From: a virus
Lineage: Duplodnaviria > Caudoviricetes
DNA length: 64,000 bases
Strand: one strand, 5' to 3'
IMG/VR virus record: IMGVR_UViG_2654587994_000003
Coordinates: 44,557-108,556 of that record
In this document: piece by piece, positions 1-64,000 of the stretch
How the letters are laid out: every line of letters starts with the position of its first letter
Position numbering within the stretch: position 1 is the stretch's first letter
The notes under the pieces: model-generated
Databases searched by the model: none
The model's input: only the letters and a program-made list of their open reading frames with translations
Told to the model about the DNA's origin: nothing
Made by a program: the position numbers and the translations under genes

Positions 1-405
1 GCGTGAGCGCCAGAGGTTTGTCCAGAAGTCCTCCCCCATGCACTTGCGGCCCCATTCAGTGCCAAGCGTTTGCATAGCGTAGCGAGGCGTGCGTCCGGAC
101 AGCATTGCAAGGTCGGTTTCTTTGTGCGCTCCTTCGATGTGGCCTTCACCAAGACCTATGGCCCGCAACATGTCTTTCAGCGGCCCTGCGAACTTCACCA
201 GTTGGTATCCGTGCCTCTCAACCAGGTATTTGCTGGCCGTGCTCTTACCGCTGCCAGCAAGGCCGGTGAGCGCGATGACGGTTGGCAGACTGGTGCTAAC
301 CTTCCCAATCGCCGCGCCGAGCGCGCGCAGTTCTGCTGGCACATTATCGTTCGCCGGTACGGCTGTGAGGCAGCCGGTGTCTTTGGATGTGATTGCGTCT
401 ACCAT
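1..405 (-). CDS. Deoxynucleoside monophosphate kinase (runs off window; absent from ORF track)
   Basis: Manual translation from ATG 405: MVDAITSK...IALTGLAGSGKST (P-loop)...KFAGPLKDML...TPRYAMQTLGTEWGR, typical phage dNMP kinase motifs; GGAGG RBS. Confidence 0.85.
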   Translation of the reverse strand, partial: MVDAITSKDTGCLTAVPANDNVPAELRALGAAIGKVSTSLPTVIALTGLAGSGKSTASKYLVERHGYQLVKFAGPLKDMLRAIGLGEGHIEGAHKETDLAMLSGRTPRYAMQTLGTEWGRKCMGEDFWTNLWRSR

Positions 406-662
406 AAATCCTCCGAATAGAGCTGGGGGCCATTGGTGGCCGATTTGATTTGGCCTGCCGCATGCGCGAGATAGAATGCCTCAACGCGGTTCACGAAACG
501 ACCTCTATCTGTGATGAATCCTTGCGCCTGAGGCGTCGCCACCGCGCCATCTATGCTCATTTGGGTGTCCATCGTTTGGATGATGGTGTGATGTCTGGCA
601 GGCGGCGGGAGCGAAATCGTTGCGCCGAACTGGATTGCCGCGGCGGCTATACGCTCTAGCAT
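399..662 (-). CDS. Phage hypothetical protein
   Basis: 87 aa ORF overlapping both neighbours in the operon. Confidence 0.7.
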   Translation of the reverse strand: MLERIAAAAIQFGATISLPPPARHHTIIQTMDTQMSIDGAVATPQAQGFITDRGRFVNRVEAFYLAHAAGQIKSATNGPQLYSEDLW

Positions 663-889
663 TTGTCTGCCTCAGCGAGCGCTTCAAATATTACTTCTTC
701 GTTCAAGTAATTCTCTCGCGCCAGACTTGCGAAATCCACTTCAGCAGGGCAGTGAACGATCGCCGCTGCAATGGCCTCCCTCGACCGCTGGAGGTATCGA
801 AGTCGCTCTGCTCTTGGCATCCCCATCCACGACCTCTTATCAAAAGAGGAGTCCGATTTTGCCATCGCTGCAATGACCTTAGCTAACAT
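656..889 (-). CDS. Phage hypothetical protein
   Basis: 77 aa, overlapping start/stop, GGAG RBS. Confidence 0.6.
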   Translation of the reverse strand: MLAKVIAAMAKSDSSFDKRSWMGMPRAERLRYLQRSREAIAAAIVHCPAEVDFASLARENYLNEEVIFEALAEADKC

Positions 890-1167
890 ACCGTCTCCTT
901 AATCCTCTTCTTGCCTTCGACATTCGGCTTCACCACCGGCTTAAACCGGCGCAGCGCGAACGGTGGATCCTCATCGCCGAACTGCGGACACACGCCACGG
1001 TTCACGCCCGCCAGCCTGATGCCGGCGTAATCTCCACCGAGATACGTGCGGCACATGCCCACCCACGTCGCCGTGTAGATCTCCCCGGCACGAATGCCGG
1101 GGTATTGCTCAGGAAGGGTGGTGTCGTCGACGCAGACGACTTCGTCGCCGGGTTTGATCGCATTCAA
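883..1167 (-). CDS. Phage hypothetical protein
   Basis: 94 aa, coupled to upstream ORF, GGAGG RBS. Confidence 0.65.
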   Translation of the reverse strand: MNAIKPGDEVVCVDDTTLPEQYPGIRAGEIYTATWVGMCRTYLGGDYAGIRLAGVNRGVCPQFGDEDPPFALRRFKPVVKPNVEGKKRIKETVC

Positions 1168-1364
1168 GAGACGGCCTCCTCCCGCGTCATTTCACCAAGG
1201 TAGCTCACTGCGATTGGGCACGCGTCGGCGCCTCCCAAAACAGCATTCCGCGCTTCTCGAATCCGCCCCTCGTTCACGTATTTGTCGGGCCACCCCATCG
1301 TGACGCGCGCAAACGTTCCATTCGCTGCCGCGTAGCTGAACATGAAATAATGGAGCTTCTTCAA
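1164..1364 (-). CDS. Phage hypothetical protein
   Basis: 66 aa, 4-nt overlaps on both sides. Confidence 0.6.
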   Translation of the reverse strand: MKKLHYFMFSYAAANGTFARVTMGWPDKYVNEGRIREARNAVLGGADACPIAVSYLGEMTREEAVS

Positions 1365-2092
1365 GCCGCCCTCCCCGCCATCAACGCATCAAACGTCGCC
1401 AGGAACTCAAGCTCCGCCTCCTCCGGCGACCAGTACCGCAGCTTCACGCCCAGCTCTTTCCCGGCGTACCGCGCATGCCACGGCATCTCCCGCAGGTTGA
1501 CCAGCTCGTCGGCGATGATGCTGTTGTCGGCGTCGTGAACCTCGCGCGGCAACTCCTTCGGCAAACCAAACCGCGCCGCGATAGCCAGCCAGTTGTCTTG
1601 CTCGATCGCACGGTAGTTCGTCAGGTACGGCTTGAGTGGGCGCGGAATGTCCACGCAGTATGCTTCAGGGGCATCGTGCAGAAGGCCAGCCAAAGCCACC
1701 TCCGGCGCGTGCTTGGCTGCAAGGTGACGGGCAATCAGAACTGAATGTTCGGCGACGCTGTAGAACTTGATGCAGTGCCCTGCGTAGCGGCATTGCAGGC
1801 CGAGCGAATGCGCGATGTCTTCGATGTAGACTTCGTGCGGGCGCGGCGACATCGGCCAATATTTGCGACCGGTGAAGGTTTGCATGAAATCGCCGGCGCG
1901 GGGTGGTTCGGCTGGTGTGTTGCGGGTTAGGCCGATGTATTGTCCGTTGTCCTGGGACTGAGGACGGTTGTCGTTGGCGGCAACTGGGGTACACCTTGTG
2001 CGCTCTTCGCGCAGCGCCATTGCAGCCTTAAAGGTGGCGATCTTTTTATCTGCGATCTCTCTCGCGTCTATCACTGCAGCGTATGGCATCAA
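1361..2092 (-). CDS. HD-domain 5'-deoxynucleotidase (YfbR/YfdR-like)
   Basis: DIAHSL..CRYAGH..FYSVAEHS..LLHDAPEAY..DIPRPLK motifs. Confidence 0.85.
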   Translation of the reverse strand: MMPYAAVIDAREIADKKIATFKAAMALREERTRCTPVAANDNRPQSQDNGQYIGLTRNTPAEPPRAGDFMQTFTGRKYWPMSPRPHEVYIEDIAHSLGLQCRYAGHCIKFYSVAEHSVLIARHLAAKHAPEVALAGLLHDAPEAYCVDIPRPLKPYLTNYRAIEQDNWLAIAARFGLPKELPREVHDADNSIIADELVNLREMPWHARYAGKELGVKLRYWSPEEAELEFLATFDALMAGRAA

Positions 2093-2517
2093 AACGCCTT
2101 CCCACCAGCCATAAGCCGGTTTTCGATTTTGTGGTCAGGGCGGTTGGCGTTGAATGCCATCTTCTCGACGGCGGCGCCGCCGAGGTCATAGCCAAGGAAC
2201 GCAGCCAGATCGCCGATCCGAATCATTGCGTCAGCAAGCTCCACCTCAGCCATAGGTCGGTGCGGCAGCTTGTCGTCCATCAGCACTTTACCGGGCTTGG
2301 ACTTGCGATAGCCCTCCATCGCTTCGCTGATCTCGCTGTGAATCAGGCAAAGCATCTCAGGCACGTTGCGGTCCAGCGCCCTGCCTGTGGCGAGGTCAGT
2401 GTACCAGCCTGCTCTACGGCTTGCTGCGTGGCAGTCGGCTGCAAACAGGTTGATCGCTGCGGCGTGGTGGAATTCCACCTCCGCAGCAATTTTTAAAGTC
2501 ACGACGTTGTCACTCAT
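2089..2517 (-). CDS. MazG-like NTP pyrophosphohydrolase
   Basis: LIHSEISEAMEG..EVELADAMIRI (EXXE..EXXD) all-alpha NTP-PPase motif. Confidence 0.8.
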   Translation of the reverse strand: MSDNVVTLKIAAEVEFHHAAAINLFAADCHAASRRAGWYTDLATGRALDRNVPEMLCLIHSEISEAMEGYRKSKPGKVLMDDKLPHRPMAEVELADAMIRIGDLAAFLGYDLGGAAVEKMAFNANRPDHKIENRLMAGGKAF

Positions 2518-2723
2518 TCTTGTCTCCTCAGTGGCGGTGGTTGACCGCCAGTTGGTAGCTGGCGGCTGGTTGGGGATTGCTGGGGAAGTCGCTGTATAAA
2601 TGCTAAAAAAACCCGAATTTGCCGGTTGTTTCGGTGGTTATCCCCCATTGGCAATTGACCTTCGGCCCGTAGGGAGTCCTTATTGCCATTGTGGTGCCAG
2701 CGAATCTTTCACTGGAGCACCAA

Positions 2724-2873
2724 ATGAAGACCTTCCTTAAGTTCAGGCACGGTAAAACCGAAGGTGAAGCGAACAACACTCTCGGAATGTTGCTGCTTAC
2801 GATCATTGCCGTAACCTACAGGCTTGCGCCGTTCATCGCGCTGGGCGCTGGCGGATACTGGTATGTTCGCTAG
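2724..2873 (+). CDS. Small membrane protein (moron)
   Basis: 49 aa with hydrophobic segment, GGAG RBS, opposite strand to operon. Confidence 0.5.
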   Translation: MKTFLKFRHGKTEGEANNTLGMLLLTIIAVTYRLAPFIALGAGGYWYVR

Positions 2874-2877
2874 GGCG

Positions 2878-4131
2878 TCACGCCACCGCCCTCGCCGGCT
2901 CATTGTCATTGGCCGCCGCATATCGCCCCGCGACCATCTCCGGACGCAACGTGGCGCGGGCAACTTCGCCGAAGCGGCGAGAATACGTGATAACTTTGGC
3001 AGACCGGCCCGACAGCCATCCGCCGCCAGCAGCGTATGCGTCAGGCGCGGCAAGCGTTTCGTGGCGCTCGACATACATCAGCGCCGACTTGCGGCCCTCA
3101 TCGCTGTGCAGGTGCCCGACATGCGCGAAGGCGTACTTCGATGCGCCGAACATTTCGCGGAACATGCCTGCCAACGTCGCATCGACCTGGGCCACGCCAC
3201 GCTTATGGCCGTGGTGATAGAACAGCGCTGTGTCGCCCCACTTGTAGGCGTAATAAAGCATAGGGCTGGTATCGACCGACACGCGCGGCTCGTTCTCGTA
3301 GATCGTCGCCAACAGCTCGCGAACCCATACGGACGAGGCCGGGTCATGGTTGCCCGAAGCCATGACGACGTGAACGTGCTTGTGCTTTTGCAACAGCATA
3401 TCAACGACGCGACGCAGAGTGCGAATAACGACGCGGACCACCTTATGCAGGCGGGAATCGGCGTCGAGAACGTGCTTATGCGCAGGCGTCACGCTCTCAA
3501 GAGCGTCATGGTGCAAGAGGTCGCCGAGCTGCGCGAGAACAGCTGTGTGCGCCTGCGGAGCGCCAGCCACAGCGGCGGCAAACCAATCCAGCAGCAACTG
3601 TTCGGCCAGCCTTAGATCGTAGTCGGCGCCCGTTTCCTCGCGATGGGCCAGCATGCCAAAATGGCTGTCGGTCACAACGAACTGGTTGAGGAGGTCTTCT
3701 TCGATGTGCTGCGGCGCAGGCATTATCGTGATGCGAGGCAGATTTTCCTTGAGGCCGTCGACAACGGCGCGGAACGCGGCCAACTGCCCTTCGGCATCCA
3801 CCGCCGTCTTCTGCCACTGCTGGATAACGCGCCCCTCAGCATCAACGAGGGCAGACACACCTTTGACGACGTGGCCAGTCGGCACCGCGAACTTCTCGCC
3901 CCGTTCCGGCGTCTGCTGGATGAACGTGCCGCTCGGAGTGTTGCTGATACGGCTTATGCGAAAGCCAGGAAGGACAGGCTCCGTGCCAAGAAGGCCAGCT
4001 TCGGCGGCGCGTTTGATGCTCTCGGCAAGAGCGGACTTGCCGATGCCAAGCACGGCGGCAGCCTTCACGAGCGTGCCGTGCTCTTTGTAGGCATCGGCTC
4101 TCCGGCGTAGTTCTTCTATGGGTAGAGGCAT
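2878..4131 (-). CDS. Calcineurin-like metallophosphoesterase with N-terminal HTH
   Basis: TDSHFG, GDLLH, GNHD, HHGH, GHLH motifs; start set at ATG 4131 behind GAGGAG. Confidence 0.8.
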   Translation of the reverse strand: MPLPIEELRRRADAYKEHGTLVKAAAVLGIGKSALAESIKRAAEAGLLGTEPVLPGFRISRISNTPSGTFIQQTPERGEKFAVPTGHVVKGVSALVDAEGRVIQQWQKTAVDAEGQLAAFRAVVDGLKENLPRITIMPAPQHIEEDLLNQFVVTDSHFGMLAHREETGADYDLRLAEQLLLDWFAAAVAGAPQAHTAVLAQLGDLLHHDALESVTPAHKHVLDADSRLHKVVRVVIRTLRRVVDMLLQKHKHVHVVMASGNHDPASSVWVRELLATIYENEPRVSVDTSPMLYYAYKWGDTALFYHHGHKRGVAQVDATLAGMFREMFGASKYAFAHVGHLHSDEGRKSALMYVERHETLAAPDAYAAGGGWLSGRSAKVITYSRRFGEVARATLRPEMVAGRYAAANDNEPARAVA

Positions 4132-4183
4132 GCAGTCTCCTCGATGTGGTGGTGAAGGCCGCTTGGTGGGCGGCCTGATTATT

Positions 4184-4849
4184 TTACTTACGCGCCAGCA
4201 ACTCACAAACCGCAGTCGAAGGCACGACATAGCCATAGCCAACCAGCGAGCCTGAGAAGCCAATAGGCGCAGCCATGACGCCAACAGTGATGCCGATCAG
4301 GTCGCCGTTGTCTGCGTAGACGGGTCCGCCTGACTGGCCCATCACAGTTGTGATGTCTGTCACATAGACCGATTTCCAAGGACCTGTTTCGCGGGACTCG
4401 CCAGCGATCTTTCCGTATGCGGCAACGAATTCGATTTTCAGAGGATTGCCGTAAGCAACGATAGGATCGCCAACATTCACAGCGTGGCAGGCCAGTTTTG
4501 CGACGCCGAGGCCGTCCGACGACGTACGCAGCAGTGCAATGTCATTGGCTTTGTTGACCCAGAGGACATCAGCCTTGCGAAGAGCTCCGCCCTTCGCTTT
4601 CAACTGAACTTCCTTCGCGTCGCCGACGACGTGCGCAGCAGTGACTATGAAGCCATCGCCGATATGAACGCCGGAGCCGTGGCCGTTTTCAAGCTGGATT
4701 TTAACGGTGGCTGTTTCTGTTGCTGCGGGTGTTGGTGGAGGAAGGAGCGCATAGGCGGCCGCAGATGTCGCGGCGATGACGAGGAATAAAGCAACGAGGA
4801 ATGCTGTTGGCGTACGCCGCGACGCGGCATGCAGGAATCGTCTGAGCAT
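4184..4849 (-). CDS. Trypsin-like (S1) serine protease with N-terminal signal/TM segment
   Basis: GSGV, TAAHVV, DIALL, GQSGGP catalytic triad motifs. Confidence 0.85.
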   Translation of the reverse strand: MLRRFLHAASRRTPTAFLVALFLVIAATSAAAYALLPPPTPAATETATVKIQLENGHGSGVHIGDGFIVTAAHVVGDAKEVQLKAKGGALRKADVLWVNKANDIALLRTSSDGLGVAKLACHAVNVGDPIVAYGNPLKIEFVAAYGKIAGESRETGPWKSVYVTDITTVMGQSGGPVYADNGDLIGITVGVMAAPIGFSGSLVGYGYVVPSTAVCELLARK

Positions 4850-4929
4850 GATTATCCCCTCTTTCTGGCGACCGTGCGCCAATGTGGTGGTCTCGGTTGG
4901 TTGCCGAGCGGCTGGTGAGGCCGACAATC

Positions 4930-4961
4930 AAGCTATACTGTTTTTACAAATTTGTCAAGAT
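4930..4961 (-). promoter_or_regulatory. Repeated phage promoter/operator, copy 1
   Basis: TTGACA-17-TAGCTT on minus strand with palindrome ACAAATTTGT; identical 32 bp at 47462-47493. Confidence 0.75.
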
Positions 4962-5003
4962 TTGCGGCCGCCTCAGAATCCCGATTGACTCTTTAGAGCA
5001 TGA

Positions 5004-5018
5004 GAACATAATAAGAAC
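5004..5018 (+). promoter_or_regulatory. Alphaproteobacterial LexA (SOS) box
   Basis: GAAC-N7-GAAC downstream of TTGACT (4985), in front of the SRAP operon. Confidence 0.8.
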
Positions 5019-5021
5019 ATC

Positions 5022-5225
5022 ATGTCTCACAAGATGCGAACACAAGCAATGAAACAGTACAGATTTCGGGCTGGGCGCTGGATCGTAACAGTGCGCGCGC
5101 CGACCTTTGCCCACGCTAAAATAGCCGCCGCAGCAAAGCTGGATCAACGGGCAGCGAAGCTTTTCGCTAGTCCGCCTGCATGCGGCTGGAAGCTTGAACG
5201 ACTAGCAGACACCACCAGAGGATAG
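5022..5225 (+). CDS. Hypothetical protein, first gene of SOS operon
   Basis: ORF directly after the LexA box; start uncertain (5022 or 5049). Confidence 0.5.
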   Translation: MSHKMRTQAMKQYRFRAGRWIVTVRAPTFAHAKIAAAAKLDQRAAKLFASPPACGWKLERLADTTRG

Positions 5226-5229
5226 TCCT

Positions 5230-5430
5230 GTGCGCCCAAATTCAAGAGAACCGCAAGCTGATCCGGTTGACCACATCATTGCATGGCATGACGGCGATAG
5301 CCGCGCCGCGATTGAGACGCTGATGGAAGACATCCAGCACTTGCGGCTGCAGCTTGCGCTGGCGACCGCAGCGATGGGAACCGGCTTCACGAGAGGATGG
5401 AAGCCGGACGCCGACAGAAATGCCAGGTGA
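5230..5430 (+). CDS. Small hypothetical protein
   Basis: 66 aa, GAGG RBS, helical DPVDHIIAWHDGD..LMEDIQHLR. Confidence 0.65.
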   Translation: MRPNSREPQADPVDHIIAWHDGDSRAAIETLMEDIQHLRLQLALATAAMGTGFTRGWKPDADRNAR

Positions 5431-5896
5431 AGGAGCTTATCTGCTTTCGGACTACGGCGGCGAGCCTGTCGGCGTTATATGTGAGGAATGCGAGCTCCTG
5501 AAATTCATTAGTTCGGCCGAGCTAATGGTCGAATTTGGCGACCTGTCGATGCCGACGATGCTGCGGCGCATTTCCCAAGAAGTGATCAAATGCGCTAGGC
5601 CGATGGAGGGCTTTTCAGGCCGCTGCATGCTTCATTACCACGCGCGCGCCGGCAGTCAGATCGATGCATTGAAACAAGCGACGCCGCCGGCCGTTAGAGT
5701 GAAGGAAATTCGAAACTGGGAGATTGTCGTTGCCAAGTGCAACTACTGCGGCCACGTTTCAAATATCCCGCACTGGCAACTGAACCGCGCGGCGAAGACG
5801 GACACTACGGTGGACGAAATTGCCAAGCGACTGAAATGCAAACGATGCAGCGTGAAGGGTGATGTGAAAATCACCATAGCCAAGATGCCGAGGTGA
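5420..5896 (+). CDS. Double zinc-ribbon protein
   Basis: CEEC..C..C and CNYC..CKRC. Confidence 0.65.
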
Positions 5897-5898
5897 GC

Positions 5899-6672
5899 AT
5901 GTGTAACTTGTATCGCATGGAGGACAAGGACTGGGTCTCGAAATGGGCTCAGGACGCCGAAAGCTTTATCAACCTGATGCCGGCCTATCAAATGAACCCC
6001 GATCAGATGGGCCCCATCGTCCGCAACACTGCGGATGGCAAGAAGCAGCTTGTGCATGCGCGCTGGGGCCTGCCCTCACCGATTTTCGTGCAGAAGAAGG
6101 CTGCGGAAGCTCGAGCGGATAAGCTGAGGGCCAAAGGCAAGGCCGTCGATATGGATGAACTCATCCGGATGGAGCCGGACCGCGGTGTGACGAATGTGCG
6201 CAAGCTCAATCTGCCTCACTGGACGCGCTGGTTCGGCGTCGAGCACAGGTGTCTCGTCCCGGTCACCAGCTTTGCCGAGCCGGATCCGGCAAGCAAACAG
6301 GAAGGTGGCAATGTGCCTAATGCCTGGTTTGCCCGAGACGAGGCAAAATCACTCATGTTCTTCGCGGGCATCCACGTGCCGCAATGGAAAAGCGTTCGCA
6401 AGGTGAAGGACGGAATGACCACGGACGATCTCTATGGCTTCCTGACCACGGATCCCAATGATCTCGTTAGGCCCATCCACGAGAAGGCTATGCCCGTTCT
6501 TCTGTTGACGAAGGAAGAAACCGACGTCTGGATGCGGGCGCCTTGGGATGAGGCAAAGCACCTCGCCCGCCCACTGCCAAACGATGCCCTGATTGTGCTG
6601 TCGCGTGAACCTTATGGCTCAACGATTGTTTCGCGAAGCGGAGAACCGGTGGAGCAAGGAAGCCATTTATAA
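5899..6672 (+). CDS. SRAP/YedK-like abasic-site protecting protein
   Basis: N-terminal [28 protein letters not shown]. Confidence 0.9.
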
Positions 6673-6745
6673 CCGGCGGCCGCCGCCAGATGAATGCATG
6701 TCAATGAGGAGAGTAAGCCCACTATTCGGATAGAGGAGGAGGAAG

Positions 6746-7159
6746 ATGCATATTCGCCCCTACATTCTCGAAAATCACGGTGTCTACCCAAAGCGGTTTC
6801 TGGAAGATGGCGACTTCTTCGGAGTGCAAAAAGCCATTCACGAGGATCTGGACGCGCGGCTGATCGCTGAGGTGGATCGAGAATCCGACCTCACCGCCTA
6901 TTCCGGATACGTCGCGATGGAACTGTGGGCCGATGACGACGACATACCGACGGGCGCGAAGATCGAGATGTTGTTCAGTGAACGGAAAGGCATCGCCGCC
7001 GTCCTCTACGACCATCCGAAAATATCCGATGCTTTCATTGAGTGGGTGTTTTGCAACTCGCCCAACGACGCATTGACCAAATGGAAGAAGAAAGTTCGTT
7101 GGCCGCTGATGGAAACATCACGGGGGCCGGTCGACATAACCGGAGAGGCCCAACAATGA
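6746..7159 (+). CDS. Hypothetical protein
   Basis: 137 aa, strong GGAGGAGG RBS. Confidence 0.7.
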   Translation: MHIRPYILENHGVYPKRFLEDGDFFGVQKAIHEDLDARLIAEVDRESDLTAYSGYVAMELWADDDDIPTGAKIEMLFSERKGIAAVLYDHPKISDAFIEWVFCNSPNDALTKWKKKVRWPLMETSRGPVDITGEAQQ

Positions 7160-7323
7160 GCGACCAGACCAGCAAGGCCGGCGACGGCATCCACGAGAAT
7201 CACTGGTGCGAGCATCCGGGCTGTCGTAAATGGGGTGGTTTCGGCTTTAGCCGAAATAAAGTTGAGAAGTCATCCTGGCATTGCTGGGAGCATTATCCGT
7301 TCAAGGAGCAGCGCGGCGGTTAA
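7156..7323 (+). CDS. Small Cys/His-rich protein
   Basis: HWCEHPGC..WGGFG..WHCWEH; ATGA overlap. Confidence 0.7.
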   Translation: MSDQTSKAGDGIHENHWCEHPGCRKWGGFGFSRNKVEKSSWHCWEHYPFKEQRGG

Positions 7324-7355
7324 CGAGCTGCTGCGCCAATCTCAATCACTTTTAC

Positions 7356-7380
7356 GGAACGCCCGGCTTATTATCTCGTT
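7356..7380 (+). promoter_or_regulatory. EcfG/RpoE2-type general stress promoter
   Basis: GGAAC-N16-CGTT upstream of 7415. Confidence 0.65.
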
Positions 7381-7414
7381 CGTCAAATTACAGACGAGAA
7401 CAGGGATTTAGGTA

Positions 7415-7684
7415 ATGCCGCGGTACTACTTTCACGTTCGAGACGCCGAAGGTCTGTCCGTGGATTTCGAGGGCGCTGATTTCGCTAGTGACGAGCGAGC
7501 CTGCGACGAGGCGAAGCAAGCTGCAAAAGAAATGCTTGCGGAGAGAATTCTGAGAGATGAGCTTCTGGACGGCACCATGTTTGAAGTGTTCAAATCAGCC
7601 GGCGTTTTGGTCGCGAAAATCCCGCTGATGTCTGTAATGCGTTTCAAACTTTCGATCAGTCAAAGATTTGACGGTCGCGAGTGA
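7415..7684 (+). CDS. DUF6894-like small protein
   Basis: MPRYYFHVRD..D.EG..F..A..EA pattern. Confidence 0.75.
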   Translation: MPRYYFHVRDAEGLSVDFEGADFASDERACDEAKQAAKEMLAERILRDELLDGTMFEVFKSAGVLVAKIPLMSVMRFKLSISQRFDGRE

Positions 7685-7732
7685 ATCCTGCACCATCGCG
7701 AATGTGTAGGCAGGATTGGAGGGCATCGGCTC

Positions 7733-7841
7733 ATGATGATCATGAGCGAAGAGGACATTCCCGCTTTTGTTGAAGCTTGAGGCGGCTCTGGGAACGGATG
7801 AGCTTGAGCGGATGAAACGGGACGAGGTGAAGAAGCAGTGA
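7733..7841 (+). pseudogene. Frameshifted remnant sharing its C-terminus with 7855-8127
   Basis: MSEEDIPAFVEA/EAALGTDELERMKRDEVKKQ split by a frameshift; compare LEQMKRDEVKNQ. Confidence 0.4.
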
Positions 7842-7854
7842 GGGGCCGCCGAAA

Positions 7855-8127
7855 ATGATGAGCCTGGCACGTCTCATTTGCGGACTTTTTGCGGTTGTGG
7901 CCATCGTTATTTTTATTGGCCTGCTGACGGTAGATCGGTGGTTTACCATCGGGGAACGAGCGCAAGGTGATTACCCGACACGGACGCAGGCAGAACAAGC
8001 CGAGGCTGAAGCTAGGGCGAGCGCAGCGGCCGCGGAAGCTCGTAAGGCGGCTGGGAATGCTTTAAAGGCGTCAGAGGAGACAAACGGGCTTGAGCAAATG
8101 AAACGCGACGAGGTGAAAAATCAATGA
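7855..8127 (+). CDS. Membrane-anchored hypothetical protein
   Basis: N-terminal TM helix, Ala-rich coil. Confidence 0.6.
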   Translation: MMSLARLICGLFAVVAIVIFIGLLTVDRWFTIGERAQGDYPTRTQAEQAEAEARASAAAAEARKAAGNALKASEETNGLEQMKRDEVKNQ

Positions 8128-8173
8128 GCGGTGAAGGGGTAATTTTCGGTCCTGTCACTGGGGAAGCAAAATA

Positions 8174-9178
8174 ATGCGCTCGATTCTACTTTTCCTTTGT
8201 TTCTCGGCATTCTCCTGCCTTCACGCGAACGCCGACGATATTCAGGCCGGTGGTGAACAGTGGCAAGACCCGACATGCAAAGATGTGGCGCGCGCAATCA
8301 TCATGACTGAGATCTATCCTTCTTATTCCTACGAGATGCCTCTTGTGCGAGAAGACGGGACATATCGCCCTTTCATCGAGAGGAAATTTTCACCGACCGA
8401 ACGCCAGGAAAAGCGGCATTTTGAGAAGGAGTGGAGATCAACTCCTCGCCTTGGCGTCGAGTGGTCGTCTTGGGACAGATATGAGCCCACCTTGACAAAC
8501 TGCAAGCTGGTTGGCTCGGAAGTGGACGCGAGAGGCGTGGTAATTCACTACCGGATGAACTGGACCAGCCTCCCTTACCGAGCGGAAATGGATGCGTGGG
8601 TTTCGCAAGACCATCAGATGTTAACGCGTGTTACACGTCGCTACCTCGGCGGTGGATTAGAGTTCCCCGAGGAACGAGTGGCGTTTCTGTTCAAGTATGA
8701 CGGCCTCTTGATCACCTCGCCACTGAGGAGCCCAAGACCTTCCGACAGCCTCACATCTTGCGATCGGGTGAAACGGATGGTTGCGAAATTCAATGAGACG
8801 CAAGCCGTCCAAATGACGATGCGATTCGTCAATAATGGCGAAGGAGAACCTTATTTTGGCCAGTATTTGCACGTTGGCGCAAAGGAGTACTCGCGAGATA
8901 CAGGATGGCCGTGGGAAGTCCGGGATCGTGTATTCGTCCCTACAGAGATAATTAACAAATGCAAATTGCTCGGCTTTCAAGAAGTAAATGGCATTGCAAC
9001 TTCATTGTATGAATACGAAAGGCCAGACCTTCGAGACGGCGAACTGCGTATCCTGACCTGGATTTCTGACGAAACCCATCTGCCCGTAAAGGCCCATTTC
9101 ACACGGCCAAAGCCCGTCGATGGTTTCGAGGTGTACATCACCTATGCATTCGACCCGGACGTGAAAGCGCCAATCTGA
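8174..9178 (+). CDS. Secreted protein with two tandem similar domains
   Basis: Signal peptide; internal repeat TC..NCKLVG..WVS versus SC..KCKLLG..WIS. Confidence 0.7.
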   Translation: MRSILLFLCFSAFSCLHANADDIQAGGEQWQDPTCKDVARAIIMTEIYPSYSYEMPLVREDGTYRPFIERKFSPTERQEKRHFEKEWRSTPRLGVEWSSWDRYEPTLTNCKLVGSEVDARGVVIHYRMNWTSLPYRAEMDAWVSQDHQMLTRVTRRYLGGGLEFPEERVAFLFKYDGLLITSPLRSPRPSDSLTSCDRVKRMVAKFNETQAVQMTMRFVNNGEGEPYFGQYLHVGAKEYSRDTGWPWEVRDRVFVPTEIINKCKLLGFQEVNGIATSLYEYERPDLRDGELRILTWISDETHLPVKAHFTRPKPVDGFEVYITYAFDPDVKAPI

Positions 9179-9316
9179 CACGGCCGCGTGATTTTGACAT
9201 CCCTGAAGGGCAACTTGCCGCCCCGGATACGCTTGGGTTGCTAGTGTTGCCTGCCCGCTACAGCATATTTCATCGAGTTGTTGTTTAGTGGAGGCTCAAA
9301 TTTAGGAGTTCAGACC

Positions 9317-9979
9317 ATGAAAAAGACACTCGCGACCCTGGCTTTTGTTTTGGCAGCGTCCACCGCTATGGCTGCTGACGCGGTTTCTGAAGTACCAGCA
9401 GCGCCTGTTGCTGATGTAGCACCAGCATTCAGCTGGACTGGCTTCACCATCGGTGTTCAGGGTGGCTACAACTGGAACAACCAGGACATCGAAATCAGCG
9501 GCACCGCAGGTAGCTTCTCAGAAGATTTTGACGGCGGTATCCTCGGCGGCTTCGTTGGTTACAACTATGACTTCGGCAACAGCTGGGTAGTCGGTCTTGA
9601 AGCTGATTTCGATAAGAACTGGGCAGACAACACTGCGTTCGGCGGCGCACTCACCTATGGTTTCGACTGGCAGGGTTCGGTTCGCGGCCGCGTTGGATAC
9701 GCCTTTGACCGCGCTCTCGTGTACGGTACTGCCGGCTGGGCTTATGCTCGCGGCTATGCGGACGTAGCGGGCTTCGGTGAAGAGAAAGAAACCTTCAACG
9801 GCTACACCCTCGGTGTTGGCCTTGATTATGCCTTCACGGACAACGTTTTCGCCCGTCTGGAATATCGCTACACCGACTTCGGCGACAAGACGTTCGATTT
9901 CGGCGGCACTGGTGGCGGCACCATCAACTCTGACATCGATCAGCACGCTATCCGTGTCGGCCTCGGCGTAAAGTTCTGA
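9317..9979 (+). CDS. Omp25/RopB-family outer membrane beta-barrel
   Basis: Signal peptide, AAD..FSWTG, RGRVGYAFDR, RLEYRYTDFG, C-terminal F. Confidence 0.9.
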   Translation: MKKTLATLAFVLAASTAMAADAVSEVPAAPVADVAPAFSWTGFTIGVQGGYNWNNQDIEISGTAGSFSEDFDGGILGGFVGYNYDFGNSWVVGLEADFDKNWADNTAFGGALTYGFDWQGSVRGRVGYAFDRALVYGTAGWAYARGYADVAGFGEEKETFNGYTLGVGLDYAFTDNVFARLEYRYTDFGDKTFDFGGTGGGTINSDIDQHAIRVGLGVKF

Positions 9980-10000
9980 TAGCCATTCGCTATGATCATG

Positions 10001-10030
10001 AAAAGCCCGGCCATAGTGTCGGGCTTTTTG
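10001..10030. terminator. Bidirectional intrinsic terminator
   Basis: AAAAGCCCGGC..GTCGGGCTTTTT between convergent genes. Confidence 0.8.
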
Positions 10031-10033
10031 TCT

Positions 10034-10378
10034 TTACCCAGACCTCGTCGTCCTTGGCTTCGACTGATTTTCAACAATCCTATCGACGCGCATGGTCATC
10101 TTGTCGACGGCGTCCTTCACGGCGCCGATAGCGCCCATGATCTGCTCCGTCTGCTCGCGAAGGCCGGATTTGGAAACATACGTTTCGGCGACGTGGAGCC
10201 TATGGGCGGCAAGCTCTTCCCTCGCCAGAGAAGCCATCGCCGAGGCCGCAGACGCCGCTGCAGACGCCTCCGTCTTTGCCGCACCGATCTTCGCGTCGAC
10301 GTACTTCCACAGGCCGAAGAAGAAACCGAAGAGCATCACGAAGAAACCCGCAACCGCCATGATCTCGGCGCCGGTCAC
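10034..10378 (-). CDS. Putative holin / lysis-cassette membrane protein
   Basis: Single N-terminal TM plus coiled coil, last gene of lysis cassette. Confidence 0.55.
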   Translation of the reverse strand: MTGAEIMAVAGFFVMLFGFFFGLWKYVDAKIGAAKTEASAAASAASAMASLAREELAAHRLHVAETYVSKSGLREQTEQIMGAIGAVKDAVDKMTMRVDRIVENQSKPRTTRSG

Positions 10379-10566
10379 GGTTTCACCCCGCACAGTTTCA
10401 TCAGCTTCTCATTCTCAGCCAAGATTTGCCGCTTTGTTTCTGGCGTCATCTGGTCATCGACAGAAGGACGCACCGGGCGCGCGATATCGCAGTAGCTACC
10501 GCTTGTCGCGCATCCACTTGCCAAGAGCGTCATCAACGCCAGCGTCATCCAAATTCCTAATTTCAT
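10375..10566 (-). CDS. Putative o-spanin (Rz1-like lipoprotein)
   Basis: Lipobox LASGC, overlaps the i-spanin in another frame; start uncertain. Confidence 0.7.
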   Translation of the reverse strand: MKLGIWMTLALMTLLASGCATSGSYCDIARPVRPSVDDQMTPETKRQILAENEKLMKLCGVKP

Positions 10567-10735
10567 TTTCGACATCCCCGGCCTTCTTGATGGCCTTGGC
10601 ATTTGCTGCGGCCTGTTCGTCTTTTGCCGCGGAGCGCCCTGCCCTCTGGCCATACAAAAAGACGCCCGCGAGGATCGCGAGCGCCGTACCGATTGCGGCT
10701 AGATAGCCTTTGAGTTTTGCCCACAAGAGGATCAA
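10496..10735 (-). CDS. Putative i-spanin (Rz-like)
   Basis: N-terminal TM plus helical domain directly after the endolysin. Confidence 0.65.
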   Translation of the reverse strand: MILLWAKLKGYLAAIGTALAILAGVFLYGQRAGRSAAKDEQAAANAKAIKKAGDVENEIRNLDDAGVDDALGKWMRDKR

Positions 10736-11658
10736 ACCACCACCTCCTTCCCGCGCCAGCTATTCCAGCGGCGAGCGATGACATCGCGATTGCGATAGGC
10801 GACATAGGCAACAGCAGCGACAGCGACGCCGGCGACGATCCACCACCATGGAAGGCCTGCCACGAAAGCGAGTAAGCCTGAGCTTGCAGCTGAGCCAACA
10901 CCCTTCGTGACAGCTTCCCTTGCTGTCGATGCGTCGCGCCGAAGCTGTGCGAGCGTGGCGGGACCGATGATGCCATCGGCGATCAGGTGTGGGTGCGCCT
11001 TCTGATACGCGATCACAGCGGCCTTTGTCTTCTCGCCCATCCAGCCGTCGATGGCGCCGGGATTGAGGCCAGCCGCAGTCAGCAGCTCCTGCGCTTCCTT
11101 CACAACCGGATCAGGCTGGGCGGGCGGCTCGGCGGTAGCCTCCTTGGTTGCGCTACCTACGCCGGTGTAGATGCCCTTTTCGAAGAGCAGGGCCTCTTCC
11201 TTGCGGCGGCGCACGAGACCTGGAAGCTTCTTGCCTTTCGCCGTGTTGTAGTTGGAGGCAAGATGAGCAGCTGCCTTCTTAATCTGGCCTTTGCGCCAGT
11301 AGTCGGCCCATGTCCAATTCATGGCGCCGACGCCGAGATTGAAGGTGACAGAAGTGGCCGCGTCGAGCTCGTGCTGCTTGCGGTCCGCGGGAGAACCGGC
11401 AACGACAGCTGGCACGTACTCAGCGGCGAGCACAGCGTCGAGGATGGCATCGCTTTGCGCAGCTGTGATCTTGGTCTTGCCTGGCACGAGCTTCGTGATG
11501 CCGATTTTGGCCAGCTCGCGGCGAACGGAATCGCTGCGCATCGTGAATCCGGTTCCGATCGTCGGAACACCGACAGGATCAAGGTAGGCGGTAAGCGGAT
11601 TGCCCTCATGCAGGCGCACGAAAGCCCTCCCCTGTGTGGAGATTTTGGTGATTGGCAT
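10732..11658 (-). CDS. Endolysin: GH24 lysozyme, PG-binding domain, C-terminal TM
   Basis: HEG..AYLDPVGVPTIG, GLVRRRKEE, IDGWMG..T..AVIAYQ..ADGIIGPAT. Confidence 0.9.
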   Translation of the reverse strand: MPITKISTQGRAFVRLHEGNPLTAYLDPVGVPTIGTGFTMRSDSVRRELAKIGITKLVPGKTKITAAQSDAILDAVLAAEYVPAVVAGSPADRKQHELDAATSVTFNLGVGAMNWTWADYWRKGQIKKAAAHLASNYNTAKGKKLPGLVRRRKEEALLFEKGIYTGVGSATKEATAEPPAQPDPVVKEAQELLTAAGLNPGAIDGWMGEKTKAAVIAYQKAHPHLIADGIIGPATLAQLRRDASTAREAVTKGVGSAASSGLLAFVAGLPWWWIVAGVAVAAVAYVAYRNRDVIARRWNSWRGKEVVV

Positions 11659-11684
11659 TGATTTTCCTTTTTAAGGGAGCGCTG

Positions 11685-11709
11685 GGAACATTAAGGCGGC
11701 CTTCGCGTT
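11685..11709 (+). promoter_or_regulatory. EcfG/RpoE2-type promoter
   Basis: GGAAC-N16-CGTT. Confidence 0.6.
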
Positions 11710-11714
11710 GAAGC

Positions 11715-11783
11715 CGTCGCCATGTCCCCAACTCCATGGCCTAAAGACCCGCGCACACATCCCCCCGCTGCGCGGGTCTTTTG
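11715..11783 (+). ncRNA. Candidate stress-induced sRNA with C-rich loops
   Basis: Hairpin CCATG-TCCCCAACTC-CATGG, then terminator AAAGACCCGCGCA-CACATCCCCCCGC-TGCGCGGGTCTTTT; no short ORF. Confidence 0.5.
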
Positions 11784-11821
11784 CTGCTATTGATACAGCC
11801 GATACTTGCAGATATGGGAGA

Positions 11822-11899
11822 AGCGCCGCACGTCCCCTGAAACAGGCTGCGGTATTGAGGCCTCGGCGCTTGCGAGGAGCGACGGGCCTCTTTTGTTTT
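11822..11899 (+). ncRNA. Candidate sRNA, paralog copy 1
   Basis: TTGATA-17-TATGGG upstream; hairpin containing TCCCCT; GAGGCC..GGCCTC-TTTT terminator; near repeat at 12510. Confidence 0.55.
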
Positions 11900-11983
11900 G
11901 TGGGTTATGGGTGCCGGGTTACGCTGCCTGCTCCAGGGTCATTCACCCTCCGTTCAGGCCCGGCACAGCACTATCGAGCTTGT

Positions 11984-12008
11984 GGAACCGAAGTCACAGG
12001 CGCACGTT
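11984..12008 (+). promoter_or_regulatory. EcfG/RpoE2-type promoter
   Basis: GGAAC-N16-CGTT upstream of the lipoprotein gene. Confidence 0.65.
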
Positions 12009-12034
12009 TGATTGCGTTATTGGGAGATAAGATC

Positions 12035-12295
12035 ATGAAGCTTCTGACCGCAGCAATTGCGCTCGTATCAGTCGGTATTCTTAGTGGATGCGTAGATGAT
12101 AGCGGATATCGCTCAGGCGGGTATTACTCGTCGGGTGTCTATTATCGCTCATACGATAGAGACAGGTATTACCGGGATTACGACCGCCGAAACTGGCGTC
12201 ACCACAGAGAATGGCGCGATCGGCGGGAAGGAAGGGGTGATTACCGCTACCGCCCGCCGCGTGATGGCCAGTTATATGGCCGTCTGATTAATTGA
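12035..12295 (+). CDS. Small Arg/Tyr-rich lipoprotein
   Basis: MKLL..ILSGC lipobox; GGGAG RBS. Confidence 0.75.
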   Translation: MKLLTAAIALVSVGILSGCVDDSGYRSGGYYSSGVYYRSYDRDRYYRDYDRRNWRHHREWRDRREGRGDYRYRPPRDGQLYGRLIN

Positions 12296-12509
12296 CAAAG
12301 TCTCGTTGTTTGGTTGGCCTAAACGGCCGGCCAAGCGATGGGAGCGATTTCCGTTCGTATTGACCGTCTTAGTTTGGTCGGACTGCACTGATCCGACATA
12401 GCCGCCCTAGTGACCAAACATAAGGTCAAGAGCGACGGGAAGCGTTTCCCGAGCCATGATAGTCTCCTGATTGTTGATTTGACGGCGAGACAGTTGGTCA
12501 CCATACCAG

Positions 12510-12587
12510 AGCGCCGCGCGTCCCCTGAAACAGGCTGCGGCATAGAGGCCCAGGCGCTTACGAGGAGCGACTGGCCTCTTTTGTTTT
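12510..12587 (+). ncRNA. Candidate sRNA, paralog copy 2
   Basis: TTGACG-17-CATACC upstream; same two-hairpin structure as copy 1. Confidence 0.55.
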
Positions 12588-12734
12588 GCGGATCAGGCTA
12601 AGCCGTCGCTAACCCCCTGAATTTTAGTGGGTCATAATTCACGCCATAGCTGTTTATTTTGCGAAGCGCCGACAATTTTCCGTTGTCTTCAGCATTCCTA
12701 ATATGTCAATAAGGAGGCGGAAAAGGGGCGTTTT

Positions 12735-13376
12735 ATGGATCGGCAAATTCTCTTTCACTGTCGCAGGTTAGCAAATATTGTTGGAGCGGGCCCAAAACGC
12801 ATAGCGCTGGTCGGCAACGGCGAAAACGCTCGCGGATTTGGCTCCGAAATCGACTCTCACGATTTCGTGGTACGGATGAACCGCGCAATTCATTTCGGCG
12901 AAGCAGGCACAAAGACAGATGCTTTAGCAGTCATTAATTGGAGCGGGCCCGGTCGATGGATGACCAACGGAGAAACCCCCATCAACGCCGAAGCTTTAAG
13001 GGCGGCTAAATCGATCTGGCTACCAATGCCTCCTGAGGATATGGAATCCGTGAAAAATGACCAACCAGGCACCTTTGAGTGGCCGACGTACGTCGACTTC
13101 ACGTCAGAGGTGATAGATAATCTGGTTGACGGACGTCCCTATATTAAGTTCCCACCGAATATTTGGCGGTCTCTAACAAAAGAACTTCGCGGCTTAGGGG
13201 CGGCCAAGACGCAGGCCTCCAGCACTGGAGCACTCGTGCTGGCTTACTTGGTTAGGGTTTGGCCTAGATCAAAAGTCACGCTTTATGGCTTCACTCACGA
13301 GGGGTGGGATGGGCATCCTTGGGAGCAAGAGAAGGCGTGGATCCGGAATCTGGATCGAGTCCCGTATAAGCCATAG
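12735..13376 (+). CDS. GT29 (sialyltransferase-like) glycosyltransferase
   Basis: IALVGNG..IDSHDFVVRMN..GTKT (L-motif-like), SSTG..TLYGF (S-like), HPWEQE (VS-like). Confidence 0.75.
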   Translation: MDRQILFHCRRLANIVGAGPKRIALVGNGENARGFGSEIDSHDFVVRMNRAIHFGEAGTKTDALAVINWSGPGRWMTNGETPINAEALRAAKSIWLPMPPEDMESVKNDQPGTFEWPTYVDFTSEVIDNLVDGRPYIKFPPNIWRSLTKELRGLGAAKTQASSTGALVLAYLVRVWPRSKVTLYGFTHEGWDGHPWEQEKAWIRNLDRVPYKP

Positions 13377-13850
13377 CTACAGTATGATTGGCCAAGCGAT
13401 GGGAGCAATCTCGTCAAGGAACTTCTCGACGGTCGGCTGCGCGCGCTGGCCCGCCTGCACTTTGGCCAACTCGCCGTAGGAGTACCGCCAAACATTATCG
13501 CGCCATGCGACGAAAGCCATAGCCTCTGCCGCCCACCTTGGAATTGTTGACCCGATGTAGGAGGCGAGCGTCACGCCGTCGCGGAACTGCTTCTCACGCG
13601 CAGTCTCATCGACAAGGTTCTGGATGGCGTTTTCGTAGTCGGTGATGGTGGGTGGCGCGGCGGTCGACTCGACCACGACAACCTCCCCATCCACGTAACG
13701 ACGACTACCGGAATTTTCCAGAAATTCGAGGTGCTGCCCTTCTGTGATAACAACTGCGTCCGTTGGGATGACTGCTTCTGGATCGCTGCATGCCGCCGTA
13801 ACCCAGAAGCCGAGCGGAAACCCCAACTCATCGAATTTTGCATAGATCAT
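13377..13850 (-). CDS. Tail fibre assembly protein
   Basis: Follows tail fibre; SY..STIPRWAAEA..FVAWRD.VW..IAWP. Confidence 0.75.
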   Translation of the reverse strand: MIYAKFDELGFPLGFWVTAACSDPEAVIPTDAVVITEGQHLEFLENSGSRRYVDGEVVVVESTAAPPTITDYENAIQNLVDETAREKQFRDGVTLASYIGSTIPRWAAEAMAFVAWRDNVWRYSYGELAKVQAGQRAQPTVEKFLDEIAPIAWPIIL

Positions 13851-15367
13851 GGCGCCAGTCCTATTGCTATCCAGTCGACTCTGGCCGCTCCAGACCCGAA
13901 CGCGGCACCAGTAGACCCAATCTTGCAGGAAACTATTACCCCGGTTGCCTGAGGCCAGGGGCTTGTTCTGTATTGAGATAAAACAAGATTACCTCCAGCC
14001 GTTGCACTTTCCCCATTCCAGCAAACAAAGTTGTAAGACGATGATGAGGAAAACGCGGTTGGAAACGTAACGATTCCATTTCCTGCGCCATCGGTTGTTA
14101 TTACGGTCGTTCCCCACTGCATCAACCGGCCGTTCGGCAGCTTTGTCCAGCCTGTGCCTGATGTCGCCCCCATGGTTGCAAACATCGTCGCGCCATCAGC
14201 GTCATCGAGCAGCGAGCGCGCCAATGCCGTGAGATCGGTCAACGATGCTGCACCAGCTCCTGTGAAATACGGAAGCTTGTTGGCGGCGGGCGTCAAAGCA
14301 TGAAGAGCAGCAATCGCACCGGTGATAGCCTTGATGAGCTTCCCAGTGGTCGTGTCGAACGCCACAGGGAAATTGTCGACCGCACTTGACGGCCCGACAA
14401 CATCACCCGTGCCCGACCCATCCGTGCCTTTGCGCGCCAGCAGACGCCAGTAGGCATTACTCTCGGTCGGCAAGGTCGGAGGCGCATTGCCCGTGGTCGG
14501 CTGGAGCGCAATCCACGTGGAGCCGTTATTGAGAACGATATCATTCGCAGCATAAGCCGTCGCAGCACTGTACGCGCCGCGATCCACCACGCCCTGAGTG
14601 CCGGAGCGAGCGAACAGCAGCCATTGTGTGTTCTCGGTTGTCGGAATCGTCGGCGGCGCGTTGCCCGTCGTGGCAACCTTGGCGATCCACGTCGATCCGC
14701 CATACTGCACGATATCGCGGATAGCGTAGGCCGTGCCTGCGCTATAGTTGCCGCGCTGATTAACGCCAGCAGGACCGACAGGACCAGTGATATAGGACGG
14801 CGCACTCCAGTCACCCGACGTGGCCGAGTTCTTGAAATAGAGCGCAGACCGGCCGTCTCCAATGTCGATAACGAGAACGGAGAAGCCAGCGGCAGCGCCG
14901 TTGTATGCCGCCCTGCCCGCAAGGTTCGCCACCCAAGCATCATACTGAACGCCCTGAACCAGAGCCGCCTTGTTGATCGTGCCAAACACACCCGGTCCAA
15001 TGCCAATCGGAATATCATCGGTGCCAACCGAGATTTCAGACAGGCTGTCGAGGTTGCCATTCGACAACGAAGCCAGCAGCCGGCGCATGGCCTCGACTGC
15101 GGCAATCGTTGGCGAGGTCAGTTCGACCTTGTAAGGCGCGTCCGTCTGCGCAGGACCGGGCCAATCATCAGCAAGCAACAGTTCCGTATCGCTGATGATC
15201 TGCTCGATAACGATCGGGCGGCCGACATGAATGCCAAACTTGTCTCCAACCTTGATCGGCGTCAGACCAGCAACTTCCGTCAGCCAGCCCGTATCCGTGC
15301 CGGTGACAGTGCGAGAGCCGACAGCAACGGTAGCCGTACCGTCGCCGTACCATGTGGTGTTAGCCAT
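13847..15367 (-). CDS. Tail fibre / receptor-binding protein
   Basis: N-terminal GT..V..GS..VTG, two carbohydrate-binding-like repeats (RG.YSA.TAY..DIV..GSTWIA), C-terminal KLPNG.LMQWG..FPTAF domain. Confidence 0.85.
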   Translation of the reverse strand: MANTTWYGDGTATVAVGSRTVTGTDTGWLTEVAGLTPIKVGDKFGIHVGRPIVIEQIISDTELLLADDWPGPAQTDAPYKVELTSPTIAAVEAMRRLLASLSNGNLDSLSEISVGTDDIPIGIGPGVFGTINKAALVQGVQYDAWVANLAGRAAYNGAAAGFSVLVIDIGDGRSALYFKNSATSGDWSAPSYITGPVGPAGVNQRGNYSAGTAYAIRDIVQYGGSTWIAKVATTGNAPPTIPTTENTQWLLFARSGTQGVVDRGAYSAATAYAANDIVLNNGSTWIALQPTTGNAPPTLPTESNAYWRLLARKGTDGSGTGDVVGPSSAVDNFPVAFDTTTGKLIKAITGAIAALHALTPAANKLPYFTGAGAASLTDLTALARSLLDDADGATMFATMGATSGTGWTKLPNGRLMQWGTTVITTDGAGNGIVTFPTAFSSSSSYNFVCWNGESATAGGNLVLSQYRTSPWPQATGVIVSCKIGSTGAAFGSGAARVDWIAIGLAP

Positions 15368-15585
15368 TATTCGGACGCTCCGTTACCGGTGTCGACGGCG
15401 TCGCGCGCCAGGCGCAGATCGGCTTCAAGGCCGTTGATCTTGTCGAGGAGGGTTTTGTTTTCCTGCTTCTGCATTACGAGATGCTGAGCGAGCAGCAAGG
15501 TCCGCTGCTTCAGGAATTCTTCGCGCACTTCTGCTTCCTGCAGGGCGACGAGGGCGTCGACCTGCATCTGATTGCCGGTTGTCAT
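15367..15585 (-). CDS. Small coiled-coil tail-associated protein
   Basis: 72 aa between tip and fibre genes. Confidence 0.65.
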   Translation of the reverse strand: MTTGNQMQVDALVALQEAEVREEFLKQRTLLLAQHLVMQKQENKTLLDKINGLEADLRLARDAVDTGNGASE

Positions 15586-15587
15586 GA

Positions 15588-18455
15588 TTACCTCTTGAGG
15601 ACCATTGCAATGATCTTGTTCGACTTGAACTTTAGGGACGATCCACCCTGAAGCTGAAGCCTGTAGGTGGTCTGCGTTCGGCCAGAAGGAGGGTTATGTA
15701 CAGCCATCCAACTGACAGGGCTCGACCCACCGCTTCCCTGCAGCGCCTCAAGGCCAGCGTTGCCTGTTTGGTCGCGAATGACGAACGACCACACTCTCGG
15801 CGTTCCACCGACATCGTCCAGCACATAGCTCTGACCAGTGACAAGTATCCTTGGGGAGCCTGCGCCATGGTTTATGGTTACATCGAGGTTGTAAAAGCTG
15901 GATCCATCGGACGTGATGTCACCCATCGTTGCGGTCTCGACGACTGTGATCGCCCCTGGATCGATATTCGATGTGCCAACGGTCAGTGTGCCGATATAGG
16001 CCTCGGAGATGTTGACGTTTCCAAGCTCGCTCGAAAATGCCGAGAGCTTGTTCGCCCTGATATCGTTGGCGTAAAGCACACCGCCTTGTACGGTGAAGGG
16101 CTGCTTGATCACACTGCCGTCGTCGCTCGCTACAACAAACTGGCCAGCCTGAACAATGACGCGTGTTGGCAGAGCCGGATTGGCAGGAACATCAAGCAGC
16201 AACGATGCCGCGCGATATGCCCCATCATTGACTGCGGCCGTAACGCCGTACCGAGCTGCATATCCTGATGGAGCCGCGATGGCAGCCCATGCCACATTGA
16301 CGAAGGCTGAGCTGCCACCTAGCGCCGCCGTCAGTGTTTCGACCTTGCCTGCAACGGCCATGGTCTCATTCACGGCAAGTTGGATCTCTTCCTTGTATTC
16401 AGCGCGGGCCTCGCCGAGTTCGACAGACAGTTCTCTGGCAAGTTTGCGCGTGTCTTTGTACGCGACCGTTGCCAATTCCATCTGGGCGGCGATGAGGCCG
16501 TCGATGGCATCCTGTGCAGTTCGGGTGCTGTTGCGCAGCCAGCCCAGCGCCTCTTCAATGCCGGTCAGATCGATGTCAACAAACACATCCTTGTCAGAAA
16601 GCAGGATGTTCGGCGTGATGACGGGAATAAACCCAGACCACAACACCGGCCTGTCGCCGCCAGGAATGTATCGCCCACGGACGACGTAGCTTTCGGCCGG
16701 AAGGAGGCTTTGCGAGATAAGCATCGAGCCGACCTGCGGCTGGTCTGTGCGGCCTTCGGAGACCTTCTCCAGCGTGGCCTGTAGTCTCACCTCGTATTCG
16801 ATGCCGATCACGTCATCGAGGCGCCCATCGCTGTTATCCCAGGTCAGCCGAATAGCGGGTCGGCGATCTTCACCAGAACTGTCTTTGACCGTGGCCGGCT
16901 CTGCGAACCAATCGACAATAGGCTGTGGCGTCGGGCGAATGACGCCAAGCTGACCGTCAACGGGCGGCTTGAACTCGGTATCGCTGCTCCAGTCGTAATC
17001 GGACGGGTCAACCTCAGTGATGTCTATCATCACATCGAGATTGGCGCGATCGGCAACGCCGTCGATCCGCATCAGCTTGGCGATGTAGCCGTTGCGCTCT
17101 GACGTCCACGAAAACACCGTTCCCGGTGTTGCGTAGGCCCAGAACTTCGGCGGCAGGACAATAGTATGTCTGCGGAAGCGTCGAGCCTCCTCAAGCGCCG
17201 ATTTCATCAAGCGCTGAACCTGCTCCGGATAGGGAACGAAGTTCAGGTCGACGTCGGCCATCAGGCGGCGGTTGCCGTCGATCGCTTCAAGGTCCGTCCG
17301 ATAGAGCGGCGGTGCGGTTTTGGCGACCCAGCCATCTGACGGCGAAGGATAGTTTGCCGAAACCCCGTTGATGGTGTCCGCCAGCCCGAGGAATGGCGTG
17401 AACTCCTGCTCTTCCGTCGACAGGATATCATCGTCGGTGAAGGCAATAACGGGAGCGTCAGGTGCACCGGAGTGCAGATAGTAGACGCCACCGACTTCCG
17501 AAATCCTGCCTTGGCAAGCCGTCAGCAATGCTTCAACTGCGGAGGTCAGTGGCGCATCAACCTGAATTTCACCGCCGCTGCGGTAGGTGTTTACCCAGCC
17601 GGTCGACTCCAGTGTGCCGGCGCGATGCTTCTCGATCTGCGCAATCCACGCTGCGGCAGGCAGGCGTGAAGAGGACAGGTTCTGGAGACCATAGAACCAC
17701 TGACCGTTATAGGTGATGCCGCGCAGCAGATTGTATATCTGCACCGCCGGCAAGAAGTCACCGTCGCCGCCCCAGGTCGAGGGATCGACCCAGCGATGAC
17801 CGCCAACTCCGCCAACCGTGCTGTCTCGCGACGGGTCGTAAAGCCGCATGCCCTCAAGCACGAACTTGAAGGACGGCACGCCGGAGAACATGTTCTTCGA
17901 AACGCGAGCCGTGACGATCGCATAAGCAACGCCGCGCCCGATGCGATCCGGGTTCCACCACCTGTTGCCGTTCGAAACCGACGTGAACAGGAAGCTGTCA
18001 GCGGTCGTCTGCGTGCCGTCATAGAACTTGATCCAGAGGCTGTCCGGATACTCGTTGACCGCATAGCCGCGATCAGTCAGACCGCCGAGCGTCACGAGCT
18101 CGCCATTGACCCAAACCTCGGCAAGACCGCGAACGGGCAAATCCGACAGCGCGATAACCTGCGTCAGGTATGCGTTGGGAGTGTCGCCGTCCTGCCCCCA
18201 GGTGTTGACGAACACGAGGGAGCCAGCGGTAGCAGTGCGACCCATGACGAAGGAGCGCGGAACATCGCCGCCGCCCTGCAGTGTGCCGTTAATCGAGAAC
18301 GTCGGATCTTTGGGCTCGCCAGCGAGAGATTGCGCGAGAAGGCTGAGGCCAACGCCGACGGCGGTCTTCAGCAGGAACGCGCCTACTGCGCCAAGGCCGC
18401 CAATAAAACTCGATATCCCACCGATGATCGCAGTGGCGAGTGAAAAGATTGCCAT
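15588..18455 (-). CDS. Tail tip / central fibre protein (J-like)
   Basis: 955 aa, position in tail module, LYDPSRDS.GG.G.HR..DPSTW motif. Confidence 0.85.
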   Translation of the reverse strand: MAIFSLATAIIGGISSFIGGLGAVGAFLLKTAVGVGLSLLAQSLAGEPKDPTFSINGTLQGGGDVPRSFVMGRTATAGSLVFVNTWGQDGDTPNAYLTQVIALSDLPVRGLAEVWVNGELVTLGGLTDRGYAVNEYPDSLWIKFYDGTQTTADSFLFTSVSNGNRWWNPDRIGRGVAYAIVTARVSKNMFSGVPSFKFVLEGMRLYDPSRDSTVGGVGGHRWVDPSTWGGDGDFLPAVQIYNLLRGITYNGQWFYGLQNLSSSRLPAAAWIAQIEKHRAGTLESTGWVNTYRSGGEIQVDAPLTSAVEALLTACQGRISEVGGVYYLHSGAPDAPVIAFTDDDILSTEEQEFTPFLGLADTINGVSANYPSPSDGWVAKTAPPLYRTDLEAIDGNRRLMADVDLNFVPYPEQVQRLMKSALEEARRFRRHTIVLPPKFWAYATPGTVFSWTSERNGYIAKLMRIDGVADRANLDVMIDITEVDPSDYDWSSDTEFKPPVDGQLGVIRPTPQPIVDWFAEPATVKDSSGEDRRPAIRLTWDNSDGRLDDVIGIEYEVRLQATLEKVSEGRTDQPQVGSMLISQSLLPAESYVVRGRYIPGGDRPVLWSGFIPVITPNILLSDKDVFVDIDLTGIEEALGWLRNSTRTAQDAIDGLIAAQMELATVAYKDTRKLARELSVELGEARAEYKEEIQLAVNETMAVAGKVETLTAALGGSSAFVNVAWAAIAAPSGYAARYGVTAAVNDGAYRAASLLLDVPANPALPTRVIVQAGQFVVASDDGSVIKQPFTVQGGVLYANDIRANKLSAFSSELGNVNISEAYIGTLTVGTSNIDPGAITVVETATMGDITSDGSSFYNLDVTINHGAGSPRILVTGQSYVLDDVGGTPRVWSFVIRDQTGNAGLEALQGSGGSSPVSWMAVHNPPSGRTQTTYRLQLQGGSSLKFKSNKIIAMVLKR

Positions 18456-18513
18456 CGATTTTCCTTGGGATGCGCGATGCGCGCGGGGCGCGGATGGCGC
18501 CGAAGGAATGCCG

Positions 18514-18942
18514 CTAGAGCGGCTTCATGAAATGTGTTTCGACAGCGCTGTAGCCGCGCCGCTCGTAAAGGCTGGAGACGTCGTTGGTCGCGAGCGAAGC
18601 CATGCCAGCGGAGACGCAGCCAACCGATCGCGCCCACGCTTCATAAGCGTCGAGCATCCTGATCGCTCCCCGACCGCGTGCCGCTGGCGACACGAACCAG
18701 ACCGTTTCCTTGGCAATGCGACCAGCGCCGAATGGGTGCTCGAAAGCACAGGCCATTAGGACGCCCTGCGCGGGCTTGCCAGCAACAAGAACGCAGGACG
18801 CTGGCGACGCCAGATGCTGCTGGAATAGCCGATCGGCGTAGGCTGCCTGGAATGGAAAGGTAAACCCGGCGGCTTCATGGCTCTCACGCAGGAGCGCCAC
18901 AACACGGTCGCGGTCCTCAGCAATAGCGAAGCGGACGTCCAT
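18514..18942 (-). CDS. GNAT acetyltransferase
   Basis: WFVSPAARGRG motif A, LYERRGY. Confidence 0.8.
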   Translation of the reverse strand: MDVRFAIAEDRDRVVALLRESHEAAGFTFPFQAAYADRLFQQHLASPASCVLVAGKPAQGVLMACAFEHPFGAGRIAKETVWFVSPAARGRGAIRMLDAYEAWARSVGCVSAGMASLATNDVSSLYERRGYSAVETHFMKPL

Positions 18943-19478
18943 CACAGAGGGATCCAAGTTTTCATCCGTCTGATCATGCGAATGTTTGCTGACGTCACAC
19001 CAAATCGGCGGGCCACATGCGGATTCGGTTCAGAAGACTCTCGGATATCGTAAACATCATCCCAGGTCAGCTTTCGGAGGTGCGATCGTTCGCCCCTGTT
19101 ATGAGTTCCATGGCACTCTCGGTCGCGCTGATTTTCGGCTGGAGTAGCCCAGCGCAAATTCTCGGGCGTATTGTTTGTAAAGTCCCCGTCATTGTGCGCG
19201 ACCATACTCTTCTCAGGCGTCGGCTGCGGCCCATTAAACGCTGCGCAAACGAGCCTGTGGACATATCCCTTGAATGATCTACCCTCTGCTTGCATGCGGA
19301 CCGTCGCGTACCCATCGCGATAATCAAACTTCATGATGGCACCGCGTCGGCGCACTGTCGTTGTCCGACCGTCGCCGTAATCTCGCGTTACCGTTCGATC
19401 TACGGAGCGAACACGCCCAAGGTTCGAAACCTCATAGAATCCTTCAAAGCCGCAGACCGGCAGCCAAGCCTCAGCCAT
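18942..19478 (-). CDS. NUMOD4-HNH homing endonuclease
   Basis: W.PV.GFEG.YEVSNLGRVRS; VHRLV..AF..VAHNDGD..NN..ENLRW. Confidence 0.9.
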   Translation of the reverse strand: MAEAWLPVCGFEGFYEVSNLGRVRSVDRTVTRDYGDGRTTTVRRRGAIMKFDYRDGYATVRMQAEGRSFKGYVHRLVCAAFNGPQPTPEKSMVAHNDGDFTNNTPENLRWATPAENQRDRECHGTHNRGERSHLRKLTWDDVYDIRESSEPNPHVARRFGVTSANIRMIRRMKTWIPL

Positions 19479-19490
19479 CCAGAAGCTCCT

Positions 19491-20159
19491 CTAAAATAGA
19501 CCTAAAAATTTGCGGCGTTTCTTCGGCTGCGTCGCGACCTTGCCTTTTTCGGAGCCCCAGAAGAATTCCCACTCGGACGAGGTGTCAGCATCGGTGTAGA
19601 AAGCATCGCCAGCCTGCCGCAGCACCTGCGTGGCGTGACTGCGCGTCGACGGGTTGGAACGCGTCATCTCTTGAGTGTGGCTGGCGCAAACCATCGTCAC
19701 GCTGCCTTCCTCATTCTCGGAAGGGGTGTTGATCGTGATTGTGTCGACGAACCCCACGAAGCGGCATTCCGCCGGCGCCACCATCTGGCGGCTGTCAGGA
19801 TCGAACAGGCCTCGGTAGATCTCGACGCGGGCCTGACGGCAGTCATACTGCCGCACCAGCGTCTGCACGTGCTCGCTGACCTGCGAGAGGCGGATATTGA
19901 CGTTCTGCACTGAAAGGTTGGCAACGAGCGGAATGTCGTCGATCTGCACCAGCGTGCCGGAACCGTACCAGTCACGCGTAACCGGCAGTCCCGTGTCAGG
20001 GTGCACGATGGCCGCCGACACGTTGCCGACATCCGACCACATGCCGTCGGTGACTGGCGCACCAGTCGCGCGATCGCGCGCAACGAACCAGAGGAAGTCA
20101 CGCGCCACCAGCTGCCGCGCCTCAAGCGCAGCAAGGTTTTCTGCTGAGATGTTTCTCAT
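19491..20159 (-). CDS. Minor tail (hub-type) protein
   Basis: Position after distal tail gene. Confidence 0.7.
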   Translation of the reverse strand: MRNISAENLAALEARQLVARDFLWFVARDRATGAPVTDGMWSDVGNVSAAIVHPDTGLPVTRDWYGSGTLVQIDDIPLVANLSVQNVNIRLSQVSEHVQTLVRQYDCRQARVEIYRGLFDPDSRQMVAPAECRFVGFVDTITINTPSENEEGSVTMVCASHTQEMTRSNPSTRSHATQVLRQAGDAFYTDADTSSEWEFFWGSEKGKVATQPKKRRKFLGLF

Positions 20160-20168
20160 TGATTTCCC

Positions 20169-20813
20169 TTAGCGGGCTTCGATCGCCTGAAACGTGACCG
20201 TGCCGCGACCGGTGGCCATGTCGGCTGTTGTCGAGATCGAGCCGGGCACGATCGCCATGATGCAGGAAGGCTTTACCAGCGTCGCCGCCACAGGCGCCGT
20301 GACACCAGGCCATAGATGCGGACGAACCTCAAACTGCGTTGTCACTCCGCCTGCGCTGGCCGTCATAGGCTCCATCACCATATGCAGGTCTTTGTCGCCA
20401 ATCTGGACGTAATCGCCTACCGAGACCTTGTAGCCAGCGGGAAGACCCGACAGCGAGATTGCCTTGCGGTTACTCGCAATCGTAGCCACCTGCCCTACCC
20501 CGGCAAATGCGCTCCCGGTTGGCCAACTGCCATTCGGATAAGCCACCGGGAAGCAGCGAGACTTCGGGAATGCGCGGAACGTCTTGAGCCCGTTTTCCAA
20601 GCTCGTCAGCCGCGCTCGCCAGTAATCCAGCTCGTTCGGCTTCATCGAGCGCGATTGCGCCGTCATCTGCCAGAGCGGCGATCCCATGTCTTTGACCACC
20701 GTCTGGCCGCCTGCTGTGCGCGACTGCTCCTGCCGCCAGAGCAGATTGAACTCTGTCGACCAGCCGGGGAACTCATCGAAAAACGAAGTTGGGAGCGGGT
20801 ATGTGATTGTCAT
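20169..20813 (-). CDS. Distal tail protein
   Basis: First conserved tail gene after the tape measure. Confidence 0.7.
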   Translation of the reverse strand: MTITYPLPTSFFDEFPGWSTEFNLLWRQEQSRTAGGQTVVKDMGSPLWQMTAQSRSMKPNELDYWRARLTSLENGLKTFRAFPKSRCFPVAYPNGSWPTGSAFAGVGQVATIASNRKAISLSGLPAGYKVSVGDYVQIGDKDLHMVMEPMTASAGGVTTQFEVRPHLWPGVTAPVAATLVKPSCIMAIVPGSISTTADMATGRGTVTFQAIEAR

Positions 20814-21175
20814 CAAGATCGCCTTGCGTTTCGACGCTGGGCGGACGCAATTGCTTCCTCGACACGCTTCGCAAAAGTCGAATTCAATTCATCCAGCTTG
20901 CGGCGTAGTTCGGTCATCTGTTCGGCGCACGCTCCGCCCACATCACATAATGATACGATCTTCACCGGCAGAGGCTCGACAACGTGCTCGGAGATAGCAA
21001 CGGCCTCCATGATGATGAACGATTCGCCCGGCTCTAAGCGAGCGCGACGATCAGCCTCTTTTTTGGCTCCATCCAACTCGTAGTGGACAAAACTGTCAGA
21101 AGCATAGATTGCGTAACCATCATCCGCCACATACGGCTTGCCAACGACAACGTAAGCTTTCATTGTGTTCCTCAT
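20813..21175 (-). CDS. Hypothetical protein ending in a copy of the tape-measure C-terminus
   Basis: RVEEAIASAQRRN versus TMP RVEAAVRSAQKRN. Confidence 0.55.
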   Translation of the reverse strand: MRNTMKAYVVVGKPYVADDGYAIYASDSFVHYELDGAKKEADRRARLEPGESFIIMEAVAISEHVVEPLPVKIVSLCDVGGACAEQMTELRRKLDELNSTFAKRVEEAIASAQRRNARRS

Positions 21176-21197
21176 TCATCTTAAGGGGGAATTTTCG

Positions 21198-21353
21198 ATG
21201 TCGGTAAACAATCTGCGGTCTCTCGCACAATCAGCCGCTAATGCTGTTGAGCCCAAAAGCCGGGCGGCGGTGTATCAAGCGCTTGAAGCAATGGCGAAAG
21301 AGATCATCAAGCTCAGGAATGAACTTGATGATCTGAAAGCTAAAGTGGGCTAA
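21198..21353 (+). CDS. Small coiled-coil moron
   Basis: 51 aa, AAGGGGG RBS. Confidence 0.5.
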   Translation: MSVNNLRSLAQSAANAVEPKSRAAVYQALEAMAKEIIKLRNELDDLKAKVG

Positions 21354-23699
21354 TCACCCCAACTTCACGTTTCGTTTCTGAGCAGACCGAACGGCCGCTT
21401 CAACACGGCTTTGGAGCTCGCCCTGCATCTTGGCCAGCGCCTTTTCCTGTCTCGCGACGGCTTCAACAGACGCGCCGCGATTGTCGACGACTGGATTGAA
21501 GTTGACGACGACACCGGCAGATTGCGCGGACATGGATCTCAAACTCGGTACACTCGGGACCGAAATCCCGACCGGGCCGCCGTTGGCGTAGCCTTTACGG
21601 AGCGCTTCAACCGCCCCTACTCCACCGGCCCGCGCCACGTCGGCCTGGGACCACACGACTTCGCCTTTGTGCACGATGCCGGCAGGCTGATATTTGCCGC
21701 CCGGACCAGTGAAGCCGCCCTCTGAGAAGAGGCCGCCTGACAGCCCGGCGTAGCGAGATGCCCCACCGCCAAAAAGGCTGAACAGGCCACTCAATAAACC
21801 GCCACTGCCGCCAGCCGCACTGTTGACCTTGAAGATGCTATTGAGCACATCGTCCAGGAGCGCATCTGCGATGCGGCTGAGCGCGCCAGCAAATGCATCC
21901 GCGGCACTCTCACCATGGATCAAATCGTCGATGAAGCCGCGCGTTGCGTCTCTCGCGACGTTGTTCCACTCGTTCAGCTTCTGCTGTTCCTCTTGCGCTT
22001 TTCTAAGCGCCTCAGATTGCCGAGCATATGCAGCAGACTCCTGCTCTATTGCAGCTATCTTGTCGGGCGAAAGCTTGATGCTTTCGAGGTCTTTTTCGCC
22101 CTTCTTGCGAGCCTCTTCGCGAAGGTCGGCCAGCGCCTTCTGCTCCAGGTCTAGCGCTGTACGGCGCTTAACTTGAGCCTCATTGGACAAGCCAATAAGG
22201 TTCATTTCCTGGCGCAACGCCTCAGTCCTATCTCGGACAGCCTGAAGGTCTTCCGCGAAGCGGTCAGATGCGGTCTTTTTGGGAGCCCTTGGCCGCTTCG
22301 GCGTACCAAAGCCTCTGTTTTTGTCTGTGTCCAGATCGGATGGGCGGCGTTCTGGTGTGGGGCCGTTGTCCGGTAGGGGAAACTGCGTTCCTTGGATTGT
22401 GGCGTCCGCGCCGAACTGGGAATCCTGTTGGCCTGCTCCGCGCCACGTCCTCGGATCATTGATCCTGGAGGTCGCAACAGAGGTGACCTCATTGACCTTT
22501 TGGACGCTATCCGCGGCAGTCAACGCTGCCGCAGACAGTGTGGAGAAGTATTTAGCGAACTCAGCGAGTGCAGGAATGCCAGTGCTGTTTATCGCCGCAC
22601 TTAGAGCGGCCTGCACACGGTCGACATCTTCAGTCTGCGCCTTACCTTCTTCGGCAGCCTTCGCGAAGTCATTGAATGCTGACTGGAGGTTCTTGATAAC
22701 GTCAGCTTCTTCACCTGCAGACTGGAGTTGCGAAACTAGATCGGCAATGGTGGCACGCGTACTTTCAAGCTCTTTGCGAACGTCAGCGAGCGTATTGGTA
22801 TTTACAATGTCGGCGCCCTTGGTGAGGTCGGCATTGTCCTGCGCTCGTTTCAGCTGGTCGGCGTAGTCGCGCAAAGCGGGAACGGCATCGCCCCAGCGTT
22901 CGGCGACCGCAGCAATCAGCGCAGCCTGCTCTTTGAGCACTTCGGCGGACTTATCGCCTTCGCTCATAATCGTCGAAAAGTACTGAAATGCCGCTGTGCC
23001 TGCGGCGATGACGCCAATCGTTACCAGCGACAACGGAGAAATCACCGACGCGAAAGCAGCCGCAAGACCTTGGCCGACACCCTGCCCGCTATCCTTTATC
23101 TGCTGCAGGACGGCCGAAAGCTGGGTGCCCTGCTGCAGGGCGATCTGAATGGGAGACATCCCCATCGCTGCGGTCACGCCGATGTCCTGGAACTGAGCGG
23201 CAATGTTTGCGGTATTGAAGCTGTTGCCGCTACTGGTAGTGACCGTAGCCTTTAGCGCTGCGTTGCGACCCTTAATGGCCGCGGTCGACGCAAGTGCCGC
23301 CTGTCGCTCCCTCTGAATCGCAGACGCCATCTCGTTGGCAGAAATTGCGCCGGCGGCATGGGCCTGCCGAATTTCGGCGACCGCATTCTTATAATTCGAA
23401 ATTGTTGCGAACAACGGGCTGTATTTGGCGCGGAGGCGATCAAGCTCTTTCTGCTGATCAGCAAGAACCCCGTTCCATTCTTTTGCTGCCGTCGTACCAA
23501 TGCCCACCATGCTGTTGATGCGATCCTGCATCGAGGTGGTGAGGGAGTTGTTGATAGACTTACCGGTAGCGGCAAAACGTTTCTCAATGCCGTTGGATGC
23601 TGCGCCTACGTCCGACACCAGCCGATTTAGCGCACGCTTTACGGTTGCAAGATCGGTGCTGATTGAGATAATCAGATCATCACTGTTGTTGCCGGCCAA
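21354..23699 (-). CDS. Tail tape measure protein
   Basis: Ala-rich 781 aa, NIAAQFQDI..ALQQG motif, GGFTGPGGKYQPAGIVHKGE. Confidence 0.92.
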   Translation of the reverse strand: MAGNNSDDLIISISTDLATVKRALNRLVSDVGAASNGIEKRFAATGKSINNSLTTSMQDRINSMVGIGTTAAKEWNGVLADQQKELDRLRAKYSPLFATISNYKNAVAEIRQAHAAGAISANEMASAIQRERQAALASTAAIKGRNAALKATVTTSSGNSFNTANIAAQFQDIGVTAAMGMSPIQIALQQGTQLSAVLQQIKDSGQGVGQGLAAAFASVISPLSLVTIGVIAAGTAAFQYFSTIMSEGDKSAEVLKEQAALIAAVAERWGDAVPALRDYADQLKRAQDNADLTKGADIVNTNTLADVRKELESTRATIADLVSQLQSAGEEADVIKNLQSAFNDFAKAAEEGKAQTEDVDRVQAALSAAINSTGIPALAEFAKYFSTLSAAALTAADSVQKVNEVTSVATSRINDPRTWRGAGQQDSQFGADATIQGTQFPLPDNGPTPERRPSDLDTDKNRGFGTPKRPRAPKKTASDRFAEDLQAVRDRTEALRQEMNLIGLSNEAQVKRRTALDLEQKALADLREEARKKGEKDLESIKLSPDKIAAIEQESAAYARQSEALRKAQEEQQKLNEWNNVARDATRGFIDDLIHGESAADAFAGALSRIADALLDDVLNSIFKVNSAAGGSGGLLSGLFSLFGGGASRYAGLSGGLFSEGGFTGPGGKYQPAGIVHKGEVVWSQADVARAGGVGAVEALRKGYANGGPVGISVPSVPSLRSMSAQSAGVVVNFNPVVDNRGASVEAVARQEKALAKMQGELQSRVEAAVRSAQKRNVKLG

Positions 23700-23752
23700 G
23701 TCGGTGTCCTAACGTGAAAAAGCCCGCCAATGGCGAGCTGGGAGGCGATCCA

Positions 23753-24088
23753 ATGGATAACTGGTTGAAGGCGCTCGTTGCGTGCGCGTGCGTCGTCATC
23801 ATTTCTGGCGGCGGCTATTATGCTTGGGGAGAGTACAGTGCCCACCAACGCGAGAACGAACGGCGCGAGAAGTCTAACCGCGAAGCCTCACTTAAGAATC
23901 AGGCGACGCTATTAAAATCCAAATTTTCGGCAGCTGAGTGCATCAGGATGGCGAAAGAAACCCTGCCAGACAAAAAAGGCGAGCCGGTTAAGACGACAAA
24001 GTATAACGGCGACTTATCTATATGCGATGACCTCCAAATGTTCGACCCGACATGGAGGCAAGCACTCGATATGGCTGGCGTGTTCTGA
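23753..24088 (+). CDS. Membrane-anchored moron protein
   Basis: N-terminal TM, GGGAGG RBS, opposite strand to tail genes. Confidence 0.65.
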   Translation: MDNWLKALVACACVVIISGGGYYAWGEYSAHQRENERREKSNREASLKNQATLLKSKFSAAECIRMAKETLPDKKGEPVKTTKYNGDLSICDDLQMFDPTWRQALDMAGVF

Positions 24089-24265
24089 TGGACAAGACGG
24101 CAAACTGTTGCCCGCCGTCAACTTGACCCATCCTGGGGGGACGCAACCCTATCTTCACTCCATGTTTTGCCATGGTGATCTTCGTCATTCGGGGCTCAAC
24201 ACAGAATCTGGCTAGACAACCCATCATTGAATTTTGCATCCTCGACAAATGAATGGGGGCGCAAC

Positions 24266-24976
24266 ATGCATAAGCAATACCACCTTGAAAACTCCACCTA
24301 TCCCGACACTCACCGCATCTACGAAGAGCGGCTATCCATCGCTGGTATTCACCATTATCGGAAGGATGCCATTTCGTTTTGCAGATCCAGAGAGAAAGCC
24401 ATCTATTTCGATCTGGATGCGGCCAATCCTTACGATAGGAACGCAATCAGAATCATGGGCCGATGGAAAGGTCTGTGGGGTACGAAGGTTAAAATACTGG
24501 GATACGTAGACGCAGACACAGCTAGTAAGATAGCTGCATTGGGTATTCAAAACGATATTCTTCCACGACTACTCAAGACATATGTCGGCGAAGACGACTA
24601 CGTCGAGATTATGTACCAAATCGTCGGCCCCAAAGATGGGTACGCAGAATACTCCCCGCCACGGATAACACCAGTATCGACGGCCAAGAAACTCATGGAG
24701 GCTGGAAACGATGTTGAAGCTGTAAAAGCGCTGCTCGCCGACATTGACAAGGAAGAGATTGAGGCGAAAAAATCGGGCGGTGGTGTAGCGGCCAGATCAT
24801 ACAAAGCGCTTGCGGACTTTTACAAAAAGCAAAAAAGCTACGATGAAGAATACGCTATCCTTGAGCGGTTTGTGTCGCAGAGGCGCGCAAGGGGTGTAAA
24901 CCAAGATAAGTTGGCCGAGCGATTTTTGAAGGCCCGCGAATCGCGAGATAAACGAAACGCTTCGAAAACTCCGTAA
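24266..24976 (+). CDS. HIRAN-like domain plus helical domain moron
   Basis: IAGIHHY..NPYDRNAIRI..LGYV; lower GC. Confidence 0.65.
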   Translation: MHKQYHLENSTYPDTHRIYEERLSIAGIHHYRKDAISFCRSREKAIYFDLDAANPYDRNAIRIMGRWKGLWGTKVKILGYVDADTASKIAALGIQNDILPRLLKTYVGEDDYVEIMYQIVGPKDGYAEYSPPRITPVSTAKKLMEAGNDVEAVKALLADIDKEEIEAKKSGGGVAARSYKALADFYKKQKSYDEEYAILERFVSQRRARGVNQDKLAERFLKARESRDKRNASKTP

Positions 24977-25058
24977 CTTGCTTTTGAAAGCAAGTTTCCA
25001 GACGCCTTCGAAGAGAGTTCGTCGCCGCCACGGGTACAGCGGTCAAGCTGAAACCAGC

Positions 25059-25292
25059 CTAACCACCATACTTCTTGATCAACTCATCCATCTCTTCGTC
25101 AGACGGTGGCGCCACGGACTTTTTGGCTCCGTTCGCTTCGGCCTTCCCCTTCACCGCAAGGGTGAACTCGGTCAAGCTTGACGACCAGAATATTACTGGG
25201 GGCCAGCCGAGGCCGCCGAATGCGATCTTTTGCCAATCGCGCCAAGGGAAAGGTTCTTCTATGCCGCCTTTAGAGCGGCTTCCCCGTTTCCC
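25059..25292 (-). CDS. Tail assembly chaperone, -1 frameshift (GT) extension
   Basis: In-frame slippery G GGA AAC (25286-25292); -1 frame reads ..GLGWPPVIFWSSSLTEF..DELIKKYGG*. Confidence 0.8.
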   Translation of the reverse strand, partial: GKRGSRSKGGIEEPFPWRDWQKIAFGGLGWPPVIFWSSSLTEFTLAVKGKAEANGAKKSVAPPSDEEMDELIKKYGG

Positions 25293-25618
25293 TCGTCGTC
25301 CTCATCAAAATGATGAGACAGCGCCTCGGAAATCGCCTTGGCAACGGCGCCGAAGTGCTTCAGCTTCAGCGCACCAATTGCCGCGACTTTGTCGCCGCGC
25401 ACGGTAAGCAGGTCGAGTGCGGCCACAGTAGCGGCCGGCTCGACGCCTGAAAGGCGAAGAAACAGATCAGACATGCTCTTGCAGGAAAGGCGCGAAGACA
25501 CAGCGGCAAGACCGCCCATCTCGGCAACGATAACCAGCGGCACCTTGCCAACGAACAGGCCGACTTCGCCCCGCGCACCATTCACTTCAAGCGGGAACGG
25601 CTTTTCAGCATCAGCCAA
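25259..25618 (-). CDS. Tail assembly chaperone (G)
   Basis: Between tube and TMP; NGARGEV motif; probable TTG start. Confidence 0.8.
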   Translation of the reverse strand: MADAEKPFPLEVNGARGEVGLFVGKVPLVIVAEMGGLAAVSSRLSCKSMSDLFLRLSGVEPAATVAALDLLTVRGDKVAAIGALKLKHFGAVAKAISEALSHHFDEDDEGNGEAALKAA

Positions 25619-25619
25619 A

Positions 25620-26051
25620 TTACACCTCCGCAACGAACGTCAGAACGCCGGCAGCAACGAACGTGGCCGTGAATTCCATGTTGCCCTCCATCTCGCCGCT
25701 GAACTCGAATTCAGAAACGAACCAAGGGCCGGTGTAAGTACCCAGGCCAGGAACGATCACCTTGGCATTGAATTTGGTAGCATCATTGACGTGCGTCATG
25801 AACGCGGTGTTCGAAGCGCTCTTAACGAACTTGCCGGAGCCAGAGAACGTGCGGTTCTTGATGCCCGGCTCTGCTGTTTTCTGTGGCGTATTCTCTGGAT
25901 TGACGCAGTCCGTGATGGTCGTGTCGACCTCATTGGCGGACATATTGAAACTGCGGGTCGTGAGACCGCACAGGTTCGAAAAGACTTCAGGAGTTTCGCC
26001 GTCACCGATCTGGATGAGCAGCGTACGACCAATCTGTTGACCGTCGGCCAT
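25620..26051 (-). CDS. Major tail tube protein
   Basis: GRTLLIQIGDG..LCGL..SANEVDTT..GSG. Confidence 0.88.
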   Translation of the reverse strand: MADGQQIGRTLLIQIGDGETPEVFSNLCGLTTRSFNMSANEVDTTITDCVNPENTPQKTAEPGIKNRTFSGSGKFVKSASNTAFMTHVNDATKFNAKVIVPGLGTYTGPWFVSEFEFSGEMEGNMEFTATFVAAGVLTFVAEV

Positions 26052-26085
26052 TTGTAAACCTCAAAAAGTAGGGGTTGGTGGCCAA

Positions 26086-26496
26086 TCAGGCCGGTGTCTC
26101 GACGCGCGCGACAAACTCGACGACACCGTGGGTCGTGACTTCGTCCGGGTCTTTGAAATGACGGGTGTCTTGCCGCGTGATCGATATCAATCGATGTGAG
26201 GGCAGCACTAATGGCGCTTCATCCAGAGCCTCGACGACCTCGTGAATGAGTTCCTTCAGCTCCTTGAAGCCTCCGGAGTATTGCGACCAAACGTGAATCG
26301 TCACGTAGATGAGGTTCGACTTTAAACAGCCGACATCATCCCTGATGACTTGGCTTTCGCCGTACTCGACGTACGGAAACGGTGCGTTGGTCGGCGGTCT
26401 GTCATAAATTCTTTGGGCCACCTTCGCCGTCAGACCTGCTCGCGCCTTTAGCCTCGCAACGATGGCACCCTGGAGTTCGAGATCGGGGTTAACCAT
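26086..26496 (-). CDS. Tail terminator (DUF3168-like)
   Basis: LQGAIVARL..RIYDRPP..FPYV..HVWS..HGVV. Confidence 0.85.
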   Translation of the reverse strand: MVNPDLELQGAIVARLKARAGLTAKVAQRIYDRPPTNAPFPYVEYGESQVIRDDVGCLKSNLIYVTIHVWSQYSGGFKELKELIHEVVEALDEAPLVLPSHRLISITRQDTRHFKDPDEVTTHGVVEFVARVETPA

Positions 26497-26990
26497 TATT
26501 TTTTCATGGCCTCCCTCACGCCTCGCCAGACGGCGTCGTTGATGCGTTTCTTCGCTTTGGCCCTAAATGCTCGCCACGTTGGAAAAATATGCGGTTGCGC
26601 CCGCGTGCCAGGGTGCATCTTTGCGCCGGCCGCCTGCTTCTTGCCGGCAACCGTACCGCCACCCTTCGCAACGTTATGCGGCCGCGTGCCGAACTCCAAA
26701 AAATGCCAAATCCACGCAGCGAAAACGCCAGTCGCATCAGGATCCTTGCTGGCAGATGCACCGACAAGCGCTTTCGCAGACGGTCTGTCAGAGATCTTGG
26801 CGCCCTGTATGGAGGCAGCGTAGTCGCCAGCCGTTGCGCTGTTGCTTATCGGCGCTCGGTCGGAGATTTTATCGGCGGCTTCGGTAGCGATCTGTAGCTT
26901 CGCTTCGGCGGCATACTTGTTGGCGAGAGGAGCGACCTGATTCAGCTTCTTCGTCAGCGCTTCGCGGCCTAAGACTTTTGCCTTGATCAC
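26496..26990 (-). CDS. HK97 gp10-like tail completion protein
   Basis: HFLEFGT..AQPHIFP; GTG start with GGAGG. Confidence 0.85.
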   Translation of the reverse strand: MIKAKVLGREALTKKLNQVAPLANKYAAEAKLQIATEAADKISDRAPISNSATAGDYAASIQGAKISDRPSAKALVGASASKDPDATGVFAAWIWHFLEFGTRPHNVAKGGGTVAGKKQAAGAKMHPGTRAQPHIFPTWRAFRAKAKKRINDAVWRGVREAMKK

Positions 26991-27343
26991 GACGCCTCCC
27001 CGTGTACCACAAACAGCTCGATCCACTGGTTGCGTTCGTCGATGTTGACCGCAGCCTTGATCGCATAGAGCACACCGGTGCGCTTGTTCCGCGCCCGCCA
27101 AGCTGGCGTGATGATGCGCGTGCGCTCGTTGCTGCGGACAGTCATGGTGTAGGGCTGCAAACCTTGAAGGCGGCTGGCAATTACCGTCTCGCTGCCGACG
27201 CGCGGTTCAAGGCGGGCTGGCTCCACGAATTGCTCAGCAAAGCCGACCACTACACCGCCATACCCATCATCGCCCTCACCCTCGGCCTCAAAGCCGATGC
27301 GTTCACCCAGCGAGCCTGCGCCCGCCCTCCTGCGTTTTGGCAT
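26987..27343 (-). CDS. Head-closure / head-tail adaptor
   Basis: AGSLGERIGF..DDGYGG. Confidence 0.82.
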   Translation of the reverse strand: MPKRRRAGAGSLGERIGFEAEGEGDDGYGGVVVGFAEQFVEPARLEPRVGSETVIASRLQGLQPYTMTVRSNERTRIITPAWRARNKRTGVLYAIKAAVNIDERNQWIELFVVHGEAS

Positions 27344-27515
27344 TCGGTCGATCCTTGGTGGGTTCGGCAGCCTCGGCCGCTATTGCAGCCGCGGCGCACT
27401 TGCGCGTGACGTTGTAAAGACCGATCGAATAGGCAATCGTGAAACCCGGCTGGCGCCAGTCGAACGGTTCATGGAAGCGGAGCCACATAGTCATCCGCCA
27501 CTGTTCGCCAGACAC
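27303..27515 (-). CDS. Small hypothetical protein
   Basis: WLRFHEPFDW..YNVTRKCA; start probably internal. Confidence 0.55.
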   Translation of the reverse strand: MSGEQWRMTMWLRFHEPFDWRQPGFTIAYSIGLYNVTRKCAAAAIAAEAAEPTKDRPNAKTQEGGRRLAG

Positions 27516-27816
27516 GCCACGGAGCCAGAAGCATCCGTACCGCTCGCGGAAGAACTGCGTCGCCCGTTGCCTTTGGGTCAGGCTCTCGCACCTCGTAGAG
27601 ATCGCCGGTCACGAGAAGGATCGCCGACACGATCGCGGGCGTTGCTGCAATGCCGTCGGTGACCGTGGGCGTTTCGCCTACGGCTACAACTTCGCGATCA
27701 AGATGCTGCGTAACGATGCTTTCTGCAGCATCACGGTAAAGGCCGATCTCCGCGTCTTCATCATCATGAAAGACACGTAGATGCTTCTTTACGGTTTCGA
27801 GATCGACGATTGGCAT
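27469..27816 (-). CDS. Head-tail connector (gp6-like)
   Basis: LETVKKHLRV..DEDAEI..AILLVTGDLYEVRE. Confidence 0.88.
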   Translation of the reverse strand: MPIVDLETVKKHLRVFHDDEDAEIGLYRDAAESIVTQHLDREVVAVGETPTVTDGIAATPAIVSAILLVTGDLYEVREPDPKATGDAVLPRAVRMLLAPWRVWRTVADDYVAPLP

Positions 27817-27817
27817 A

Positions 27818-28159
27818 TCAGGCCGCCACTACTGCGGCAGTAGGCGCGCTTGTGACGGGCACGCTGCCCTTGTCATTGGTGGCTGTGACGCGAACCGTGA
27901 TGGCCTTACCAACGTCGCCGGCGACCGGCACATATGTAGCCGCAGTGGCGCCAGAAATCGCGACGCCAGCAGCAAACCACTGCCGCGCGTAAGTCGGCGA
28001 GCCGGACCATGTGCCGGTTGTCGACGTCAGCGTCTGGCCAACCTGTGCGGTGCCTGTGATGGCAGGTGCAACAGAATTCACCGGTGAGCCGATACCGTTG
28101 ACGATACCAGCGCCGATATAGGATGCTACCCTGCGCTTACGAACCTTCGTTGACAGCAT
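27818..28159 (-). CDS. Ig-like putative decoration protein
   Basis: PAITGTAQVGQTLT..GTW..YARQW..DVGKAITVRVTA. Confidence 0.7.
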   Translation of the reverse strand: MLSTKVRKRRVASYIGAGIVNGIGSPVNSVAPAITGTAQVGQTLTSTTGTWSGSPTYARQWFAAGVAISGATAATYVPVAGDVGKAITVRVTATNDKGSVPVTSAPTAAVVAA

Positions 28160-28403
28160 CGGGTTTGTCCTTCTTCTTCGTCGAGCGAGCAGAGGAGATC
28201 ACAGGCTTGTCAGCGGCTTCATCCGTGGCGTCGTCTTCAACGGCGGCCTGCGCCTCGCCCACGATGTCGACAAGACCCTGCGCCTCGAGCTGCTTCGCCT
28301 CGCCTGCCTCGACCTTGAACGGATCGCTCTTTTTGGTTTTCAGTTCTTTGCCCACCGCAAACGTGCGCTTGGCCTTCACTTCCAGAAAATCGGTCATGTT
28401 CAC
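28137..28403 (-). CDS. Small head-associated hypothetical protein
   Basis: Directly after the capsid gene, GGGAG RBS. Confidence 0.65.
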   Translation of the reverse strand: MNMTDFLEVKAKRTFAVGKELKTKKSDPFKVEAGEAKQLEAQGLVDIVGEAQAAVEDDATDEAADKPVISSARSTKKKDKPDAVNEGS

Positions 28404-28444
28404 TCCCTTTCAAGAAAGGGGAGCCGAAGCTCCCCATAGGTCAA

Positions 28445-29653
28445 TCAGGCGCCTTCAACGTCGCCGGTCACGAAGGACTCAGGGCGATAGACTGCGAACG
28501 CCAGGCGCTCTTCGGCGCGGATGGTGAACATGTTCTTCTCGAAGTCGTCGACGTTCTCGCTGGAAAGCAGAACCTCGATTTCCATGCGGTCGAAGATCTG
28601 GGCTGCGAAGCTGAACGCACCGGTGAGGAACTCACCTGCGGCCATGGCCTGCGTCGAAACGACCGGCAGGTTCCAGAGCGTCGGAGTGAGCGAGCCCTGC
28701 GGATTGCCGATGATGTAGTTGCCGCCGGCATCCTTGGTCAGTTCGATCTTCGCCCAGTCGATGGGGTTAAGCACGAACGCAGTTGCCGGATACTCGGCGA
28801 GAACGACCTGCAGAACAGCCAGACGGAGACGGTCAATGCCCGTTTCGTCAGCGGCAGCGAACGCCGGGTTGAACGCGGTAGCCTGCGGAACCAGGCCGTG
28901 GATGTTCTGGCCGGTGCCAGAGCCATTCAGCAGCTGATTTTCTTCGGCGAAGCGCAGACCGTAACGAGCGCGGCCGTCGATGTAGGAGCGAAGCGCGGGC
29001 GCGTCATCCAGGATCTGGCGAGAGGCCTTGAACAGGTGCGCGATCGTGCGAACCGGCGCGGACGTCATGTCGAACGTCAGATCCGAATAAGGCTTTGCAG
29101 TCGTTTCAGCGACCGGCGCAGCATTGTTCGTGTAGCCCGTTTCCTTGACGTACTCGATCGAGCTCGAAGCAGTCTGACCCGGCAGAACGAGATCGCGGAT
29201 CGTCAGCTGGCGCTCAGGCAGGCCGAAGATGCCGGGAACACGCGCGCCGGGGACCAGAGACGTACCCTGAGAGCGGCCGGCGCCGACAGTGGTATTGGCA
29301 GAGGTGATTGCAGCACGATCAGCCTTCACGCGGATAGAGCCGCGAGATGCACCGGTGAGCATACCGGCCTTGAACTCGGCAGAATCGATGACGAGGTCAC
29401 CGAGCGACTTCTGCTCGTTTTCGCCGATTTCGTTTTCTCGAGCGGCGCGCTTCTCAAGGTCACCGAGGCGGGTCGTAACGTCGCCGAGTTCGGAAAGTGC
29501 CTTGTCGGTCTTTTCCTTCAGCTCAGCGGAAACTTCGCCGTTGGCGGCAAGCTTCGTGGTAAAGTCGGTTGCGAGATTGCCCACCTGCTCCTTGATGGAC
29601 GCAAGCGAAGTACCGAGCTCGCCGATCTTATCGGCAAGTTGATTATCAGCCAT
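28445..29653 (-). CDS. Major capsid protein (HK97 fold)
   Basis: SRQILDDAPAL, ENQLLNGSG, DFEKNMFTIRAEERLA. Confidence 0.95.
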   Translation of the reverse strand: MADNQLADKIGELGTSLASIKEQVGNLATDFTTKLAANGEVSAELKEKTDKALSELGDVTTRLGDLEKRAARENEIGENEQKSLGDLVIDSAEFKAGMLTGASRGSIRVKADRAAITSANTTVGAGRSQGTSLVPGARVPGIFGLPERQLTIRDLVLPGQTASSSIEYVKETGYTNNAAPVAETTAKPYSDLTFDMTSAPVRTIAHLFKASRQILDDAPALRSYIDGRARYGLRFAEENQLLNGSGTGQNIHGLVPQATAFNPAFAAADETGIDRLRLAVLQVVLAEYPATAFVLNPIDWAKIELTKDAGGNYIIGNPQGSLTPTLWNLPVVSTQAMAAGEFLTGAFSFAAQIFDRMEIEVLLSSENVDDFEKNMFTIRAEERLAFAVYRPESFVTGDVEGA

Positions 29654-29664
29654 GAGTGGCTCCT

Positions 29665-30783
29665 TTATCGAATGAGTGGTGATTTTGCTTCGGCGATTAG
29701 CCGGTCGATGGCTGCCAAAGCAGCAGCATCCGCATCGACGTCAGGAGCCCCCTGACCATCCTTGAGGTAGAGCCGAGCGGCCCGCTCTGCCTCAGAGCCC
29801 GACAACCCCATCAGTCCCCTGATGCCGTTTTCGAACTCGCGTTTGGTGATTTGCTCGCCGGCCGTCATCTTCGCGACCAGCGTTTGTGCGGCATCCGCCT
29901 TTGCGGCGTTCGCGGCCTTGATGCGCTTTACCGGCGCAGGCTCGACGTCGGCGCCGTAGCGGGCCAAGGTCTCGTCAAGCGTCGCAATGCGGTCGACCAT
30001 ACCGCGGTCCATCAACGCTTCCGCGTAGAAAACTCGGCCTTGGCCATAATTATCTTCGACCTTGCTGACAGTCACGCCTCGCCCTTCGGCGACGGCTGCG
30101 ACGAAGCGATTGTATGACCGGTTAATACCGTCCTGCACATGCGCCAGCGCTTCCTTGCCGAGCGGTTCGGTCTCGTTGCCTTCGACCTTGTGCTTGCCAG
30201 CAGAAATGTACGTGCGTTTGATTCCGCGCTGCTCAAGGGCAGCAGAAAGATCGTCGTGTGCAGTGTAAACGCCGATCGAGCCGGCGCGGCCGGAAGGCGT
30301 GACGACAATTTCGTCGGCCGACGCCGCAATCCAGAACGCCGCACTTGCAGCCAGGCTATTGACCTGCGCGATGATCGGCTTATCGCCACCGCGAAGCTTG
30401 CGAATTTCGGTTGCGAGCTCGTCGGTGCCTGGGACCGTCCCGCCGGGGCTGTCGATGTCGAGCACGACAGCCTTGATATCCTCGTTCGAAAGCGCTTTGT
30501 GCAGCGCTCTCTTGATGCCGGCATAGGAAGTGCCGCCGCTCATCGCGGAAAACAGGTCCATTTTATCGGCCAGAACCCCGTAAACCGGGATTACGGCGAC
30601 GCTGCCGCTGGTTTCAGCAATTTCCTTGGCGCGCGCGTCGTCGATTGATGCCGCGAACTCGGACGAAAACAGCTTCTCACCTTCGGCCCGCGCCACCAAA
30701 ACATCAGCCAAAACGCCCAGTTTTTCGCGCTGAATAGCCCAAGGTTCGGCCAGAAAGGCCGAAATCAGGTGTTCAAACTTCAT
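29665..30783 (-). CDS. S49-family prohead protease
   Basis: LDIDSPGG, AASAAFWIAS, GSIGV. Confidence 0.9.
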   Translation of the reverse strand: MKFEHLISAFLAEPWAIQREKLGVLADVLVARAEGEKLFSSEFAASIDDARAKEIAETSGSVAVIPVYGVLADKMDLFSAMSGGTSYAGIKRALHKALSNEDIKAVVLDIDSPGGTVPGTDELATEIRKLRGGDKPIIAQVNSLAASAAFWIAASADEIVVTPSGRAGSIGVYTAHDDLSAALEQRGIKRTYISAGKHKVEGNETEPLGKEALAHVQDGINRSYNRFVAAVAEGRGVTVSKVEDNYGQGRVFYAEALMDRGMVDRIATLDETLARYGADVEPAPVKRIKAANAAKADAAQTLVAKMTAGEQITKREFENGIRGLMGLSGSEAERAARLYLKDGQGAPDVDADAAALAAIDRLIAEAKSPLIR

Positions 30784-30792
30784 GATTTTCCC

Positions 30793-32022
30793 TTATGCAG
30801 CGCGCGCTGCTGGCGTTGGCGCCGGAGTTTCTGTCTTGCCGAGCGTATCGAGGCGCGTCATCGTGCCATTCACGATGGCTTTGTTGCCGCCGTCGACTGG
30901 CGCCTTGTCTTCGTAAGATCGAGCCTCATCGACGAGGTAGATGCCGTTCGTGACCATCTTCGACAGGAATTCTGCTCGCGCCGTGCTGTCGCCGCGCAAG
31001 AGCTCTTCCATGTTGAATTTCACCTTCGTGGTCTTCCTGGTCTTTGCGTCCAGCAGGTCACGATAGATTGCCGCCTCGATGCGCTTGAGCATCGGTCGCA
31101 TGCAGGTCTTGGTGAATTGGAGGATCAGTTGCTCGATGCCGCTGCCCCAGGTGGTCGTGCCGTTGGCTGCGTGCCCGATCATAACTGGCGGCACGCCGAA
31201 GATGCGGCAGATCTGCTCGACGCTGTACTGCCTCGCCTCCAGGAACTGAGCGTCCTTGGGGTTGATCGACATCGGATAGGGCTTGAAGCCAGCCTCCAAT
31301 ACCGTCACGCCGCCAGCCTTCTCGGCGCCCGCGAACTGCGTCAGTGTGTCGGCGATCTGTTTGCGTTGCTCAGGCTTTAGGATCTGATCCGAGCTGACAA
31401 TGAGAGACGAAAGCAGGCCGTTCTTGAACATCCGGCCAGCGACCTTTTCGCCTGCCAATGCACTCCCGACCGTATTGCGCACAACCGCGATCGGCGACAT
31501 GCCACGATCACAGCCCGGCAGTCGGACGCCGCGGACATGAAACATCTTGCCTTCGGGCACACGGCGCTTTTTGCCGTCTTCCGTCACCTCGTAGTGGCGC
31601 GTATTGCGACCGTCTTTCGACCGGCACACATCAACGCTAAGAGGGTGAAGTGGGTTGAGCGCAACGAGGCGCTCGCCGTTCATCTTCTTTTCCGCGAAGA
31701 AGTTGCCATCTAGCAGCAAGCACATCGCTGCCATCGACCAGAACTCTGGCGCCGTGTCGTCCATGTTCGGCATGTCGTGCAGAAGCTCGTAAAGCGGAGC
31801 GTTCTTATCGACCGTCACGCCGTCCTCGCCGTAAACGATGCAGGGAAGCGTGCCGGCCGCGTTCTGCACGAGGTTGACGCACGCCCAAACCGCATCAAGC
31901 GACAGGGAACTCTCAATTGTGACTGTCTCCCCGGACGTGGTGCCGAGGCCAAAGAAGCCTCGCCAGAACTCGCCGTCGGTGAGCTTGATAGGCCTTCCGA
32001 CCCATCTCTCAAAAAAGCCCAT
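30793..32022 (-). CDS. Portal protein (HK97 family)
   Basis: AVWACV, GMSPI, DAQFLE.R, ICRIFGVPP. Confidence 0.95.
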   Translation of the reverse strand: MGFFERWVGRPIKLTDGEFWRGFFGLGTTSGETVTIESSLSLDAVWACVNLVQNAAGTLPCIVYGEDGVTVDKNAPLYELLHDMPNMDDTAPEFWSMAAMCLLLDGNFFAEKKMNGERLVALNPLHPLSVDVCRSKDGRNTRHYEVTEDGKKRRVPEGKMFHVRGVRLPGCDRGMSPIAVVRNTVGSALAGEKVAGRMFKNGLLSSLIVSSDQILKPEQRKQIADTLTQFAGAEKAGGVTVLEAGFKPYPMSINPKDAQFLEARQYSVEQICRIFGVPPVMIGHAANGTTTWGSGIEQLILQFTKTCMRPMLKRIEAAIYRDLLDAKTRKTTKVKFNMEELLRGDSTARAEFLSKMVTNGIYLVDEARSYEDKAPVDGGNKAIVNGTMTRLDTLGKTETPAPTPAARAA

Positions 32023-32046
32023 CAGGCCTCACCACTAGGTTGCCCG

Positions 32047-33690
32047 TCACCAGGTGACAGAGATGATATTGTTGACGAAGTCGTCGAGGTTGCCGCTATC
32101 GCCGCCCTCGTAGGTCCCGGCCATCGCCGTTGCCATTGCCAAGGCGACTGCGCCGTCGATGCGGCGTTCGCGATTGTGTTTGACGAGCTTTCGATTTCCA
32201 GCAGGATCCGCCTTGACGGTGGCATTCATCATGCACATCGTAAGCACCGGATGGTCCCCGTGGGCCAGATTGCCGTTCAGGATGATGCTCTCAAGCTCGC
32301 GAAGTGCCGGAGACATCGACTGGAAGCCCTGCCCGAAAGGCTGGAAAACAGCATCATCGCCCTCAAGCTGATCGTCCGTGAAGCCGACCTTCTGCAGCCA
32401 TGGCTTCAGGTGCCTGAAATTCCATCGGTCGAAAGCGATCTTGCGGATATCCATCTCTTCGAACCGGTCGCGCAGGTAATGCGCAACAAACTCGTAGTCG
32501 ACGGTTCTGCCTGGAGCGGCTTCGAGATGTCCATCCGTATGCCAGACATCGTAAGGCACGCGGTCGGCTTTTGCCTTGGCGCGTATCCCGTCGCCGGGCA
32601 GCCAGAACGTCGGCTTCACGTGCCAGATGGTTTTGCCTTCCTGCTCCTTCGGCGCCATGAGCACCAGAGCAGTCAGGTCGCTCACCTCAGAAAGGTCGAG
32701 CCCACCAAAGACAGGGAGACCATCAAAGTCCACAACTCGAGCGTTACACGCTCGCCAAATAGCCGGCGACACAAACGGAGCATTGGCATCGATCCTTTGG
32801 TTGAGATGGAGCCAGCGGAAGCTGGCCTCCTCAGTCGGCATTCGTGCCGCGCGCTCCGCGTCGTCTCGCACCGATGAAACGGACTTGAACTTACCAAGCG
32901 CAGGGTTCGCGGCCTTCCACGCTTCCTCGTCGAGGACGTCGCAATCAGCCGGAGCCGTGTAGAGGTGCGAAACCGTTCTTGGTGCTTTCGACGTCTCGGC
33001 ATCGTCCAGCCATCGCGAGAACAAGTCGCCGTCGGTTGCCGCCTGCGTCGAGATGGCGAAGATCATCGCCTTATCGCCGTAGGCGCCTTGCGACGTCACG
33101 ATCGCTTCAACGAAGTCATCGTGCGGACCTTTGATCTGGCCGACCTCATCGAGGATGGCGACCAGTGGCGAACCGCCGTGCGCGCTCTTGGCTTCCGCTG
33201 AGCTGGCGCGGTAAACGACGTTCTTGCGCAGACCGACAATCATCTTGCCGGACGGGACGATGCGATACAGCCCTTTCAGGCGCGGCGACATCATCAACAT
33301 CTTGCTGGCGTAGTTGAAAACTTCCGCAGCCTGGTCGCGAGAACGCGCGCCCGACATGATGCGGCTGTTTGGAAACGCCTCAGGGCCAATAACGTGGCCG
33401 AGCAAGAGGCAGGCGATAGTGGCCGTCTTGGAGTTCTTTCGCGCGATCGACAAATACGCTCGCGACGTGCCGTTCGGGTTGTCATAGACCGACAGGATGA
33501 AGGCCACCTGGAAGTCCAGCAGCCTGATCGGCTGCCCAACCAGCGCACCCTCTGGTACGACCAAATACTCTTCGATAAAGCGGCACATCTTCTCGCCGCG
33601 GGTGAGCTCCGACGTCGGCAGTCCGCGCCAGTCGCGCAGAACCGGGATCGGGCCGCACTTGATGGCGCCGACCACGGCCTCAGAAAGCAT
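32047..33690 (-). CDS. terL: Terminase large subunit
   Basis: ARKNSKT Walker A, ILDE Walker B, GLDLS, RIDGAVA nuclease motifs. Confidence 0.95.
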   Translation of the reverse strand: MLSEAVVGAIKCGPIPVLRDWRGLPTSELTRGEKMCRFIEEYLVVPEGALVGQPIRLLDFQVAFILSVYDNPNGTSRAYLSIARKNSKTATIACLLLGHVIGPEAFPNSRIMSGARSRDQAAEVFNYASKMLMMSPRLKGLYRIVPSGKMIVGLRKNVVYRASSAEAKSAHGGSPLVAILDEVGQIKGPHDDFVEAIVTSQGAYGDKAMIFAISTQAATDGDLFSRWLDDAETSKAPRTVSHLYTAPADCDVLDEEAWKAANPALGKFKSVSSVRDDAERAARMPTEEASFRWLHLNQRIDANAPFVSPAIWRACNARVVDFDGLPVFGGLDLSEVSDLTALVLMAPKEQEGKTIWHVKPTFWLPGDGIRAKAKADRVPYDVWHTDGHLEAAPGRTVDYEFVAHYLRDRFEEMDIRKIAFDRWNFRHLKPWLQKVGFTDDQLEGDDAVFQPFGQGFQSMSPALRELESIILNGNLAHGDHPVLTMCMMNATVKADPAGNRKLVKHNRERRIDGAVALAMATAMAGTYEGGDSGNLDDFVNNIISVTW

Positions 33691-33702
33691 TCACAACCTC
33701 GA

Positions 33703-34158
33703 TTAGGCTAGGAGTTCGTCATCCACGCTCGCGCCCGCCTCAATCTCCTTGGCATGGTCGCGCCGCTTGGCTGCGTCCCTCGCCTCGCCCTGTACGGCGC
33801 GCGCATGCAGCGCCAGCGATCGGCGGAACGAAAGAATGGAAGAAGCATGCATCTGGACCACGGACTTGCGGGGGTTCGCGACCGGAGTGCCTTTTTCGGT
33901 GACGGCGACCGAACCCTCTGTGCGTAGCAGATCCTGCTCCCTCACAAGGTCGGCCATCGTGCGAGCAAGCATCGCGGCAATCTCAAGCTGGTGCGCCGAC
34001 CAATCGGCGCGGGCGTATTCAGCGATGACGTTCTTGAAAAACGGGACGTCACCGTCGTCGAGCGGCACGTTTTCGGGAAACTGGATCTCCTCAGATGCCG
34101 CAGAGGCAATCCTTATGGCCTCATCAACGCTGTCGACGCGGCTTTTCTTCTCAGACAT
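33703..34158 (-). CDS. terS: Terminase small subunit
   Basis: Directly upstream of terL, EG..GTPVANP. Confidence 0.8.
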   Translation of the reverse strand: MSEKKSRVDSVDEAIRIASAASEEIQFPENVPLDDGDVPFFKNVIAEYARADWSAHQLEIAAMLARTMADLVREQDLLRTEGSVAVTEKGTPVANPRKSVVQMHASSILSFRRSLALHARAVQGEARDAAKRRDHAKEIEAGASVDDELLA

Positions 34159-34276
34159 GCGGAATCCCCTCGCGCACGCGCGCTTGCGCACGCGCTAGGC
34201 AAAAATCTGTGTTTGCATTTGCGTTGTGCTGCCCTCACGGTCCTGCGGTGGTCGGTCGGCCACTTTCGAGGCACCC

Positions 34277-34597
34277 CTACCCACCAACCTCGACCGGATA
34301 TCCGTCAACGCCGATGACCACGGCCTGCTGGCCTCGCTCGAGGCGAGCCTTCAGCTTGTCGTGGCATGGAGCGCACAACGATTGCAGATTGCTTGGGCCG
34401 TAGAACAAAGCCTCATCACCCTTATGCGGCTCGATATGGTCACACACCGTAGCTTCAGTGACGTCCTCAATGGCTAGGCAGAACCGACACAAGGGCTCGG
34501 CAGCAAGCTGAGCCTCGCGCAGTCGCGCCCATCGTGCCGTCTTGTAGAGGCGACGGTAGAGAGCGGCTTCGGTCGAGCGGCCGTAGGGTTTGGGCAT
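34277..34597 (-). CDS. HNH packaging endonuclease (gp74-like)
   Basis: PLCRFC..DHIEPH..NLQSLC..CH upstream of terS. Confidence 0.88.
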   Translation of the reverse strand: MPKPYGRSTEAALYRRLYKTARWARLREAQLAAEPLCRFCLAIEDVTEATVCDHIEPHKGDEALFYGPSNLQSLCAPCHDKLKARLERGQQAVVIGVDGYPVEVGG

Positions 34598-34657
34598 TGC
34601 ACTACACCCTTATGACGTGCATTCTTCCTTACATTCTATCGCTGACTGGGGAACAGA

Positions 34658-35080
34658 ATGGACATTGTTGGATCAATTAGCGCCGTTACATCGGCTATTT
34701 CTCTCGTGAAGGAACTTAGGGAAATTGACGCCCAGTTCGACAAGGCAGAGATGAAACTCAAAGTTGCCGAACTTACTGAAGCTCTGTCGGACGCGAAGTT
34801 AGGCCTCGTGGATGTTGCTCAATCGCTGAAAGAGAAAGATGAGCAAATCAACAAGCTGAAGGCCTCGATCCAACGTCGAGAAGAAACGGTCGAGAGAAAT
34901 GGGTATCGGTACCGCAAAGGCGAAAACGGAGAGCCAGTCGGTAAGCCTTTTTGTCCGGTTTGTCTGGAGGAAGGCAACTTCATATTGACGGTCAACAGCT
35001 TCGATGACGGCAGGCCGACAAAATGTCCGCGATGCAAGGCGAACTTTGGAAATGTGACTGGCTACCGAGAACAATCCTGA
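34658..35080 (+). CDS. Coiled-coil plus zinc-ribbon moron
   Basis: Coiled coil, then PFCPVC..CPRC. Confidence 0.7.
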   Translation: MDIVGSISAVTSAISLVKELREIDAQFDKAEMKLKVAELTEALSDAKLGLVDVAQSLKEKDEQINKLKASIQRREETVERNGYRYRKGENGEPVGKPFCPVCLEEGNFILTVNSFDDGRPTKCPRCKANFGNVTGYREQS

Positions 35081-35179
35081 ACAGCGTCATCGAACGCTAA
35101 AACAAAAGCGCCGGGCTCAACCACGATGGGGAACCCGGCGCACGATCACCATGCAAGCGGAGGAGAACGCGCATGGGAT

Positions 35180-35256
<77 letters not shown>

Positions 35257-35388
35257 TGATAGTTACCCGCTGCGTTCAGCGGCTGCACCGAATGCAGCAT
35301 GACGGCGGGGCGGTCGTAACCGCAAAGGGGCGAAGGTATCTTTCGATACCCTCTCACCCCTCGGGGATTTGAGTGCGCGTGGCGGTCC

Positions 35389-36333
35389 CTATGCTGCGCG
35401 GTCACGGAAACGGCTGAGTGCCAACTCTGCTAACCTTGCCTCGCGTTTATCGATCTCCTGCCACCTAATGCTCACAGTGCCTATTGCCATGCCAACCAAT
35501 GCGCGACCAGCAACAGCTGGCTTCAAGACCTCACCCCTGCGCTTTCCTATTTCGGAGTAGCTCTGGCCGCCCAACACCGCATCCTCGAAAGGTTCGACCA
35601 GCGGTCCTAGTGACGACCGAAGCTCCGCCAGGATCGGTTTGGCGTCGATATATTCATTCAGGATTTCATCGGTGATCTTCACGTGTAAGCTTTCCGTCTT
35701 GATCACACTGCCTGAAGCCACGTTGTCGTTGGCTGCGACCACAGTCCTCCGTGGCGGTATCGAATGCGATCCCTTGCTCTTCTTGACCTTCGTAGAGATT
35801 TTGATCTCGCCACTCGGCATTTCCTTCCAGTCGGACGCGGCGGCTCGGTCAATGTCCGATTCTGGCGTAAGGCGTTTGGTTTCCCTGACCACCTCCCCTC
35901 CGTCAGCCTTGCTGTAGTCCAACCCTTTCAGCGGCTCAGCCTCACAAAGCGCCACAAGCCGGCGATATCGAAGGACGACAGCTACAAGATCCTCACGCTC
36001 ATCACGGCGAAGCGCCTCAAGCAACGGAAAGTCCTCGCCGCGGCTCTGAACACAAGAGGGATCACCAATCGACTGCCGCTTCACTATCGCCCTCCGAACC
36101 TTCGCCATTTTCCTCGCCTCGTCAGCCGCTTTGGCTTTTGCTCGTTCTCTGCCTGCCGCCCTCTCCTCTGCAGTCTGCGGGATTTTGAGAACGTCTCTTG
36201 TTTTGGTTTCCTCGATTGGCTCCCACTTTCCATCCACCTTACGGAAGCGAGTGTTGGTCCTGTATGGATGCGGCTGGTCGCCGGTGAAGGCTACCCTGCC
36301 AGTGGCGTCGATGATCTGGTCTTCCTCGTTCAT
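35389..36333 (-). CDS. Hypothetical protein, possible late-transcription regulator
   Basis: Q-like position before tRNA and packaging genes; C-terminal HTH-like GQSYSEIG. Confidence 0.6.
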   Translation of the reverse strand: MNEEDQIIDATGRVAFTGDQPHPYRTNTRFRKVDGKWEPIEETKTRDVLKIPQTAEERAAGRERAKAKAADEARKMAKVRRAIVKRQSIGDPSCVQSRGEDFPLLEALRRDEREDLVAVVLRYRRLVALCEAEPLKGLDYSKADGGEVVRETKRLTPESDIDRAAASDWKEMPSGEIKISTKVKKSKGSHSIPPRRTVVAANDNVASGSVIKTESLHVKITDEILNEYIDAKPILAELRSSLGPLVEPFEDAVLGGQSYSEIGKRRGEVLKPAVAGRALVGMAIGTVSIRWQEIDKREARLAELALSRFRDRAA

Positions 36334-36370
36334 TGCTGTCTCCCCTGTGGTGCTCTTACTGCTGCTGCGC

Positions 36371-36844
36371 TTACGTTGGATGATTGTCGTTATCGGCCAG
36401 CCATCCTTTGACGAGTGCCACTGCCTTGTCGGCCGCTTCTGTCGTGGATGTGAACCGCACCACTTCCACTGGGTGCCCTAGCCGCGCCAGCGACGCATGC
36501 CGCTCAACCTGAGCCGGAGACAGGCGGCCTTTGCCGACTTTGTTCTCGATCATCCGCAGGGTGCCGCCCTTGAGGTAGATCCGCAGGTCAGCTTCTCCCG
36601 GCGTCATGCCAGTTGCGATTGCGTCAGCCTGGGCCCGTGGCCCGCGCTTCGCGCTGTTCATGTCGCCTGCCAGCAGGAACTGGCGGCCGTACTCCGGCAG
36701 CGACCGCAGGGCGCGAACCTGGGCCGCCTGCCCTTCACTTTCCTTGATGGGTGCGTCTGCGACAGTGACCTTGCCTTTTGGCGAAGTACGGATGACGACG
36801 CGCTTGCCATTGATGCGGGTGGTTTGGCTTGTGGCTCTGCCCAT
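36371..36844 (-). CDS. VRR-NUC nuclease
   Basis: GMTPGEADL..IENK..GRLSPAQ. Confidence 0.82.
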   Translation of the reverse strand: MGRATSQTTRINGKRVVIRTSPKGKVTVADAPIKESEGQAAQVRALRSLPEYGRQFLLAGDMNSAKRGPRAQADAIATGMTPGEADLRIYLKGGTLRMIENKVGKGRLSPAQVERHASLARLGHPVEVVRFTSTTEAADKAVALVKGWLADNDNHPT

Positions 36845-36948
36845 GGGCGTCTCCTCGTGGTGCGGTGTCGTGGTGGCGACACACTTACTTTCCGAGAGAC
36901 GAGCGAAAACGGGTAGTCGAATTTGAAAATATTTTTGGGTGAGCATCA

Positions 36949-37165
36949 GGTTGCACCCGGACCGCCCCTCTGGCCGGTGCACGTTGCCCGAATAAATCAT
37001 CTTGAGAACCGTGCGCGCGGCACACCGCCCTGCACGGTTGCACGTGTAGGGGTATATATAAATATATACCCTACTAAACGTGCACTAACCGGGCAGCGCT
37101 GTGCAGGTGTCTCCGCCCGGACGTGCACAGTTACTGCACGGATAAAATTTTGTTATCCGGGCAAA
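36949..37165. other. Putative replication origin
   Basis: Non-coding; many TGCAC and CCCGG repeats around AT palindrome GGGTATATAT-AA-ATATATACCC (37050-37071). Confidence 0.55.
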
Positions 37166-37211
37166 CTTTAACGCGAATATGATGATGCGTTTTGGTTGTA
37201 TTGCCGGTCGC

Positions 37212-38159
37212 TTACGACAGCTCTTTTTCCGATTTCGACAAGAACAAGATTGTGGACGCTGTCATATGCATTATGTACTCGACGACACTATCGTCAACGT
37301 CAACCGGAGTTGCACCCTGGCCATGCCCAGCGTTCTTGTTGCGGCCGGTGGGTACCCCACTCTCTAGGAGCGCTTTTAAATTCGATAGATTGTTTTGCCA
37401 ATACGAAGGCACGAGACCCTTATCAAAGCATATTGTAATGAGGTCTTTTGCCGTGGCCCTTCCCTTATCATAAGTCCACCCGCGCTTGTCGCAGATCGCC
37501 TTCATCGTGCTCTCGAATGCCTTAAGGCAGTCTACAATCGCTTGCTTGTGTTCGCCAGCACGGTAATGTTTGTGCGCACTGAGGAATTCCTGTCTTGGTC
37601 CAGCGTACATTGCGCCATTCAGGAAGGATAGCGCAGGCTTTACAATCTCCGCATGCACAAGCTCGGAGTCTATGCGAACGATTTGATCGTTTAGCCACTC
37701 AAACCCTACGCCGTTTTCTTTGATTCTATAGTTTATTTCTTTGATAGCTTCGTCGCAACGATGCGCCGCATCTTCCAGCGCGCGATAAGATTGTGATCTG
37801 CAAAAAACATTAATGGCAGTTATGCCAACTTCAACCGCATCTAAATAGAAATCAGCCGATTTAGATGATAGAATATAGTTCAAGTATTCCAGCCGGAAAT
37901 CATCATCGTATGACTTCGAGCCCGAGAGGCGCATTACCCCATGCTCTCTGCGGAGAATTCTAACTACTTCCTCATAGCATCGATGCACATTCACGGCGCG
38001 GTCGTCGCTGCGATAATAGTCATCTGGATTGCCAAAAATCTCATCGAATATCTGTACCGTCTGCACCTTGAGCTTTTGCGGAATATTTTCGTATTCGTAA
38101 ACGTCAACTACGTTCCCAGATTTCTTGGCCGCGCGCTTTGAATACAGTTCAAATATCAT
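37212..38159 (-). CDS. Abortive-infection-like protein (AbiJ-N type N-terminus, HEPN-like C-terminus)
   Basis: FELYSKR..DVYEYENIP.KLKVQ..AFESTMKAIC..RNKNAGH (RX4-6H); low GC. Confidence 0.7.
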   Translation of the reverse strand: MIFELYSKRAAKKSGNVVDVYEYENIPQKLKVQTVQIFDEIFGNPDDYYRSDDRAVNVHRCYEEVVRILRREHGVMRLSGSKSYDDDFRLEYLNYILSSKSADFYLDAVEVGITAINVFCRSQSYRALEDAAHRCDEAIKEINYRIKENGVGFEWLNDQIVRIDSELVHAEIVKPALSFLNGAMYAGPRQEFLSAHKHYRAGEHKQAIVDCLKAFESTMKAICDKRGWTYDKGRATAKDLITICFDKGLVPSYWQNNLSNLKALLESGVPTGRNKNAGHGQGATPVDVDDSVVEYIMHMTASTILFLSKSEKELS

Positions 38160-38388
38160 GGAAAACTACCCCAGCAAACCAAAGACAATTCACCTATCCT
38201 CAATACACCTCAAAGTTTATCTTTCAGAGTAAAAAGCCGCTCAGTCCACAACAAAAAAGGCCGGTGCATCACTGCCCCAGCCTTCCTGTCGCTCGCCGCT
38301 GCTGCCAGTACATGCGTGGTCAGTGCGCAAGCTACTTGGCGTTATGAATGCGTGGAGGCTGGTTTGGTTCCTCCTTCTCGCTTAGAAT

Positions 38389-39756
38389 TCAGAAAGTTCT
38401 CGACAACACTTTCTGAACGACTCCCTCAATAACTTTCTCCGAAAGGCTGTGCCCTCCGAAGCTTGAAAGCATGGGATCAGTTGCGCTTTTGATGAGAGGA
38501 GCAAGGGAGTTTATCGGGGTGTCACACCTCATCTGAACATAACCAGTTTCGCTATCGACGTATGACGGATCCCATGCTGAAATGTAGCGGCTCCAGTCAC
38601 TCCAAGCTTCCAACTCCCTGCCTGCGATACCCGACCATTTAAATAAAACATGAATCTCTGCATCATCGCTAGCGCCCAATTCGCGCGCAAACGCAAGAAG
38701 CACAGCCAATGTTTCTGCAACGCGCCAGAGAACCAATATTGGATCAAGTTTTGTTCTCGGCGGTACCTTGTCTGTTAAATCATCTTGGAGAATACGCCAC
38801 AAATAGAACTCTCCCGTCTTCCGAATTCGATAGAAATCTACATGACCGGATAAGATCGTAGTCTCCCAGTGGCTGTTGACTTTTCTTGGCTTCCATCTTT
38901 GGTCATAAAAATTTCGGGAATCTAGCCAAACAGGCCATCCGGTATACCTTGGGTTACTCGAAGCGACCTTGTTCAAGAAATCAATGTCGTTTCCCTCGCT
39001 TATCGGCGGGTCGATTATTGCCATTGCGCTCCATGAACCCATATCAGCAAACGGACTGTAATCTGTTGCAAAGTCGGATGAACTGAGGACTTGATCTCGT
39101 CGATCCTCGTTTTCTGCCATAAGGACAGTCAATCTTTCCAACATAGTTGGTGGAGCGGGTGCGGCTCCGAATGACTGCAAGAGAGCGGTAAGCGATTCCC
39201 CGCCAAGGTGCCTGCGAAGAAATCTACCGATGTCGGCCTCACGGTTATCGAAACAGATATCTACAATATCTTTCCAATCGGAAGCCAGAGCTGGCGCCGA
39301 ACTTACTCGACCGTTTGAGTTGAGCGTCCTGAAATAAACCCTATCTTTCAGCACACTGTTTCCACCTGGCACCGTCAATTCACGCTTCGTGGCTACAGGC
39401 ACTGTAACGCCCGCAGGGACTTTTATTACTGGGTATGGTCGGTCTTTAAACCTGGCGAAACCTACAAGAACTTCGAATGGTATCGACGCGTATTTTGAGA
39501 CAATTCCCTGCACCACGTCCGCATGAAATGCTTCAAATACGTCTGTTAGTTCATTTTCCAGATCAGGCAGTAGAGTGGTGTCATCGAAGCCGACAACAAG
39601 ATAACCCCCGTTTCTATTTCGAAGCGCGATGGTAGCTTGTATTATTTTTGCTGCCCCTGAGGGTAAACGTGGATCAATCCATCTCTTAACCTCAACACTT
39701 AGCGACTCAGAAAGGCTGGAAACAAGTCCATCTATCTCGTCTTGCGTGATATCCAT
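38389..39756 (-). CDS. AlbA_2/Schlafen-like domain protein
   Basis: ESLSVEVK..IALRNRNGGYLVVGFDD..VYFR; low GC. Confidence 0.75.
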   Translation of the reverse strand: MDITQDEIDGLVSSLSESLSVEVKRWIDPRLPSGAAKIIQATIALRNRNGGYLVVGFDDTTLLPDLENELTDVFEAFHADVVQGIVSKYASIPFEVLVGFARFKDRPYPVIKVPAGVTVPVATKRELTVPGGNSVLKDRVYFRTLNSNGRVSSAPALASDWKDIVDICFDNREADIGRFLRRHLGGESLTALLQSFGAAPAPPTMLERLTVLMAENEDRRDQVLSSSDFATDYSPFADMGSWSAMAIIDPPISEGNDIDFLNKVASSNPRYTGWPVWLDSRNFYDQRWKPRKVNSHWETTILSGHVDFYRIRKTGEFYLWRILQDDLTDKVPPRTKLDPILVLWRVAETLAVLLAFARELGASDDAEIHVLFKWSGIAGRELEAWSDWSRYISAWDPSYVDSETGYVQMRCDTPINSLAPLIKSATDPMLSSFGGHSLSEKVIEGVVQKVLSRTF

Positions 39757-39836
39757 TAGTCCCTCCAGCATTGTTCGCCTACGAATAAGAACTTTATTTG
39801 CCTGGGGTAGCAAGATGCTGTAGCGACACCTCCGCT

Positions 39837-42059
39837 TCACGCCGCCCTCACAAACACCGCCAACTCTCGCCGCACAGGATCCCGCTCCTCCCGCTCGACA
39901 AGCGCGCCTTCACGCATAAGGGCGCCCACAAGGCTGGCCGCCCGCTTGCGCTGCACGTTGTCGTCCAAATCCAGCCCCACAGCGTACGCTACAGCGCCTC
40001 CGACCCAGTTCTTGGCCTTCGGTGACTTCTTGTAGTCGGACGCGCTTACGGCCGCCAGGATGGACGCGCGCTGGTCTTCCGTGAGTTCGCCCGCTACTTC
40101 CGCAGCGCTTGGCCACTGCCACTCCGTGACGACCGGTGCGAAGTCCTGCGGCTGAGCAAGGCCGGTCCCGTTTCCAAGCGGCGTCGAGACGAGATGGCGC
40201 CACTCGGCCTTGTGCGAAAGCGGCGTCAGGTTCGACTTGCCATAGGTGGTGTAGAAATAGCCGAAGCGGTCAGCCTTATCGATACCAGCCTCGCCTGCCT
40301 GCTCCTCTGACATGCGGTTCAGGACGCGCACCGAACGCGCCGCGCCTATCAGTGACACCGCACCACGCGCATCTTCAACCGTCGCCTCTCGGTCAGCGAC
40401 CTTGCGAAGGTGGTGCACGATGTCGATTGAGCAGTTGGTGTAGTCAGCAATTTGGGCCCAAAGCTTCGCCACCTTGTCGATCGCACCGTTGTCGTTCTCA
40501 TTGACGCCGTGCGTGGACACGAACGGATCGACAATCATGACGTCGATGCCATTGCGCTCGATCTGCTCGACCACCGCCTCGACGATCGGTTGCTGAATCC
40601 GAACGCCAGCCTTCTTGTCCTCGATGGCGACGCACAGTTCCTGCTCACGACCGCTGTCCAGGAAGAGATGGCCTTCGAGGTCGGCAGGCTTCAGTTTGTA
40701 GTGGATGCAGGCCGCCATGATGCGCCGCTCCATTTCGTCGCGCGGATCCTCGGCGTTGAATATCCACGTGCGCAGACGCTTCGGCGGCTTGGTGCCAAGC
40801 AGCGCCCTGCCCGACACCATGGCAAGCGCCTCAGCGATGCTGCTGGACGTCTTGCCTAGGCCGCCAGGCGACACCGTGACGGACACGTATTTGCGGATGA
40901 AGTGCGAGCCGTATGCGAACTCACGGCGCGGCAGTGTCTTGGGATCGATCCACTTGAAGGCAGTTGCGGTGATGGGTGACGGAGGCGTGTTGTCGTTGGC
41001 GGGCTCGATATCACCAGCGGGTGATACGACTTCCTGCTCGGGAATATCCGTGCGGTTCTGCGGCACGGCTTCCACCACGACATCCGCTTCCACCGCAGCC
41101 GCCTGCTCGCGCAGCCTGCCTTTTTCAAGGCCTCGCTGGATCATCCGCGTAATGTCCACCAGACGCGTGTTGTCGTGCGCCGGGAAGTCGGGCTCAGGAA
41201 TGTGGCGCGGGTTCTGGATGCCAGCCTTAAGACCGTTCTCGATGGTCTTGCAGCAGCGCGACCAGTCCCTGCCCCAGCCGCGAGCAACGTCCTGTAGCAG
41301 CGCACGCGCCTCCGCCTCGCTAAGTGCACCAGCGCCGACGATAGTGCCGATTGAGAACGCGGCATCGTTGAGCGCATTGTTACGCGTCCCCATGGGAGCG
41401 CCAGCAAGGTCCGCCAGCTCACGGTCGACGGCGGCATCCACATAAGCGTTGTTGGTAGCTGCCGACAGGCTGTACTGCGTGTGAGCGGGCGCCGACTTCG
41501 GCAGCAGCAGGTCAAGCAGCCAGGCCGGCGCGTCCGCGATTTCGCGCGTGTCTGTTTCCCACTTGTATGATCGCCCATTCGCCATCGTGCTGCCAGCGGC
41601 CAGCACGTAGCCGCCCTCGGACCGGATATCGACGCCAGCACCAAGCGCGCCGCGGTTGCGCGTGCCCACGACGTACTTGAAGTAGATATGCAGCCCGCCG
41701 TTTGGGCTCGTAACGCGTGCCGTGTCTGGCAGCGGACCGTGCTCCGCTTCCATCTCGGACAACCAATCGAAGCCATTCGCGCCGCCGGGCTTATTGTCGA
41801 TGTCCAACGCGAAGAAGCCCGTCTTTTCGCCCGTCGGAAGGCCAACGGCGGCATCCGGCCAATCCGACCACCATCTCTCGATGATGCGCGGAAAACGCGT
41901 CGCGCCCTTGAAGCCATTGGGCGTCAAAGGCGTCTTTTCGCCAAGCGTAATGATCTCGCCGGTTGCCTGGTCGACGTGTTCCTCGGCGTGTGAGCGGCAT
42001 GGAAATACGGGCCAGCCTTGGGCGACGTAGTATTGCGCTAATTCAAGCGGGGTTTGCAA
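39837..42059 (-). CDS. Primase-polymerase fused to AAA_25 helicase
   Basis: GWPVFPC, LDID, GGLHIYF, DIRSEGGYV; PGGLGKT, IVDP, VHHLRK. Confidence 0.9.
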   Translation of the reverse strand: MQTPLELAQYYVAQGWPVFPCRSHAEEHVDQATGEIITLGEKTPLTPNGFKGATRFPRIIERWWSDWPDAAVGLPTGEKTGFFALDIDNKPGGANGFDWLSEMEAEHGPLPDTARVTSPNGGLHIYFKYVVGTRNRGALGAGVDIRSEGGYVLAAGSTMANGRSYKWETDTREIADAPAWLLDLLLPKSAPAHTQYSLSAATNNAYVDAAVDRELADLAGAPMGTRNNALNDAAFSIGTIVGAGALSEAEARALLQDVARGWGRDWSRCCKTIENGLKAGIQNPRHIPEPDFPAHDNTRLVDITRMIQRGLEKGRLREQAAAVEADVVVEAVPQNRTDIPEQEVVSPAGDIEPANDNTPPSPITATAFKWIDPKTLPRREFAYGSHFIRKYVSVTVSPGGLGKTSSSIAEALAMVSGRALLGTKPPKRLRTWIFNAEDPRDEMERRIMAACIHYKLKPADLEGHLFLDSGREQELCVAIEDKKAGVRIQQPIVEAVVEQIERNGIDVMIVDPFVSTHGVNENDNGAIDKVAKLWAQIADYTNCSIDIVHHLRKVADREATVEDARGAVSLIGAARSVRVLNRMSEEQAGEAGIDKADRFGYFYTTYGKSNLTPLSHKAEWRHLVSTPLGNGTGLAQPQDFAPVVTEWQWPSAAEVAGELTEDQRASILAAVSASDYKKSPKAKNWVGGAVAYAVGLDLDDNVQRKRAASLVGALMREGALVEREERDPVRRELAVFVRAA

Positions 42060-42136
42060 TGGGGGTCTCCTTGGCTTGATAAGGCGAGACGGCGGCTGCT
42101 ACACAACGCAGACACGCATTTTGGCTAGGGGTGGCT

Positions 42137-42958
42137 ATGTCCTGGGGATTCGATAAAGGTCGCATTTACAACAGACGCGCGAGCATTCACGCGCCGTTCG
42201 GCGGTCAGCAGCAGGGCGGCATCATCACCCCTAAGAAACATAATCTGGTGATCATCGTCACAGGCGAAGAAGGTCACGAGCATGGCTACAATGACACGTG
42301 GTCCCCAGATGGTAGGTTCGATTACTTTGGCGAGGGCCAAGTCGGCGACATGAAGATGGAGAAGGGCAATCTCGGCATTGCCAGCCATTCGGCCCGCGGC
42401 AAAAGCCTCTTGCTCTTCACTAAACTAAAGGCAGGCCTAAGGTTCGAAAGCGAGATGGTTTATGAGGGCCATAAGATCGTCAGAGCTCCCGACCGTCTGG
42501 GAAATATGCGTGACGCCATAGTGTTCGCCCTTCGCCCGATCGACACGGTGTTCGAGCACGTCGAAAGTGTGCCTGTCGCCTCGCCACAGACGGCCAAATC
42601 CTTGGATGATCTCAAGAAGCGTGCCTTTGCCGCATCTGTCCAGAAACCGGCAAAAAATCAGGTGACTACGAGCGTCTTCGACAGAAGTCGTGACGTGCGA
42701 GATTACGTGGTTGCGCGATCTCTCGGCAAATGTGAGGGCTGTGGGAACGACGCTCCCTTTACCCGGCCGAATGGTGTGCCCTACCTCGAGCCCCATCACA
42801 TCCGCCGCCTCACTGACGGAGGGCCAGACGACCCGAGATTTGTGATTGCGCTCTGCCCCAACTGTCATCGACGTGTTCATTCCGGGAGTGATGGCGCCGA
42901 TTACAACGGGACGCTTCTTGAGAAGATGAAGACTATCGAGCTGGGCGTGCCCAGTTAG
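42137..42958 (+). CDS. SRA-like plus HNH endonuclease (McrA-like type IV restriction)
   Basis: GGQQQGGI..GYNDTW..YFGEGQVGDM..GN; CEGC..YLEPHH..ALCPNCHRRVH. Confidence 0.8.
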   Translation: MSWGFDKGRIYNRRASIHAPFGGQQQGGIITPKKHNLVIIVTGEEGHEHGYNDTWSPDGRFDYFGEGQVGDMKMEKGNLGIASHSARGKSLLLFTKLKAGLRFESEMVYEGHKIVRAPDRLGNMRDAIVFALRPIDTVFEHVESVPVASPQTAKSLDDLKKRAFAASVQKPAKNQVTTSVFDRSRDVRDYVVARSLGKCEGCGNDAPFTRPNGVPYLEPHHIRRLTDGGPDDPRFVIALCPNCHRRVHSGSDGADYNGTLLEKMKTIELGVPS

Positions 42959-42963
42959 CCGGC

Positions 42964-43338
42964 TCAAAATGGCGCCTCGCTCAACGCCGCCCTTAGCCCC
43001 CGAGCGCAGCCCTCCCACGCTGCCTTGACCATCATGCGCTGCATGAGCTCGTCAAAGTGCGCCAGGTCAGTAACACCATGCTCGGCGATGTATTCGCCGA
43101 CGGCATCAACGCCTGCATCCAGGGCGCGCAGCTCGTAGTCATCGAGGCGATCGATTTTCTTGTAGTTGTCGATGCCCACGGCGCACCTCCGGCAGATGTA
43201 GTTAGGGTCCTTGTCTCGGCCGTTGGCGTTCACGCCGATACCGAAGGCGTGCATGCCGCAGACAAAGCATGTGGTCGGATTATGGTCGGCGTCGACCGTT
43301 GGCGTGTGTTGTCTCGGGGTGGTTGGGAGTTTGGTCAT
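42964..43338 (-). CDS. Zinc-finger hypothetical protein (DUF6511-like)
   Basis: CFVC..CRRC, ends EAPF. Confidence 0.65.
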   Translation of the reverse strand: MTKLPTTPRQHTPTVDADHNPTTCFVCGMHAFGIGVNANGRDKDPNYICRRCAVGIDNYKKIDRLDDYELRALDAGVDAVGEYIAEHGVTDLAHFDELMQRMMVKAAWEGCARGLRAALSEAPF

Positions 43339-43568
43339 GCCTGCGCCTCCGCCCATTCGACCCACGCCAGCAACTTCTCTGCAGGAAAGCTGCTAAGACG
43401 GCTGCCATCATCCTTGATCTGCAACAGGTATCCGCGCGGGAACCTGGGCGGTGGCTTGAAGCCTTCTGGCAAAACCAGCGAAACGCTGGCCTTGCTCTCA
43501 TCCAGACCTAGTTCGCGCGCACCGGTAAGGCTTGCGTTGCAAGCTTCTTTCATCTCGGCCGAGGTCAT
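43335..43568 (-). CDS. Hypothetical protein
   Basis: 77 aa, ATGA overlaps on both sides. Confidence 0.6.
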   Translation of the reverse strand: MTSAEMKEACNASLTGARELGLDESKASVSLVLPEGFKPPPRFPRGYLLQIKDDGSRLSSFPAEKLLAWVEWAEAQA

Positions 43569-44623
43569 GCTGCCACCTTGGCAACAGCATGATTATCGTT
43601 GGCGGCAGAGAACAGATCGGCCACCGGCTGCTCTTTCGTGCCAAGCGACGCGATGTTCTTCACTGCCTGACGGAAGTATGAAGGCTTGAGCTCGAAGCCG
43701 ACGCCCTTGCGGCCCATCTCGACGGCTGAATAAACCTCGCTGCCAATCCCGAGGAACGGCGTAAGCACTGTCTCACCGGGCAGGCTCCACAGATCAATGC
43801 AACGTTCGATCACGTCCAGCTGCAAAGGCGAGATATGCTGTTCGTCTTGCTCATCTCGGGCGGATCGGTATTGCAGTGTGCGTGTTTGGCGAATGTCGCT
43901 CCAAACCGGCGATGCGTATCGCTGCCAGACGAATACGGAGCGCCACTGCTCGAAGCTCCAGGGCGTGCGACCATCGGCAATTGTTTCTGCGGCGTGACGG
44001 TCATAGGCCTCGCGGCTGATGTCGAGACTTTCGTCGCCCACCCACATATCGAACATGCCATCGACCGGTTCAGAGTTTTCGCCCGGCTTTCGGAACGAGA
44101 CGATGTAGTCGGCAAGCCCCTGCCCGCTGATGCAGCTGTCCTTCGTGATCTGCTTGTGCAGCAGGCGAATGGATTTGGTGCGCTGCTGGGCAACTACCGG
44201 GTCTTTCCAGATGCAGACTTCGGAATGAAAGATCCAGCCGGCGTCCTCATAAGCACGGATGATCTCACCGCGGAAATCGCGCATGCCGATAAAGCCGTTG
44301 CGTCTCTTGCTCGTCGGCAGCTGCATGCAGTGAACGCTATGAATGCGTCCCGGTTTTGTGACGCGCAACAGTTCTTGGATAAGAAACGCGTAATGCTCCC
44401 AGAATGCGCCGCCCTCATTGTTGCTGATGTCGCGGTCAAAGCTCGAAAACTTGTAGAGGCCTTCGAACGGTGGAGAGTGGATGCCGAAATGCACGCTGTC
44501 ACCAGGGATAGCGCGAATGAGCTCACACGAGTCACCTTCGTAAATGGCGTAGTTGTCGGTGATGACCTGGTTCACGGCGTTGATGTCGGCGGTCAAGGCC
44601 GCAGTATTCTGTGCGTTCGTCAT
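43565..44623 (-). CDS. N4-cytosine/N6-adenine DNA methyltransferase (beta class)
   Basis: SPPF motif IV precedes TPFLGIGS motif I. Confidence 0.88.
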   Translation of the reverse strand: MTNAQNTAALTADINAVNQVITDNYAIYEGDSCELIRAIPGDSVHFGIHSPPFEGLYKFSSFDRDISNNEGGAFWEHYAFLIQELLRVTKPGRIHSVHCMQLPTSKRRNGFIGMRDFRGEIIRAYEDAGWIFHSEVCIWKDPVVAQQRTKSIRLLHKQITKDSCISGQGLADYIVSFRKPGENSEPVDGMFDMWVGDESLDISREAYDRHAAETIADGRTPWSFEQWRSVFVWQRYASPVWSDIRQTRTLQYRSARDEQDEQHISPLQLDVIERCIDLWSLPGETVLTPFLGIGSEVYSAVEMGRKGVGFELKPSYFRQAVKNIASLGTKEQPVADLFSAANDNHAVAKVAA

Positions 44624-46032
44624 TATGCGGCACCTCCTAGCCATGATGGGATTTGCATCGGGATTTTCGGGTCGTAGCTAGCCTTCTCACGCGCCTGCGC
44701 ATTGATCGCCTGCTTGGTGATATTGGCTGTGTGGAGCACCATCGCTGCGGCCATGCGGTCGGCGTCGGCCTCCTTGCGCTTAAGGTTGGCAACCACAGCG
44801 CCTTCGGTCTCGGCGGCGATAAAGTGAGCTGTGACCTCTTTCTGCTGCCCAAACCGGTAGAAGCGGCGAACCGCCTGATGGATCTGCTCGAAGCTATCGT
44901 TGAGACCAACAAATCCAGTGTCTGCACAGTGCTGCCAGTTCATGCCGAAGCCAGCGATCGAGGGCTTGGTTACGAGCACGCGAATCCGGCCTTCGCTGAA
45001 GTCGATGAGCTTGCGCTCCTTCACATCCTCTTTATCCGAACCGCGCACTTCGACCGCGCCGGGGATGGCCTTGGTCAGAGCCTCGCTCTCGGCGTTGAGA
45101 TTGCACCACCACACGAAAGGCCTGTCCTTCGGCGTCATCGCGGCAGCGAAGGCTACGCGATCATCCACACTGTCACGACGCGCCTTGATGCGCTCTTGGA
45201 GCGTCGATGCACGGCTGCCCACGAGATCACCGACAGCAACGGGAGCTGTCACCGTGTGGTGAATTTGATGCAGCGCCGGCAGCAAATAGGCGCCATCGTC
45301 GTATCCAAGATCGGAAGGCTTGCGAAGCATGACTGCCCACGACGCCATCCAGCGCCAGAAGTCGTTTTCGGCGTGACCTTTGAGCCGCCACTTCTGCGTT
45401 TCCCCGCCGTCGTGAGTAAAGAAGGTCGCTAGCATGTCGGAGTAGGACATGATGCCGAGAAATTCAGCGTGGTTGCCAAGCTCCATAAAATCGTTCGGTG
45501 CAGGCGTAGCAGTAGCAGCCAGCCGGAACGGTATGCCGTGGCACGCCTCGACTAGCTCGTTGCGATAATGGCCAGTCTCGGATTTCAGAATGCTGCTCTC
45601 GTCGAGAATGACGCCAGAGAACTGCGACAGGTCGAAAGCATCAATCTTCTGATAGTTCGTGACGTTAATGCCTGAGCCGATGTCTGACTGTGATCGCACG
45701 TGTCTGGCGGGGATGCCGAACTTCTCAGCCTCGCGCACCATCTGCGCCGCGACTGCCAGAGGCGCGAAATGTAGGACATCGCCCTGTGTCGACGCACTGA
45801 CCGCCTGCCCCCACGCAAGCTCCATGAAGCTCTTGCCGAGGCCAGTGCCGGCGAAGAGCGCAGCGCGGCCACGCTTGAGAGCCCAGGTCACGATGTCGCG
45901 CTGGAACGGGAATAGCACCGATGGAAGATCTGGAATCTCGGTTAGACCCGTCGGCGGGTCTAGAATGGCTTTTCTAGCCAAGAACGCAGCATAGGCGTTC
46001 GCTTGCGCACTGAGCGCAACATTCATGTTCAT
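44623..46032 (-). CDS. SNF2-like helicase
   Basis: GTGLGKS, ILDESS, ATATP, QAVRRFYRFGQ. Confidence 0.88.
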   Translation of the reverse strand: MNMNVALSAQANAYAAFLARKAILDPPTGLTEIPDLPSVLFPFQRDIVTWALKRGRAALFAGTGLGKSFMELAWGQAVSASTQGDVLHFAPLAVAAQMVREAEKFGIPARHVRSQSDIGSGINVTNYQKIDAFDLSQFSGVILDESSILKSETGHYRNELVEACHGIPFRLAATATPAPNDFMELGNHAEFLGIMSYSDMLATFFTHDGGETQKWRLKGHAENDFWRWMASWAVMLRKPSDLGYDDGAYLLPALHQIHHTVTAPVAVGDLVGSRASTLQERIKARRDSVDDRVAFAAAMTPKDRPFVWWCNLNAESEALTKAIPGAVEVRGSDKEDVKERKLIDFSEGRIRVLVTKPSIAGFGMNWQHCADTGFVGLNDSFEQIHQAVRRFYRFGQQKEVTAHFIAAETEGAVVANLKRKEADADRMAAAMVLHTANITKQAINAQAREKASYDPKIPMQIPSWLGGAA

Positions 46033-46112
46033 ATTGTCTCCTCAGACTGTGGTGTTCCCGCCGAAGCGGAAGCCGCGTTGGTGGCGCGGCGGGTGATGTG
46101 GTAGTGTTGCCG

Positions 46113-46883
46113 ATGGGGAATCGGGGTCGGCAAGTGGTTGAAAAAATCAAACGTTATTGGTGGCTTGCTGCATGCCTGTGGGCACTTCTCGCCTTTGTGT
46201 CCTGGCACTTTGAGAGCACATGCGGGGTGTTTTTCTTCTCCGCGTGCCTCTCCGAGTATTGGGCAGGAATTCGGTGGATCGCCTTGCTCAAATGGGTTTC
46301 TCCCTATCAGGCACTACTAGCTGGCATTGCGGCTGTTGTCGGCGGATACTTTGTCCTCCTTTCCCAGCGGCTTCAGATCGATGAGGCGCGCCGCGTTGGC
46401 GTCGCATCGAAAGATGCCTCATTTCGCGCAGCTTTAGCGACTGTGCGTTCTGAATGCCTGCACGTCGCCGATCAGCTGGGCTCTGACGAGCTTCATACAT
46501 CGACCAAGACCCTAGATTTCACACGCGCGTCATTTCCTATCTTCGCCGATCGAGATCCAAGGCTTCTTCATATAACTATGAGCGTGACCCACCGTCTTGA
46601 GAAAGCTCTAGAAGAGAAGAACAAGGGACGGGAATCTGCTTTCTCACAAACAAAACTTTTGTGGTACTCAAGCATTGGAATGGCTTTTGCAGAACTCCTG
46701 ATACAAGTCAGCGAGAAGTTGAACGCAAACGAGGACGCCAGCGTCAGCTACGCGTCTTTCGATGGCCACCGACTCTACAGTTTCCTAGAAAGGAGAGGCC
46801 AAACCCCGAGCGTTTTGTTTGAACTCGGGGCATATTTTAGTTGGCCGGTGGAGCAACATATGGAGGATGAGTGGCGCCCATAG
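46113..46883 (+). CDS. Membrane moron protein
   Basis: N-terminal TM segments, opposite strand; start uncertain. Confidence 0.6.
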   Translation: MGNRGRQVVEKIKRYWWLAACLWALLAFVSWHFESTCGVFFFSACLSEYWAGIRWIALLKWVSPYQALLAGIAAVVGGYFVLLSQRLQIDEARRVGVASKDASFRAALATVRSECLHVADQLGSDELHTSTKTLDFTRASFPIFADRDPRLLHITMSVTHRLEKALEEKNKGRESAFSQTKLLWYSSIGMAFAELLIQVSEKLNANEDASVSYASFDGHRLYSFLERRGQTPSVLFELGAYFSWPVEQHMEDEWRP

Positions 46884-46886
46884 CCA

Positions 46887-47414
46887 TCACGCCACCCTCA
46901 CCGACAGCTGCTCACCCGCCTCGCCCATCTTTGCGCCGCGCACCTTCTTGCCAGCCTGCAACGCCTCCTTGATGGCGGTCTTGTCGGGCGATGTCGAAAC
47001 GCGCACGTAAGCCTTTGGCAACGCGGCTTCGTCGATGATCTCAACCGATGCAGCCTTCTTGCCGATGGATATCGTCGCCTCGGCCAGCGGCACGCGCGGC
47101 ACGCCGGCAGCCTTCAGCAATTTTAACATCAGGCTTCGCATGGCCTCCTTGCGTCGCTCTGCGCGCGACTTGCGCGCTTGCAGATCGGAAATGCGGAGCG
47201 CAACTGACTTTGCCAGGCTGTCGGCGTCGCGCTCGCCGTTGACGAGGCGCGTCAGGACGGCGTGGAAGTTGGTCTCTCCTTCCAGCATGTCTGCGCGCAG
47301 TTCTTCGTCTGTCTCAAGCTCCGGATAAGCGGCCAGCATGTCGGCGAAAAGCGCTTCGAGGTTGGCGACGTCGGCGGCCAAATAGTTGTCGTTGGCGGAT
47401 CTTCTCTCGCTCAT
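46887..47414 (-). CDS. Siphovirus Gp157-family protein
   Basis: Coiled coil, then IIDEAALP..PDKTAIKEAL..G..V.GA. Confidence 0.82.
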   Translation of the reverse strand: MSERRSANDNYLAADVANLEALFADMLAAYPELETDEELRADMLEGETNFHAVLTRLVNGERDADSLAKSVALRISDLQARKSRAERRKEAMRSLMLKLLKAAGVPRVPLAEATISIGKKAASVEIIDEAALPKAYVRVSTSPDKTAIKEALQAGKKVRGAKMGEAGEQLSVRVA

Positions 47415-47461
47415 TTGTGTCTCCTCAATGTGGTGACGCCATTGGTGTGGCGTAGAGTTTG

Positions 47462-47493
47462 AAGCTATACTGTTTTTACAAATTTGTCAAGAT
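47462..47493 (-). promoter_or_regulatory. Repeated phage promoter/operator, copy 2
   Basis: Identical to 4930-4961. Confidence 0.75.
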
Positions 47494-47580
47494 ATAACAT
47501 TGAATGCAGTTTTTGTGATTGCGCGAAGTTGAAACCACCCACAACTTTTCCTACGTATTTTGTGTAATCAACTACAGGAG

Positions 47581-48036
47581 ATGAAATTGGGGCTTCGGGA
47601 CAATCTGAAAAACATTATCGACGATCAACAGAGAGCGGCGGATGAGGCGGCAGAGCGAGCAAAGCGCGAAGCCGCAATCGCTCGGGCTAAATCTCTCGAC
47701 ACGGCAATAAAGTCTTTTTGCCGTCTCCTGGATGAAGGCACGGTGCAGGAGATCATTGAACATCACATTAAGAGCATCCGTGGGATGCGGGTAGTAGTAC
47801 TCGGGTGTTCCCGTGACCGAGCTGTGATCTACTTAGATCCGGAAAGCAATGTTCCTCGTCAGTTCCCGCTAGACATCGAATTCAATGCTGACCCATTTGT
47901 CATGAATGAAGCTATCGAATCCGTGGAGGTCCAAGCCGCGATTGAAGCTCTGAAGAAGGAGGGTGTGATTGTGACAGCCGGACGAGAGCAAGGAAATGGC
48001 GCAATCCGCGTGACGCTTGACTACAGGAATATCTAA
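47581..48036 (+). CDS. Hypothetical moron
   Basis: 151 aa, opposite strand. Confidence 0.6.
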   Translation: MKLGLRDNLKNIIDDQQRAADEAAERAKREAAIARAKSLDTAIKSFCRLLDEGTVQEIIEHHIKSIRGMRVVVLGCSRDRAVIYLDPESNVPRQFPLDIEFNADPFVMNEAIESVEVQAAIEALKKEGVIVTAGREQGNGAIRVTLDYRNI

Positions 48037-48068
48037 AATCGTCGGCGGGGCAGAGCCCCGCCTTTCCC

Positions 48069-49823
48069 CTAAAATGGCACGTCATCGTCCATCAACACCC
48101 GCCAATCCTCTTCTTCCGGCGCGTTGTCATTCGCCGGCGACACGCGATTATCATTGGCCGCTCCAACCACGTGACCCACGACATCCCAGTATTTCTGGCG
48201 CGGCTTCACCGTGATCTCCACCGTGTCGGCCAGCTCTGACTGACGCTCAATCCACTCCAGAACCGTCTTGGGAAACGGCATCTTGCCGCCATGCGCGCGC
48301 CAGTAACGGTCGGCCTTTGACTTCGGGAATCCGCTATGTTGCGGGCAAACCCACTCGTTGATCGCCGTCATGCCGACCATGTAGCTGACCTTCACCGACG
48401 GCGGCTTATCGCCCTTCCCTTCGTGGTAGTAGAAGCTACGCGAAGTGACGGTGCGGGGTTCTGGTTCTGCCGTCGACATGATCGGCGTATCAGCAGCCGT
48501 CGCCGTAATCTTAGGGCTGTCATCGATATCGAACTCATAGCCGCAGCAAGAGCACGTGCGCGCTGAGGCATGCACCTTCTCGCCACAGCCGAAGCGACCA
48601 TTCTTGTCCTCGACGTCGAACGGGCAGACCTTCACTGGCGCTTCCCCGTCGCCCTTGTTGGGCGTCTTTGGCTGCACCATGTCGACCGGTCCGTGCTTGT
48701 CGACGAGACCGGCGAAGTCCAGCACAAGGCACGAGGGTTTCGGACCAGCCTTAATCGCGGCAATGCGCCCCTGAGGCGTGTCGAGAGGCATGCCAGGCGC
48801 GTATATCACGCGAGTGCCGCGGCCCATCATCTGCACGTACAGCGAAACTGACAACGTTGGCCGAAGGGCAGCAATCAGGTCGACACCCTTGTGATTAAAT
48901 CCGGTGGTCAGAACCGAGTTGTTTGTCAGCGCGCGGATCTTGTAGGACTTGAAGTCCTCGATAATGCGACGGCGCTCATCCTTCGGTGTTTCGCCGCTAA
49001 TCATCTCGCAGGAGATGCCGCGTGAACGAATCTCGTCACGCACATGCTCGGCGTGCTCGACGCCGGAGCAGAAGCAAAGCCATGACTTGCGGTCGGCGCC
49101 CTTTGCGACGATCTCATCGACGGCGGAACGCGTGACGTCCATCTTGTCCACGGCAGCCTGCAGCGCGGACTGCTTGTAGTCGCCGCCCTGCCTTCCGACG
49201 CCCTTCATGTCGAAGGTCGTGGCAGTGGCCTTGGACGAAAGCGGCGCGAGATAGCCGTCAGCAACGCCGTCGGCGATGCCATAGGTGTAGACGATCTGGT
49301 CGAACAGCCGATCGTCGCCCTCATCCAATCGGCCTGTATCCAGCCGGTAAGGCGTGGCGGTGAGGCCTAGGATTTTCATGTCGGGATTGATGGCACGCAG
49401 GGCCGCGATGAAGCGACCGTACATCGTGTTGCTGTTGGCGGGGATCAGATGGCACTCGTCCACCATCAGCACGTCGATGTGCCCGATGAGCGCAGCTTTG
49501 CTGTGCACGGTCTGAATGCCGGCGAAGATGATCTGGCTGCGCGCGTCACGACGGCCAAGGCCGGCCGAGAAGATCCCCGCCGGAGCAAATGGCCAAATGC
49601 CGAGCAGCTCAAGGTAATTCTGCTCGATTAGCTCAGCGACATGGGTGGCGACAAGGATGCGCATGTCCGGCCAGCCTTCAACCAGCCTCTTGATGAGCGA
49701 AGCCATGAGCAGCGACTTGCCGCAGCCGGTGGCAAGGTCGACGAGCGGATTGCCGGCCGTCGTTGACCAATAGTCGAAAACGGCGTTTTCTGCTTCTTCT
49801 TGGTAGTGGCGCAGTTGGAGCAT
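48069..49823 (-). CDS. SF2 DEAD/DEAH helicase (RadD/UvsW-like) with zinc finger
   Basis: ATGCGKS, DECH, TATP, QMMGRGTR; ends MDDDVPF. Confidence 0.9.
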   Translation of the reverse strand: MLQLRHYQEEAENAVFDYWSTTAGNPLVDLATGCGKSLLMASLIKRLVEGWPDMRILVATHVAELIEQNYLELLGIWPFAPAGIFSAGLGRRDARSQIIFAGIQTVHSKAALIGHIDVLMVDECHLIPANSNTMYGRFIAALRAINPDMKILGLTATPYRLDTGRLDEGDDRLFDQIVYTYGIADGVADGYLAPLSSKATATTFDMKGVGRQGGDYKQSALQAAVDKMDVTRSAVDEIVAKGADRKSWLCFCSGVEHAEHVRDEIRSRGISCEMISGETPKDERRRIIEDFKSYKIRALTNNSVLTTGFNHKGVDLIAALRPTLSVSLYVQMMGRGTRVIYAPGMPLDTPQGRIAAIKAGPKPSCLVLDFAGLVDKHGPVDMVQPKTPNKGDGEAPVKVCPFDVEDKNGRFGCGEKVHASARTCSCCGYEFDIDDSPKITATAADTPIMSTAEPEPRTVTSRSFYYHEGKGDKPPSVKVSYMVGMTAINEWVCPQHSGFPKSKADRYWRAHGGKMPFPKTVLEWIERQSELADTVEITVKPRQKYWDVVGHVVGAANDNRVSPANDNAPEEEDWRVLMDDDVPF

Positions 49824-50374
49824 ACGAAATTCCAGACCTTGAGATAAACGATTGGATTGCAGGGTTATCTGCGCTCGCCGCTATGCTCGCGGCTGCTTTT
49901 GCTTTCTCGTCGGCCCGCCAAGCCAAAAGACAAGCGGACGCGGTTCTCGGAGACGTAGAGCCTGTATTCAGCGCCTATCAGCTACCAGACGATGGGAAAA
50001 ACTATCGCCACAGGGTCGCCATCGAGATAGTCAACCACAATCGGCTACCGCTCTATGTCCAAAGCATCAGGTTGGAGTACCCTGACTGGGTGCTTATTCA
50101 CCGTGGAGCGGAAGAGGTTCGCGATCTTGTTGCCGCACTTTACGACGTAGTCATCGAGAAAAAGCGTGAGCACGTATTTGACGTTCCTTTCCGTCTCGCT
50201 GGGCGCTTCTCGAGTGATATGCCTGCAGTATCCACAAGCGTTTTCAATGTGAGATTTCTCGACCAGAACCAGCAGGGCGGTTTTGTACTAGGCTTCATCG
50301 TCCATTATCGCATGCATGGATCGAAGCGGGTTCGAGTTGCGTTTGCCTCGACAGGATTCGACGTTTTGGACTAA
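49763..50374 (+). CDS. Membrane-anchored moron
   Basis: TM segment followed by ARQAKRQAD; true start probably downstream of 49823. Confidence 0.55.
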   Translation: MTNSRKRRFLLLLGSGAVGAYEIPDLEINDWIAGLSALAAMLAAAFAFSSARQAKRQADAVLGDVEPVFSAYQLPDDGKNYRHRVAIEIVNHNRLPLYVQSIRLEYPDWVLIHRGAEEVRDLVAALYDVVIEKKREHVFDVPFRLAGRFSSDMPAVSTSVFNVRFLDQNQQGGFVLGFIVHYRMHGSKRVRVAFASTGFDVLD

Positions 50375-50907
50375 CCAGCCTCCCGCAGCAGCCCAAGCAC
50401 CCTCGCCCGCTCCTTGATGACGATCTGGCGAACGCGCTCTTTGGTGAGGCCGTGGTCATTGCCGATGGCCTCCAGCGTCTCGCCCATCGCCCTGCGCATC
50501 AGCATCGTGCCATTCCGGCCTTCCAGCAGGGAGACAACGCGCGATAAGTCGGTGCCCTCCTCCTGGTGCGGATCAGCAGAACCCGGCAGCTCTTCGAACG
50601 CGGAGAGACTGCAGACCTCAGCGGACCGCGACTTGGTGGAATTTGTGCGAACGAATTCCTGCGCCGTACCCCGAACACAGAGGACGGCCCATGTCCAAAA
50701 GGTCTCAAGCCGGCATTCCCGATGACGGCGCAACATGACGACCATCGCCGACTGAAAAAGTTCGTCGGCCGCGTCTTCGTTCTTGGTGATCTTTCGCGCC
50801 AGTCTTCGTAAAGCCGGCTCGTAGGCCAGAAGCTTGCGGTCGAACTCGGGACTGCGCAGATTGTTATCATTGGCAGCGACAAGCGGCGTGCGTGCAACAA
50901 GCGGCAT
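50371..50907 (-). CDS. ECF-like RNA polymerase sigma factor
   Basis: LRRLARKI..AADELFQ..WA (region 2); ETLEAIG..LTKERVRQI (region 4). Confidence 0.8.
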   Translation of the reverse strand: MPLVARTPLVAANDNNLRSPEFDRKLLAYEPALRRLARKITKNEDAADELFQSAMVVMLRRHRECRLETFWTWAVLCVRGTAQEFVRTNSTKSRSAEVCSLSAFEELPGSADPHQEEGTDLSRVVSLLEGRNGTMLMRRAMGETLEAIGNDHGLTKERVRQIVIKERARVLGLLREAG

Positions 50908-50927
50908 GGTGGTCTCCTCATAAGGTG

Positions 50928-51857
50928 TTAGGCGTTGGTGGCGCCATCTATCCATGTCGTGCCGTCTCGCAGCACATAAGTGATTGTCTCAGCTTCCTCA
51001 TCGCAATCCGTTTGCGTGCCGGGGACGAGGGCCGGGATCGTCAGATGCGTGGGGCAGCCTTCCTTTTGCTCGTCGAATGAAATCGGCTTTGCCCAGCGTG
51101 CGCAGGACCAATGACCGCCGCCGCCCATTTCCGGCGACGAGTGAATGCAGGATCGACAGGTGACGCGTGGCCATGCACTCTCCTTGCATACAGGCTTGTG
51201 CTTGCAGAAGGTGCATTCGAACCAGTCCGGCGCATCGTTGATGCGCGACGGGGGCTCTGGCGAATTGATGATCCGTTCTAGCCGCGCCAGCAGACGCAGA
51301 CAGAACTCCGGATCGTATTCGATGCGCTCGGCATAAAGCGTGTCATCATCCTTGCAGCTGACGAGGTAGAGGCAGCGCGATAGACCGAACGCGTGCATTC
51401 CAAGCTGGCACTGTCCGTAGTGGAGCGGTTTCGCTTCCTTGCAGCCGTCCTTCACAATCAGTTTCATGCCCTTGGCGTTGCTCGACTTGAATTCGAGCAG
51501 GTGCTCTGTCTTCGGAGCCTCTACGACACCCATTGCCTTGCCGTCGCACTTTCCGCGCACGTGCCCCTGCACCAGCCTGATCTTGTCTTGCTGGCCGTAG
51601 ACATCGACGCCGATGCGCTCAAGGTCTTCAACCAAGCGCGATTCCTCAAGATTGCCGGTTTCGAACAGACGCAGCTGGCGGCCGTGATGCTTTTCCAGTG
51701 GTGAGGCCCATCGGAAGGCATACCAGAGAGCGCGATCGCATGGATTGTTGGCCTCACCAACGGATATGCCGAGGCTATCCCATGACGAGGCTGCGGCTTC
51801 GTAGGCGGCGTAGATGGCACGGACTGTGCTGGATTCTGGCTTGGGTAGTGGGGCCAT
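50928..51857 (-). CDS. PD-(D/E)XK (Cas4-like) exonuclease
   Basis: CDRALWY, GKCDG, LEFKS, QCQ, C..C..C cluster. Confidence 0.82.
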   Translation of the reverse strand: MAPLPKPESSTVRAIYAAYEAAASSWDSLGISVGEANNPCDRALWYAFRWASPLEKHHGRQLRLFETGNLEESRLVEDLERIGVDVYGQQDKIRLVQGHVRGKCDGKAMGVVEAPKTEHLLEFKSSNAKGMKLIVKDGCKEAKPLHYGQCQLGMHAFGLSRCLYLVSCKDDDTLYAERIEYDPEFCLRLLARLERIINSPEPPSRINDAPDWFECTFCKHKPVCKESAWPRVTCRSCIHSSPEMGGGGHWSCARWAKPISFDEQKEGCPTHLTIPALVPGTQTDCDEEAETITYVLRDGTTWIDGATNA

Positions 51858-51897
51858 TATGACCCCACCCCAGAAGAGAACATAAAAACGGCTACCA

Positions 51898-52953
51898 TCA
51901 GCCGACCCTCATCGGCATGCAAACGAGCGTCAGCCCCTCGAAGCCGTCGGACGTGATCAGCCCCGGCGTGCCGCCATCCTGCAAGGCCAGCTTGACCGGA
52001 CCAGACGGCAAAACGTTCAGAACGTCGCGGACGTAGGCAGCGTTGAATCCGATATCCATCGGCTCGCCGCTGTATTCTGCCTCGACTTCGTCATTTGCCG
52101 ACGCCTCGCCAGCCGCGACAGCAAGCGCGATGCTGCCTGGCGCGATGCTGAACTTCACGGCACGGCCGCGCTCAGACGACACGGTCGAAACGCGGTCGGA
52201 AGCCTTCATCAGCGCGTCACGATCAACGGTGATGACACGTTCGTTGCTCGTAGGAATGACGCGCTCGTAGTCAGGAAATGTGCCGTCGATCAGCTTCGAC
52301 GTGATGCGCACGTCGTCCGACACGATGCGGATTTTCTGCTGGCTGACGGCCACCTGCACCTTGCCCTTCGGAAGCAGGCCGACGGTCTTACGTGGCACGA
52401 TGACGCCATCGAAGGTTGGCAACTCAGGGCCGATGTTACGTCCGAGACGATGGCCGTCGGTGGCAACTGCTTCCGACTTGCTGCCGCCCTTGAAGAACAC
52501 GCCGTTCAGATAATAGCGCGTTTCCTCTGTCGAGATCGCGAACGACACCGGTGCAAACAGTGCGGCCAGATCGATCCCGAATTCAGCGTCGAACTTGTCT
52601 TCGCCAAGCGTCGGGAAGTCTTCTGCCGACAGCGTCGAAAGCGAAAAACGCGAGCGGCCGGACTTCACCGAAAGTTTGTCACCCTCCAGAGACATAGTAA
52701 TGTCGCCGGTCGCCTTGCGGGCGATGTCGTTGAGCAGCTTGGCGCTAACGCAGATGTTGCCGGGCTTGGCGACCTCCGCCGGCACGCCTGCAGTGGCGCT
52801 GATGTCGAGGTCGGTTGCAGTGATCGCGAGGCCATCGCCTGCGGCTGCAAGCTGGACACTCGACAGGATGGGGATGGTGGATCTTGCTTCGACGACCTTA
52901 GTCGTGGCGGCAAGCGCGCGCGTCAGGTCTTCCTTGTGAATGACAAGGTGCAT
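51898..52953 (-). CDS. dnaN: DNA polymerase III beta sliding clamp
   Basis: TIPILS, ATDLD, EETRYYLNG, ATDGHRL, LIDGTFPDY, MPMR. Confidence 0.92.
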   Translation of the reverse strand: MHLVIHKEDLTRALAATTKVVEARSTIPILSSVQLAAAGDGLAITATDLDISATAGVPAEVAKPGNICVSAKLLNDIARKATGDITMSLEGDKLSVKSGRSRFSLSTLSAEDFPTLGEDKFDAEFGIDLAALFAPVSFAISTEETRYYLNGVFFKGGSKSEAVATDGHRLGRNIGPELPTFDGVIVPRKTVGLLPKGKVQVAVSQQKIRIVSDDVRITSKLIDGTFPDYERVIPTSNERVITVDRDALMKASDRVSTVSSERGRAVKFSIAPGSIALAVAAGEASANDEVEAEYSGEPMDIGFNAAYVRDVLNVLPSGPVKLALQDGGTPGLITSDGFEGLTLVCMPMRVG

Positions 52954-53010
52954 GGGTGTCTCCTCGGTGATGTGTGGTGTGCCTGCCGTGGTGAGCGGCA
53001 GGCAGGTGAG

Positions 53011-53844
53011 TTAGGCTGCCCAAGGGGCCGGTTGACGCTTCGGCGGTTCGTAGCCGATTGGATAGCCGAAACCATCCTTGCCTTCATCGTACCGGCTCTC
53101 GTCGAACTGCTCGCCCTTCAACCCAGCGATCTTCTTGAACAAACCGATCGCGCTGCCTGGCTGCTCTTCGTTGTCGTTTGCCACCCACGATTCCTTGCCT
53201 TCATCATCGACGGTCAGGGCAGATATTGCCGCATCGAGAGAGAAAGGCGTGCCTTCCGTGCCGAGAACAACCTTCTCGCCATAAGCGCCGCCGATCTGGT
53301 CTTTCAGCTCCTCCCACGTGTCGATCTTCACCTTACGTCCTGCCAACACGATCTTGAGGATATCGCCCTTGCCGATCGTGTAGCCACGGTCCTGGTACTT
53401 GAGGACGCGAGTCGCCGACGCCAACGGATAGCGAGTGCCTGGATGGAATCGCAGGAATCGCTGTGAATTGTGCTTCAGGAAGTCGTCGTGAAATGAGAAT
53501 TCGTCACTGTCGAAATCCAGCGCACCCATGACGGCCGTGAAGTCGAACGCGTCGAAGATGTCCTGCGCCGTCGGGAAGAAATCGAAGTGCATGAACTGGA
53601 TCGGTGTGCCGCCGCTTTCTGCAAACGTCACGGCACGCTTTGTCGTTGAGACGCACCAGAAACCATTTTCGTAAGCGTCTGCGACTGCATATTCGAAGGC
53701 CTCGCGGCTCTTGAAGTAGACATCAACGTCGTTGATATCTCGATTGGTGAACACGCTTGTCACCGCTCCGCCGGCCGCGAATGCGCCGGGGATCGGGTAG
53801 CATTTCTCCGTGATCTTTCTGGCTTCCGCCTTGTAACTGCTCAT
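53011..53844 (-). CDS. Pol-beta-like nucleotidyltransferase (CCA/poly(A) polymerase head-like)
   Basis: AGGAV..DINDVDVYF..FDFT. Confidence 0.65.
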   Translation of the reverse strand: MSSYKAEARKITEKCYPIPGAFAAGGAVTSVFTNRDINDVDVYFKSREAFEYAVADAYENGFWCVSTTKRAVTFAESGGTPIQFMHFDFFPTAQDIFDAFDFTAVMGALDFDSDEFSFHDDFLKHNSQRFLRFHPGTRYPLASATRVLKYQDRGYTIGKGDILKIVLAGRKVKIDTWEELKDQIGGAYGEKVVLGTEGTPFSLDAAISALTVDDEGKESWVANDNEEQPGSAIGLFKKIAGLKGEQFDESRYDEGKDGFGYPIGYEPPKRQPAPWAA

Positions 53845-53904
53845 GCAAATCTCCTCAAACGTGGTGAAATAGCGGGCCGCTGGTGAGGCAGCCCGCGTTG
53901 ACGG

Positions 53905-54483
53905 TTACTTGCTGCCCCAAGGCCGACGCGTCGTGCCGGCGGCCGCAGCGGCAGGCTTGTTGTCATTGCTGGCGGCTGTGCGGCGGTTGTCGTTGGCTGC
54001 GGCTGGCGCAGCATCGACCTTCGGCTCAGGCAGGTTGCCCTCATCGGGGTAATAGTACTTCTTCACCTCGTTGCGGGCCGCGTACTTCGGCGTGCCGTCG
54101 GCGTTCTTCTCCTTGCTATCCTTCCCCATGCCGATGCGCGCCATGAAGGAGATGAAGTGGAGCTCGTCGGAGTCTTCTGGCGCCTCGTTCAAGCCGAGTG
54201 AGCGCAGGAGGCAGGCAAATTGGCGCTGACCGATTTCCTGGGTCTGAGGGTTTGGATGCTGCAGATTGTAGTTGTTGAAGACCTTGCGGCCTTTGAGTTC
54301 CTCTGGAGCAAGGACGTCGATGGTCACGCTCAGATTGATGGCGTGGTCGCGGGTGTCCTTGTTCTTTTCCTTGATCTCGGAGGCGCTGATTTCCAGCTGG
54401 TAGTCGCCGTTCGGCAGGTTGGTGAAATCGCGCTGTTGGGTGTTCTCTTCGGTCGCTTCAACTCTGACGCCAATCTTGGCCAT
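53905..54483 (-). CDS. DUF669-family ssDNA-binding protein
   Basis: LPNGDY..GRKVF..NL..N.VK..PW; follows Sak4. Confidence 0.75.
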   Translation of the reverse strand: MAKIGVRVEATEENTQQRDFTNLPNGDYQLEISASEIKEKNKDTRDHAINLSVTIDVLAPEELKGRKVFNNYNLQHPNPQTQEIGQRQFACLLRSLGLNEAPEDSDELHFISFMARIGMGKDSKEKNADGTPKYAARNEVKKYYYPDEGNLPEPKVDAAPAAANDNRRTAASNDNKPAAAAAGTTRRPWGSK

Positions 54484-54513
54484 GCGTAGTCTCCTTCAGT
54501 GGTGGTGTGGTGG

Positions 54514-54669
54514 TTAGCGGAGGTAGTAGCGGAAAGGTCCGCTACCGAATTGCGTCGATGCCTGGTCACGCCAGACATGAGTGAGCCAAACCCAGATCAG
54601 CTGGCCGGAGCGAGTGCGCGCCTTGACGGGGTGCCACGCGAACCACGATTCGCCGCGGAACATGGTCAC
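54514..54669 (-). CDS. Small Trp-rich protein (below ORF-track cutoff)
   Basis: Manual translation MTMFRGESWFAWHPVK..WVWL. Confidence 0.55.
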   Translation of the reverse strand: MTMFRGESWFAWHPVKARTRSGQLIWVWLTHVWRDQASTQFGSGPFRYYLR

Positions 54670-55439
54670 GCCGCCACTCCCGTGGGCGCCGGGAAGTGCT
54701 TCGCCAACTCCGCATAGCCCTGCCCTTTTCGATAAGGCACGGCGTCCGGCATCGAGTAGCGATTCTTGGCGTTGAAGCCTGCGCCCTCGACCAGATGGAT
54801 CTGGCGTTCCTTGCCGCCCTCAGCGTGAGCCACTTTCGTCTGCCGCGCGACTTCCTTTTCCTTGATGGAGATGCGGTAGTTCATGAAGGCGACGATGTCG
54901 GACTTCTCGCGGACCAGCGCATTGGCGCGCTTGTGCAGCTTCGGCTGATAGCGGCTATAGGGGTCTGTGACAGGGCTGTCGAAGCGGACGATCTCGGGGT
55001 GCGCAAGCATCACTACGCAGATGCCTCGTTGAGCCAGAGCAGCAACCGCTGCCATTAGCTCATTCCACTCTGTGTCTGTTTCGATGTAGCCGCGACCGTA
55101 GCCAGGCTCCTCGATCGATGCCACGCCGATGCGGCGGCAGGTAGCTGCCCAGACCAAAGGCTCCAGGCCGTCGAGGCTGTCGATAATAACCGTCTTACGG
55201 TCGTGCTCCTCGGTGAGCAGTTCGCCGAAAACGTCCAGCAGTTCGTCGAAGCTTTCAATGGTGCCAGGCGTGACGAGTTCAACGTCGGACGGTGTGCGCT
55301 CGCCTTCTGTTGGCAAATAGAGCGCGTCAGGAAATTCTGCGGCAAGGCTGGTCTTGCCTATACCGTCGACGCCGTAGAGCAGAATGACAGGCGGGTCCGC
55401 TCTCTTCGTCGACTTCAGGGACGAAAGTGAAATAGCCAT
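54666..55439 (-). CDS. Sak4-like AAA_24 recombinase
   Basis: LYGVDGIGKT, IIDSLD, GYGRGY, AKNRY. Confidence 0.88.
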   Translation of the reverse strand: MAISLSSLKSTKRADPPVILLYGVDGIGKTSLAAEFPDALYLPTEGERTPSDVELVTPGTIESFDELLDVFGELLTEEHDRKTVIIDSLDGLEPLVWAATCRRIGVASIEEPGYGRGYIETDTEWNELMAAVAALAQRGICVVMLAHPEIVRFDSPVTDPYSRYQPKLHKRANALVREKSDIVAFMNYRISIKEKEVARQTKVAHAEGGKERQIHLVEGAGFNAKNRYSMPDAVPYRKGQGYAELAKHFPAPTGVAA

Positions 55440-55504
55440 AAGGCCTCCTCAATGTGGTGCGGTTAAAATGATGGCGACGATGTAGGCAGCGGCTGTGATA
55501 ACGA

Positions 55505-55732
55505 TCAGCGCGCGAAAAGACGGCACAAGAGCCACCAGAATGCGCTGAGGACGGCGATCGCGACGAGTGCGAACGGAAAGAGCATGATGAGGCCGACGGC
55601 CGCTGCTGCGGTCAGCGCCGCGATGCTGCCGCGCTTCAGGCCACGCGTTACGTATTTGCGCGGCGTCGGTGTGACTGGCACGTGGTCGAGCGGAGGTGCG
55701 GTGATGGATTCGGTGTACCAGGGGGATGTCAT
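55505..55732 (-). CDS. Small membrane protein
   Basis: Two hydrophobic segments, ATGA coupling. Confidence 0.55.
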   Translation of the reverse strand: MTSPWYTESITAPPLDHVPVTPTPRKYVTRGLKRGSIAALTAAAAVGLIMLFPFALVAIAVLSAFWWLLCRLFAR

Positions 55733-55875
55733 GCCAGAGCTCCCAAGAAATAGAGAACGCCAACAGAAGGCAGGACAGCCAGCCATAGTACAAGTAGCGC
55801 AAAAGCAGTTAAGGTTAGCGCAGCCTCAGAGAAGCCAGACCAGAAGGCTGGCCAGTTCGTTGCGGGGCGCGTCAT
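55729..55875 (-). CDS. Small membrane peptide (below cutoff)
   Basis: Manual translation MTRPATNWPAFW..ALLVLWLAVLP..; ATGA coupling on both sides. Confidence 0.5.
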   Translation of the reverse strand: MTRPATNWPAFWSGFSEAALTLTAFALLVLWLAVLPSVGVLYFLGALA

Positions 55876-56183
55876 GCCGCAATCCTCACCTCGTCAGCCA
55901 AAGCCCTCCGACGAGCCGCGCTGTGCATGTAGATCGGCAGGCGGTGTTCGCTCACCTTTGCATTGGCTGCATCGCGTGCCGCCCGCTTGCGATCGCCCCT
56001 CGTTGTTCCATCAGCAAACTTGCGCACCTCTTTTTGGAAGTTGCTGAAGCCATCGCCGCCGGTGAGGACGGACATCAGGTGCATGCGACGGTCGAAATGA
56101 GCGGCGTCGGTGGAAGGCATGCCGAGCTTGGTGTCGTTCTCATGCTCACGCTGCGCAAGCTTATCGAATACGTTCTTAGACAT
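55872..56183 (-). CDS. Hypothetical protein
   Basis: 103 aa, GAGGAG RBS. Confidence 0.65.
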   Translation of the reverse strand: MSKNVFDKLAQREHENDTKLGMPSTDAAHFDRRMHLMSVLTGGDGFSNFQKEVRKFADGTTRGDRKRAARDAANAKVSEHRLPIYMHSAARRRALADEVRIAA

Positions 56184-56243
56184 ATTAGTCTCCTCAATGA
56201 TGTGGTGGAGCGCGGCTGGTTGGTGGCCAGCCGCTAGCGCTGG

Positions 56244-57137
56244 TTAGGCTGCTTGCTCGTATTCGATCCACGCCTCGACGGCGTCTTTGGCGCCCTTCAG
56301 TGTGAGACCCGCAACCGCCCGCAGCTCCTTGATCGCATCGATCTTGAGGCCCAGCGCAGCCATGTTCTGCCACTTGTGGTCATAGACCGGCGCGGCTTCT
56401 TCGTGCGTCGTGGTCAGGGTGAAGACGCCGAACTGCTTGCCTTTGTACTTTGCCGCGAGGCGCTTTGCTTCCTTCTCGGCTGCGACGGTGGACGCGTGTA
56501 CGTGCGGTGTCGACGATGGTTTGGGCTGGCCGTTTTCGATGAGGGCGACGATGGTGGTGGTGGTGGTGGTGGTGATTAGTTCGATGCTATCTATGGGGTC
56601 GGTCGCACCCCAACCCTCTTTCGTCCAGTGCGTGCGAACTGTGCGCTGGTCGACAACCTCTTTCACGACGCCCTCAAACTTGAGGGTCTTGTGGCGAATA
56701 AGGTCACCAACCTTGAACTTCGGCTGCGCGTTGTCGTTGCTTGGCTTGGCCACGGGATCGCCGATCCATTCGGCGATGATGTCGTTCTGCTCATGACCTC
56801 CGACGCCATTCCAGTAGTATCCATCGCGCCGCCACTGCTTGCCGTCAGCCGCGTAGATGTTGCCCCCTGCGTAAGTCACCGGCCCAACCTTCCGGCCATC
56901 GCGCGTTTTGTAGAACTTACCTTCCTCGATCTTGAGGGTGGAGGCAGAAGGTTCGAGGTTCGAGGCCTTAGCCCACCACCGTCCGGATTCAGAGAAATCC
57001 ACATAGTACGTGTGGTCAACGGCGTCGTACTGGATGACCGTGCCGAGCTCTCCGGTCTTTCCGTATCGACCGTGCCCGTTGTAATCTCCAGAATTGATCA
57101 GTCTAACTTCGTCACCCTTCTTAAACTTCCCCATCAC
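56244..57137 (-). CDS. Mosaic multi-domain protein with C-terminal bL12-like domain
   Basis: KF..GD.V SH3-like modules; KIDAIKELRAVAGLTLKGAKDAVE. Confidence 0.7.
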   Translation of the reverse strand: MMGKFKKGDEVRLINSGDYNGHGRYGKTGELGTVIQYDAVDHTYYVDFSESGRWWAKASNLEPSASTLKIEEGKFYKTRDGRKVGPVTYAGGNIYAADGKQWRRDGYYWNGVGGHEQNDIIAEWIGDPVAKPSNDNAQPKFKVGDLIRHKTLKFEGVVKEVVDQRTVRTHWTKEGWGATDPIDSIELITTTTTTTIVALIENGQPKPSSTPHVHASTVAAEKEAKRLAAKYKGKQFGVFTLTTTHEEAAPVYDHKWQNMAALGLKIDAIKELRAVAGLTLKGAKDAVEAWIEYEQAA

Positions 57138-57415
57138 GCTGCTCCTTCCGTTGTTGTCTCGGCGGTCATCGCGCGCCGTTGTGTGAAGTCGACCTTGACG
57201 ACGTTGGTGTCGTCATCCTCTTTTGCTGGCGGCTCGCCCTCCGGATCGTGTTCGATCTCGAAGCCGTGCCACCAGATCGTCGATGCGCCGTCAGCAAGTC
57301 GCACCTGGTACTCGCTGCCCCAGTTGCGATCGCCGATGACGACGCCAGTGAGATGAGGGTTTTGTCTGTTGCGGACCGGATCGCCGAAATTGAAAAATTC
57401 GCAATCGCAGCTCAT
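57134..57415 (-). CDS. Hypothetical SH3-like protein
   Basis: FNFGDPV..TGVVIG..YQVRL. Confidence 0.6.
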   Translation of the reverse strand: MSCDCEFFNFGDPVRNRQNPHLTGVVIGDRNWGSEYQVRLADGASTIWWHGFEIEHDPEGEPPAKEDDDTNVVKVDFTQRRAMTAETTTEGAA

Positions 57416-57762
57416 GCCGCCACCCGCTCACTACGCAGTGCGTAGTCGTTGACCGCCTGCCCCGCCGCCAGATCTTCAGCATTGTCATTTGCCGCGGCAA
57501 GAACGCGCGGGAGCGAAACCGGCATAAGGCCGGAAAGCGTGGAGCAACCGCCGTTGTGCGGCGCCAGGTGCGTCGTGCGGTCGGGATTGTTGTCGTTGGC
57601 GGCAATGATGGCGCGCTGCTTGTGCAGGCCGTATGTGCGCCGAAGCCGCTGGTATGCTGCCATTGGCTTGACGTTGTATCTGGCGGCGATATCTGCGACG
57701 CTCTCACCGTTTTCACGGCGCGCGTGCATATCCGCCAGCATTGTGCTGGTGATAAGCGTCAT
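57412..57762 (-). CDS. Small HTH protein (cro-like position)
   Basis: GESVADIAARYNV..AYQRL; first gene after promoter copy 3. Confidence 0.7.
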   Translation of the reverse strand: MTLITSTMLADMHARRENGESVADIAARYNVKPMAAYQRLRRTYGLHKQRAIIAANDNNPDRTTHLAPHNGGCSTLSGLMPVSLPRVLAAANDNAEDLAAGQAVNDYALRSERVAA

Positions 57763-57815
57763 GTCGTCTCCTCTGGGTGGTGGCCGCTTGTGGTTGACAA
57801 AGCGACAGGGTTATG

Positions 57816-57847
57816 AAACTAAACTATTTTTACAAATTTGTCAAGAT
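57816..57847 (-). promoter_or_regulatory. Repeated phage promoter/operator, copy 3
   Basis: TTGACA-17-TAGTTT with the same ACAAATTTGT core. Confidence 0.7.
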
Positions 57848-57864
57848 TTCACGAAGGTGGATGC

Positions 57865-58467
57865 ATGCCTGAAGTTAAGTCGCGCCTCCTGCAGTCGATA
57901 CTGAAAGAACAGAAGCGGAGAGCCGTAAAGGATCGCGCTGTCTACGAAGAGTTAGGCGTGCCTCAGCAGACCTTCAGCACCTGGAAAGCTGGCGTCATAC
58001 CGAGACCAAGACAATTCCCGGCGATTGCCGCCTTCCTCGGTGTCTCCGAAGAAGATGTGGCGGAGATGGCTCGCGAGGCGGCCGAAACAGCCCCGTCCAT
58101 CACGCCGATTACGGTTGCCCGTACCTACGGCAAGATTTCCGACCGCAAGGCTGGCAAATTCAAATTCGAACCAATCAACGATGGCCGCAAACGTATTCCT
58201 GAAGGCAGGTACGCGATCATCATAGACACGAAAGTGATGGAGCCTGTCTTCCACGTTGGCGTGAAAGCTTGGCTTGACCCTTCCCGCTGGCCCGCCGCCG
58301 GTGACGACGTTCTGGCCCATTCTGGCGGATTCGCCTGGATTGGGCGCTTCGAAGGAATGAGCAACGGCGCCGTTCAGCTTGGCCACTACGATGGATCGCA
58401 GCTTGAAGTGAAGAACGTGGAAGCTGTCCATGTCATCGTCCTTTCGGAGCGGGTGGTTACAGCATAG
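57865..58467 (+). CDS. XRE-HTH repressor with degenerate S24-like C-terminus
   Basis: ELGVPQQTFSTWKAG..P; VMEPVFHVG..WLDP. Confidence 0.75.
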   Translation: MPEVKSRLLQSILKEQKRRAVKDRAVYEELGVPQQTFSTWKAGVIPRPRQFPAIAAFLGVSEEDVAEMAREAAETAPSITPITVARTYGKISDRKAGKFKFEPINDGRKRIPEGRYAIIIDTKVMEPVFHVGVKAWLDPSRWPAAGDDVLAHSGGFAWIGRFEGMSNGAVQLGHYDGSQLEVKNVEAVHVIVLSERVVTA

Positions 58468-58491
58468 CGAGGTGGTGGCTCGGAATGCTGC

Positions 58492-58520
58492 TTGACAATT
58501 CCTACAAATTTGTGTAGGAG
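58492..58520 (+). promoter_or_regulatory. Promoter/operator variant in front of the candidate sRNA
   Basis: TTGACA-17-TAGGAG containing ACAAATTTGT within CCTACA..TGTAGG. Confidence 0.6.
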
Positions 58521-58524
58521 ATTG

Positions 58525-58656
58525 ATCGTCCGCTGTGGTGGCGGATATGGAATACGCGCTTTGATCCCGCCTTACGGCGAAGGTCTCCTCGGCGTGTTAG
58601 TACGGAGAAGGGGCGGAGTTACGGGTGGTGCCGGCTCATTACGCCCCTTTTCGTTT
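58525..58656 (+). ncRNA. Candidate trans-acting antisense sRNA
   Basis: Three stem-loops exposing TGTGGTG, GTCTCCTC and GTGGTG; last stem AAGGGGCG..CGCCCCTT followed by T-run. Confidence 0.6.
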
Positions 58657-58741
58657 TCTGCTGCATGCACGACAACGCCGGCAGAGCTTCATGCTCCACC
58701 GGCGCTAAGTTTTCGAAGTCATTGTTTGCGGTCTTTCTCAT
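58619..58741 (-). CDS. 40 aa peptide
   Basis: GGGGAGAC RBS, MRKTANNDFENL..; 3' end overlaps the sRNA terminator antisense. Confidence 0.45.
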   Translation of the reverse strand: MRKTANNDFENLAPVEHEALPALSCMQQKTKRGVMSRHHP

Positions 58742-58797
58742 AGTCGTCTCCCCTTCTGGCATTATTGGTTTTGTTATCGCCAGTTGGTTGCTGGCGT

Positions 58798-58941
58798 TTA
58801 CGGCGGCCCGGTCACTGGCCGCCATCTTCTTCTGCGATCGGGAGCTTCATGCTCCCATCTTCTTCTCGCCGTCATGGCGGTCATGCCGATCAGCGCTTGG
58901 GTCGTCGATCGTCTTCTTTCGCAATCCTTAAACATGCGCAT
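58798..58941 (-). other. AGA-run leader peptide / structured leader RNA
   Basis: 47 codons with three AGA runs interleaved with hairpins; AAGGGA RBS. Confidence 0.45.
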
Positions 58942-59014
58942 TCCCTTTCATGCTGCAGGTTCGTCTTGGGGTCTGTTGCCCTGTCGGCTTCTTGTTTGGC
59001 CGCTGTTGATTTTG

Positions 59015-59056
59015 GTTTTACCCGTATTTGGGTTGGTCGTCAACCCGAATATGCAT
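59015..59056 (-). promoter_or_regulatory. pR-like promoter with two repressor operators
   Basis: TTGACG-17-TAAAAC; operators ACCCGTATTTGGGT (59020) and ACCCGAATATGCAT (59043). Confidence 0.7.
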
Positions 59057-59090
59057 TTTACTTGCATTTATTTATGGGTTATCTGACATC

Positions 59091-59750
59091 ATGGATACTG
59101 TGGCCCTCACTCGAATGCTGATCTCACACTACGGCAATGAAGAAGCGTTGGCCGCCCTAGCCGGCGTGGGGCAGTCATCGGTAAACAGGTGGGCGAACGG
59201 CGGAAACATTCGGGGTAACCACCTTCTTCGCTTGATGGAACTAGCGCGTAGCGTTCCGTCTGCCGCGGACATCATTGCTGACGTTACTGACGTCGCCTCA
59301 CATAATGAAGGCTTCACGCCGACGGTCGTACCTGGTCGAGAACTAGTAGGCGAGAAAAATCTCCCTGTTTTCGCAGCCGCGATGGGCGGAGAGGGCCATC
59401 AGATCGTGACATTTGATGCGATCGATTATGTGAAACGACCATCCATCCTAGAGAACGTCAAGGATGCCTACGGCGTATACATCGTCGGAGAATCGATGAC
59501 TCCCGCCTTCGAACCGGGAGACATGGCGCTCGTGCATCCACACCTACCTCCGGCGCGCGACAAGAACGTTGTGCTTTACCATGTCCCTCCATTTGGGCAC
59601 GGAGAAGCAGAAGCGATCGTCAAGCGCCTGGTCAGGTGGAGCGACCGAGACTGGCACCTAAAACAGTACAATCCGAGCATCGAATTCACCGAATCTCGCG
59701 CGGACTGGAAGTGGTGCCATCGTATCGTAGGCAAGTATGAGGCTCGATAA
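59091..59750 (+). CDS. CI-like repressor (HTH plus S24 peptidase)
   Basis: LAALAGVGQSSVNRW; GESMTP and IVKRL catalytic Ser/Lys; no SD, possibly leaderless. Confidence 0.9.
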   Translation: MDTVALTRMLISHYGNEEALAALAGVGQSSVNRWANGGNIRGNHLLRLMELARSVPSAADIIADVTDVASHNEGFTPTVVPGRELVGEKNLPVFAAAMGGEGHQIVTFDAIDYVKRPSILENVKDAYGVYIVGESMTPAFEPGDMALVHPHLPPARDKNVVLYHVPPFGHGEAEAIVKRLVRWSDRDWHLKQYNPSIEFTESRADWKWCHRIVGKYEAR

Positions 59751-59760
59751 GCGGCATCCG

Positions 59761-59997
59761 TCACTCATAAGCAGGCAAATCCGCAATATGCTCTGGCACC
59801 TCACCGGCGCCAGCAACTAAAAAAAGCTCACTGGACGATGCGGCTATAGCGACTACGCAGACTTTCTCTGGGGAAATCCTGTCAACGATTTTCCTTGCGT
59901 GCGCGACTGAACCAACCTGCATTGGAGCATCCGGAGATACCCCTCCTCGCGTTGAACGCGTGAAACTCTGCACAATAAACACTTCGCTCAAATCCAT
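59761..59997 (-). CDS. Small LexA-boxed hypothetical protein
   Basis: 78 aa, GGAGG RBS, SOS box upstream. Confidence 0.65.
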   Translation of the reverse strand: MDLSEVFIVQSFTRSTRGGVSPDAPMQVGSVAHARKIVDRISPEKVCVVAIAASSSELFLVAGAGEVPEHIADLPAYE

Positions 59998-60032
59998 AAC
60001 CCTCCATTGCCAGAACACTGACTCCAAAACTA

Positions 60033-60047
60033 GAACAAAACAAGAAC
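60033..60047 (-). promoter_or_regulatory. LexA (SOS) box
   Basis: GTTC-N7-GTTC on minus strand. Confidence 0.75.
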
Positions 60048-60081
60048 TTTATTCCTGATTCGCGCCGCTGCATTTTTTGTT

Positions 60082-60122
60082 ATGCACATTAGGTTGACAA
60101 ATAACCCGTATACGCATATCCA
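60082..60122 (+). promoter_or_regulatory. pL-like promoter with operators
   Basis: TTGACA at 60094 flanked by ATGCACATTAGGTT and ACCCGTATACGCAT, similar to the 59020/59043 operators. Confidence 0.7.
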
Positions 60123-60193
60123 TTCTCTCGCCAGCACGAAGAAGCCCACCAGCAGATCTGCCGGCCCACCACCACCACAAGAGGAGATACACA

Positions 60194-60547
60194 ATGTACA
60201 GACCGCGTCCCGAAGAGTTTGACGATATCCATGTAGCAGCGTCCAGCGTCGAGCCAATGCTCCGCCCGGACCACAAAGCGAAGAAGCACGGCAAGCCCAA
60301 GACGAAATATGAATACCTGCGCCGCCTCCCCAAGAAGCCGCGCAATGGCGAGGAAGTCGGCGGTGGCCACTTCGTATTCCGCCGCGGCGACAGCACTGGA
60401 CGCATCCGTCCCTGCATGTGGCCCTTCGAGCACCCCTCCTACGATTCAGCGCTGGTTGAAGCCGCACGCCTTCACAAAGAGCATGGCGGCACCTTTGAAG
60501 TGTTCGTTCGCGTCGGCCGCGTCGAGACGCTGGAGGCCGGCGAATGA
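60194..60547 (+). CDS. Hypothetical early protein
   Basis: 117 aa, GAGGAG RBS. Confidence 0.7.
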   Translation: MYRPRPEEFDDIHVAASSVEPMLRPDHKAKKHGKPKTKYEYLRRLPKKPRNGEEVGGGHFVFRRGDSTGRIRPCMWPFEHPSYDSALVEAARLHKEHGGTFEVFVRVGRVETLEAGE

Positions 60548-60678
60548 GCGCGGCTGCCGCCGAGAAGCCGACCGTCCAGCAAATCATCACCGAAGAGCAC
60601 GCCGACCTGATGAAGGACATAGCCAGTTTTCTGGCTTTATCGCTCTTCATCACGGCAGTGCTGATCTGGGGTTATTGA
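60544..60678 (+). CDS. Small membrane peptide (below cutoff)
   Basis: 44 aa, ATGA overlap, C-terminal TM. Confidence 0.5.
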   Translation: MSAAAAEKPTVQQIITEEHADLMKDIASFLALSLFITAVLIWGY

Positions 60679-60689
60679 GGGAGGCCGGC

Positions 60690-60941
60690 ATGGCATATGG
60701 CGACTACAGCGGTCCGGATAAGGCCGACAAAGGCAAAGAGGGAGGCAGCTGCAACCGGCGTAGATGCCAATGCGCCCCAGCCAACTGGTATAACCACGGC
60801 TCCCTTTCTTGGTACTGCGAGGACTGCAAGGAGCAAATCTACGACCCGATCGGCCAGCGGTATTGGAAGCAGGACTTTCCGAACGCCACTCACCCGATGT
60901 TCGAAACACGCAAGATGATGGACGACCGCCAAGCGTCCTAA
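60690..60941 (+). CDS. Small zinc-finger protein
   Basis: CNRRRCQ..WYNH..WYCEDC; GGGAGG RBS. Confidence 0.65.
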   Translation: MAYGDYSGPDKADKGKEGGSCNRRRCQCAPANWYNHGSLSWYCEDCKEQIYDPIGQRYWKQDFPNATHPMFETRKMMDDRQAS

Positions 60942-60973
60942 CCACCACCAAACACCACACCGAGGAGACAAAC

Positions 60974-61186
60974 ATGTCGAGAAGACGCGACACCACCTAT
61001 ACCCCTGCCCCATACGCCGGCGACGGACTTGAGGTCCTAGCCAACCTTTCATCCGTAAGCGCACCGACGGCCGTTCTGGTTGCTGTCGCCAAATGGCACG
61101 AGCGCAGGAAGGATGCCCGCAACCGCGTCATCGCCTCCAAGCTGCGTGAGCTCGTCGCGGCGAATGACAATGGGAGGAGAAGATGA
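60974..61186 (+). CDS. Hypothetical protein
   Basis: 70 aa, GAGGAG RBS. Confidence 0.65.
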   Translation: MSRRRDTTYTPAPYAGDGLEVLANLSSVSAPTAVLVAVAKWHERRKDARNRVIASKLRELVAANDNGRRR

Positions 61187-61641
61187 TGTTTTGGAAGAAG
61201 CGCGAAAAGTCCGCCATCACCCTCAAGTCAGAGTATGAGCTCGTGCGCGAAGAACGCGAAGAGATGCAAAAAAAGAAGATGAAGGAAGATGCAGATGCCG
61301 TGCAGCGCTCTCTATCCTACGAGCCGCCGGTCCGAGTTGTTAAGGGGAAATACAATGACTTTCTTGAGGTGGCCTCTCCGTTCGGAAGGAAGGTTTGCGT
61401 CCCCATTCACCTGATTTCCGCCACGTCTATTCGATACGTCCCTGCGTCGCTGCGCTTTTACTCTCCTATGAATAGTCCGAGCGATATAGCTTCGATCATC
61501 ATCGAGATGAGTTCCGGCACCAAGCACGACGTCAGCGTGGAGGTTTCTTGTGCAGAGCTTCTCTTGGAATCCGTGAACAGGGTTTGGCAACAGCCTGCGG
61601 CCGCCCTAGCCAGCACAGGAGGCGAACACCATGCAGAGTGA
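61183..61641 (+). CDS. Hypothetical protein
   Basis: 152 aa, coupled to upstream gene. Confidence 0.6.
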   Translation: MMFWKKREKSAITLKSEYELVREEREEMQKKKMKEDADAVQRSLSYEPPVRVVKGKYNDFLEVASPFGRKVCVPIHLISATSIRYVPASLRFYSPMNSPSDIASIIIEMSSGTKHDVSVEVSCAELLLESVNRVWQQPAAALASTGGEHHAE

Positions 61642-62221
61642 CGCAGCCGCCAAGCTTGAACTGTGGTTCTTCCGCGACATGCTCGAAAGTAACCGTATCC
61701 GGCTTTTCGAACTATTTGGGTTCAAACCATCAGAGATGGATACGATGGCGAAACAGCAAATGGTATTTCGTCGTATACTCGACGCCTTATCGACGGACGC
61801 GGAGCCGGTAGGTTGGCAGTGGCGACACCCAAGGGCAACGGGCGGCGAATGGATGAATTGCCCTAACGGACCAAGGGCAGACAAGCTGTCGGAAGCCGAA
61901 TATCGGCCTGTCTACGCCGCCCCTCCCGCGCCATCCGTGGTCGTGAAGGCTTTGCAGGATCACGTGCTGGCGGATTTCACGCACCTGACAGATGCCCAAG
62001 CCCTGTCGGGACCGTATATCGTCAAGCGCATCAAGGAGCGCTTCGGGTCGTTCGCCCTCTCCGCGCAGGTGCAGGACGTGGCGGGGTGGCAGCCGCTTGA
62101 GACTGCGCCGAAGGATGGCAGCACTTTTATAGCGCTCGCATCCAAAGGACTGCTGACCCACTGGATGCCTCTCCTCGCAGCACCCGCAAAGCCGGAGGGC
62201 AGCCATGTCACCAGCCAATGA
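61631..62221 (+). CDS. Mosaic hypothetical protein (DUF551-like remnant)
   Basis: EPVGW..RPVYAAP..WQPLETAPKDG..THWMPL. Confidence 0.65.
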   Translation: MQSDAAAKLELWFFRDMLESNRIRLFELFGFKPSEMDTMAKQQMVFRRILDALSTDAEPVGWQWRHPRATGGEWMNCPNGPRADKLSEAEYRPVYAAPPAPSVVVKALQDHVLADFTHLTDAQALSGPYIVKRIKERFGSFALSAQVQDVAGWQPLETAPKDGSTFIALASKGLLTHWMPLLAAPAKPEGSHVTSQ

Positions 62222-62474
62222 CAACACCCCTCGCCTCATGGGCAGAAGAGAAGCCGCCGCCTATCTCGGTATAGGACAGTCAACGTTCTCGCTGTGGGTA
62301 TCGACCCACAAGATGCCGGCAGCTATTGCCGGCACTCGTAAGTGGGACAAGCGCGCGATTGACGCTAAACTCGATGAGATAAGCGGGCTGCTGCCGGCGA
62401 ACGACAATACCGAGGATGAATTCGAACGATGGGAGCGCGAGCAGAATGCGCGAAAAGCTCAAGGGTCTAGCTAG
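62205..62474 (+). CDS. Excisionase-like HTH protein
   Basis: LMGRREAAAYLGIG.STF..W..RKWD; overlaps int. Confidence 0.8.
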   Translation: MSPANDNTPRLMGRREAAAYLGIGQSTFSLWVSTHKMPAAIAGTRKWDKRAIDAKLDEISGLLPANDNTEDEFERWEREQNARKAQGSS

Positions 62475-63507
62475 GGTCAAGAAGCGGCTCGCGAGCGGCA
62501 AGACTATCACATACTGCTACGCCTGGCGCGGCGGTCCCCTGCTAAAGGACAGGGCTGGCCGTCCGCTGCAACCCGGCGACCCGCTGCTTATGCGGGCGTT
62601 TGTCGAAGCTACGAAGGATCGCTTCGTCGACCAGACCGACAACATGAACCGGCTGATTACCGAGTACAAATCGTCAACCGACTTCACCGGTCTCTCCCCA
62701 AAGTCGCAGAAGGAATACAGCCGCTACATCGACAAGGTGCGCGATGCATTCGGCACAATGAGCCTCGTCGCTATCCAGGACAAGCGAGCGCGAGGCAAGT
62801 TCAAGGAGTGGCGTGATGGCATGGCGGATAAGCCTCGCAGCGCTGACTTCGCATGGATGGTGCTTGCACGCATACTGTCGGTGGCAAAGGACCGTGGCCG
62901 TATTTCGATAAATCAGGCGGAACGCGGCGGGCGCATCTACAGCGTCGATCGCAATGAAAACATCTGGACCGAAGAAACATTGGAACGCCTTTTCGCCGTG
63001 GCTTCCGACGAGATTAAGGCCGCAGTCATCATGGCGTTGTGGACCGGTCAGCGTAAGGGGGACATCCTCAAGGCCCCATGGAGCGACTACGACGGTTCAT
63101 ACATCAAGGTGAAGCAGGGCAAGACCAACGCTCGCGTGAAGATCCCCGCTGGCGCCGAGCTCCGCGAGCTACTGGACAGCATGCCGCGGATATCGCCCAC
63201 TATCCTCACCAACAAGCGAGACAAGCGGCCGTGGACTTCCGACGGGTTCAACACAAGCTGGACGAAGGCAAAAGCCAAGGCCAGTATCACGAACCTAACT
63301 TTCCACGACCTCCGCGGTACGGCAGTCACGCGGCTTGCCATCGCAGGGTGTTCAGTAGCGCAGATCGCAGCGATCACCGGCCACAGCCTGAAAGACGTGG
63401 AAGGCATCCTTGATGCTCACTATCTCGGCGGCAAAGCCGCCCTCGCCGAGGAGGCGATAAAGAAGCTAGAGGATTATCGCGCAACGCCAAATAAGAAGCC
63501 CGCTTGA
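62446..63507 (+). CDS. int: Tyrosine integrase
   Basis: TGQRKGD, KT, FHDLRGT, ITGH, HY catalytic residues. Confidence 0.93.
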   Translation: MREKLKGLARVKKRLASGKTITYCYAWRGGPLLKDRAGRPLQPGDPLLMRAFVEATKDRFVDQTDNMNRLITEYKSSTDFTGLSPKSQKEYSRYIDKVRDAFGTMSLVAIQDKRARGKFKEWRDGMADKPRSADFAWMVLARILSVAKDRGRISINQAERGGRIYSVDRNENIWTEETLERLFAVASDEIKAAVIMALWTGQRKGDILKAPWSDYDGSYIKVKQGKTNARVKIPAGAELRELLDSMPRISPTILTNKRDKRPWTSDGFNTSWTKAKAKASITNLTFHDLRGTAVTRLAIAGCSVAQIAAITGHSLKDVEGILDAHYLGGKAALAEEAIKKLEDYRATPNKKPA

Positions 63508-63520
63508 TGCGGGCTTTTCC
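63495..63520 (+). terminator. Intrinsic terminator after int
   Basis: AAGCCCGC-TTGAT-GCGGGCTTTT. Confidence 0.75.
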
Positions 63521-63680
63521 ATTCCGCGCTTGCCACGGCAGGTTGAATAGACCTATTCTCAAAATACAGTCAGACAAATGCAGAGCAGTTTGCAAACGAA
63601 ATGTAACGTATTGATTTTCGGCAGCAGATATTAGAAGCAGTTTGTTTTCAGCTTTTCACAATCATTACATAAAAACCTAG

Positions 63681-63725
63681 CTTCTAAGCAGTAGGTCGCA
63701 GGTTCGAGTCCTGCAGGGGTCGCCA
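63681..63725 (+). repeat. att core: 3' half of tRNA-Arg(TCT)
   Basis: Begins at anticodon loop CTTCTAA, has T-arm GCAGG-TTCGAGT-CCTGC and ends GCCA; no 5' half upstream. Confidence 0.85.
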
Positions 63726-63781
63726 CCGCTTTCTTGAATTCCCCACAAATGACTGGTTTGGGTTCGATCGCAGATACGGTT

Positions 63782-64000
63782 TCAGTCCTTATTTGCGCTC
63801 CGGCGATCCTTCGCTCTTCTCCATTTTATGAGATAACCGAAACCCGGTCCGATCAGCGCGCCGCCGATAACCCATTCCACCAAAGTCAGAGGTCGCTCGT
63901 CCGGATCGTGGCCAGTCAGGTAAAGAAAGAGAAAAAACGCGATAACGCCGCCGATCAAGACGGTGATCGGAAACAACACACTGTCGCGAAAGCCTTTCAT
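63782..64000 (-). CDS. Host small two-TM membrane protein
   Basis: 72 aa beyond att; ATG sits at window edge. Confidence 0.6.
   Translation of the reverse strand: MKGFRDSVLFPITVLIGGVIAFFLFLYLTGHDPDERPLTLVEWVIGGALIGPGFGYLIKWRRAKDRRSANKD

What the first reader, a model, noticed from the sequence alone, without database searches (positions are those of the whole stretch)
343..62408. Encoded ssrA-tag mimics: (A/S)NDN in about 16 non-structural proteins
Seen: ANDN or a close variant in the dNMP kinase (343), HD protein (1967), phosphoesterase (2902; ends AAANDNEPARAVA*), 35389 protein (35722), VRR-NUC (ADNDN), primase (40989), methyltransferase (43592; ends SAANDNHAVAKVAA*), Gp157 (47385; SANDNYLAA), helicase (twice, 48123-48158), sigma factor (50863), nucleotidyltransferase (53170), SSB (twice), 56244 protein (SNDN), 57412 HTH (twice), 60974 protein (61160) and Xis (twice). 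It is always in frame, with free synonymous variation (AAC/AAT, GAC/GAT, GCN), in linker or terminal positions, and I found none in virion proteins or morons, so selection looks peptide-level. Established: tmRNA tags are AANDENYALAA (E. coli) and AANDNFAEEFAVAA (Caulobacter); the N-terminal part binds adaptor SspB and terminal AA is read by ClpX. Several carriers also end in AA or VA. Inference: the phage routes its early proteome through SspB-ClpXP for timed turnover, or titrates SspB.
Basis: partly seen in the sequence, partly recalled or inferred. Interest (0 to 1): 0.88.

Follow-up and report, generated by a model that had tools for sequence, protein, structure and literature searches.

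The report
Phage proteins copy host ssrA tag
A temperate Agrobacterium phage of the Rhizobium phage 16-3 group has written the first residues of its host's tmRNA "destroy-me" tag (Ala-Asn-Asp-Asn), and often the tag's final Ala-Ala, into floppy parts of 16 non-virion proteins, which probably ties them to the host SspB-ClpXP protease, though no binding or decay has been measured.

Summary
The window holds 18 matches to the ANDN-coding pattern against 0.23 expected. Seventeen of them, plus two SNDN and one ADNDN, are in frame in 16 early or DNA-handling ORFs. None lies in virion or lysis genes. Codons vary freely. The motif is shared across a clade of 16-3-like phages of Rhizobiales, sits on the coding strand only, and is more conserved than its flanks. 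It is absent from helicase relatives in other host groups.

Host tmRNA tags read in five related host genomes all begin ANDN, and all five hosts encode SspB next to ssrA. A second tag determinant is also copied. Eight of the 16 carriers end in Ala-Ala and two in Val-Ala. Across the clade, near-terminal copies sit 7-10 residues from an AA end, as in the native tag. At family level the motif and an AA end co-occur (odds ratio about 15).

The best reading is encoded ssrA-tag mimicry that couples these proteins to SspB-ClpXP.

This scan has noted the same phenomenon on about 20 other DNAs. I found no paper describing it.

The parts
343..354 (-). PANDN at residue 18 of a 218-aa dNMP-kinase-like P-loop protein. 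The ORF runs from 251 bases before the window start to 405. The copy is in the N-terminal tail and the protein ends in AA.
1967..1978 (-). AANDN at residue 39 of 243 in an HD/YfbR-like protein (ORF 1361-2092). The copy is N-terminal of the domain hit and the protein ends in AA.
2902..2913 (-). AANDN followed by EPARAVA at the C-terminus of a 468-aa DNA-repair exonuclease (ORF 2878-4284). Seven residues follow the motif and the protein ends in VA, so it resembles a whole tag.
35722..35733 (-). AANDN at residue 201 of 314 in a protein of unknown family (ORF 35389-36333). The protein ends in AA.
36383..36397 (-). It matches phrog_824 of unknown function and no Pfam family.
40989..41000 (-). PANDN at residue 354 of 740 in the Prim-Pol/AAA_25 primase-helicase (ORF 39837-42059). 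It sits in the interdomain linker 322-389, which has pLDDT below 50 and no secondary structure. The protein ends in AA.
43592..43603 (-). AANDN followed by HAVAKVAA at the C-terminus of an N6/N4 DNA methylase (ORF 43565-44644). Eight residues follow the motif and the protein ends in AA, which is native tag architecture.
47385..47396 (-). SANDN-YLAA at residue 7 of 175 in Gp157 (ORF 46887-47414). The copy is in the N-terminal tail and the protein ends in VA.
48123..48158 (-). Two copies, AANDN and PANDN, at residues 556 and 564 of 584 in the C-terminal tail of the SNF2/ResIII helicase (ORF 48069-49823). The second NDN is invariant in 16 aligned tails. The protein ends in DDVPF.
50863..50874 (-). 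AANDN at residue 28 of 194 in the sigma-70-family factor (ORF 50371-50955), before region 2.
53170..53181 (-). The protein ends in AA.
53959..53997 (-). AANDN and ASNDN at residues 163 and 172 of 192, in the C-terminal tail of the DUF669 SSB-like protein (ORF 53905-54483).
56730..56741 (-). PSNDN at residue 133 of 297 in a protein of unknown function (ORF 56244-57137). The protein ends in AA.
57481..57600 (-). Two AANDN copies at residues 55 and 91 of a 116-aa HTH protein (ORF 57412-57762). Both lie in the tail from residue 45 to 116, which is modelled without secondary structure. The protein ends in AA, and 18 of the 19 aligned family members end in AA (one ends in TA).
61160..61171 (+). AANDN four residues from the end of ORF 60809-61186 (125 aa). 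The ORF is doubtful: it has no family hit and a weak coding signature.
62214..62408 (+). Two PANDN copies at residues 4 and 65 of 89 in an Xis-like HTH_17 protein (ORF 62205-62474), next to the integrase at 62416-63507.

Best explanation
**What it is.** The motif is a genome-encoded copy of the two working parts of the host's tmRNA (ssrA) degradation tag. The head, [A/P]-A-N-D-N, sits in disordered tails and linkers of 16 non-virion proteins. Half of the same proteins also end in Ala-Ala-COOH.

**Proposed mechanism (inferred, not shown).**
- The host adaptor SspB binds the ANDN head and tethers the protein to ClpX.
- ClpX engages the AA-COOH end, or another exposed end.
- ClpXP then degrades the protein, so the phage's early, replication, recombination and excision proteins are short-lived.
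- For a temperate phage this would clear lytic-programme proteins after the lysogeny decision, keep leaky expression in lysogens harmless, and keep Xis short-lived.

**Shown here.** The identity of the motif with the host tag head, its enrichment, peptide-level selection, placement in disordered regions, conservation across the clade, the presence of SspB in the hosts, and co-occurrence with AA ends including native spacing.

**Inferred.** SspB binding, ClpXP degradation and the biological pay-off.
For: **1. Enrichment**
- The window has 18 pattern matches against 0.23 expected.
- ANDN is the top tetrapeptide in the window (p 4e-20) and in phage 16-3 (13 observed, 0.06 expected).
- In a host genome that carries a prophage 99% identical in this helicase, 20 of 43 matches lie in the roughly 54-kb prophage. 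One is the tmRNA gene itself and 22 lie in the other 5.2 Mb.

**2. Peptide-level selection**
- Across the clade, 356 of 382 hits inside called genes are in frame 0. A further 150 hits fell outside the called genes and were not classed.
- Codons vary.
- The NDN columns are more conserved than the 10 flanking residues on each side at 11 of 13 motif positions tested. Examples: helicase 0.87-0.89 against 0.40-0.56, and SSB first copy 0.98 against 0.61.

**3. Match to the host tag**
- ARAGORN tags from five host genomes are ANDNNAKEYALAA, ANDNYAEARLAA (three genomes) and ANDNKAQGYALAA.
- All five genomes encode SspB beside ssrA. The Agrobacterium protein matches PDB 2NYS and is homologous to Caulobacter SspB 2QAS/2QAZ.

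**4. The second determinant**
- Eight of 16 carriers end in AA and two in VA.
- In the window's greedy gene set, 6 of 12 carriers end in AA against 5 of 72 non-carriers. The internal AA dipeptide frequency is 1.65%.
- Clade-wide, tails with a motif 5-14 residues from the end finish in AA in 73 of 117 cases, against 229 of 1272 tails without NDN (Fisher 1.6e-23).
- The distance from motif to end peaks at 7, 8, 9 and 10 residues (13, 15, 30 and 21 unique contexts). The native tags have 8-9.
- With each protein family counted once, 29 of 46 motif families end in AA against 50 of 501 non-motif families. Of the families whose motif lies more than 20 residues from the end, 15 of 24 end in AA.

**5. 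Specificity to the clade**
- There are no AA ends and no ANDN enrichment in the neighbouring 44 kb of the same record (0 of 49 genes), in E. coli phage CAjan (0 of 69), in a Pseudomonas relative (0 of 25) or in a Vibrio relative (0 of 45).
- These relatives share the helicase, and CAjan and the Pseudomonas phage also have a clamp-type processivity factor annotated (CAjan also Sak4, DUF669-type and Cas4 genes). A conserved phage replication protein is therefore an unlikely reader of the motif.

**6. Placement in disorder**

**7. Literature (passages read)**
- E. coli SspB binds the first seven tag residues and tethers substrates to ClpX (PMC9963277).
- In Caulobacter, an encoded C-terminal AANDNFAEEFAVAA tag causes rapid proteolysis, and deleting sspB slows it (PMC9393093).
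Against: - No binding or degradation was tested.
- I could not read the papers that define what alphaproteobacterial SspB recognises. That ANDN alone is enough for SspB binding is therefore an assumption.
- The clade logo departs from the native tag. Pro stands two residues before Asn in 31% of unique contexts, and Pro is the second residue after the motif in 37%. The native tags have Ala at both places.
- Six carriers (helicase, SSB, sigma, Xis, the VRR-NUC-like protein and ORF 60809-61186) have no A-ending C-terminus, so a simple SspB-plus-ClpX hand-off does not explain them.
- Destroying one's own replication enzymes has a cost, and no timing mechanism is visible in the sequence.
- An earlier unchecked note of this scan reports the same ANDN motif in a phage labelled as a Pseudomonas phage. 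From memory, the Pseudomonas tag head is not ANDN. If that is right, the motif would not always track the host tag.
- Gammaproteobacterial relatives of this phage do not mimic their hosts' tags at all.
Confidence: 0.6

Rival explanations
1. Decoy or titration. The ANDN heads bind SspB (and the AA ends bind ClpX) chiefly to saturate the adaptor and protease. This would protect some phage protein, or block host ClpXP tasks such as quality control or cell-cycle proteolysis. Degradation of the carriers would be a side effect.
For: - Eleven of the 19 [A/S]NDN copies lie more than 20 residues from the C-terminus, and six of the 16 carriers lack an A-ending C-terminus.
- The SSB-like protein and the helicase carry two heads each and no AA end. 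That the SSB-like protein is abundant is an assumption.
- SspB is present in all five host genomes checked.
Against: - One abundant decoy would be enough. Here the motif is kept in 46 protein families across the clade, and it is tightly linked to AA ends on the same proteins. That pattern looks like substrate marking.
- No dedicated small decoy protein was seen.
- The idea is untested.
Confidence: 0.15
2. A different reader. ANDN is a short linear docking motif for some other hub, unrelated to proteolysis. The hub could be a host replication or repair protein specific to Rhizobiales, or a lineage-specific phage protein. It would gather DNA-handling proteins at one site, and the likeness to the tag head would be coincidental.
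For: - The carriers are almost all DNA or nucleotide-metabolism proteins and regulators.
- The motif behaves like a typical linear motif in disordered tails.
- The flanking Pro preferences differ from the native tag.
- The helicase tail also carries an SSB-tail-like D-D-[V/I]-P-F end, so hub docking does occur in these tails.
- The phage encodes its own beta clamp at 51898-52953.
Against: - This reading does not explain the enrichment of AA-COOH, its linkage to the motif, or the native 7-10 residue spacing.
- Clamp-type processivity factors are annotated in the motif-free relatives CAjan and the Pseudomonas phage, and Sak4, DUF669-type and Cas4 genes in CAjan.
- The motif is identical to the one stretch that does not vary among the host tags.
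Confidence: 0.15
3. Not a peptide signal. The motif is a DNA or RNA-level site, a compositional artefact, or a recently spread insertion.
For: - GCC-AAC-GAC-AAC is the commonest spelling, at 7 of 18 matches.
Against: - The expected count is 0.23 against 18 observed.
- Frame 0 holds 93% of the classed hits across the clade.
- All synonymous codons are used, and Ser (AGC) and Asp variants occur.
- The flanks share no sequence.
- Only one antisense copy occurs in the window.
Confidence: 0.02

Closest known systems
Native alphaproteobacterial tmRNA (ssrA) tag, read by SspB and ClpXP
   Same: - The head is the same, (A)ANDN.
- The end is the same, AA-COOH.
- The head-to-end distance is the same in near-terminal copies: the methylase here has ANDN plus 8 residues ending in AA, and the host tags have ANDN plus 8-9 residues ending in LAA.
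   Different: - The motif is encoded in the gene, not added by trans-translation.
- In most carriers the head and the AA end are separated by tens to hundreds of residues, or the head stands alone at an N-terminus or in a linker.
- The middle of the tag is not copied.
- Pro is often found next to the head.
C-terminal ssrA-like tags on integrase and viral repressor of mycobacteriophages with integration-dependent immunity (Broussard et al. 2013, as described in the Introduction of PMC9635641; passages read)
   Same: - A temperate phage encodes an ssrA-like degradation tag on its own proteins, so that host proteases such as ClpXP set their lifetime.
   Different: - There, two regulators carry a C-terminal tag and integration removes the repressor's tag.
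- Here, 16 proteins carry the motif, mostly enzymes. The integrase carries neither the motif nor an AA end.
- The adaptor-binding head is used as a separate movable motif.
Phage proteins made unstable by host AAA+ proteases (lambda O by ClpXP, lambda Xis and CII, MuA remodelling by ClpX). Recalled from memory, except that MuA is named as a ClpX substrate in the abstract of PMC5415555.
   Same: - Host proteolysis limits the lifetime of phage replication, excision and regulatory proteins. The Xis-like protein here carries two heads.
   Different: - Those proteins use individual, unrelated degrons.
- Here one shared motif that copies the host tag marks many unrelated proteins.
SspB delivery of a non-ssrA substrate (the N-terminal fragment of RseA), and the phage-encoded SspB homologue of Pseudomonas phage pf16 (PMC5587285; passages read)
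   Same: - SspB can act on genome-encoded sequences.
- Phages are known to touch the SspB system.
   Different: - This record encodes no SspB homologue.
- The relation is reversed here: the phage carries the ligand, not the adaptor.

Membership tests
ssrA (tmRNA) degradation tag, alphaproteobacterial type | The head sequence Ala-Ala-Asn-Asp-Asn is identical to the host tag. | tested here: met
   - Host tags from five related host genomes all start with ANDN.
- The window has 10 AANDN, 5 PANDN, 1 VANDN, 1 SANDN and 2 xSNDN copies.
ssrA (tmRNA) degradation tag, alphaproteobacterial type | The tag ends in Ala-Ala-COOH, 8-9 residues after ANDN. | tested here: inconclusive
   - Met by the methylase (8 residues, AA). 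Nearly met by the exonuclease (7 residues, VA).
- Not met by the other 17 copies. However, 8 of 16 carriers end in AA, and the clade-wide distances peak at 7-10 residues.
ssrA (tmRNA) degradation tag, alphaproteobacterial type | The tag is added co-translationally by tmRNA to stalled chains and is not encoded in the gene. | tested here: not met
   - All copies are in-frame parts of ORFs.
- These are therefore mimics, not true tags.
ssrA (tmRNA) degradation tag, alphaproteobacterial type | The head is bound by the SspB adaptor. | not testable with these tools
- The papers on the specificity of SspB-alpha are not held.
- The hosts do encode SspB.
ssrA (tmRNA) degradation tag, alphaproteobacterial type | The tagged protein is degraded by ClpXP. 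| not testable with these tools
   This needs half-life measurements.
Mycobacteriophage-type integration-dependent immunity (ssrA-like tags on Int and Rep) | The integrase and the repressor carry a C-terminal ssrA-like tag, and attP lies inside the repressor gene. | tested here: not met
   - The integrase (62416-63507) has no NDN copy and is not among the AA-ending genes.
- The att core is the 3' end of a tRNA-Arg gene, not a repressor gene.
Rhizobium phage 16-3 group | A shared replication and regulation module, and a temperate lifestyle with integration into a tRNA gene. | tested here: met
   - The helicase is 43.7% identical to that of 16-3, 79.7% to Rhizobium phage RHph_TM3_3_14B and 57% to Sinorhizobium phage AP-16-3.
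- The 16-3 annotation shows the same set: Sak4, clamp, Cas4 exonuclease, sigma factor, helicase, methylases, primase, VRR-NUC, HD protein, exonuclease, int and xis.
- 16-3 itself has 13 ANDN copies.
- A 45-bp att repeat lies at the tRNA-Arg 3' end.

The most novel reading that the evidence does not exclude
16-3-like phages of Rhizobiales use a split, modular degron code copied from the host ssrA tag. A portable SspB-docking head (ANDN) is placed anywhere in a disordered segment, and a ClpX-engaging AA-COOH end is added. Together these would programme the lifetimes of roughly a quarter to a third of the non-virion proteome. If so, this is a bacterial-virus counterpart of the short-linear-motif mimicry known from eukaryotic viruses. 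It would also show that SspB can deliver substrates whose adaptor site and degron are far apart in sequence.
Probability: 0.5. Interest if true: 0.8.

Novelty: new variant of a known kind. Interest (0 to 1): 0.72.

Why it matters
If the reading is true, a whole phage lineage hands the stability of its early proteome to one host adaptor-protease pair through a four-residue motif.

- **Testable prediction.** Knocking out sspB or mutating NDN should change the lysis-lysogeny decision, induction and burst in Agrobacterium, Rhizobium and Sinorhizobium phages, including the classic phage 16-3.
- **A natural substrate set.** The carriers would be a ready-made set of SspB substrates in which the adaptor site and the degron are separated.
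- **Tools.** The motif could serve as a portable degron for alphaproteobacteria.
- **Host prediction.** The motif could help predict hosts for uncultured phages.

If SspB does not bind the motif, it is still a strongly selected linear motif shared across the lineage, and its reader is unknown.

Tried and rejected

- **Tracking of the host tag outside Alphaproteobacteria.** Helicase relatives from E. coli (CAjan), Pseudomonas and Vibrio phages show no tag-like recurrent peptide and no AA ends. The motif is therefore lineage-specific, not a general habit of this replication module. The Vibrio phage's top repeats (VQQQ, PVQQ) are an unrelated Gln-rich repeat.

- **A phage-encoded reader.** The record has no SspB homologue. 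The only Clp-like match is the head-maturation protease, which is weak and below the family cut-off.

- **Pattern counts in 301 alphaproteobacterial genomes.**
  - All 301 genomes have some matches, and a few show a clear excess over the reversed-pattern control.
  - The output lists too few positions to see clusters, so I draw nothing from it beyond a low general background.
  - Two unpublished genomes (G245, G045) were among the 301.

- **megablast of 12 kb against cultured phages.** There was no match. The protein search did find the 16-3 group.

- **tmRNA in the record itself.** None was found.

- **Literature.**
  - Five full-text searches and a term search inside the AP-16-3 genome paper (zero hits for ssrA, tmRNA, SspB, ClpX and motif) turned up no description of ANDN motifs in phage proteins.
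  - Lessner et al. 2007 and Chien et al. 2007 are not held. What I say about the specificity of SspB-alpha is recalled or inferred.
  - Supplementary files were not consulted.

- **Gene calling.** My greedy longest-ORF gene caller misplaces some short genes (3 hits classed as intergenic, 3 as antisense and 1 as frame 1). The frame statement for the window therefore rests on the curated ORFs.

- **Alignment rows dropped.**
  - The conservation alignments left out the distant motif-free loci L069-L079 and L097-L099, and counted identical sequences once.
  - Searches used loci L001-L068, L080-L096, L110 and the window.

Full report
**Setting**

The window is bases 44557-108556 of a 108.5-kb provirus record. 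A 45-bp direct repeat marks the prophage ends. One copy is the 3' end of a tRNA-Arg(TCT) gene, 905-949 bases before the window start. The other lies at window 63681-63725, just after the integrase. The prophage is therefore about 64.6 kb, and nearly all of it lies in the window.

The gene layout is as follows:
- **Left arm, 1-4284 (-):** nucleotide-metabolism and repair genes.
- **10.7-34.2 kb (-):** the lysis and virion block.
- **35.4-57.8 kb (-):** the early and replication operon. It holds a VRR-NUC-like protein, a Prim-Pol/AAA_25 primase, a methylase, a DEAD-like protein, Gp157, an SNF2-type helicase, a sigma factor, a Cas4 exonuclease, a beta clamp, a DUF669 SSB-like protein, Sak4 and an HTH protein.
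- **Right arm (+):** ends in Xis and the integrase.

By protein search the phage belongs with Rhizobium phage RHph_TM3_3_14B (helicase 79.7% identical), Sinorhizobium phage AP-16-3 (57%) and Rhizobium phage 16-3 (43.7%). The 16-3 annotation shows the same modules. The closest genome hit is a prophage in Agrobacterium pusense, 99% identical in the helicase.

**The observation**

The ANDN-coding pattern GCNAAYGAYAAY occurs 18 times. Dinucleotide shuffles gave 0.23 on average, and none of 100 shuffles exceeded 2. Seventeen matches are in the frame of an ORF. One, at 21140 (+), is antisense to a tail-region ORF.

ORF 60809-61186 is a doubtful gene, and the Xis call rests on a weak Pfam hit.

All synonymous codons of Asn, Asp and Ala are used. 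Shuffling residues within proteins gives 0.21 expected [A/S]NDN against 14 in a crude gene set. ANDN is by far the most over-represented tetrapeptide (p 4e-20).

None of the copies is in TerS, TerL, portal, head protease, major head protein, tape measure, the fibres or the endolysin. The first 44 kb of the same record, which is phage-like but lies outside the att repeats, has no copy.

**Where the copies sit**

Every copy lies outside the Pfam envelope, where a domain was found:
- **N-terminal tails:** the dNMP-kinase-like protein, HD protein, Gp157, sigma factor and Xis.
- **C-terminal tails:** the exonuclease, VRR-NUC-like protein, methylase, helicase, SSB-like protein, HTH protein and Xis.
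- **Interdomain or internal segments:** the primase and the three unknowns p314, the 277-aa protein and p297.

In an AlphaFold model of the primase, the motif at residues 354-357 is in the middle of a segment (322-389) with pLDDT below 50 and no secondary structure. In the HTH protein, both copies lie in the tail after residue 45, which is modelled without secondary structure. The pLDDT there is about 58 at the first copy and below 50 at the second. Both models are of moderate overall confidence (mean pLDDT 68.7 and 63.9).

**Spread and selection**

I fetched 79 viral loci and 20 genome loci through the helicase.
- All viral loci with helicase identity of about 51% or more carry the motif at 1-7 copies per 10 kb, almost only on the coding strand.
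- Of the 11 viral loci at 47% identity or less, nine carry none and two carry a single copy.
- The three distant genome loci, from Victivallales, Verrucomicrobia and Planctomycetaceae, carry none.

The named hosts of the motif-bearing loci are Agrobacterium, Rhizobium, Neorhizobium, Ensifer, Ochrobactrum/Brucella, Falsochrobactrum, Paenochrobactrum, Limoniibacter, Aureimonas, Consotaella and one Ferrovibrio MAG.

In the helicase tail the folded domain is followed by two NDN copies and an acidic stretch ending in D-D-[V/I]-P-F. In 16 aligned tails the second NDN is invariant and the first nearly so, while the flanks vary in sequence and length. At 11 of the 13 motif positions compared with orthologues, the NDN columns are more conserved than the surrounding ten residues on each side. 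The exceptions are the VRR-NUC-like protein and the 277-aa protein, where the motif shifts by a few columns.

Across the clade, 356 of 382 pattern hits inside called genes are in frame 0, 11 are in other sense frames and 15 are antisense. A further 150 hits fell outside my non-redundant gene list and were not classed. The conserved helicase NDNs are spelled with both codons of each residue.

The clade logo from 468 unique contexts is [A 51% / P 31%]-[A/S/D]-N-D-N-x-[P 37%].

**Comparison with the host tag**

ARAGORN reads these tmRNA tags in five host genomes:
- ANDNNAKEYALAA in the A. pusense genome.
- ANDNYAEARLAA in Ensifer, Rhizobium and Consotaella.
- ANDNKAQGYALAA in Ochrobactrum.

With the alanine carried by tmRNA (established knowledge), tagged proteins bear AANDN. 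The only part common to all these tags, besides the LAA end, is ANDN.

All five genomes encode SspB (PF04386) directly beside ssrA. The Agrobacterium protein matches PDB 2NYS at E 1.6e-105 and is homologous to Caulobacter SspB 2QAS/2QAZ.

In the A. pusense genome the pattern occurs 43 times. Twenty matches lie in the 54-kb prophage, one is the tmRNA gene itself, and 22 lie in the remaining 5.2 Mb on both strands and in all frames. That is a density difference of roughly 90-fold.

**The second determinant**

This is the result that most separates the tag reading from a generic docking motif.
- **In the window.** Eight of the 16 carriers end in Ala-Ala: the dNMP-kinase-like protein, HD protein, p314, primase, methylase, the 277-aa protein, p297 and the HTH protein. 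Two end in Val-Ala: the exonuclease and Gp157. In the crude gene set, 6 of 12 carriers end in AA against 5 of 72 non-carriers (Fisher p 7e-4). The AA dipeptide frequency inside proteins is 1.65%.
- **Controls.** AA ends are 0 of 49 in the neighbouring 44 kb of the record, 0 of 69 in CAjan, 0 of 25 in the Pseudomonas relative and 0 of 45 in the Vibrio relative. They are 12 of 65 in 16-3.
- **Across the clade.** Among 1469 unique C-terminal 25-mers, tails with a motif 5-14 residues from the end finish in AA in 73 of 117 cases. Tails without any NDN do so in 229 of 1272 cases (Fisher 1.6e-23).
- **Spacing.** The number of residues after the motif peaks at 7, 8, 9 and 10 (13, 15, 30 and 21 unique contexts). 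The native tags have 8 or 9.
- **Per family.** With each protein family counted once (547 families), 29 of 46 motif families end in AA against 50 of 501 others. Of the families whose motif is more than 20 residues from the end, 15 of 24 end in AA (odds ratio about 15, p 3e-9). Families are not fully independent of phage relatedness, so these p-values are indicative only.

Here the methylase ends ANDN-HAVAKVAA and the exonuclease ends ANDN-EPARAVA. In relatives of the HTH protein the tail shortens to AANDNRLPEMAVAA, which is a complete tag look-alike.

**Reading**

The phage lineage has copied both parts of the ssrA tag that, in E. coli, are read by SspB (the first seven residues) and by ClpX (the C-terminal end). 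For E. coli this is stated in passages of PMC9963277. For an alphaproteobacterium, passages of PMC9393093 state that an encoded Caulobacter tag causes rapid proteolysis and that deleting sspB slows it.

The most likely mechanism is therefore SspB tethering through ANDN, followed by ClpXP engagement of the AA end. This would make early, replication, recombination and excision proteins short-lived.

What SspB-alpha needs for binding is not something I could read or test. Nothing here shows binding, degradation or timing.

Points that do not fit neatly:
- Pro is preferred beside the head.
- Six carriers have no A-ending C-terminus.
- An earlier, unchecked note of this scan reports ANDN motifs in a phage labelled as a Pseudomonas phage.

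The rivals are SspB/ClpXP titration, a different reader, and a nucleic-acid-level or chance signal. The last is excluded by the frame and codon data. The different-reader idea does not explain the AA ends. It is also weakened because clamp-type processivity factors are annotated in the motif-free relatives CAjan and the Pseudomonas phage, and Sak4, DUF669-type and Cas4 genes in CAjan. The record encodes no SspB of its own.

**Known and new**

Phage-encoded C-terminal ssrA-like tags are known for the integrase and viral repressor of some mycobacteriophages (Introduction of PMC9635641). Individual unstable phage proteins are classic. A phage-encoded SspB homologue has been reported (PMC5587285).

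I found no report of a shared tag-head motif across many phage proteins. This rests on five full-text searches and on a recent 16-3-group genome paper that mentions none of ssrA, tmRNA, SspB, ClpX or motif.

This scan's own notes record the same phenomenon in about 20 other windows, mostly 16-3-like and Bradyrhizobium prophages. I treat those as leads, and I tested the claims afresh here.

I class the finding as a new variant of a known kind.

Noticed in passing
window 48072-48086 (-), helicase C-terminus; also loci L001-L099: The SNF2-type helicase ends in D-D-[V/I]-P-F, like the C-terminal tip of bacterial SSB (the E. coli SSB tip is recalled from memory). This end is kept even in several distant, ANDN-free relatives as DEIPF or EEIPF. 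The tail may therefore also dock to SSB-tail-binding partners.
   Followed up: partly
45-bp repeat: 905-949 bases before the window start, and window 63681-63725: A perfect 45-bp direct repeat equals the 3' end of tRNA-Arg(TCT). It bounds a prophage of about 64.6 kb, with the integrase at the right end.
   Followed up: yes
G000:C1:1-43600 (upstream of the window): This is a second phage-like region with large + strand ORFs of terminase, portal and tail-protein size. It is followed by tRNA-Pro(TGG) and tRNA-Arg(TCT). It has no ANDN copy and no AA-ending protein (0 of 49). I did not annotate it.
   Followed up: partly
window 35180-35256 (-): A tRNA-Met(CAT) gene lies inside the prophage, between the packaging genes and the early operon.
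   Followed up: no
window 51898-52953 (-): The phage encodes a full three-domain DNA polymerase III beta clamp. It has no ANDN copy and no AA end. No phage DNA polymerase gene was seen among the proteins scanned.
   Followed up: partly
window 57412-57762 (-), residues 69-86 of the 116-aa HTH protein: A nearly invariant core, NGGCSTxSGxxPVxLxR, lies between the two ANDN copies in all 19 family members aligned. It is modelled without secondary structure and its function is unknown.
   Followed up: no
host genomes G001-G005 (loci L100-L109): sspB lies within about 100-2400 bases of the two-piece tmRNA gene in all five host genomes checked.
   Followed up: partly
window 30793-32022 (-) and 27818-28159 (-): Two virion proteins also end in Ala-Ala but have no ANDN head: the portal (ends ARAA) and a 113-aa tail or virion protein (ends VVAA).
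   Followed up: no

Follow-up and report, generated by a model that had tools for sequence, protein, structure and literature searches.

Known start-associated elements

The closest analogue of the leader module considered here is the SAS/ESAS system of cluster K mycobacteriophages, described in 2011 (PMC3203893), the function of SAS being given as still untested in 2025 (PMC12699233). According to the 2011 paper, SAS is, like the leader, a phage-specific conserved sequence that contains a Shine-Dalgarno sequence (SD) and lies a few bases before the ATG; it occurs in 11-19 copies in a single orientation, is confined to non-structural genes, mostly those without start/stop coupling, has an upstream inverted repeat at about half of its sites, and is virtually absent from the host genome (PMC3203893). 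The ESAS repeats are conserved in sequence and were judged by their authors to be DNA sites without support for RNA pairing (PMC3203893), whereas the stems of the leaders show no sequence relationship to one another and co-vary while their loop is constant. The leader further differs from SAS in sequence, the 13-mer GGGATAGGAGCCC giving no match with up to two mismatches, in the host phylum and in an additional C/A box.

In Salmonella, C/A-rich ACA elements just 5' of the SD are translational enhancers silenced by the GcvB sRNA (Yang et al. 2014, PMC3879156), with a proposed role in anchoring the 30S subunit or S1 (PMC3879156). The leader box is likewise a G-poor C/A element directly 5' of the SD, commonly with ACA (CACCACA), and by analogy it may serve as a 30S/S1 anchor and be a natural target for a regulatory RNA. 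The GcvB-target enhancers belong to host genes of one physiological regulon and have no conserved hairpin (PMC3879156). For the leader box, in contrast, enhancer activity is putative; because host genes of these Rhizobiales rarely use a CACCAC box beside the SD, a host enhancer of general use is not obviously involved. A G/U-rich RNA that complements the CACCAC box was not found.

A nut site of the lambda type consists of boxA and a boxB hairpin, the loop of which is conserved while the stem varies between phages, and lies just downstream of the early promoters, once per early operon. The leaders share with it a short linear box and a fixed-loop, variable-stem hairpin just downstream of early promoters; however, their hairpin precedes the box, they number at least 12 per genome, many of them internal to operons and all linked to a start codon, and no N-like protein was identified. 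Anti-Shine-Dalgarno RNAs with C/U-rich loops include the cuckoo/CcsR-type of Alphaproteobacteria and c4 of P1/P7. A similar predicted RNA, with a CUCCUC loop on a co-varying stem and then a terminator, is encoded at 35099-35184; unlike these RNAs it is single-copy and phage-borne and lies at the early/late junction. Its targets are putative, and it matches no Rfam family (best Atu_C7, at 12.6 bits where the gathering score is 45).

Anatomy and distribution of the leader module

The window (the whole 64,000-nt stretch of DNA that was analysed) holds an Agrobacterium-type prophage, one of a family of Agrobacterium and Rhizobium prophages that includes phage 16-3 and in which the module precedes about 16 early genes with replication, recombination, nucleotide-metabolism and excision functions (Table 1 for the window). 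The preliminary description listed 17 sites with a hairpin and/or CACCAC-SD, and the motif elements are present in mRNA sense at all 17; its observation that the motif flips to the plus strand is confirmed by the two plus-strand leaders at 60166-60196 and 60941-60976. Compared with 100 dinucleotide-preserving shuffles of the window, CACCAC-N0-8-GAGGAGAC is found nine times (one plus, eight minus; shuffle mean 0.02, maximum 1), CACCA-N0-12-GRGGAGR 19 times (0.34 expected), and GAGGAGAC-N2-6-ATG ten times (0.13 expected); a chance origin of the composite motif is excluded. All 12 copies of GAGGAGAC in the 108,556-nt contig are inside the window. Six sites (36338, 54489, 55443, 60146, 60940 and 5217) have box and SD without an ACCA hairpin.

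Table 1. Leaders and candidate trans-acting RNA in the window (hairpins as stem-loop-stem, in mRNA sense)
Feature	Coordinates	Strand	Gene, start or context	Hairpin	Box	SD
Pyrophosphatase gene leader	2515..2566	-	gene 2089-2517; ATG at 2517	GCCGCCAG-CTACCAA-CTGGCGGT 2544-2566	ACCACC 2536-2541	GAGGAGAC 2522-2529
SbcD-like exonuclease gene leader	4129..4176	-	gene 2878-4131	AGGCCGC-CCACCAA-GCGGCCT 4156-4176	CACCACCACA 4145-4154	GAGGAGAC 4135-4142
Protease gene leader	4847..4958	-	promoter-like repeat 4933-4958; ATG at 4849	tandem: CGGC-CTCACCA-GCCG 4909-4923, then CTCGG-CAACCAA-CCGAG 4892-4908	ACCACCACA 4883-4891	weak, AGAGGGG 4856-4862
Third plus-strand leader, weaker	5210..5232	+				
Candidate trans-acting RNA	35099..35184	-	directly 3' of tRNA-Met 35183-35256; 3' end of main early operon			
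Leader of gene 35389-36333	36331..36352	-		none	CACCACA 36346-36352	GGGGAGAC 36338-36345
VRR-NUC-like gene leader	36842..36882	-	gene 36371-36844	GTGTCG-CCACCA-CGACAC 36865-36882	CACCAC 36857-36862	GAGGAGAC 36849-36856
Helicase gene leader	46030..46090	-	gene 44623-46032	GCCGCG-CCACCAA-CGCGGC 46072-46090	CACCACA 46048-46054	GAGGAGAC 46036-46043
Gam-like gene leader	47412..47490	-	gene 46887-47414; promoter-like repeat 47465-47490	ACGCCA-CACCAA-TGGCGT 47436-47453	CACCACA 47429-47435	GAGGAGAC 47419-47426
Sigma-factor gene leader	50905..50945	-	gene 50371-50907	GGCG-CCACCAA-CGCC 50931-50945, within 3' end of upstream ORF	no separate CACCAC box	GAGGAGAC 50912-50919
Sliding-clamp gene leader	52951..53004	-	gene 51898-52953	TGCCTGCCG-CTCACCA-CGGCAGGCA 52980-53004	CACCACACA 52971-52979	GAGGAGAC 52958-52965
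Leader of gene 53011-53844	53842..53896	-	putative product without assigned function	GCGGGCTGC-CTCACCA-GCGGCCCGC 53872-53896	CACCAC 53861-53866	GAGGAGAT 53849-53856
SSB-like gene leader	54481..54514	-	gene 53905-54483	no ACCA hairpin	long, ACCACCACACCACCAC 54499-54514	GAAGGAGAC 54489-54497
Sak4-like gene leader	55437..55459	-	gene 54666-55439		CACCACA 55453-55459	GAGGAGGC 55443-55450
Leader of gene 55872-56183	56181..56234	-		GCGGCTGG-CCACCAA-CCAGCCGC 56212-56234	CCACCACA 56201-56208	GAGGAGAC 56188-56195
Leader divergent from repressor gene 57865-58467	57760..57844	-	promoter-like repeat 57819-57844; ATG at 57762	GTCGCTT-TGTCAACCAC-AAGCGGC 57783-57806	CCACCACCCA 57774-57783	GAGGAGAC 57766-57773
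Short-ORF leader	58739..58796	-	ORF start 58741	CGCCAG-CAACCAA-CTGGCG 58778-58796	no CACCAC box	GGGGAGAC 58746-58753
Plus-strand leader	60166..60196	+	ATG at 60194		CCACCACCACCACAA 60166-60180	GAGGAGAT 60181-60188
Plus-strand leader	60941..60976	+	ATG at 60974		ACCACCACCAAACACCACACC 60941-60961	GAGGAGAC 60962-60969

Within the leaders, 3-5 nt separate SD and ATG, and two copies of the CACCA pentamer, one in the loop and one beside the SD, lie 8-16 nt apart. A CACCA box is present within 25 nt at 290 of 469 non-identical GAGGAGR start sites; in most cases 2-6 nt separate its end from the SD, and A+C makes up 70-85% at positions -12 to -3. In 33 protein-selected relatives, box plus SD is found 108 times on the gene strand versus 26 times on the opposite strand, and loop-motif hairpins 50 versus 5 times, so that the motif follows mRNA orientation, as had been proposed. 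Each of the three promoter-like repeats is directly followed by a hairpin, which sits at the 5' end of the leader.

By PHROGs, the leader-bearing genes are early genes. On crude gene calls made in this analysis, the composite motif stands before 12 of the 38 genes of the early class and before 1 of 29 lysis/late genes, and before none of the nine plus-strand genes at 5230-9979 or of the 52 genes in the other phage-like region (the first 44 kb of the contig). In five Agrobacterium, Rhizobium and Neorhizobium genomes (5-7 Mb), one prophage stretch of 45-62 kb per genome accounts for 37 of the 38 strict matches, and a reversed-pattern control gives none; with a looser pattern, 76 of 120 matches fall inside the prophage stretches, which make up about 1% of the DNA of the five whole genomes. 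The earlier statement that the motif is essentially absent from head/tail genes holds. The label 'genome-wide', however, has to be replaced by prophage-wide, the module being near-absent from host chromosomes. Early genes that follow an intergenic gap and lack the leader are the primase/polymerase gene 39837-42059, the helicase gene 48069-49823, and gene 50928-51857.

Predicted P(unpaired) at positions -18 to +4 is 0.58 for 12 leader genes and 0.44 for 77 others (p = 5e-4), a modest predicted gain in accessibility that depends on the same crude gene calls.

Stem covariation around a fixed loop

At 36 loop-motif sites picked without regard to pairing, the four closing positions are 81-92% paired, as compared with 0-61% on sliding the 3' partner; stems of at least 4 bp are present at 26 of these sites. 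In alignment A2, 81.0% of cells are paired versus 44.6% after shuffling, a value reached by none of 500 shuffles; the covariation score is 0.772 versus 0.203, and double changes occur at 8 of 8 pairs. Alignment A3 gives 74.0% versus 44.2% pairing and scores of 0.631 versus 0.192. The loop ACCA stays constant while each stem position co-varies, and 53 ACCA loops are carried by 35 different stems, in agreement with the preliminary description of differing stems and conserved loops. From these comparisons, the leader hairpins are real, strand-specific structures, and covariation of the stem around a fixed loop is as expected of an RNA-level signal. Hairpins before GAGGAGR are common also without the box (at least 5 bp at 45 of 78 sites without and 87 of 112 with it), and the distinctive feature of the leader hairpins is the loop content only.

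Proposed function and alternative readers

The explanation favoured here, with somewhat better than even confidence, is that the element works in cis as a start-associated mRNA leader, made up of a strong ribosome site, a C/A-rich docking box and an insulating hairpin. It would act as a modular ribosome-loading site before early-operon cistrons preceded by an intergenic gap. Its parts are, in order, a GC-rich RNA hairpin with a 7-nt loop showing C-N-ACCAA or CUCACCA, a G-poor single-stranded CACCAC(A) box, the extended SD GAGGAGAC, and the short spacer before the AUG. The C/A box and its loop copy may dock the 30S subunit or S1, or act as an enhancer, in the manner of the enterobacterial ACA elements, and the hairpin may insulate the ribosome site from upstream coding RNA and stabilise the transcript. 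Insulation or stability alone does not account for a fixed loop with drifting stems. The early genes that lack a leader despite a preceding gap, the rare use of the box by host genes and the frequent hairpins at sites without the box likewise count against this explanation.

A phage anti-SD RNA regulon is possible at well below even likelihood. The RNA at 35099-35184 (R1) would pair with the GAGGAG of all early SDs; it would arise as the 3'-terminal part of the main early operon or together with the neighbouring tRNA, and on accumulating it would shut off early translation, as a feedback or timing layer atop the cis function. R1 is a conserved hairpin with an 8-nt loop UUCUCCUC and, after it, an intrinsic-terminator hairpin with a U-run (z = -4.9, equalled by none of 200 shuffles), and its CUCCUC is the exact complement of the leader GAGGAG core; the CTCCTC loop is invariant across 14 aligned relatives with differing stems. 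One R1-type RNA per phage is found in 12 of 12 leader-rich phages checked. In the five whole host genomes an R1 model finds 1, 1, 1, 2 and 1 copies; in each of them one copy lies within the leader-bearing prophage, on the leaders' strand and just past the final leaders of the main early operon. Phage 16-3, a Devosia prophage and a Brucella prophage carry R1 as well, and it is missing from two leader-free relatives, Ahrensia and Roseobacter; all five capsid-selected proviruses picked for an R1-like element have leaders (2, 9, 2, 17 and 13 matches). On the SD side, GAGGAGA, the 7-nt loop complement, stands before 13 of the 38 early-class genes and before none of the 29 late genes, the loop UUUCUCCUC of the Brucella type matches the SD GAGGAGAA of the same phage in 4 of 4 leaders, and A at -1 occurs in 15 of 20 cases in CCUCCUCU-loop phages versus 9 of 37 in UUCUCCUC-loop phages.

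However, the complementarity is just 6-7 nt and is directed against the SD, which any anti-SD-like loop would match, and R1 has no conserved complement to the hairpin loop or to the CACCAC box. In one phage (G005) all 9 leaders carry A at -1, yet its loop offers no partner; R1 is also found in G019, G017 and G016, three related records (two incomplete) that have 0-2 strict leaders, and leader genes are not distinguished from other genes by full-length duplex energies (p = 0.2). R1 adjoins the late module and may instead be the early terminator or a late-operon attenuator. The RNA runs holding the stretch contain it as genome-like contigs only. R1 is a candidate trans-acting partner of the leaders, which makes the sRNA idea testable.

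That a protein reads the leader seems unlikely. It would be a phage or host RNA-binding protein that binds both CACCA copies, the one in the loop and the single-stranded one adjoining the SD, a RegA-/CsrA-like regulator, or a lambda-N-like antiterminator with a boxB-like hairpin. The constant loop on free stems, the paired pentamers, the phage-specific distribution and the hairpin directly after each repeated promoter are consistent with this, and the single natural flipped loop among about 100 hairpins (TTGGTGG in L088) suggests selection on loop orientation. Against it, a Pfam scan of 20 early proteins found no RNA-binding domain, no RNA-binding or antitermination protein was identified among the early proteins examined, no early protein's presence follows the leader grammar across the 20-kb loci compared, and the copy number and intra-operon positions are unlike those of nut sites. 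The preliminary description had proposed an RNA-level regulon read in trans; the strand rule, stem covariation, early-gene class and host absence uphold its RNA-level part, while for its reader part no binding protein was found and the UCCCC-type loops of the sRNA-like units at 11.7-12.6 kb complement no leader element.

It is improbable that the leaders serve mainly as recombination linkers or mobile regulatory cassettes, kept for module shuffling and with an ordinary role in expression: they often mark the ends of homology blocks between relatives, and gene 53011-53844 is missing in relatives L121 and L123, with junctions inside the leader (at the CACCAC box and within GAGGAGA, respectively), and is replaced by another gene in L122, but recombination needs identity alone, leaves the start-codon distance, SD content, compensatory stem changes and strand rule unexplained, and would find less, not more, homology in diverged stems.

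Under the favoured cis-acting leader, the common GAGGAG core may in addition let the CUCCUC-loop RNA or another factor address the whole gene set. As a side effect that is directly visible, the repeated leaders are crossover points for the gain and loss of gene cassettes. Besides Rhizobium phage 16-3, many uncultured relatives carry the leader module, which is specific to temperate siphophages of Rhizobiales of the 16-3-like type and, as an expression signal, appears to be undescribed so far.

Genetic setting and anatomy of the leaders

The window is the final 64 kb of a provirus record of 108,556 nt. According to a gene map based on our own crude gene calls, PHROGs, and Pfam, its gene layout is that of a lambdoid-style prophage, with a main early operon that encodes Sak4, SSB, a sliding clamp, a Cas4-like nuclease, a sigma factor, two helicases, Gam, a methyltransferase, and a primase/polymerase. 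Prophages whose Sak4 is 95-96% identical place its closest hosts in Agrobacterium pusense, A. tumefaciens, and A. burrii, and Rhizobium phage 16-3 is the sole named phage with DNA similarity to the window. To the left, contig positions 1-44000 form another phage-like region, in which the structural genes are on the plus strand and leaders precede 0 of 52 genes. Since these first 44 kb are phage-like yet lack the leader grammar, the IMG/VR 'provirus' record probably comprises two adjacent prophages.

The 45-nt repeat at 63681-63725, which runs on into tRNA-like sequence in assemblies and adjoins the integrase and an xis-like HTH gene (62205-63507), is the probable attachment core at the right prophage end. 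A low-GC island within the early operon (37212-39840; 49% GC at 38001-40000) encodes an AbiJ-like protein (AbiJ_NTD4 + DUF7014) without a leader and is likely a defence moron. A conserved early protein of 296 aa (56244-57134, minus strand) has SH3/KOW-like repeats, and its C-terminal stretch resembles the L7/L12 C-terminal domain (Pfam 22.7 bits, below the cut-off of 25.9). The peptide (A)ANDN recurs in many early proteins (e.g. 57412-57762, 36371-36844, 35389-36333, 53011-53844, and 60974-61186), and -AA C-termini are frequent among them (RVAA, EQAA, RIAA, DRAA, PWAA).

Coordinates of the main features of the window and of the cassette locus in related phage loci
Feature	Position	Strand	Remarks
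Integrase	62446-63507	+	right end, with xis-like gene
Repressor-like genes, two	57865-58467, 59100-59750	+	
Main early operon	57762 down to 35389	-	long
tRNA-Met	35183-35256		
Late genes	terminase (32047-33690) to tail fibre and endolysin (10732-11619)	-	
Second early-type operon	4849 down to about -251	-	protease, SbcD-like exonuclease, pyrophosphatase
CACCACA form of the box	4145, 36346, 46048, 47429, 52971, 55453, 56201		
Promoter-like repeat, 26 nt	4933-4958, 47465-47490, 57819-57844	-	three near-identical copies, TTGACAAATTTGTAAAAAYAGTWTAG
Cassette locus	window 53011-53896; L121:12090-12200; L123:7130-7230; L122:11650-12440		

The full leader consists of four parts: a hairpin of 4-9 bp with a loop of 6-10 nt, most commonly one of the 7-nt loops CCACCAA, CTCACCA, CTACCAA, and CAACCAA; CACCAC(A) after a spacer of 0-10 nt; GAGGAGAC after 2-6 nt; and ATG after 3-5 nt. 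The preliminary description had listed such sites through the window, and elements are indeed present in mRNA sense at every one of them, with the hairpin missing at 36338, 54489, 55443, 60146, and 60940, and the box at 58746. The box region (positions -12 to -3) is G-poor and 70-85% A+C. Strict composites (CACCAC-N0-8-SD) occur nine times in the window versus 0.02 times in shuffles, and loose ones (CACCA-N0-12-GRGGAGR) 19 times versus 0.34; a chance origin is excluded. All 12 copies of GAGGAGAC in the contig are inside the window.

A promoter and terminator scan of 57000-61300 did not rise above the shuffled background, and it showed no trace of antisense RNA facing the plus-strand leaders. 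Over 44001-63900, four runs labelled as RNA, all from one study, consist of long, evenly covered, genome-like contigs; these mark repeats at 47462-47493 and 63681-63725 and show neither RNA ends nor strand nor level. The promoter-like repeat contains the palindrome ACAAATTTGT and heads operons in 16-3 (before p061 and p089) and in many relatives. Because it differs from the annotated OL/OR operators of 16-3, a second, conserved regulator may act there.

Restriction to phage early genes and selection on the hairpin

In the window the composite stands before 12 of 38 early-class genes versus 1 of 29 lysis/late genes, and before none of the nine plus-strand genes at 5230-9979. Some early genes that follow a gap have no leader, namely the primase/polymerase, a helicase (48069-49823), and the gene at 50928-51857. 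Five whole host genomes of 5.1-6.9 Mb each contain 6, 6, 8, 8, and 10 strict composites and none of the reversed pattern; apart from one (G003:C15, in one of these five genomes), the 38 matches of each genome cluster within one stretch 45-62 kb long. When the pattern was set as CACCAC-N1-8-GGAG-N4-9-ATG, 17/27, 13/20, 17/24, 11/19, and 18/30 matches were inside the prophage stretches, and the reversed control matched 4, 0, 3, 7, and 1 times. An equal frequency before host or late genes, which the preliminary description had named as refuting, was checked and not found. That host genes hardly use the CACCAC box also speaks against a commonplace host enhancer. A CACCAC before the major-head gene of the window was dropped as support for an enhancer, since it belongs to the last coding stretch of the gene upstream; it reads CACCCC (synonymous) in many relatives, and CACCA is kept in only 20 of 47 distinct leaders. 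The capsid gene of 16-3 has an intergenic CACCAC-AGATT-GGAGAC.

In 33 related prophage loci, picked by Sak4 protein similarity independently of the motif, box plus SD was found 108 times on the gene strand versus 26 times on the other, and hairpins with the loop motif 50 versus 5 times. Among 190 non-identical GAGGAGR start sites from the contig and these loci, a CACCA box is present within 25 nt at 112, and at 87 of these a hairpin of 5 bp or more lies upstream. A hairpin alone is not distinctive, because 45 of the 78 box-less sites have one too, few of them with ACCA loops. The most frequent loops at boxed sites are CCACCAA (18), CTCACCA (9), CACCA (5), and CTACCAA (4). In all, 53 ACCA loops are carried on 35 different stems; the stems are plainly non-homologous.

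Pairing was also assessed in a non-circular manner, by collecting loop motifs with a separate box and SD behind them while the flanks were ignored. In the resulting 36 distinct sites, the four closing positions are paired in 81-92% versus 0-61% with slid partners, and 26 sites have a stem of at least 4 bp. For C-N-ACCAA loops (n=23), 81.0% of cells are paired versus 44.6% when shuffled, with covariation of 0.772 versus 0.203; for CTCACCA loops (n=13) the values are 74.0% versus 44.2% and 0.631 versus 0.192, although the alignment rows are partly related and the pairing figures therefore overstate independence. None of 500 shuffles reached these pairing and covariation values, slid controls gave 27-43%, and double changes occur at all eight stem pairs. 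The leader is an oriented, structured, RNA-type signal. At L088:2540-2580, in a related phage locus, one orthologous leader hairpin has its loop flipped to TTGGTGG on an otherwise identical stem, where relatives have CTACCAA or CCACCAA; this case shows that loop flipping occurs and is seldom retained.

An exact-pattern scan of IMG/VR matched at least 120 stretches; among the matches listed, the 16-3 record (60,195 nt) has four, and several loci have 8-16 box, SD, or hairpin elements per 8-15 kb. The grammar is strong in prophages of Agrobacterium, Rhizobium, Neorhizobium, and Devosia, weaker in those of Brucella/Ochrobactrum, and absent from Ahrensia and Roseobacter relatives. In the annotated record of 16-3, leaders are found before p029, p046, p061, p072, p075, Sak4 (p077), p078, p079, the sigma factor p086, p089, and the major head gene, and none of them is annotated there as a feature. 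The annotated clamp start of 16-3 (42583 in L155:42583-42643) is within a leader hairpin and lacks an SD; by the leader grammar, the start is predicted in frame 20 codons downstream, at 42643 behind GAGGAGAC, and the annotation appears too long. No description of the leader was found in the freely readable main-text literature, an earlier mention elsewhere being possible, and the comparison of AP-16-3 with 16-3 (PMC10460002) makes no mention of hairpin, Shine-Dalgarno, ribosome, intergenic, stem-loop, or motif.

The repeated leaders also serve as joints. The interval between SSB and clamp holds the gene 53011-53844 in the window and in the related locus L036, an unrelated gene in L122, and nothing in L121 and L123. 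L121 combines the first leader's hairpin and CACCAC with the second leader's spacer, SD, and ATG, and in L123 the crossover is inside GAGGAGA. These are two independent events at a repeated leader, seen at base resolution.

A companion RNA and other candidate readers

Directly 3' of the tRNA-Met gene is an 86-nt element (35184-35099, minus strand) with a hairpin whose loop is UUCUCCUC and, behind it, a terminator hairpin and a U-run (MFE -39.1 kcal/mol, z = -4.9). Rfam 15 at gathering score reports only tRNA-Met in the window, and nothing near threshold at 35000-35400. Homologues were found both with and without the tRNA, that of 16-3 (59749-59835) being within the annotated ORF p109, and CTCCTC is invariant in all 14 aligned homologues, some with quite different stems. 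R1, the covariance model of this RNA, has one strong match in its own contig; the five whole host genomes contain 1, 1, 1, 2, and 1 matches, with E values between 1e-14 and 1e-30. In each of these genomes one match is inside the leader-bearing prophage, on the strand of the leaders and a short way past the point where those of the main early operon end. The model also matches once each in a Devosia and a Brucella pituitosa genome, and has no match in B. daejeonensis, Ahrensia, or Roseobacter.

The 7-nt complement of the loop, GAGGAGA, precedes 13 of 38 early-class versus 0 of 29 late genes. From these sequence matches, one phage RNA could address the early gene set, which is real support and not proof, because a match of 6-7 nt to the SD has weak specificity. 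The leader loop and box have no complement within the RNA. Full-length duplex energies between the RNA and ribosome-binding regions, calculated by a method that ignores intramolecular structure, gave no separation of leader genes (-36.1 kcal/mol) from others (-33.6 kcal/mol; p = 0.2) and are set aside as uninformative. R1 also matches capsid-related records with 0-2 strict leaders, so the element may be no more than the early terminator, or an attenuator of the late operon, moving together with the late module. Kissing of its terminator loop with the leader loops was rejected since the apical loop of the terminator is not conserved. [quoted passage not shown]

The preliminary description had interpreted the leaders as an RNA-level regulon, read by a small RNA or by a phage RNA-binding or antitermination protein. 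The observation of the leaders is confirmed and this interpretation is partly supported: an oriented, RNA-type, early- and phage-specific signal stands. The sRNA-like units at 11.7-12.6 kb are three terminator-ended units on the plus strand (11700-11900 and 12512-12590) with UCCCC or CCCCCC loops, two of them near-identical and one folding with z = -4.2; they were rejected as reader because their UCCCC-type loops have no complement to the leader. No RNA-binding domain was found by PHROGs, or by Pfam in 20 early proteins. No clean protein reader emerged when the presence or absence of 29 window proteins over 34 loci was compared with leader counts, the loci being 20 kb long and absence from them therefore weak. 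An RfaH/ops-like hairpin in non-template DNA was rejected on size, as 17-29 nt is too large for the transcription bubble.

Relation to known start-associated signals and possible working

The leader is of the start-associated-sequence kind, appearing from its sequence to be a new variant and not a member of the SAS family of cluster K mycobacteriophages (PMC3203893, PMC12699233). It obeys the rules of SAS in copy number, position, orientation, non-structural genes, and host absence: SAS lie 3-7 bp before starts, and the leader likewise has its SD 3-5 nt from ATG, follows the gene strand, prefers early-class genes, and is virtually absent from the host outside prophage stretches. The 13-bp SAS consensus GGGATAGGAGCCC has no match in the window at up to two mismatches. 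The extended form, ESAS, is described in PMC3203893 as an imperfect 17-bp inverted repeat of conserved sequence with a variable spacer. In contrast, the leader arms are unrelated and the 7-nt loop spacer is conserved; with its arms free and its spacer fixed, the leader repeat behaves oppositely to ESAS.

The leader also differs from two other RNA signals. Sites of the CsrA/Rsm type present GGA in a hairpin loop and at the SD, whereas the common leader loops are without G. In lambda-type nut systems there is one site per early operon, which is read by an N-type arginine-rich protein; in contrast, there are at least 12 leader hairpin sites, many of them intra-operon, and an N-type protein was not recognised.

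The position of the module ties it to translation initiation. The anti-SD motif of 16S rRNA is CCUCC, with which GAGGAG should be able to pair, and the conserved trailing AC and the box presumably should not. A possible complementarity of the CCACCAA loop to a 16S rRNA helix was not used as evidence. Ribosome sites of leader genes are predicted to be more open than those of others (0.58 versus 0.44, p = 5e-4). PMC3879156 describes C/A-rich elements that contain ACA and directly precede the SD as established translational enhancers of Salmonella, thought to anchor the 30S subunit, perhaps via S1, with ACA in S1-ligand loops. The leader similarly has such an element just upstream of its SD, which may act as an enhancer. 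At the three promoter-like repeats the hairpin would be at the very start of the presumed transcript, which fits a 5'-stabiliser; within operons, after the upstream stop codon, it could stop 3' exonucleases and insulate the ribosome site that follows. Roles as enhancer, stabiliser, and insulator leave the fixed loop unexplained, and the leader therefore still calls for a reader, be it the ribosome or a dedicated factor.

One speculative scheme, which we consider unlikely though worth stating, is that 16-3-like phages run a private two-part translation code. The tag on every early cistron (ACCA-loop hairpin, CACCAC box, and GAGGAGAC) would attract ribosomes by way of a docking contact not used by host mRNAs, and the CUCCUC-loop RNA from the end of the early operon would later mask all tags. 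If true, the early-to-late switch would take place at the level of translation. The docking contact could be a general, as yet undescribed recognition element of the ribosome or S1, and it might also explain the SAS of mycobacteriophages.

The leader grammar can be used for correcting start-codon calls, as in the clamp gene of 16-3, and as an early-gene flag in uncultured Rhizobiales phages, and the leader itself as a compact, modular, strong ribosome site and insulator for Agrobacterium/Rhizobium engineering. Leaders also reveal the points of cassette swapping in 16-3-like phages at base resolution. Phage start-associated sequences have awaited an explanation since 2011, and the leader is a second, independent system, which is genetically tractable in 16-3 of Sinorhizobium meliloti and in Agrobacterium prophages, has an RNA hairpin clearly under selection, and comes with a candidate trans-acting RNA. 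With these three advantages together, the question of who reads start tags becomes directly testable.

Follow-up and report, generated by a model that had tools for sequence, protein, structure and literature searches.

In the present study, a conserved, structured RNA gene on the plus strand is supported by sequence comparison in the immunity region of a phage genome, within a window of 64,000 nt (the whole stretch of DNA analysed, from IMG/VR record IMGVR_UViG_2654587994_000003). We consider it fairly likely that the product of this region is an antisense small RNA of about 130 nt that acts in trans, and this RNA probably switches off about a dozen replication genes as a group. The initial annotation had proposed a master antisense RNA of this kind: the structure, the strand, the complementarity, the co-occurrence of RNA and leader motif, and one case of loop-target covariation speak for it, so that the interpretation is partly supported. 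We infer that the small RNA is expressed and acts as a repressor, and its role would be either immunity of the lysogen or the shut-off of early genes after induction.

The small RNA gene (58527..58656, plus strand) consists of three domains, with a candidate TTGACA promoter in front of it and a terminator-type hairpin at its end; its 5' end was placed from the promoter and its 3' end from the U-tract. It sits between two phrog_4 repressor genes. The first, a CI-type repressor gene (57865..58467, plus strand), lies directly 5' of the RNA gene in the same orientation, and its product matches phrog_4 'transcriptional repressor' (E 4.2e-08), with no Pfam match at E 0.001; the second is located at 59091. 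The same repressor C-terminal coding sequence precedes the RNA gene in homologues of classes A, C, and D, and the copies in the virulent phages Milano and 7-7-1 are not flanked by two phrog_4 repressor genes. The candidate promoter that had been annotated (58492..58520, plus strand) is present, with TTGACA at 58492-58497, a 17-nt spacer containing the palindrome ACAAATTTGT at 58504-58513, and TAGGAG at 58515-58520, although it went uncalled in a consensus scan, TAGGAG being a weak -10 element. In classes A, B, and C, TTGACA or a close variant (ATTGACA, TTGACT) is found about 35-40 nt 5' of the first hairpin, and TTGCAA takes its place in Milano and 7-7-1. Four exact copies of the palindrome were observed in the window, at three early promoters and at the RNA promoter, and five matches were obtained with one mismatch allowed, compared with 1.13 expected. 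Because the RNA promoter shares this early-promoter palindrome, the RNA's own promoter would be off in the lysogen if the palindrome is bound by the repressor, and such binding would speak against a lysogen-immunity role. The RNA might be transcribed from this repressor-type promoter and probably makes up the 3'-terminal part of the repressor mRNA as well, since no terminator was found between the repressor stop codon and the RNA terminator; the layout would permit processing of the RNA out of that mRNA. Upstream of the RNA promoter, a hairpin CGAG-[GTGGTGG]-CTCG can be read from the sequence in the repressor 3' UTR (58468..58482, plus strand), at a position occupied by TTGGTTG or TTGGTGG in the remaining class A copies, and this hairpin could possibly provide an extra anti-leader loop on read-through transcripts.

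These features raise the question of whether the element merely serves the repressor mRNA as a structured 3' UTR or an attenuator, which would affect stability or read-through to the gene at 59091, and has no function in trans. In classes A, C, and D, it stands directly 3' of the repressor gene and points the same way, which is consistent with this explanation, as is the result of the terminator scan, in which no terminator-like site was detected from the stop codon to 58656 (the scan also missed the RNA's own terminator). However, a TTGACA-type hexamer is kept at a conserved distance even in copies without a repressor gene upstream, and the loops are invariant while the stems vary, which is unexpected for a mere stabiliser; we therefore regard this explanation as extremely unlikely. 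A peptide-coding reading was set aside: in agreement with the annotated lack of a convincing plus-strand ORF, the sole plus-strand ORF across the region (58492-58743, 83 aa) has a TTG start inside the -35 hexamer.

At the other end, the 3' end in class A, B, E, and Milano copies is a GC stem with a U-tract, and class C copies have the terminal stem with weak U-runs. A putatively coding convergent ORF or transcript of 40 codons (58619..58741, minus strand) overlaps the RNA terminal hairpin by 38 nt at its 3' end, and its leader has a CAACCAA-loop hairpin and GGGAGAC. The RNA gene might thus be chiefly a cis-antisense or terminator element, which ends the repressor transcript and collides or pairs with the convergent leftward transcript (58741 to 58619 onward); a leftward read-through transcript would be fully complementary to the RNA, and its complementarity to distant leaders would be of secondary importance. 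In addition to the 38-nt overlap, the U-tract on the minus-strand side of the hairpin is weak, so read-through is plausible, and in class B the leader of the divergent gene must begin inside or beside the RNA gene. Nevertheless, the loops are constant although the convergent or divergent neighbour varies from class to class (A, B, C) and in the virulent phages, three invariant exposed motifs would be superfluous for such an element, and the leader covariation in provirus G056 described below would be unexplained. For these reasons, we judge a chiefly cis-acting element to be quite improbable and return to the trans-acting RNA.

The minimum-free-energy fold of the RNA has the three-domain shape that had been annotated, and all three exposed elements were recovered at the annotated places. 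Domain P1 (58528..58546, plus strand) is a 6-bp hairpin with the loop UGUGGUG at 58534-58540, and includes the annotated hairpin TCCGC-[TGTGGTG]-GCGGA (58529-58545). Domain P2 (58551..58598, plus strand) is a closing helix round an inner hairpin and contains the anti-Shine-Dalgarno element GUCUCCUC at 58583-58590, the annotated central element GTCTCCTC; within GGUCUCCUC, GGUC is paired and UCCUC is open. A single-stranded linker, UAGUACGGA (58599..58607, plus strand), follows; it is conserved in the alignments and reads UAGUAGGAA in other classes. Domain P3 (58608..58657, plus strand) is a long terminator-type stem bearing the mini-hairpin CGG-[GUGGUG]-CCG (58622-58633; loop 58625-58630) and followed by UUUUCGUUUU, as expected from the annotated GC-rich terminal hairpin with GTGGTG at 58625-58630 and then TTTTCGTTTT. 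The predicted opening energies are 0.14 kcal/mol for the P1 loop, 2.51 kcal/mol for UCUCCUC, and 0.04 kcal/mol for the P3 loop, and the median for 6-mers of the window RNA is 5.65 kcal/mol. The accessibility of GUCUCCUC is moderate in class A (2.5 kcal/mol) and poor in class B (4.8-6.1 kcal/mol). The fold energy of the window sequence is unexceptional (z = -1.76), being matched by 7 of 200 shuffles. The window alone is therefore no proof of a structured RNA; the proof is provided by the comparison of homologues.

For this comparison, a covariance model (R1) was built from a hand-annotated class A alignment, and the rows were then aligned with Infernal. The model recognizes 58527-58659 of the window with 168.2 bits and 46 full-length copies (E up to 0.003) among 59 sources; three further partial matches were attributed to chance. 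Of 55 viral loci matched by a 16-mer from the terminal loop, 30 are true homologues and 25 are chance matches; a bipartite pattern gave 14 true loci of 18 in genomes, from Agrobacterium, Brucella/Ochrobactrum, Shinella, one unclassified Rhizobiales isolate, and one MAG; and a third pattern gave 16 true loci of 16, 13 of which were new. The element GUCUCCUC occurs in 46/46 full-length R1 matches, with GACUCCUC in 7-7-1, but was required by two of the three collection patterns, and only the rows from the 16-mer scan test its conservation. Covariation across relatives had been suggested as a check, and among 33 distinct rows, 95.7% of 930 pairing cells are paired and 29 of 35 pairs have compensatory changes on both sides, in an alignment that was fitted to R1 and therefore leans towards the structure. 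In the shuffle control, none of 500 reached any of these measures, and slid controls pair at 40-46%. Compensatory changes were observed in 6/6 pairs of P1, 7/7 of the P2 closing helix, and 8/8 outer and 3/3 inner pairs of P3, where the mini-stem covaries as CGG/CCG, CGA/UCG, CAC/GUG, and CAG/CUG around a constant GUGGUG loop. From a plain MAFFT alignment of all classes, in which the stems are misaligned, RNAalifold for that reason gave no more than six pairs. Thus, the seed regions of the RNA are conserved, accessible, and flanked by covarying stems.

The strand of this structure bears on an alternative raised in the initial annotation, in which the minus-strand transcript is a CsrB-like sponge. 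Helix cells contain 66 G·U compared with 10 A·C combinations, and pair at 95.7% on the plus strand and 89.7% on the minus strand; the G·U excess indicates that the plus strand carries the structure, and the promoter and the U-tract are also on the plus strand, all of which disfavours the sponge. In the Rfam scan of the window at gathering scores, a tRNA alone was detected and no family for the small RNA, and at E up to 10 the region 58400-58800 gave three chance-level matches to unrelated families. A search of a plasmid collection gave no match to the RNA gene.

The second line of evidence concerns the leaders of the phage genes. The RNA motifs UGUGGUG, GUCUCCUC, and GUGGUG are complementary to the leader sequence CACCAC(A)...GAGGAGAC, and the three exposed motifs are indeed the places complementary to phage leaders, as had been annotated. 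The signature CACCAC-N0-12-GGAGAC occurs 11 times in the window compared with 0.11 expected (0 of 100 shuffles reach 11), with one site on the plus strand and 10 on the minus strand, the latter spread from 4 kb to 57.8 kb of the window; GAGGAGAC occurs 12 times compared with 2.09 expected. The eleventh signature match, at 31925, has only a 33-codon frame behind it and was excluded from the genes. The earlier count of about 17 genes was generous, as 14 plausible genes have a start after [AG]GGAGAC. Exact CACCAC stands just upstream in 10 of these genes, a variant CA-rich element only (CCACC, ACACC) in two, and no CA-rich element in the leaders at 889 and 42059. In the composite leader, a hairpin whose loop reads C(C/A)ACCAA often comes first, followed by single-stranded CACCAC(A) and, at 3-6 nt from the start codon, by GAGGAGAC.

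The genes behind these leaders, including those for SSB, clamp, helicase, primase, Gam, exonuclease, sigma factor, and pyrophosphatase, form a replication and recombination set, which agrees with the early/replication programme named in the initial annotation. From the repressor leftwards, on the minus strand, the first early promoter (CTTGACAAATTTGTAAAAA...) and its leader (57763..57842) precede an ATG at 57762, and this leader folds into the hairpin GCUUG-[UCAACCA]-CAAGC followed by CCACCACCC-AG-AGGAGAC. Further signatures are located at 56188..56207 (CACCACATCATTGAGGAGAC) before the gene 55872-56183, at 54489..54512 before an SSB-like gene (53905-54483), and at 52958..52979 before a DNA polymerase processivity factor gene (51898-52953). 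The leader at 50912..50935, before a sigma-factor-like gene (50371-50907), has GAGGAGAC, ACACC, and a CCACCAA-loop hairpin, and the second early promoter with its leader (47419..47492), before a Gam-like gene (46887-47414), has the hairpin loop CACCAA and then CACCACATTGAGGAGAC. Signatures are also found at 46036..46054 before the helicase gene (44623-46032), at 36849..36862 before the gene 36371-36844 (phrog_824; weak endonuclease match), at 36338..36352 (CACCACAGGGGAGAC) before the gene 35389-36333, and at 4135..4154 before a DNA repair exonuclease gene (2878-4131); at 2522..2545, the leader of a pyrophosphatase gene (2089-2517) has GAGGAGAC, CCACCGCCAC, and a CUACCAA-loop hairpin. The sole plus-strand signature (60953..60969) lies before a 70-aa gene (60974-61186).

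The complementarity is confined to few positions of the RNA. When the 6-mers of the RNA were compared in reverse complement with 77 gene models, those at 58534-58536, 58583-58585, and 58624-58625 alone recur in 7-11 leaders, and they occur in 0-3 gene interiors. This leader-only profile was used instead of whole-window 7-mer complementarity against a Markov expectation, which is dominated by GC-rich coding words. Crude duplex energies were uninformative by comparison: 62 of 77 leaders pass -20 kcal/mol compared with a mean of 55.7 for shuffled segments, and the comparison, made with three RNA segments, did not separate the motif leaders, of which the gene models caught only six. Among 170 distinct GGAG leaders with an upstream CACCA, GGAG is preceded by G in 82% and A in 95% and followed by A in 86% and C in 73%, compared with 28% (A) and 19% (C) after GGAG in 313 leaders without CACCA; G and U are strikingly scarce between the CACCA element and the Shine-Dalgarno (SD) sequence.

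The third line of evidence is the association of the RNA gene with the signature and their joint change. In 48 Agrobacterium genomes, signature clusters are found only beside the RNA gene: six of seven RNA-positive genomes have at least seven signature matches, and none of 41 RNA-negative genomes reaches seven (maximum 6), although this association reflects one prophage lineage and the genomes are not independent observations. In two genomes (G005, G006), all matches (7/7 and 12/12) lie in one stretch of about 50 kb with the RNA gene. A natural variant of the first loop occurs in provirus G056, in which the P1 loop is GUGGUA and the leaders have UACCA in place of CACCA. UACCA leaders account for 13 of 28 in G056 compared with 15 of 212 in phages with a GUGGUG loop (Fisher 5e-07), and U precedes the SD-proximal ACCAC in 5 of 12 G056 leaders compared with 0 of 59 (Fisher 6e-05). 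The TACCA/CACCA ratio in leaders is 0.62 in G056 and 0.04-0.11 in four other phages, whereas outside leaders it is 0.29-0.35 in all five. The scope of this covariation is one lineage, G056 and probably its relative L098, which has the loop CUGGUAA and also UUACCA and CUACCA leaders. The second loop of G056 is still GUGGUG, and 13 of its 28 leaders keep CACCA; the covariation concerns the P1 loop, and the anti-SD element offers no variation for such a comparison. As the loop change is matched in the leaders, these sequences argue for direct RNA-RNA pairing, and the idea of pairing thereby withstands the refuting condition on loop conservation that the initial annotation had set.

The same observation weighs on the explanation that the RNA binds a protein, as a decoy, sponge, or cofactor, through the GUGGUG loops or the linkers UAUGGAA and UAGUACGGA, with the CA-rich leaders being translation enhancers or protein sites themselves. 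Both linkers are conserved and have no complementarity to leaders in the leader-only 6-mer profile, the G/U-depleted stretch from CACCA to the SD would fit unstructured enhancers, and the RNA family persists in genomes without the signature. On the other hand, no candidate protein accompanies the RNA across the classes, and the matched change of loop and leader is predicted by RNA-RNA pairing and would not be expected of protein binding unless the protein changed too, which makes a protein-binding role highly improbable. Binding of the tRNA 3' end (CACCA) by the UGGUG loops, a further conceivable role, was set aside.

The RNA loops are also kept in two virulent phages, Milano and 7-7-1, and among proviruses of Brucella/Ochrobactrum. 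Milano has no bipartite signature match, with GAGGAGAC only inside the RNA gene; 7-7-1 has no bipartite signature, with GAGGAGTC only inside the RNA gene; four Brucella/Ochrobactrum proviruses have 0-1 signature matches; and class B proviruses have 0-1 per record, only the divergent neighbour's leader having CCACC-type matches, too short to score. TTACCAG, the complement of the first Milano loop, occurs three times on one strand and five times on the other compared with 4.2 expected per strand, and none of these sites is at a start; AGGAGAU sites are found in Milano at two genes just downstream of the RNA gene. Since RNA homologues exist without the signature, pairing with own leaders cannot be the only role of the family. 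The main targets might therefore lie outside the own genome, in host mRNAs or transcripts of other phages, with own-leader pairing being secondary; a prophage would then use the RNA against incoming relatives with the same signature, silencing their early genes, and a virulent phage would target resident prophages. Milano, 7-7-1, and class B keep GUGGUG-type loops, the anti-SD element, and covarying stems without an own signature, and in Agrobacterium the signature is restricted to window-type prophages, so that a virulent Agrobacterium phage meets it only in lysogens. However, no host or foreign target was identified, two genomes (G005, G006) have no bipartite site beyond the prophage and a third with class B only (G007) has none at all, the G056 covariation joins the RNA and the leaders of one provirus, and the AGGAGAU sites allow a local target in Milano with one G·U pair. 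We consider it unlikely that the main targets are outside the genome, and continue to favour the phage's own leaders in the window.

Herein, we propose how such an RNA would act on these leaders. First, the accessible GUGGUG loops would make the first contact with the CACCA elements. Second, GUCUCCUC would pair along the full eight-base length of GAGGAGAC, of which the ribosome, through its anti-SD core, would use only about six bases. Third, ribosome binding would be blocked across the whole gene set simultaneously. As for expression, four runs labelled RNA contain single contigs of 2.4-16 kb or more that span the whole region 57400-59800, and contigs of up to 143 kb, and these runs behave like DNA.

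The nearest parallel is the c4 RNA of phages P1 and P7, which, in the accessible text of PMC12197685, is described as a structured small RNA of the immunity region, 77 nt in length, whose loops pair around the ribosome binding site (RBS) of the ant mRNA and block translation. The same text describes P22 sar, lambda OOP, and BTP1 STnc6030 as antisense RNAs that tune lysis-lysogeny or superinfection exclusion, each through one mRNA (PMC12197685). As far as these descriptions go, the window RNA, by analogy, might resemble c4 in its action, but spread across many leaders: it also lies in an immunity region and its loops are complementary to leaders at and beside the RBS, whereas it is about 130 nt long, has three pairing elements, and would address about a dozen leaders over 57 kb, mostly on the opposite strand, which are recognized by a shared signature rather than being one downstream gene. 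Similarly, sar, OOP, and STnc6030 are described there as cis-encoded opposite a single target, in contrast to the short motifs of the window RNA, which is encoded elsewhere. The window RNA has no match, even at E up to 10, to the Rfam family of the c4 antisense RNA, C4 (RF01695). The c4 RNA is processed from a longer precursor and acts on one downstream target operon in the same transcription unit. In the satellite phage P4 and in N15, immunity is conferred by small RNAs, CI and CA, which recognize short repeated target sites on the early transcript and cause premature termination of one early operon through two sites; the window differs in that a protein repressor (phrog_4) is also present and the sites are at the RBSs of many genes. 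In T4, many early genes are shut off via an RBS feature by the endoribonuclease RegB and the translational repressor RegA; these are proteins without sequence relation to the window RNA, and the likeness is in logic only. The AbcR1/2 and NfeR1 RNAs of Rhizobiales share the host clade, C/U-rich anti-SD loops, several mRNA targets, and a terminator hairpin, but are chromosomal, act on host transport and metabolism, and are not known to have a second, GUGGUG-type element or a phage context. The Rfam models of Rhizobiales anti-SD RNAs (alpha-r14, alpha-r15/AbcR, and others) gave no match to the window RNA.

To our knowledge, each of the phage antisense RNAs known to date is directed at a single gene or operon. 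No description of this small RNA or of the leader signature was found in the literature searched, the term 'small RNA' does not occur in the accessible main text of the 7-7-1 genome paper, and the accessible text of PMC12197685 lists no phage antisense RNA with a phage-wide target set. A further, speculative and rather unlikely, reading is that the leader signature is an address label read by one RNA, through which all genes bearing it could be silenced jointly, that phages compete over the key, and that lineages escape by changing both together. If this were true, the prophage RNA would constitute a sequence-coded, protein-independent immunity against incoming relatives with the same label, Milano and 7-7-1 would carry the key without the lock and shut down resident prophages, and the GUGGUA/UACCA provirus would represent an escape by joint change of loop and label.

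The occurrence of the same RNA in virulent flagellotropic phages without the signature is a puzzle for any account of the family. For the phage in the window, a single RNA reading a shared RBS signature on about a dozen genes would, if true, be a post-transcriptional regulon inside a phage, of which the GUGGUA loop with UACCA leaders would be a natural specificity variant. A short portable leader tag and a matching RNA might also be an orthogonal translation switch for Rhizobiales. Moreover, the RNA may explain the shut-off of early genes in phages without an obvious Cro.

The RNA gene is located between two repressor genes of a provirus record of which the window is part, one at 57865-58467 on the plus strand (phrog_4 phage repressors, E = 4.2e-08) and the other at 59091-59750 with a Peptidase_S24 domain. 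Direct reading from 58492 to the terminal hairpin revealed every sequence element named in the initial annotation exactly as described, all on the plus strand: a -35 TTGACA (58492-58497), a 17-nt spacer and a -10 TAGGAG (58515-58520), a first hairpin with the loop UGUGGUG between the promoter and the middle domain, the middle-domain element GUCUCCUC (58583-58590), and a long, GC-rich terminal hairpin capped by GUGGUG (58625-58630) and followed by UUUUCGUUUU. The three-domain fold previously drawn by eye was recovered by single-sequence folding, with an unremarkable energy (z = -1.76), and an Rfam scan of the RNA, permissive threshold included, matched no family. The terminal hairpin is overlapped by a convergent transcript or 40-codon ORF running from 58741 to 58619. 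A leftward unit (58619-58941, minus strand), preceded near 59030-59000 by a promoter-like TTGACG-17-TAAAAC, runs head-on into the RNA gene and contains an AGA-rich stretch and the 40-codon ORF, which ends within the terminal hairpin. A 4-bp hairpin with the loop GTGGTGG (58468-58482) lies just 3' of the repressor stop codon and 5' of the -35 of the RNA, and among repressor transcripts those that read through would be the only ones to contain it; at this loop position, other copies of class A (the window-like copies of Agrobacterium) carry TTGGTTG, which is exactly complementary to the CAACCAA loops of the leaders. Elsewhere in the window, ARAGORN and Rfam detected a single tRNA, a tRNA-Met gene inside the prophage (35180-35256, minus strand), and called none near 63631-63726, beside the integrase. 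Four sequencing runs labelled transcriptomic (X5-X8), compared with 57400-59800, yielded contigs of 16-143 kb identical to the window, and at the end of one contig 57819-57847, from the early-promoter region, is repeated; the library resembles genomic DNA from a near-identical strain.

Homologues were recovered in several ways. First, BLAST of a phage collection gave one short match, which lies between genes of the virulent Agrobacterium phage Milano. Second, the terminal-loop 16-mer occurred at 55 loci in viral contigs, 30 of which contained the whole element; the other 25 were chance matches in unrelated genes. Third, a bipartite pattern applied to one-genome-per-species contigs gave 18 loci, 14 of them true (Agrobacterium tumefaciens, A. 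rosae, A. burrii and A. pusense, six Brucella/Ochrobactrum species, two Shinella species, one Rhizobiales isolate and one MAG); four in Actinobacteria were rejected, showing neither the fold nor a match to the covariance model. A further pattern fixing neither loop gave 16 loci, all true and 13 of them new. Phage 7-7-1 also carries a copy, where its record annotates just a stem-loop. Besides class A, the copies comprise class B (Brucella/Ochrobactrum proviruses), class C (Shinella-type and metagenomic phages), class D (permuted order, GUCUCCUC first), the lone divergent copy L073, and the two virulent Schmittlotzvirus phages Milano and 7-7-1. Folded individually, the copies showed the same three domains throughout. 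In the permuted homologues at loci L026 (4354-4437) and L042 (8980-9069), GUCUCCUC is followed by the UGUGGUG hairpin and then the terminal domain, an order collinear for pairing with CACCAC...GAGGAGAC.

A covariance model built from 11 sequences (class A and L073), with structure annotated by hand, detected 46 full-length copies in 59 sources; three further partial matches were attributed to chance. In the alignment of model matches (33 distinct rows, 930 cells), which was fitted to the model and is hence biased in its favour, 95.7% of the cells were pairing and 29 of the 35 pairs changed on both sides. None of 500 shuffles reached any of the five measures, and pairing fell to 40-46% when the 3' partners were slid. 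Compensatory changes can be read directly from the unaligned sequences, e.g. GUCCGC/GCGGAU versus GUCCGA/UCGGAU and GGGGCG/CGCCCC versus GCGAGC/GCUCGC, and the class C insert has a UUCG tetraloop in place of a GNRA tetraloop. The three-pair mini-stem beneath the terminal loop, invariant in the 33-row alignment, covaries in the later-found copies (CGG/CCG in 41 distinct copies, CGA/UCG in 4, CAC/GUG in 1, and CAG/CUG in 1 plus 7-7-1) under a constant GUGGUG loop. The helix cells contained 66 G·U versus 10 A·C, so the plus strand is the structured one, against the alternative of a minus-strand RNA raised earlier. A TTGACA-type hexamer lies at a similar upstream distance in classes A, B and C, with TTGCAA in its place in Milano and 7-7-1. 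The RNA thus almost certainly represents a real, conserved family of phage small RNAs.

The leader motif to which the RNA is complementary is also real: the window contains 11 occurrences of CACCAC-N0-12-GGAGAC, with 0.11 expected. The earlier figure of about 17 leader genes was too high, as we count 14 plausible genes starting 3-6 nt after (A/G)GGAGAC (7-8 nt at 54483 and 42059), 10 with an exact CACCAC just upstream and two with variant CA-rich elements only (CCACC, ACACC); the eleventh match, at 31925, has merely a 33-codon frame behind it. These genes encode SSB-like, DNA polymerase clamp, helicase, primase/polymerase, Gam-like, exonuclease, pyrophosphatase and sigma factor proteins. Further upstream, 11 of the 14 folded leaders form a GC-rich hairpin with a 6-7-nt loop containing ACCA. 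Hairpins with C(C/A)ACCAA loops precede the CACCAC element, 40-70 nt upstream of the starts at 2517, 4131, 36844, 46032, 47414, 50907, 52953, 56183, 57762, 58741 and 4848, and could kiss the loops of the RNA, end the upstream cistron or serve as protein sites. Across the loci bearing the RNA, an upstream CACCA is associated with the extended form GA-GGAG-AC: among 170 leaders with CACCA, GGAG is preceded by G in 82% and A in 95% and followed by A in 86% and C in 73%, whereas the following A and C reach 28% and 19% in 313 leaders without it. The anti-Shine-Dalgarno core is CCUCC, and pairing by the ribosome would presumably not extend to the last two bases (AC) of this form; the invariant G and U of the RNA would pair with them.

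The signature travels with the RNA gene. In two Agrobacterium genomes, all matches (7/7 and 12/12) fall within the approximately 50-kb stretch holding the RNA gene, and none was found in the remaining approximately 5 Mb. Among 48 Agrobacterium genomes searched with the model, seven carried the RNA; six of these had 7-14 matches clustered beside it and the seventh had two, on the contig of the RNA, whereas the 41 negative genomes never exceeded six. Since the prophages are relatives, this association shows linkage rather than independent events. Two small clusters in genomes without the RNA according to the model (G050:C22:419449-427545 and G020:C14:368778-368800) may reflect a divergent copy missed by this search, which used stricter filters and in which class C copies score low, or may be remnants. 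One Ochrobactrum genome has two RNA copies, one of class B; the second (G008:C22:228035-228164) adjoins signature matches at C22:229605 and C22:275625.

Several results point to direct pairing. The two GUGGUG loops are predicted to be open for pairing at almost no cost (opening energy 0.04-0.14 kcal/mol), UCUCCUC opens at 2.5 kcal/mol versus a median of 5.65 for 6-mers of the RNA, and complementarity to 77 leaders peaks solely at the three motifs (7-11 leaders versus 0-3 gene interiors). In provirus G056 (locus L034), the first loop is GUGGUA instead of GUGGUG, and the leaders differ from those of other phages in the way that matches this loop. CUACC-N-RGGAGA occurs 10 times on one strand in G056 versus 3, 1 and 0 times in three other class C/D records; U precedes the Shine-Dalgarno-proximal ACCAC in 5/12 leaders versus 0/59 in the window, G057, G058 and G059 (Fisher, 6e-05); and UACCA occurs in 13/28 leaders versus 15/212 in GUGGUG-loop phages (Fisher, 5e-07). 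Only leaders show this shift: there, the TACCA/CACCA ratio is 0.62 in G056 versus 0.04-0.11 in the other four phages, the ratio outside leaders being 0.29-0.35 in all five. L098, a relative with the loop CUGGUAA, has UUACCA and CUACCA leaders too. The terminal loop of G056 is still GUGGUG and 13/28 leaders keep CACCA, which fits a model with both loops in use. This covariation, seen in one lineage, is the strongest argument for direct RNA-RNA pairing, and we consider pairing between the RNA and the leader signature likely.

The motifs of the RNA persist in Milano, 7-7-1 and four class B proviruses, all of which lack the bipartite signature. Beyond the RNA gene, neither Milano nor provirus G001, the class B record checked for the 8-mer GAGGAGAC, contains this sequence, and 7-7-1 lacks its own variant GAGGAGTC; the complement of Milano's own first loop is not enriched in the Milano genome. 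Candidate local targets, all too short to score, are two AGGAGAU sites belonging to the pair of genes that follow the RNA in Milano and the CCACC-containing leader of the divergent neighbour in class B. These copies may act on transcripts of the host or of other phages. Just downstream of the RNA, Milano (L001, 3060-3135) and 7-7-1 (L083, 850-880) have a TTGAC promoter with the palindrome ACAAAT-N-ATTTGT. Its closeness to ACAAATTTGT of the window suggests that their whole module derived from a temperate immunity region.

ACAAATTTGT has exactly four copies in the window (with one mismatch allowed, five matches versus 1.13 expected). Three lie at near-identical minus-strand promoters at 57842, 47490 and 4960, CTTGACAAATTTGTAAAAA(C/T)AGT(A/T)TAG with an imperfect 16-bp palindrome over the -35, heading the early-left operon, the Gam/helicase block and a block ending in the exonuclease gene; together they resemble a single regulon under repressor control. 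The spacer of the RNA promoter contains the fourth copy, and the class C RNA promoter has the early-promoter form. If ACAAATTTGT is the operator of the repressor, as we infer, the promoter of the RNA itself would be active at the same time as the early genes, which favours a role in delayed shut-off. Alternatively, because no terminator was seen before 58656 by scan or by eye, a lysogen could still produce the RNA as the 3' end of the repressor mRNA, which would favour an immunity role.

The closest known system is the c4 RNA of P1 and P7, described as a structured RNA involved in immunity that binds the ant mRNA through its loops, around the ribosome-binding site (PMC12197685). By analogy, the window RNA would work alike in principle; however, it is longer, it does not match the Rfam covariance model, the sole membership test available, and it addresses many scattered leaders by way of a common signature. 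A search of the literature, including the main text of the 7-7-1 genome paper, found no description of the RNA. On balance, we lean towards the full explanation that the RNA, by pairing, represses the early and replication gene set, and this proposed role is directly testable.
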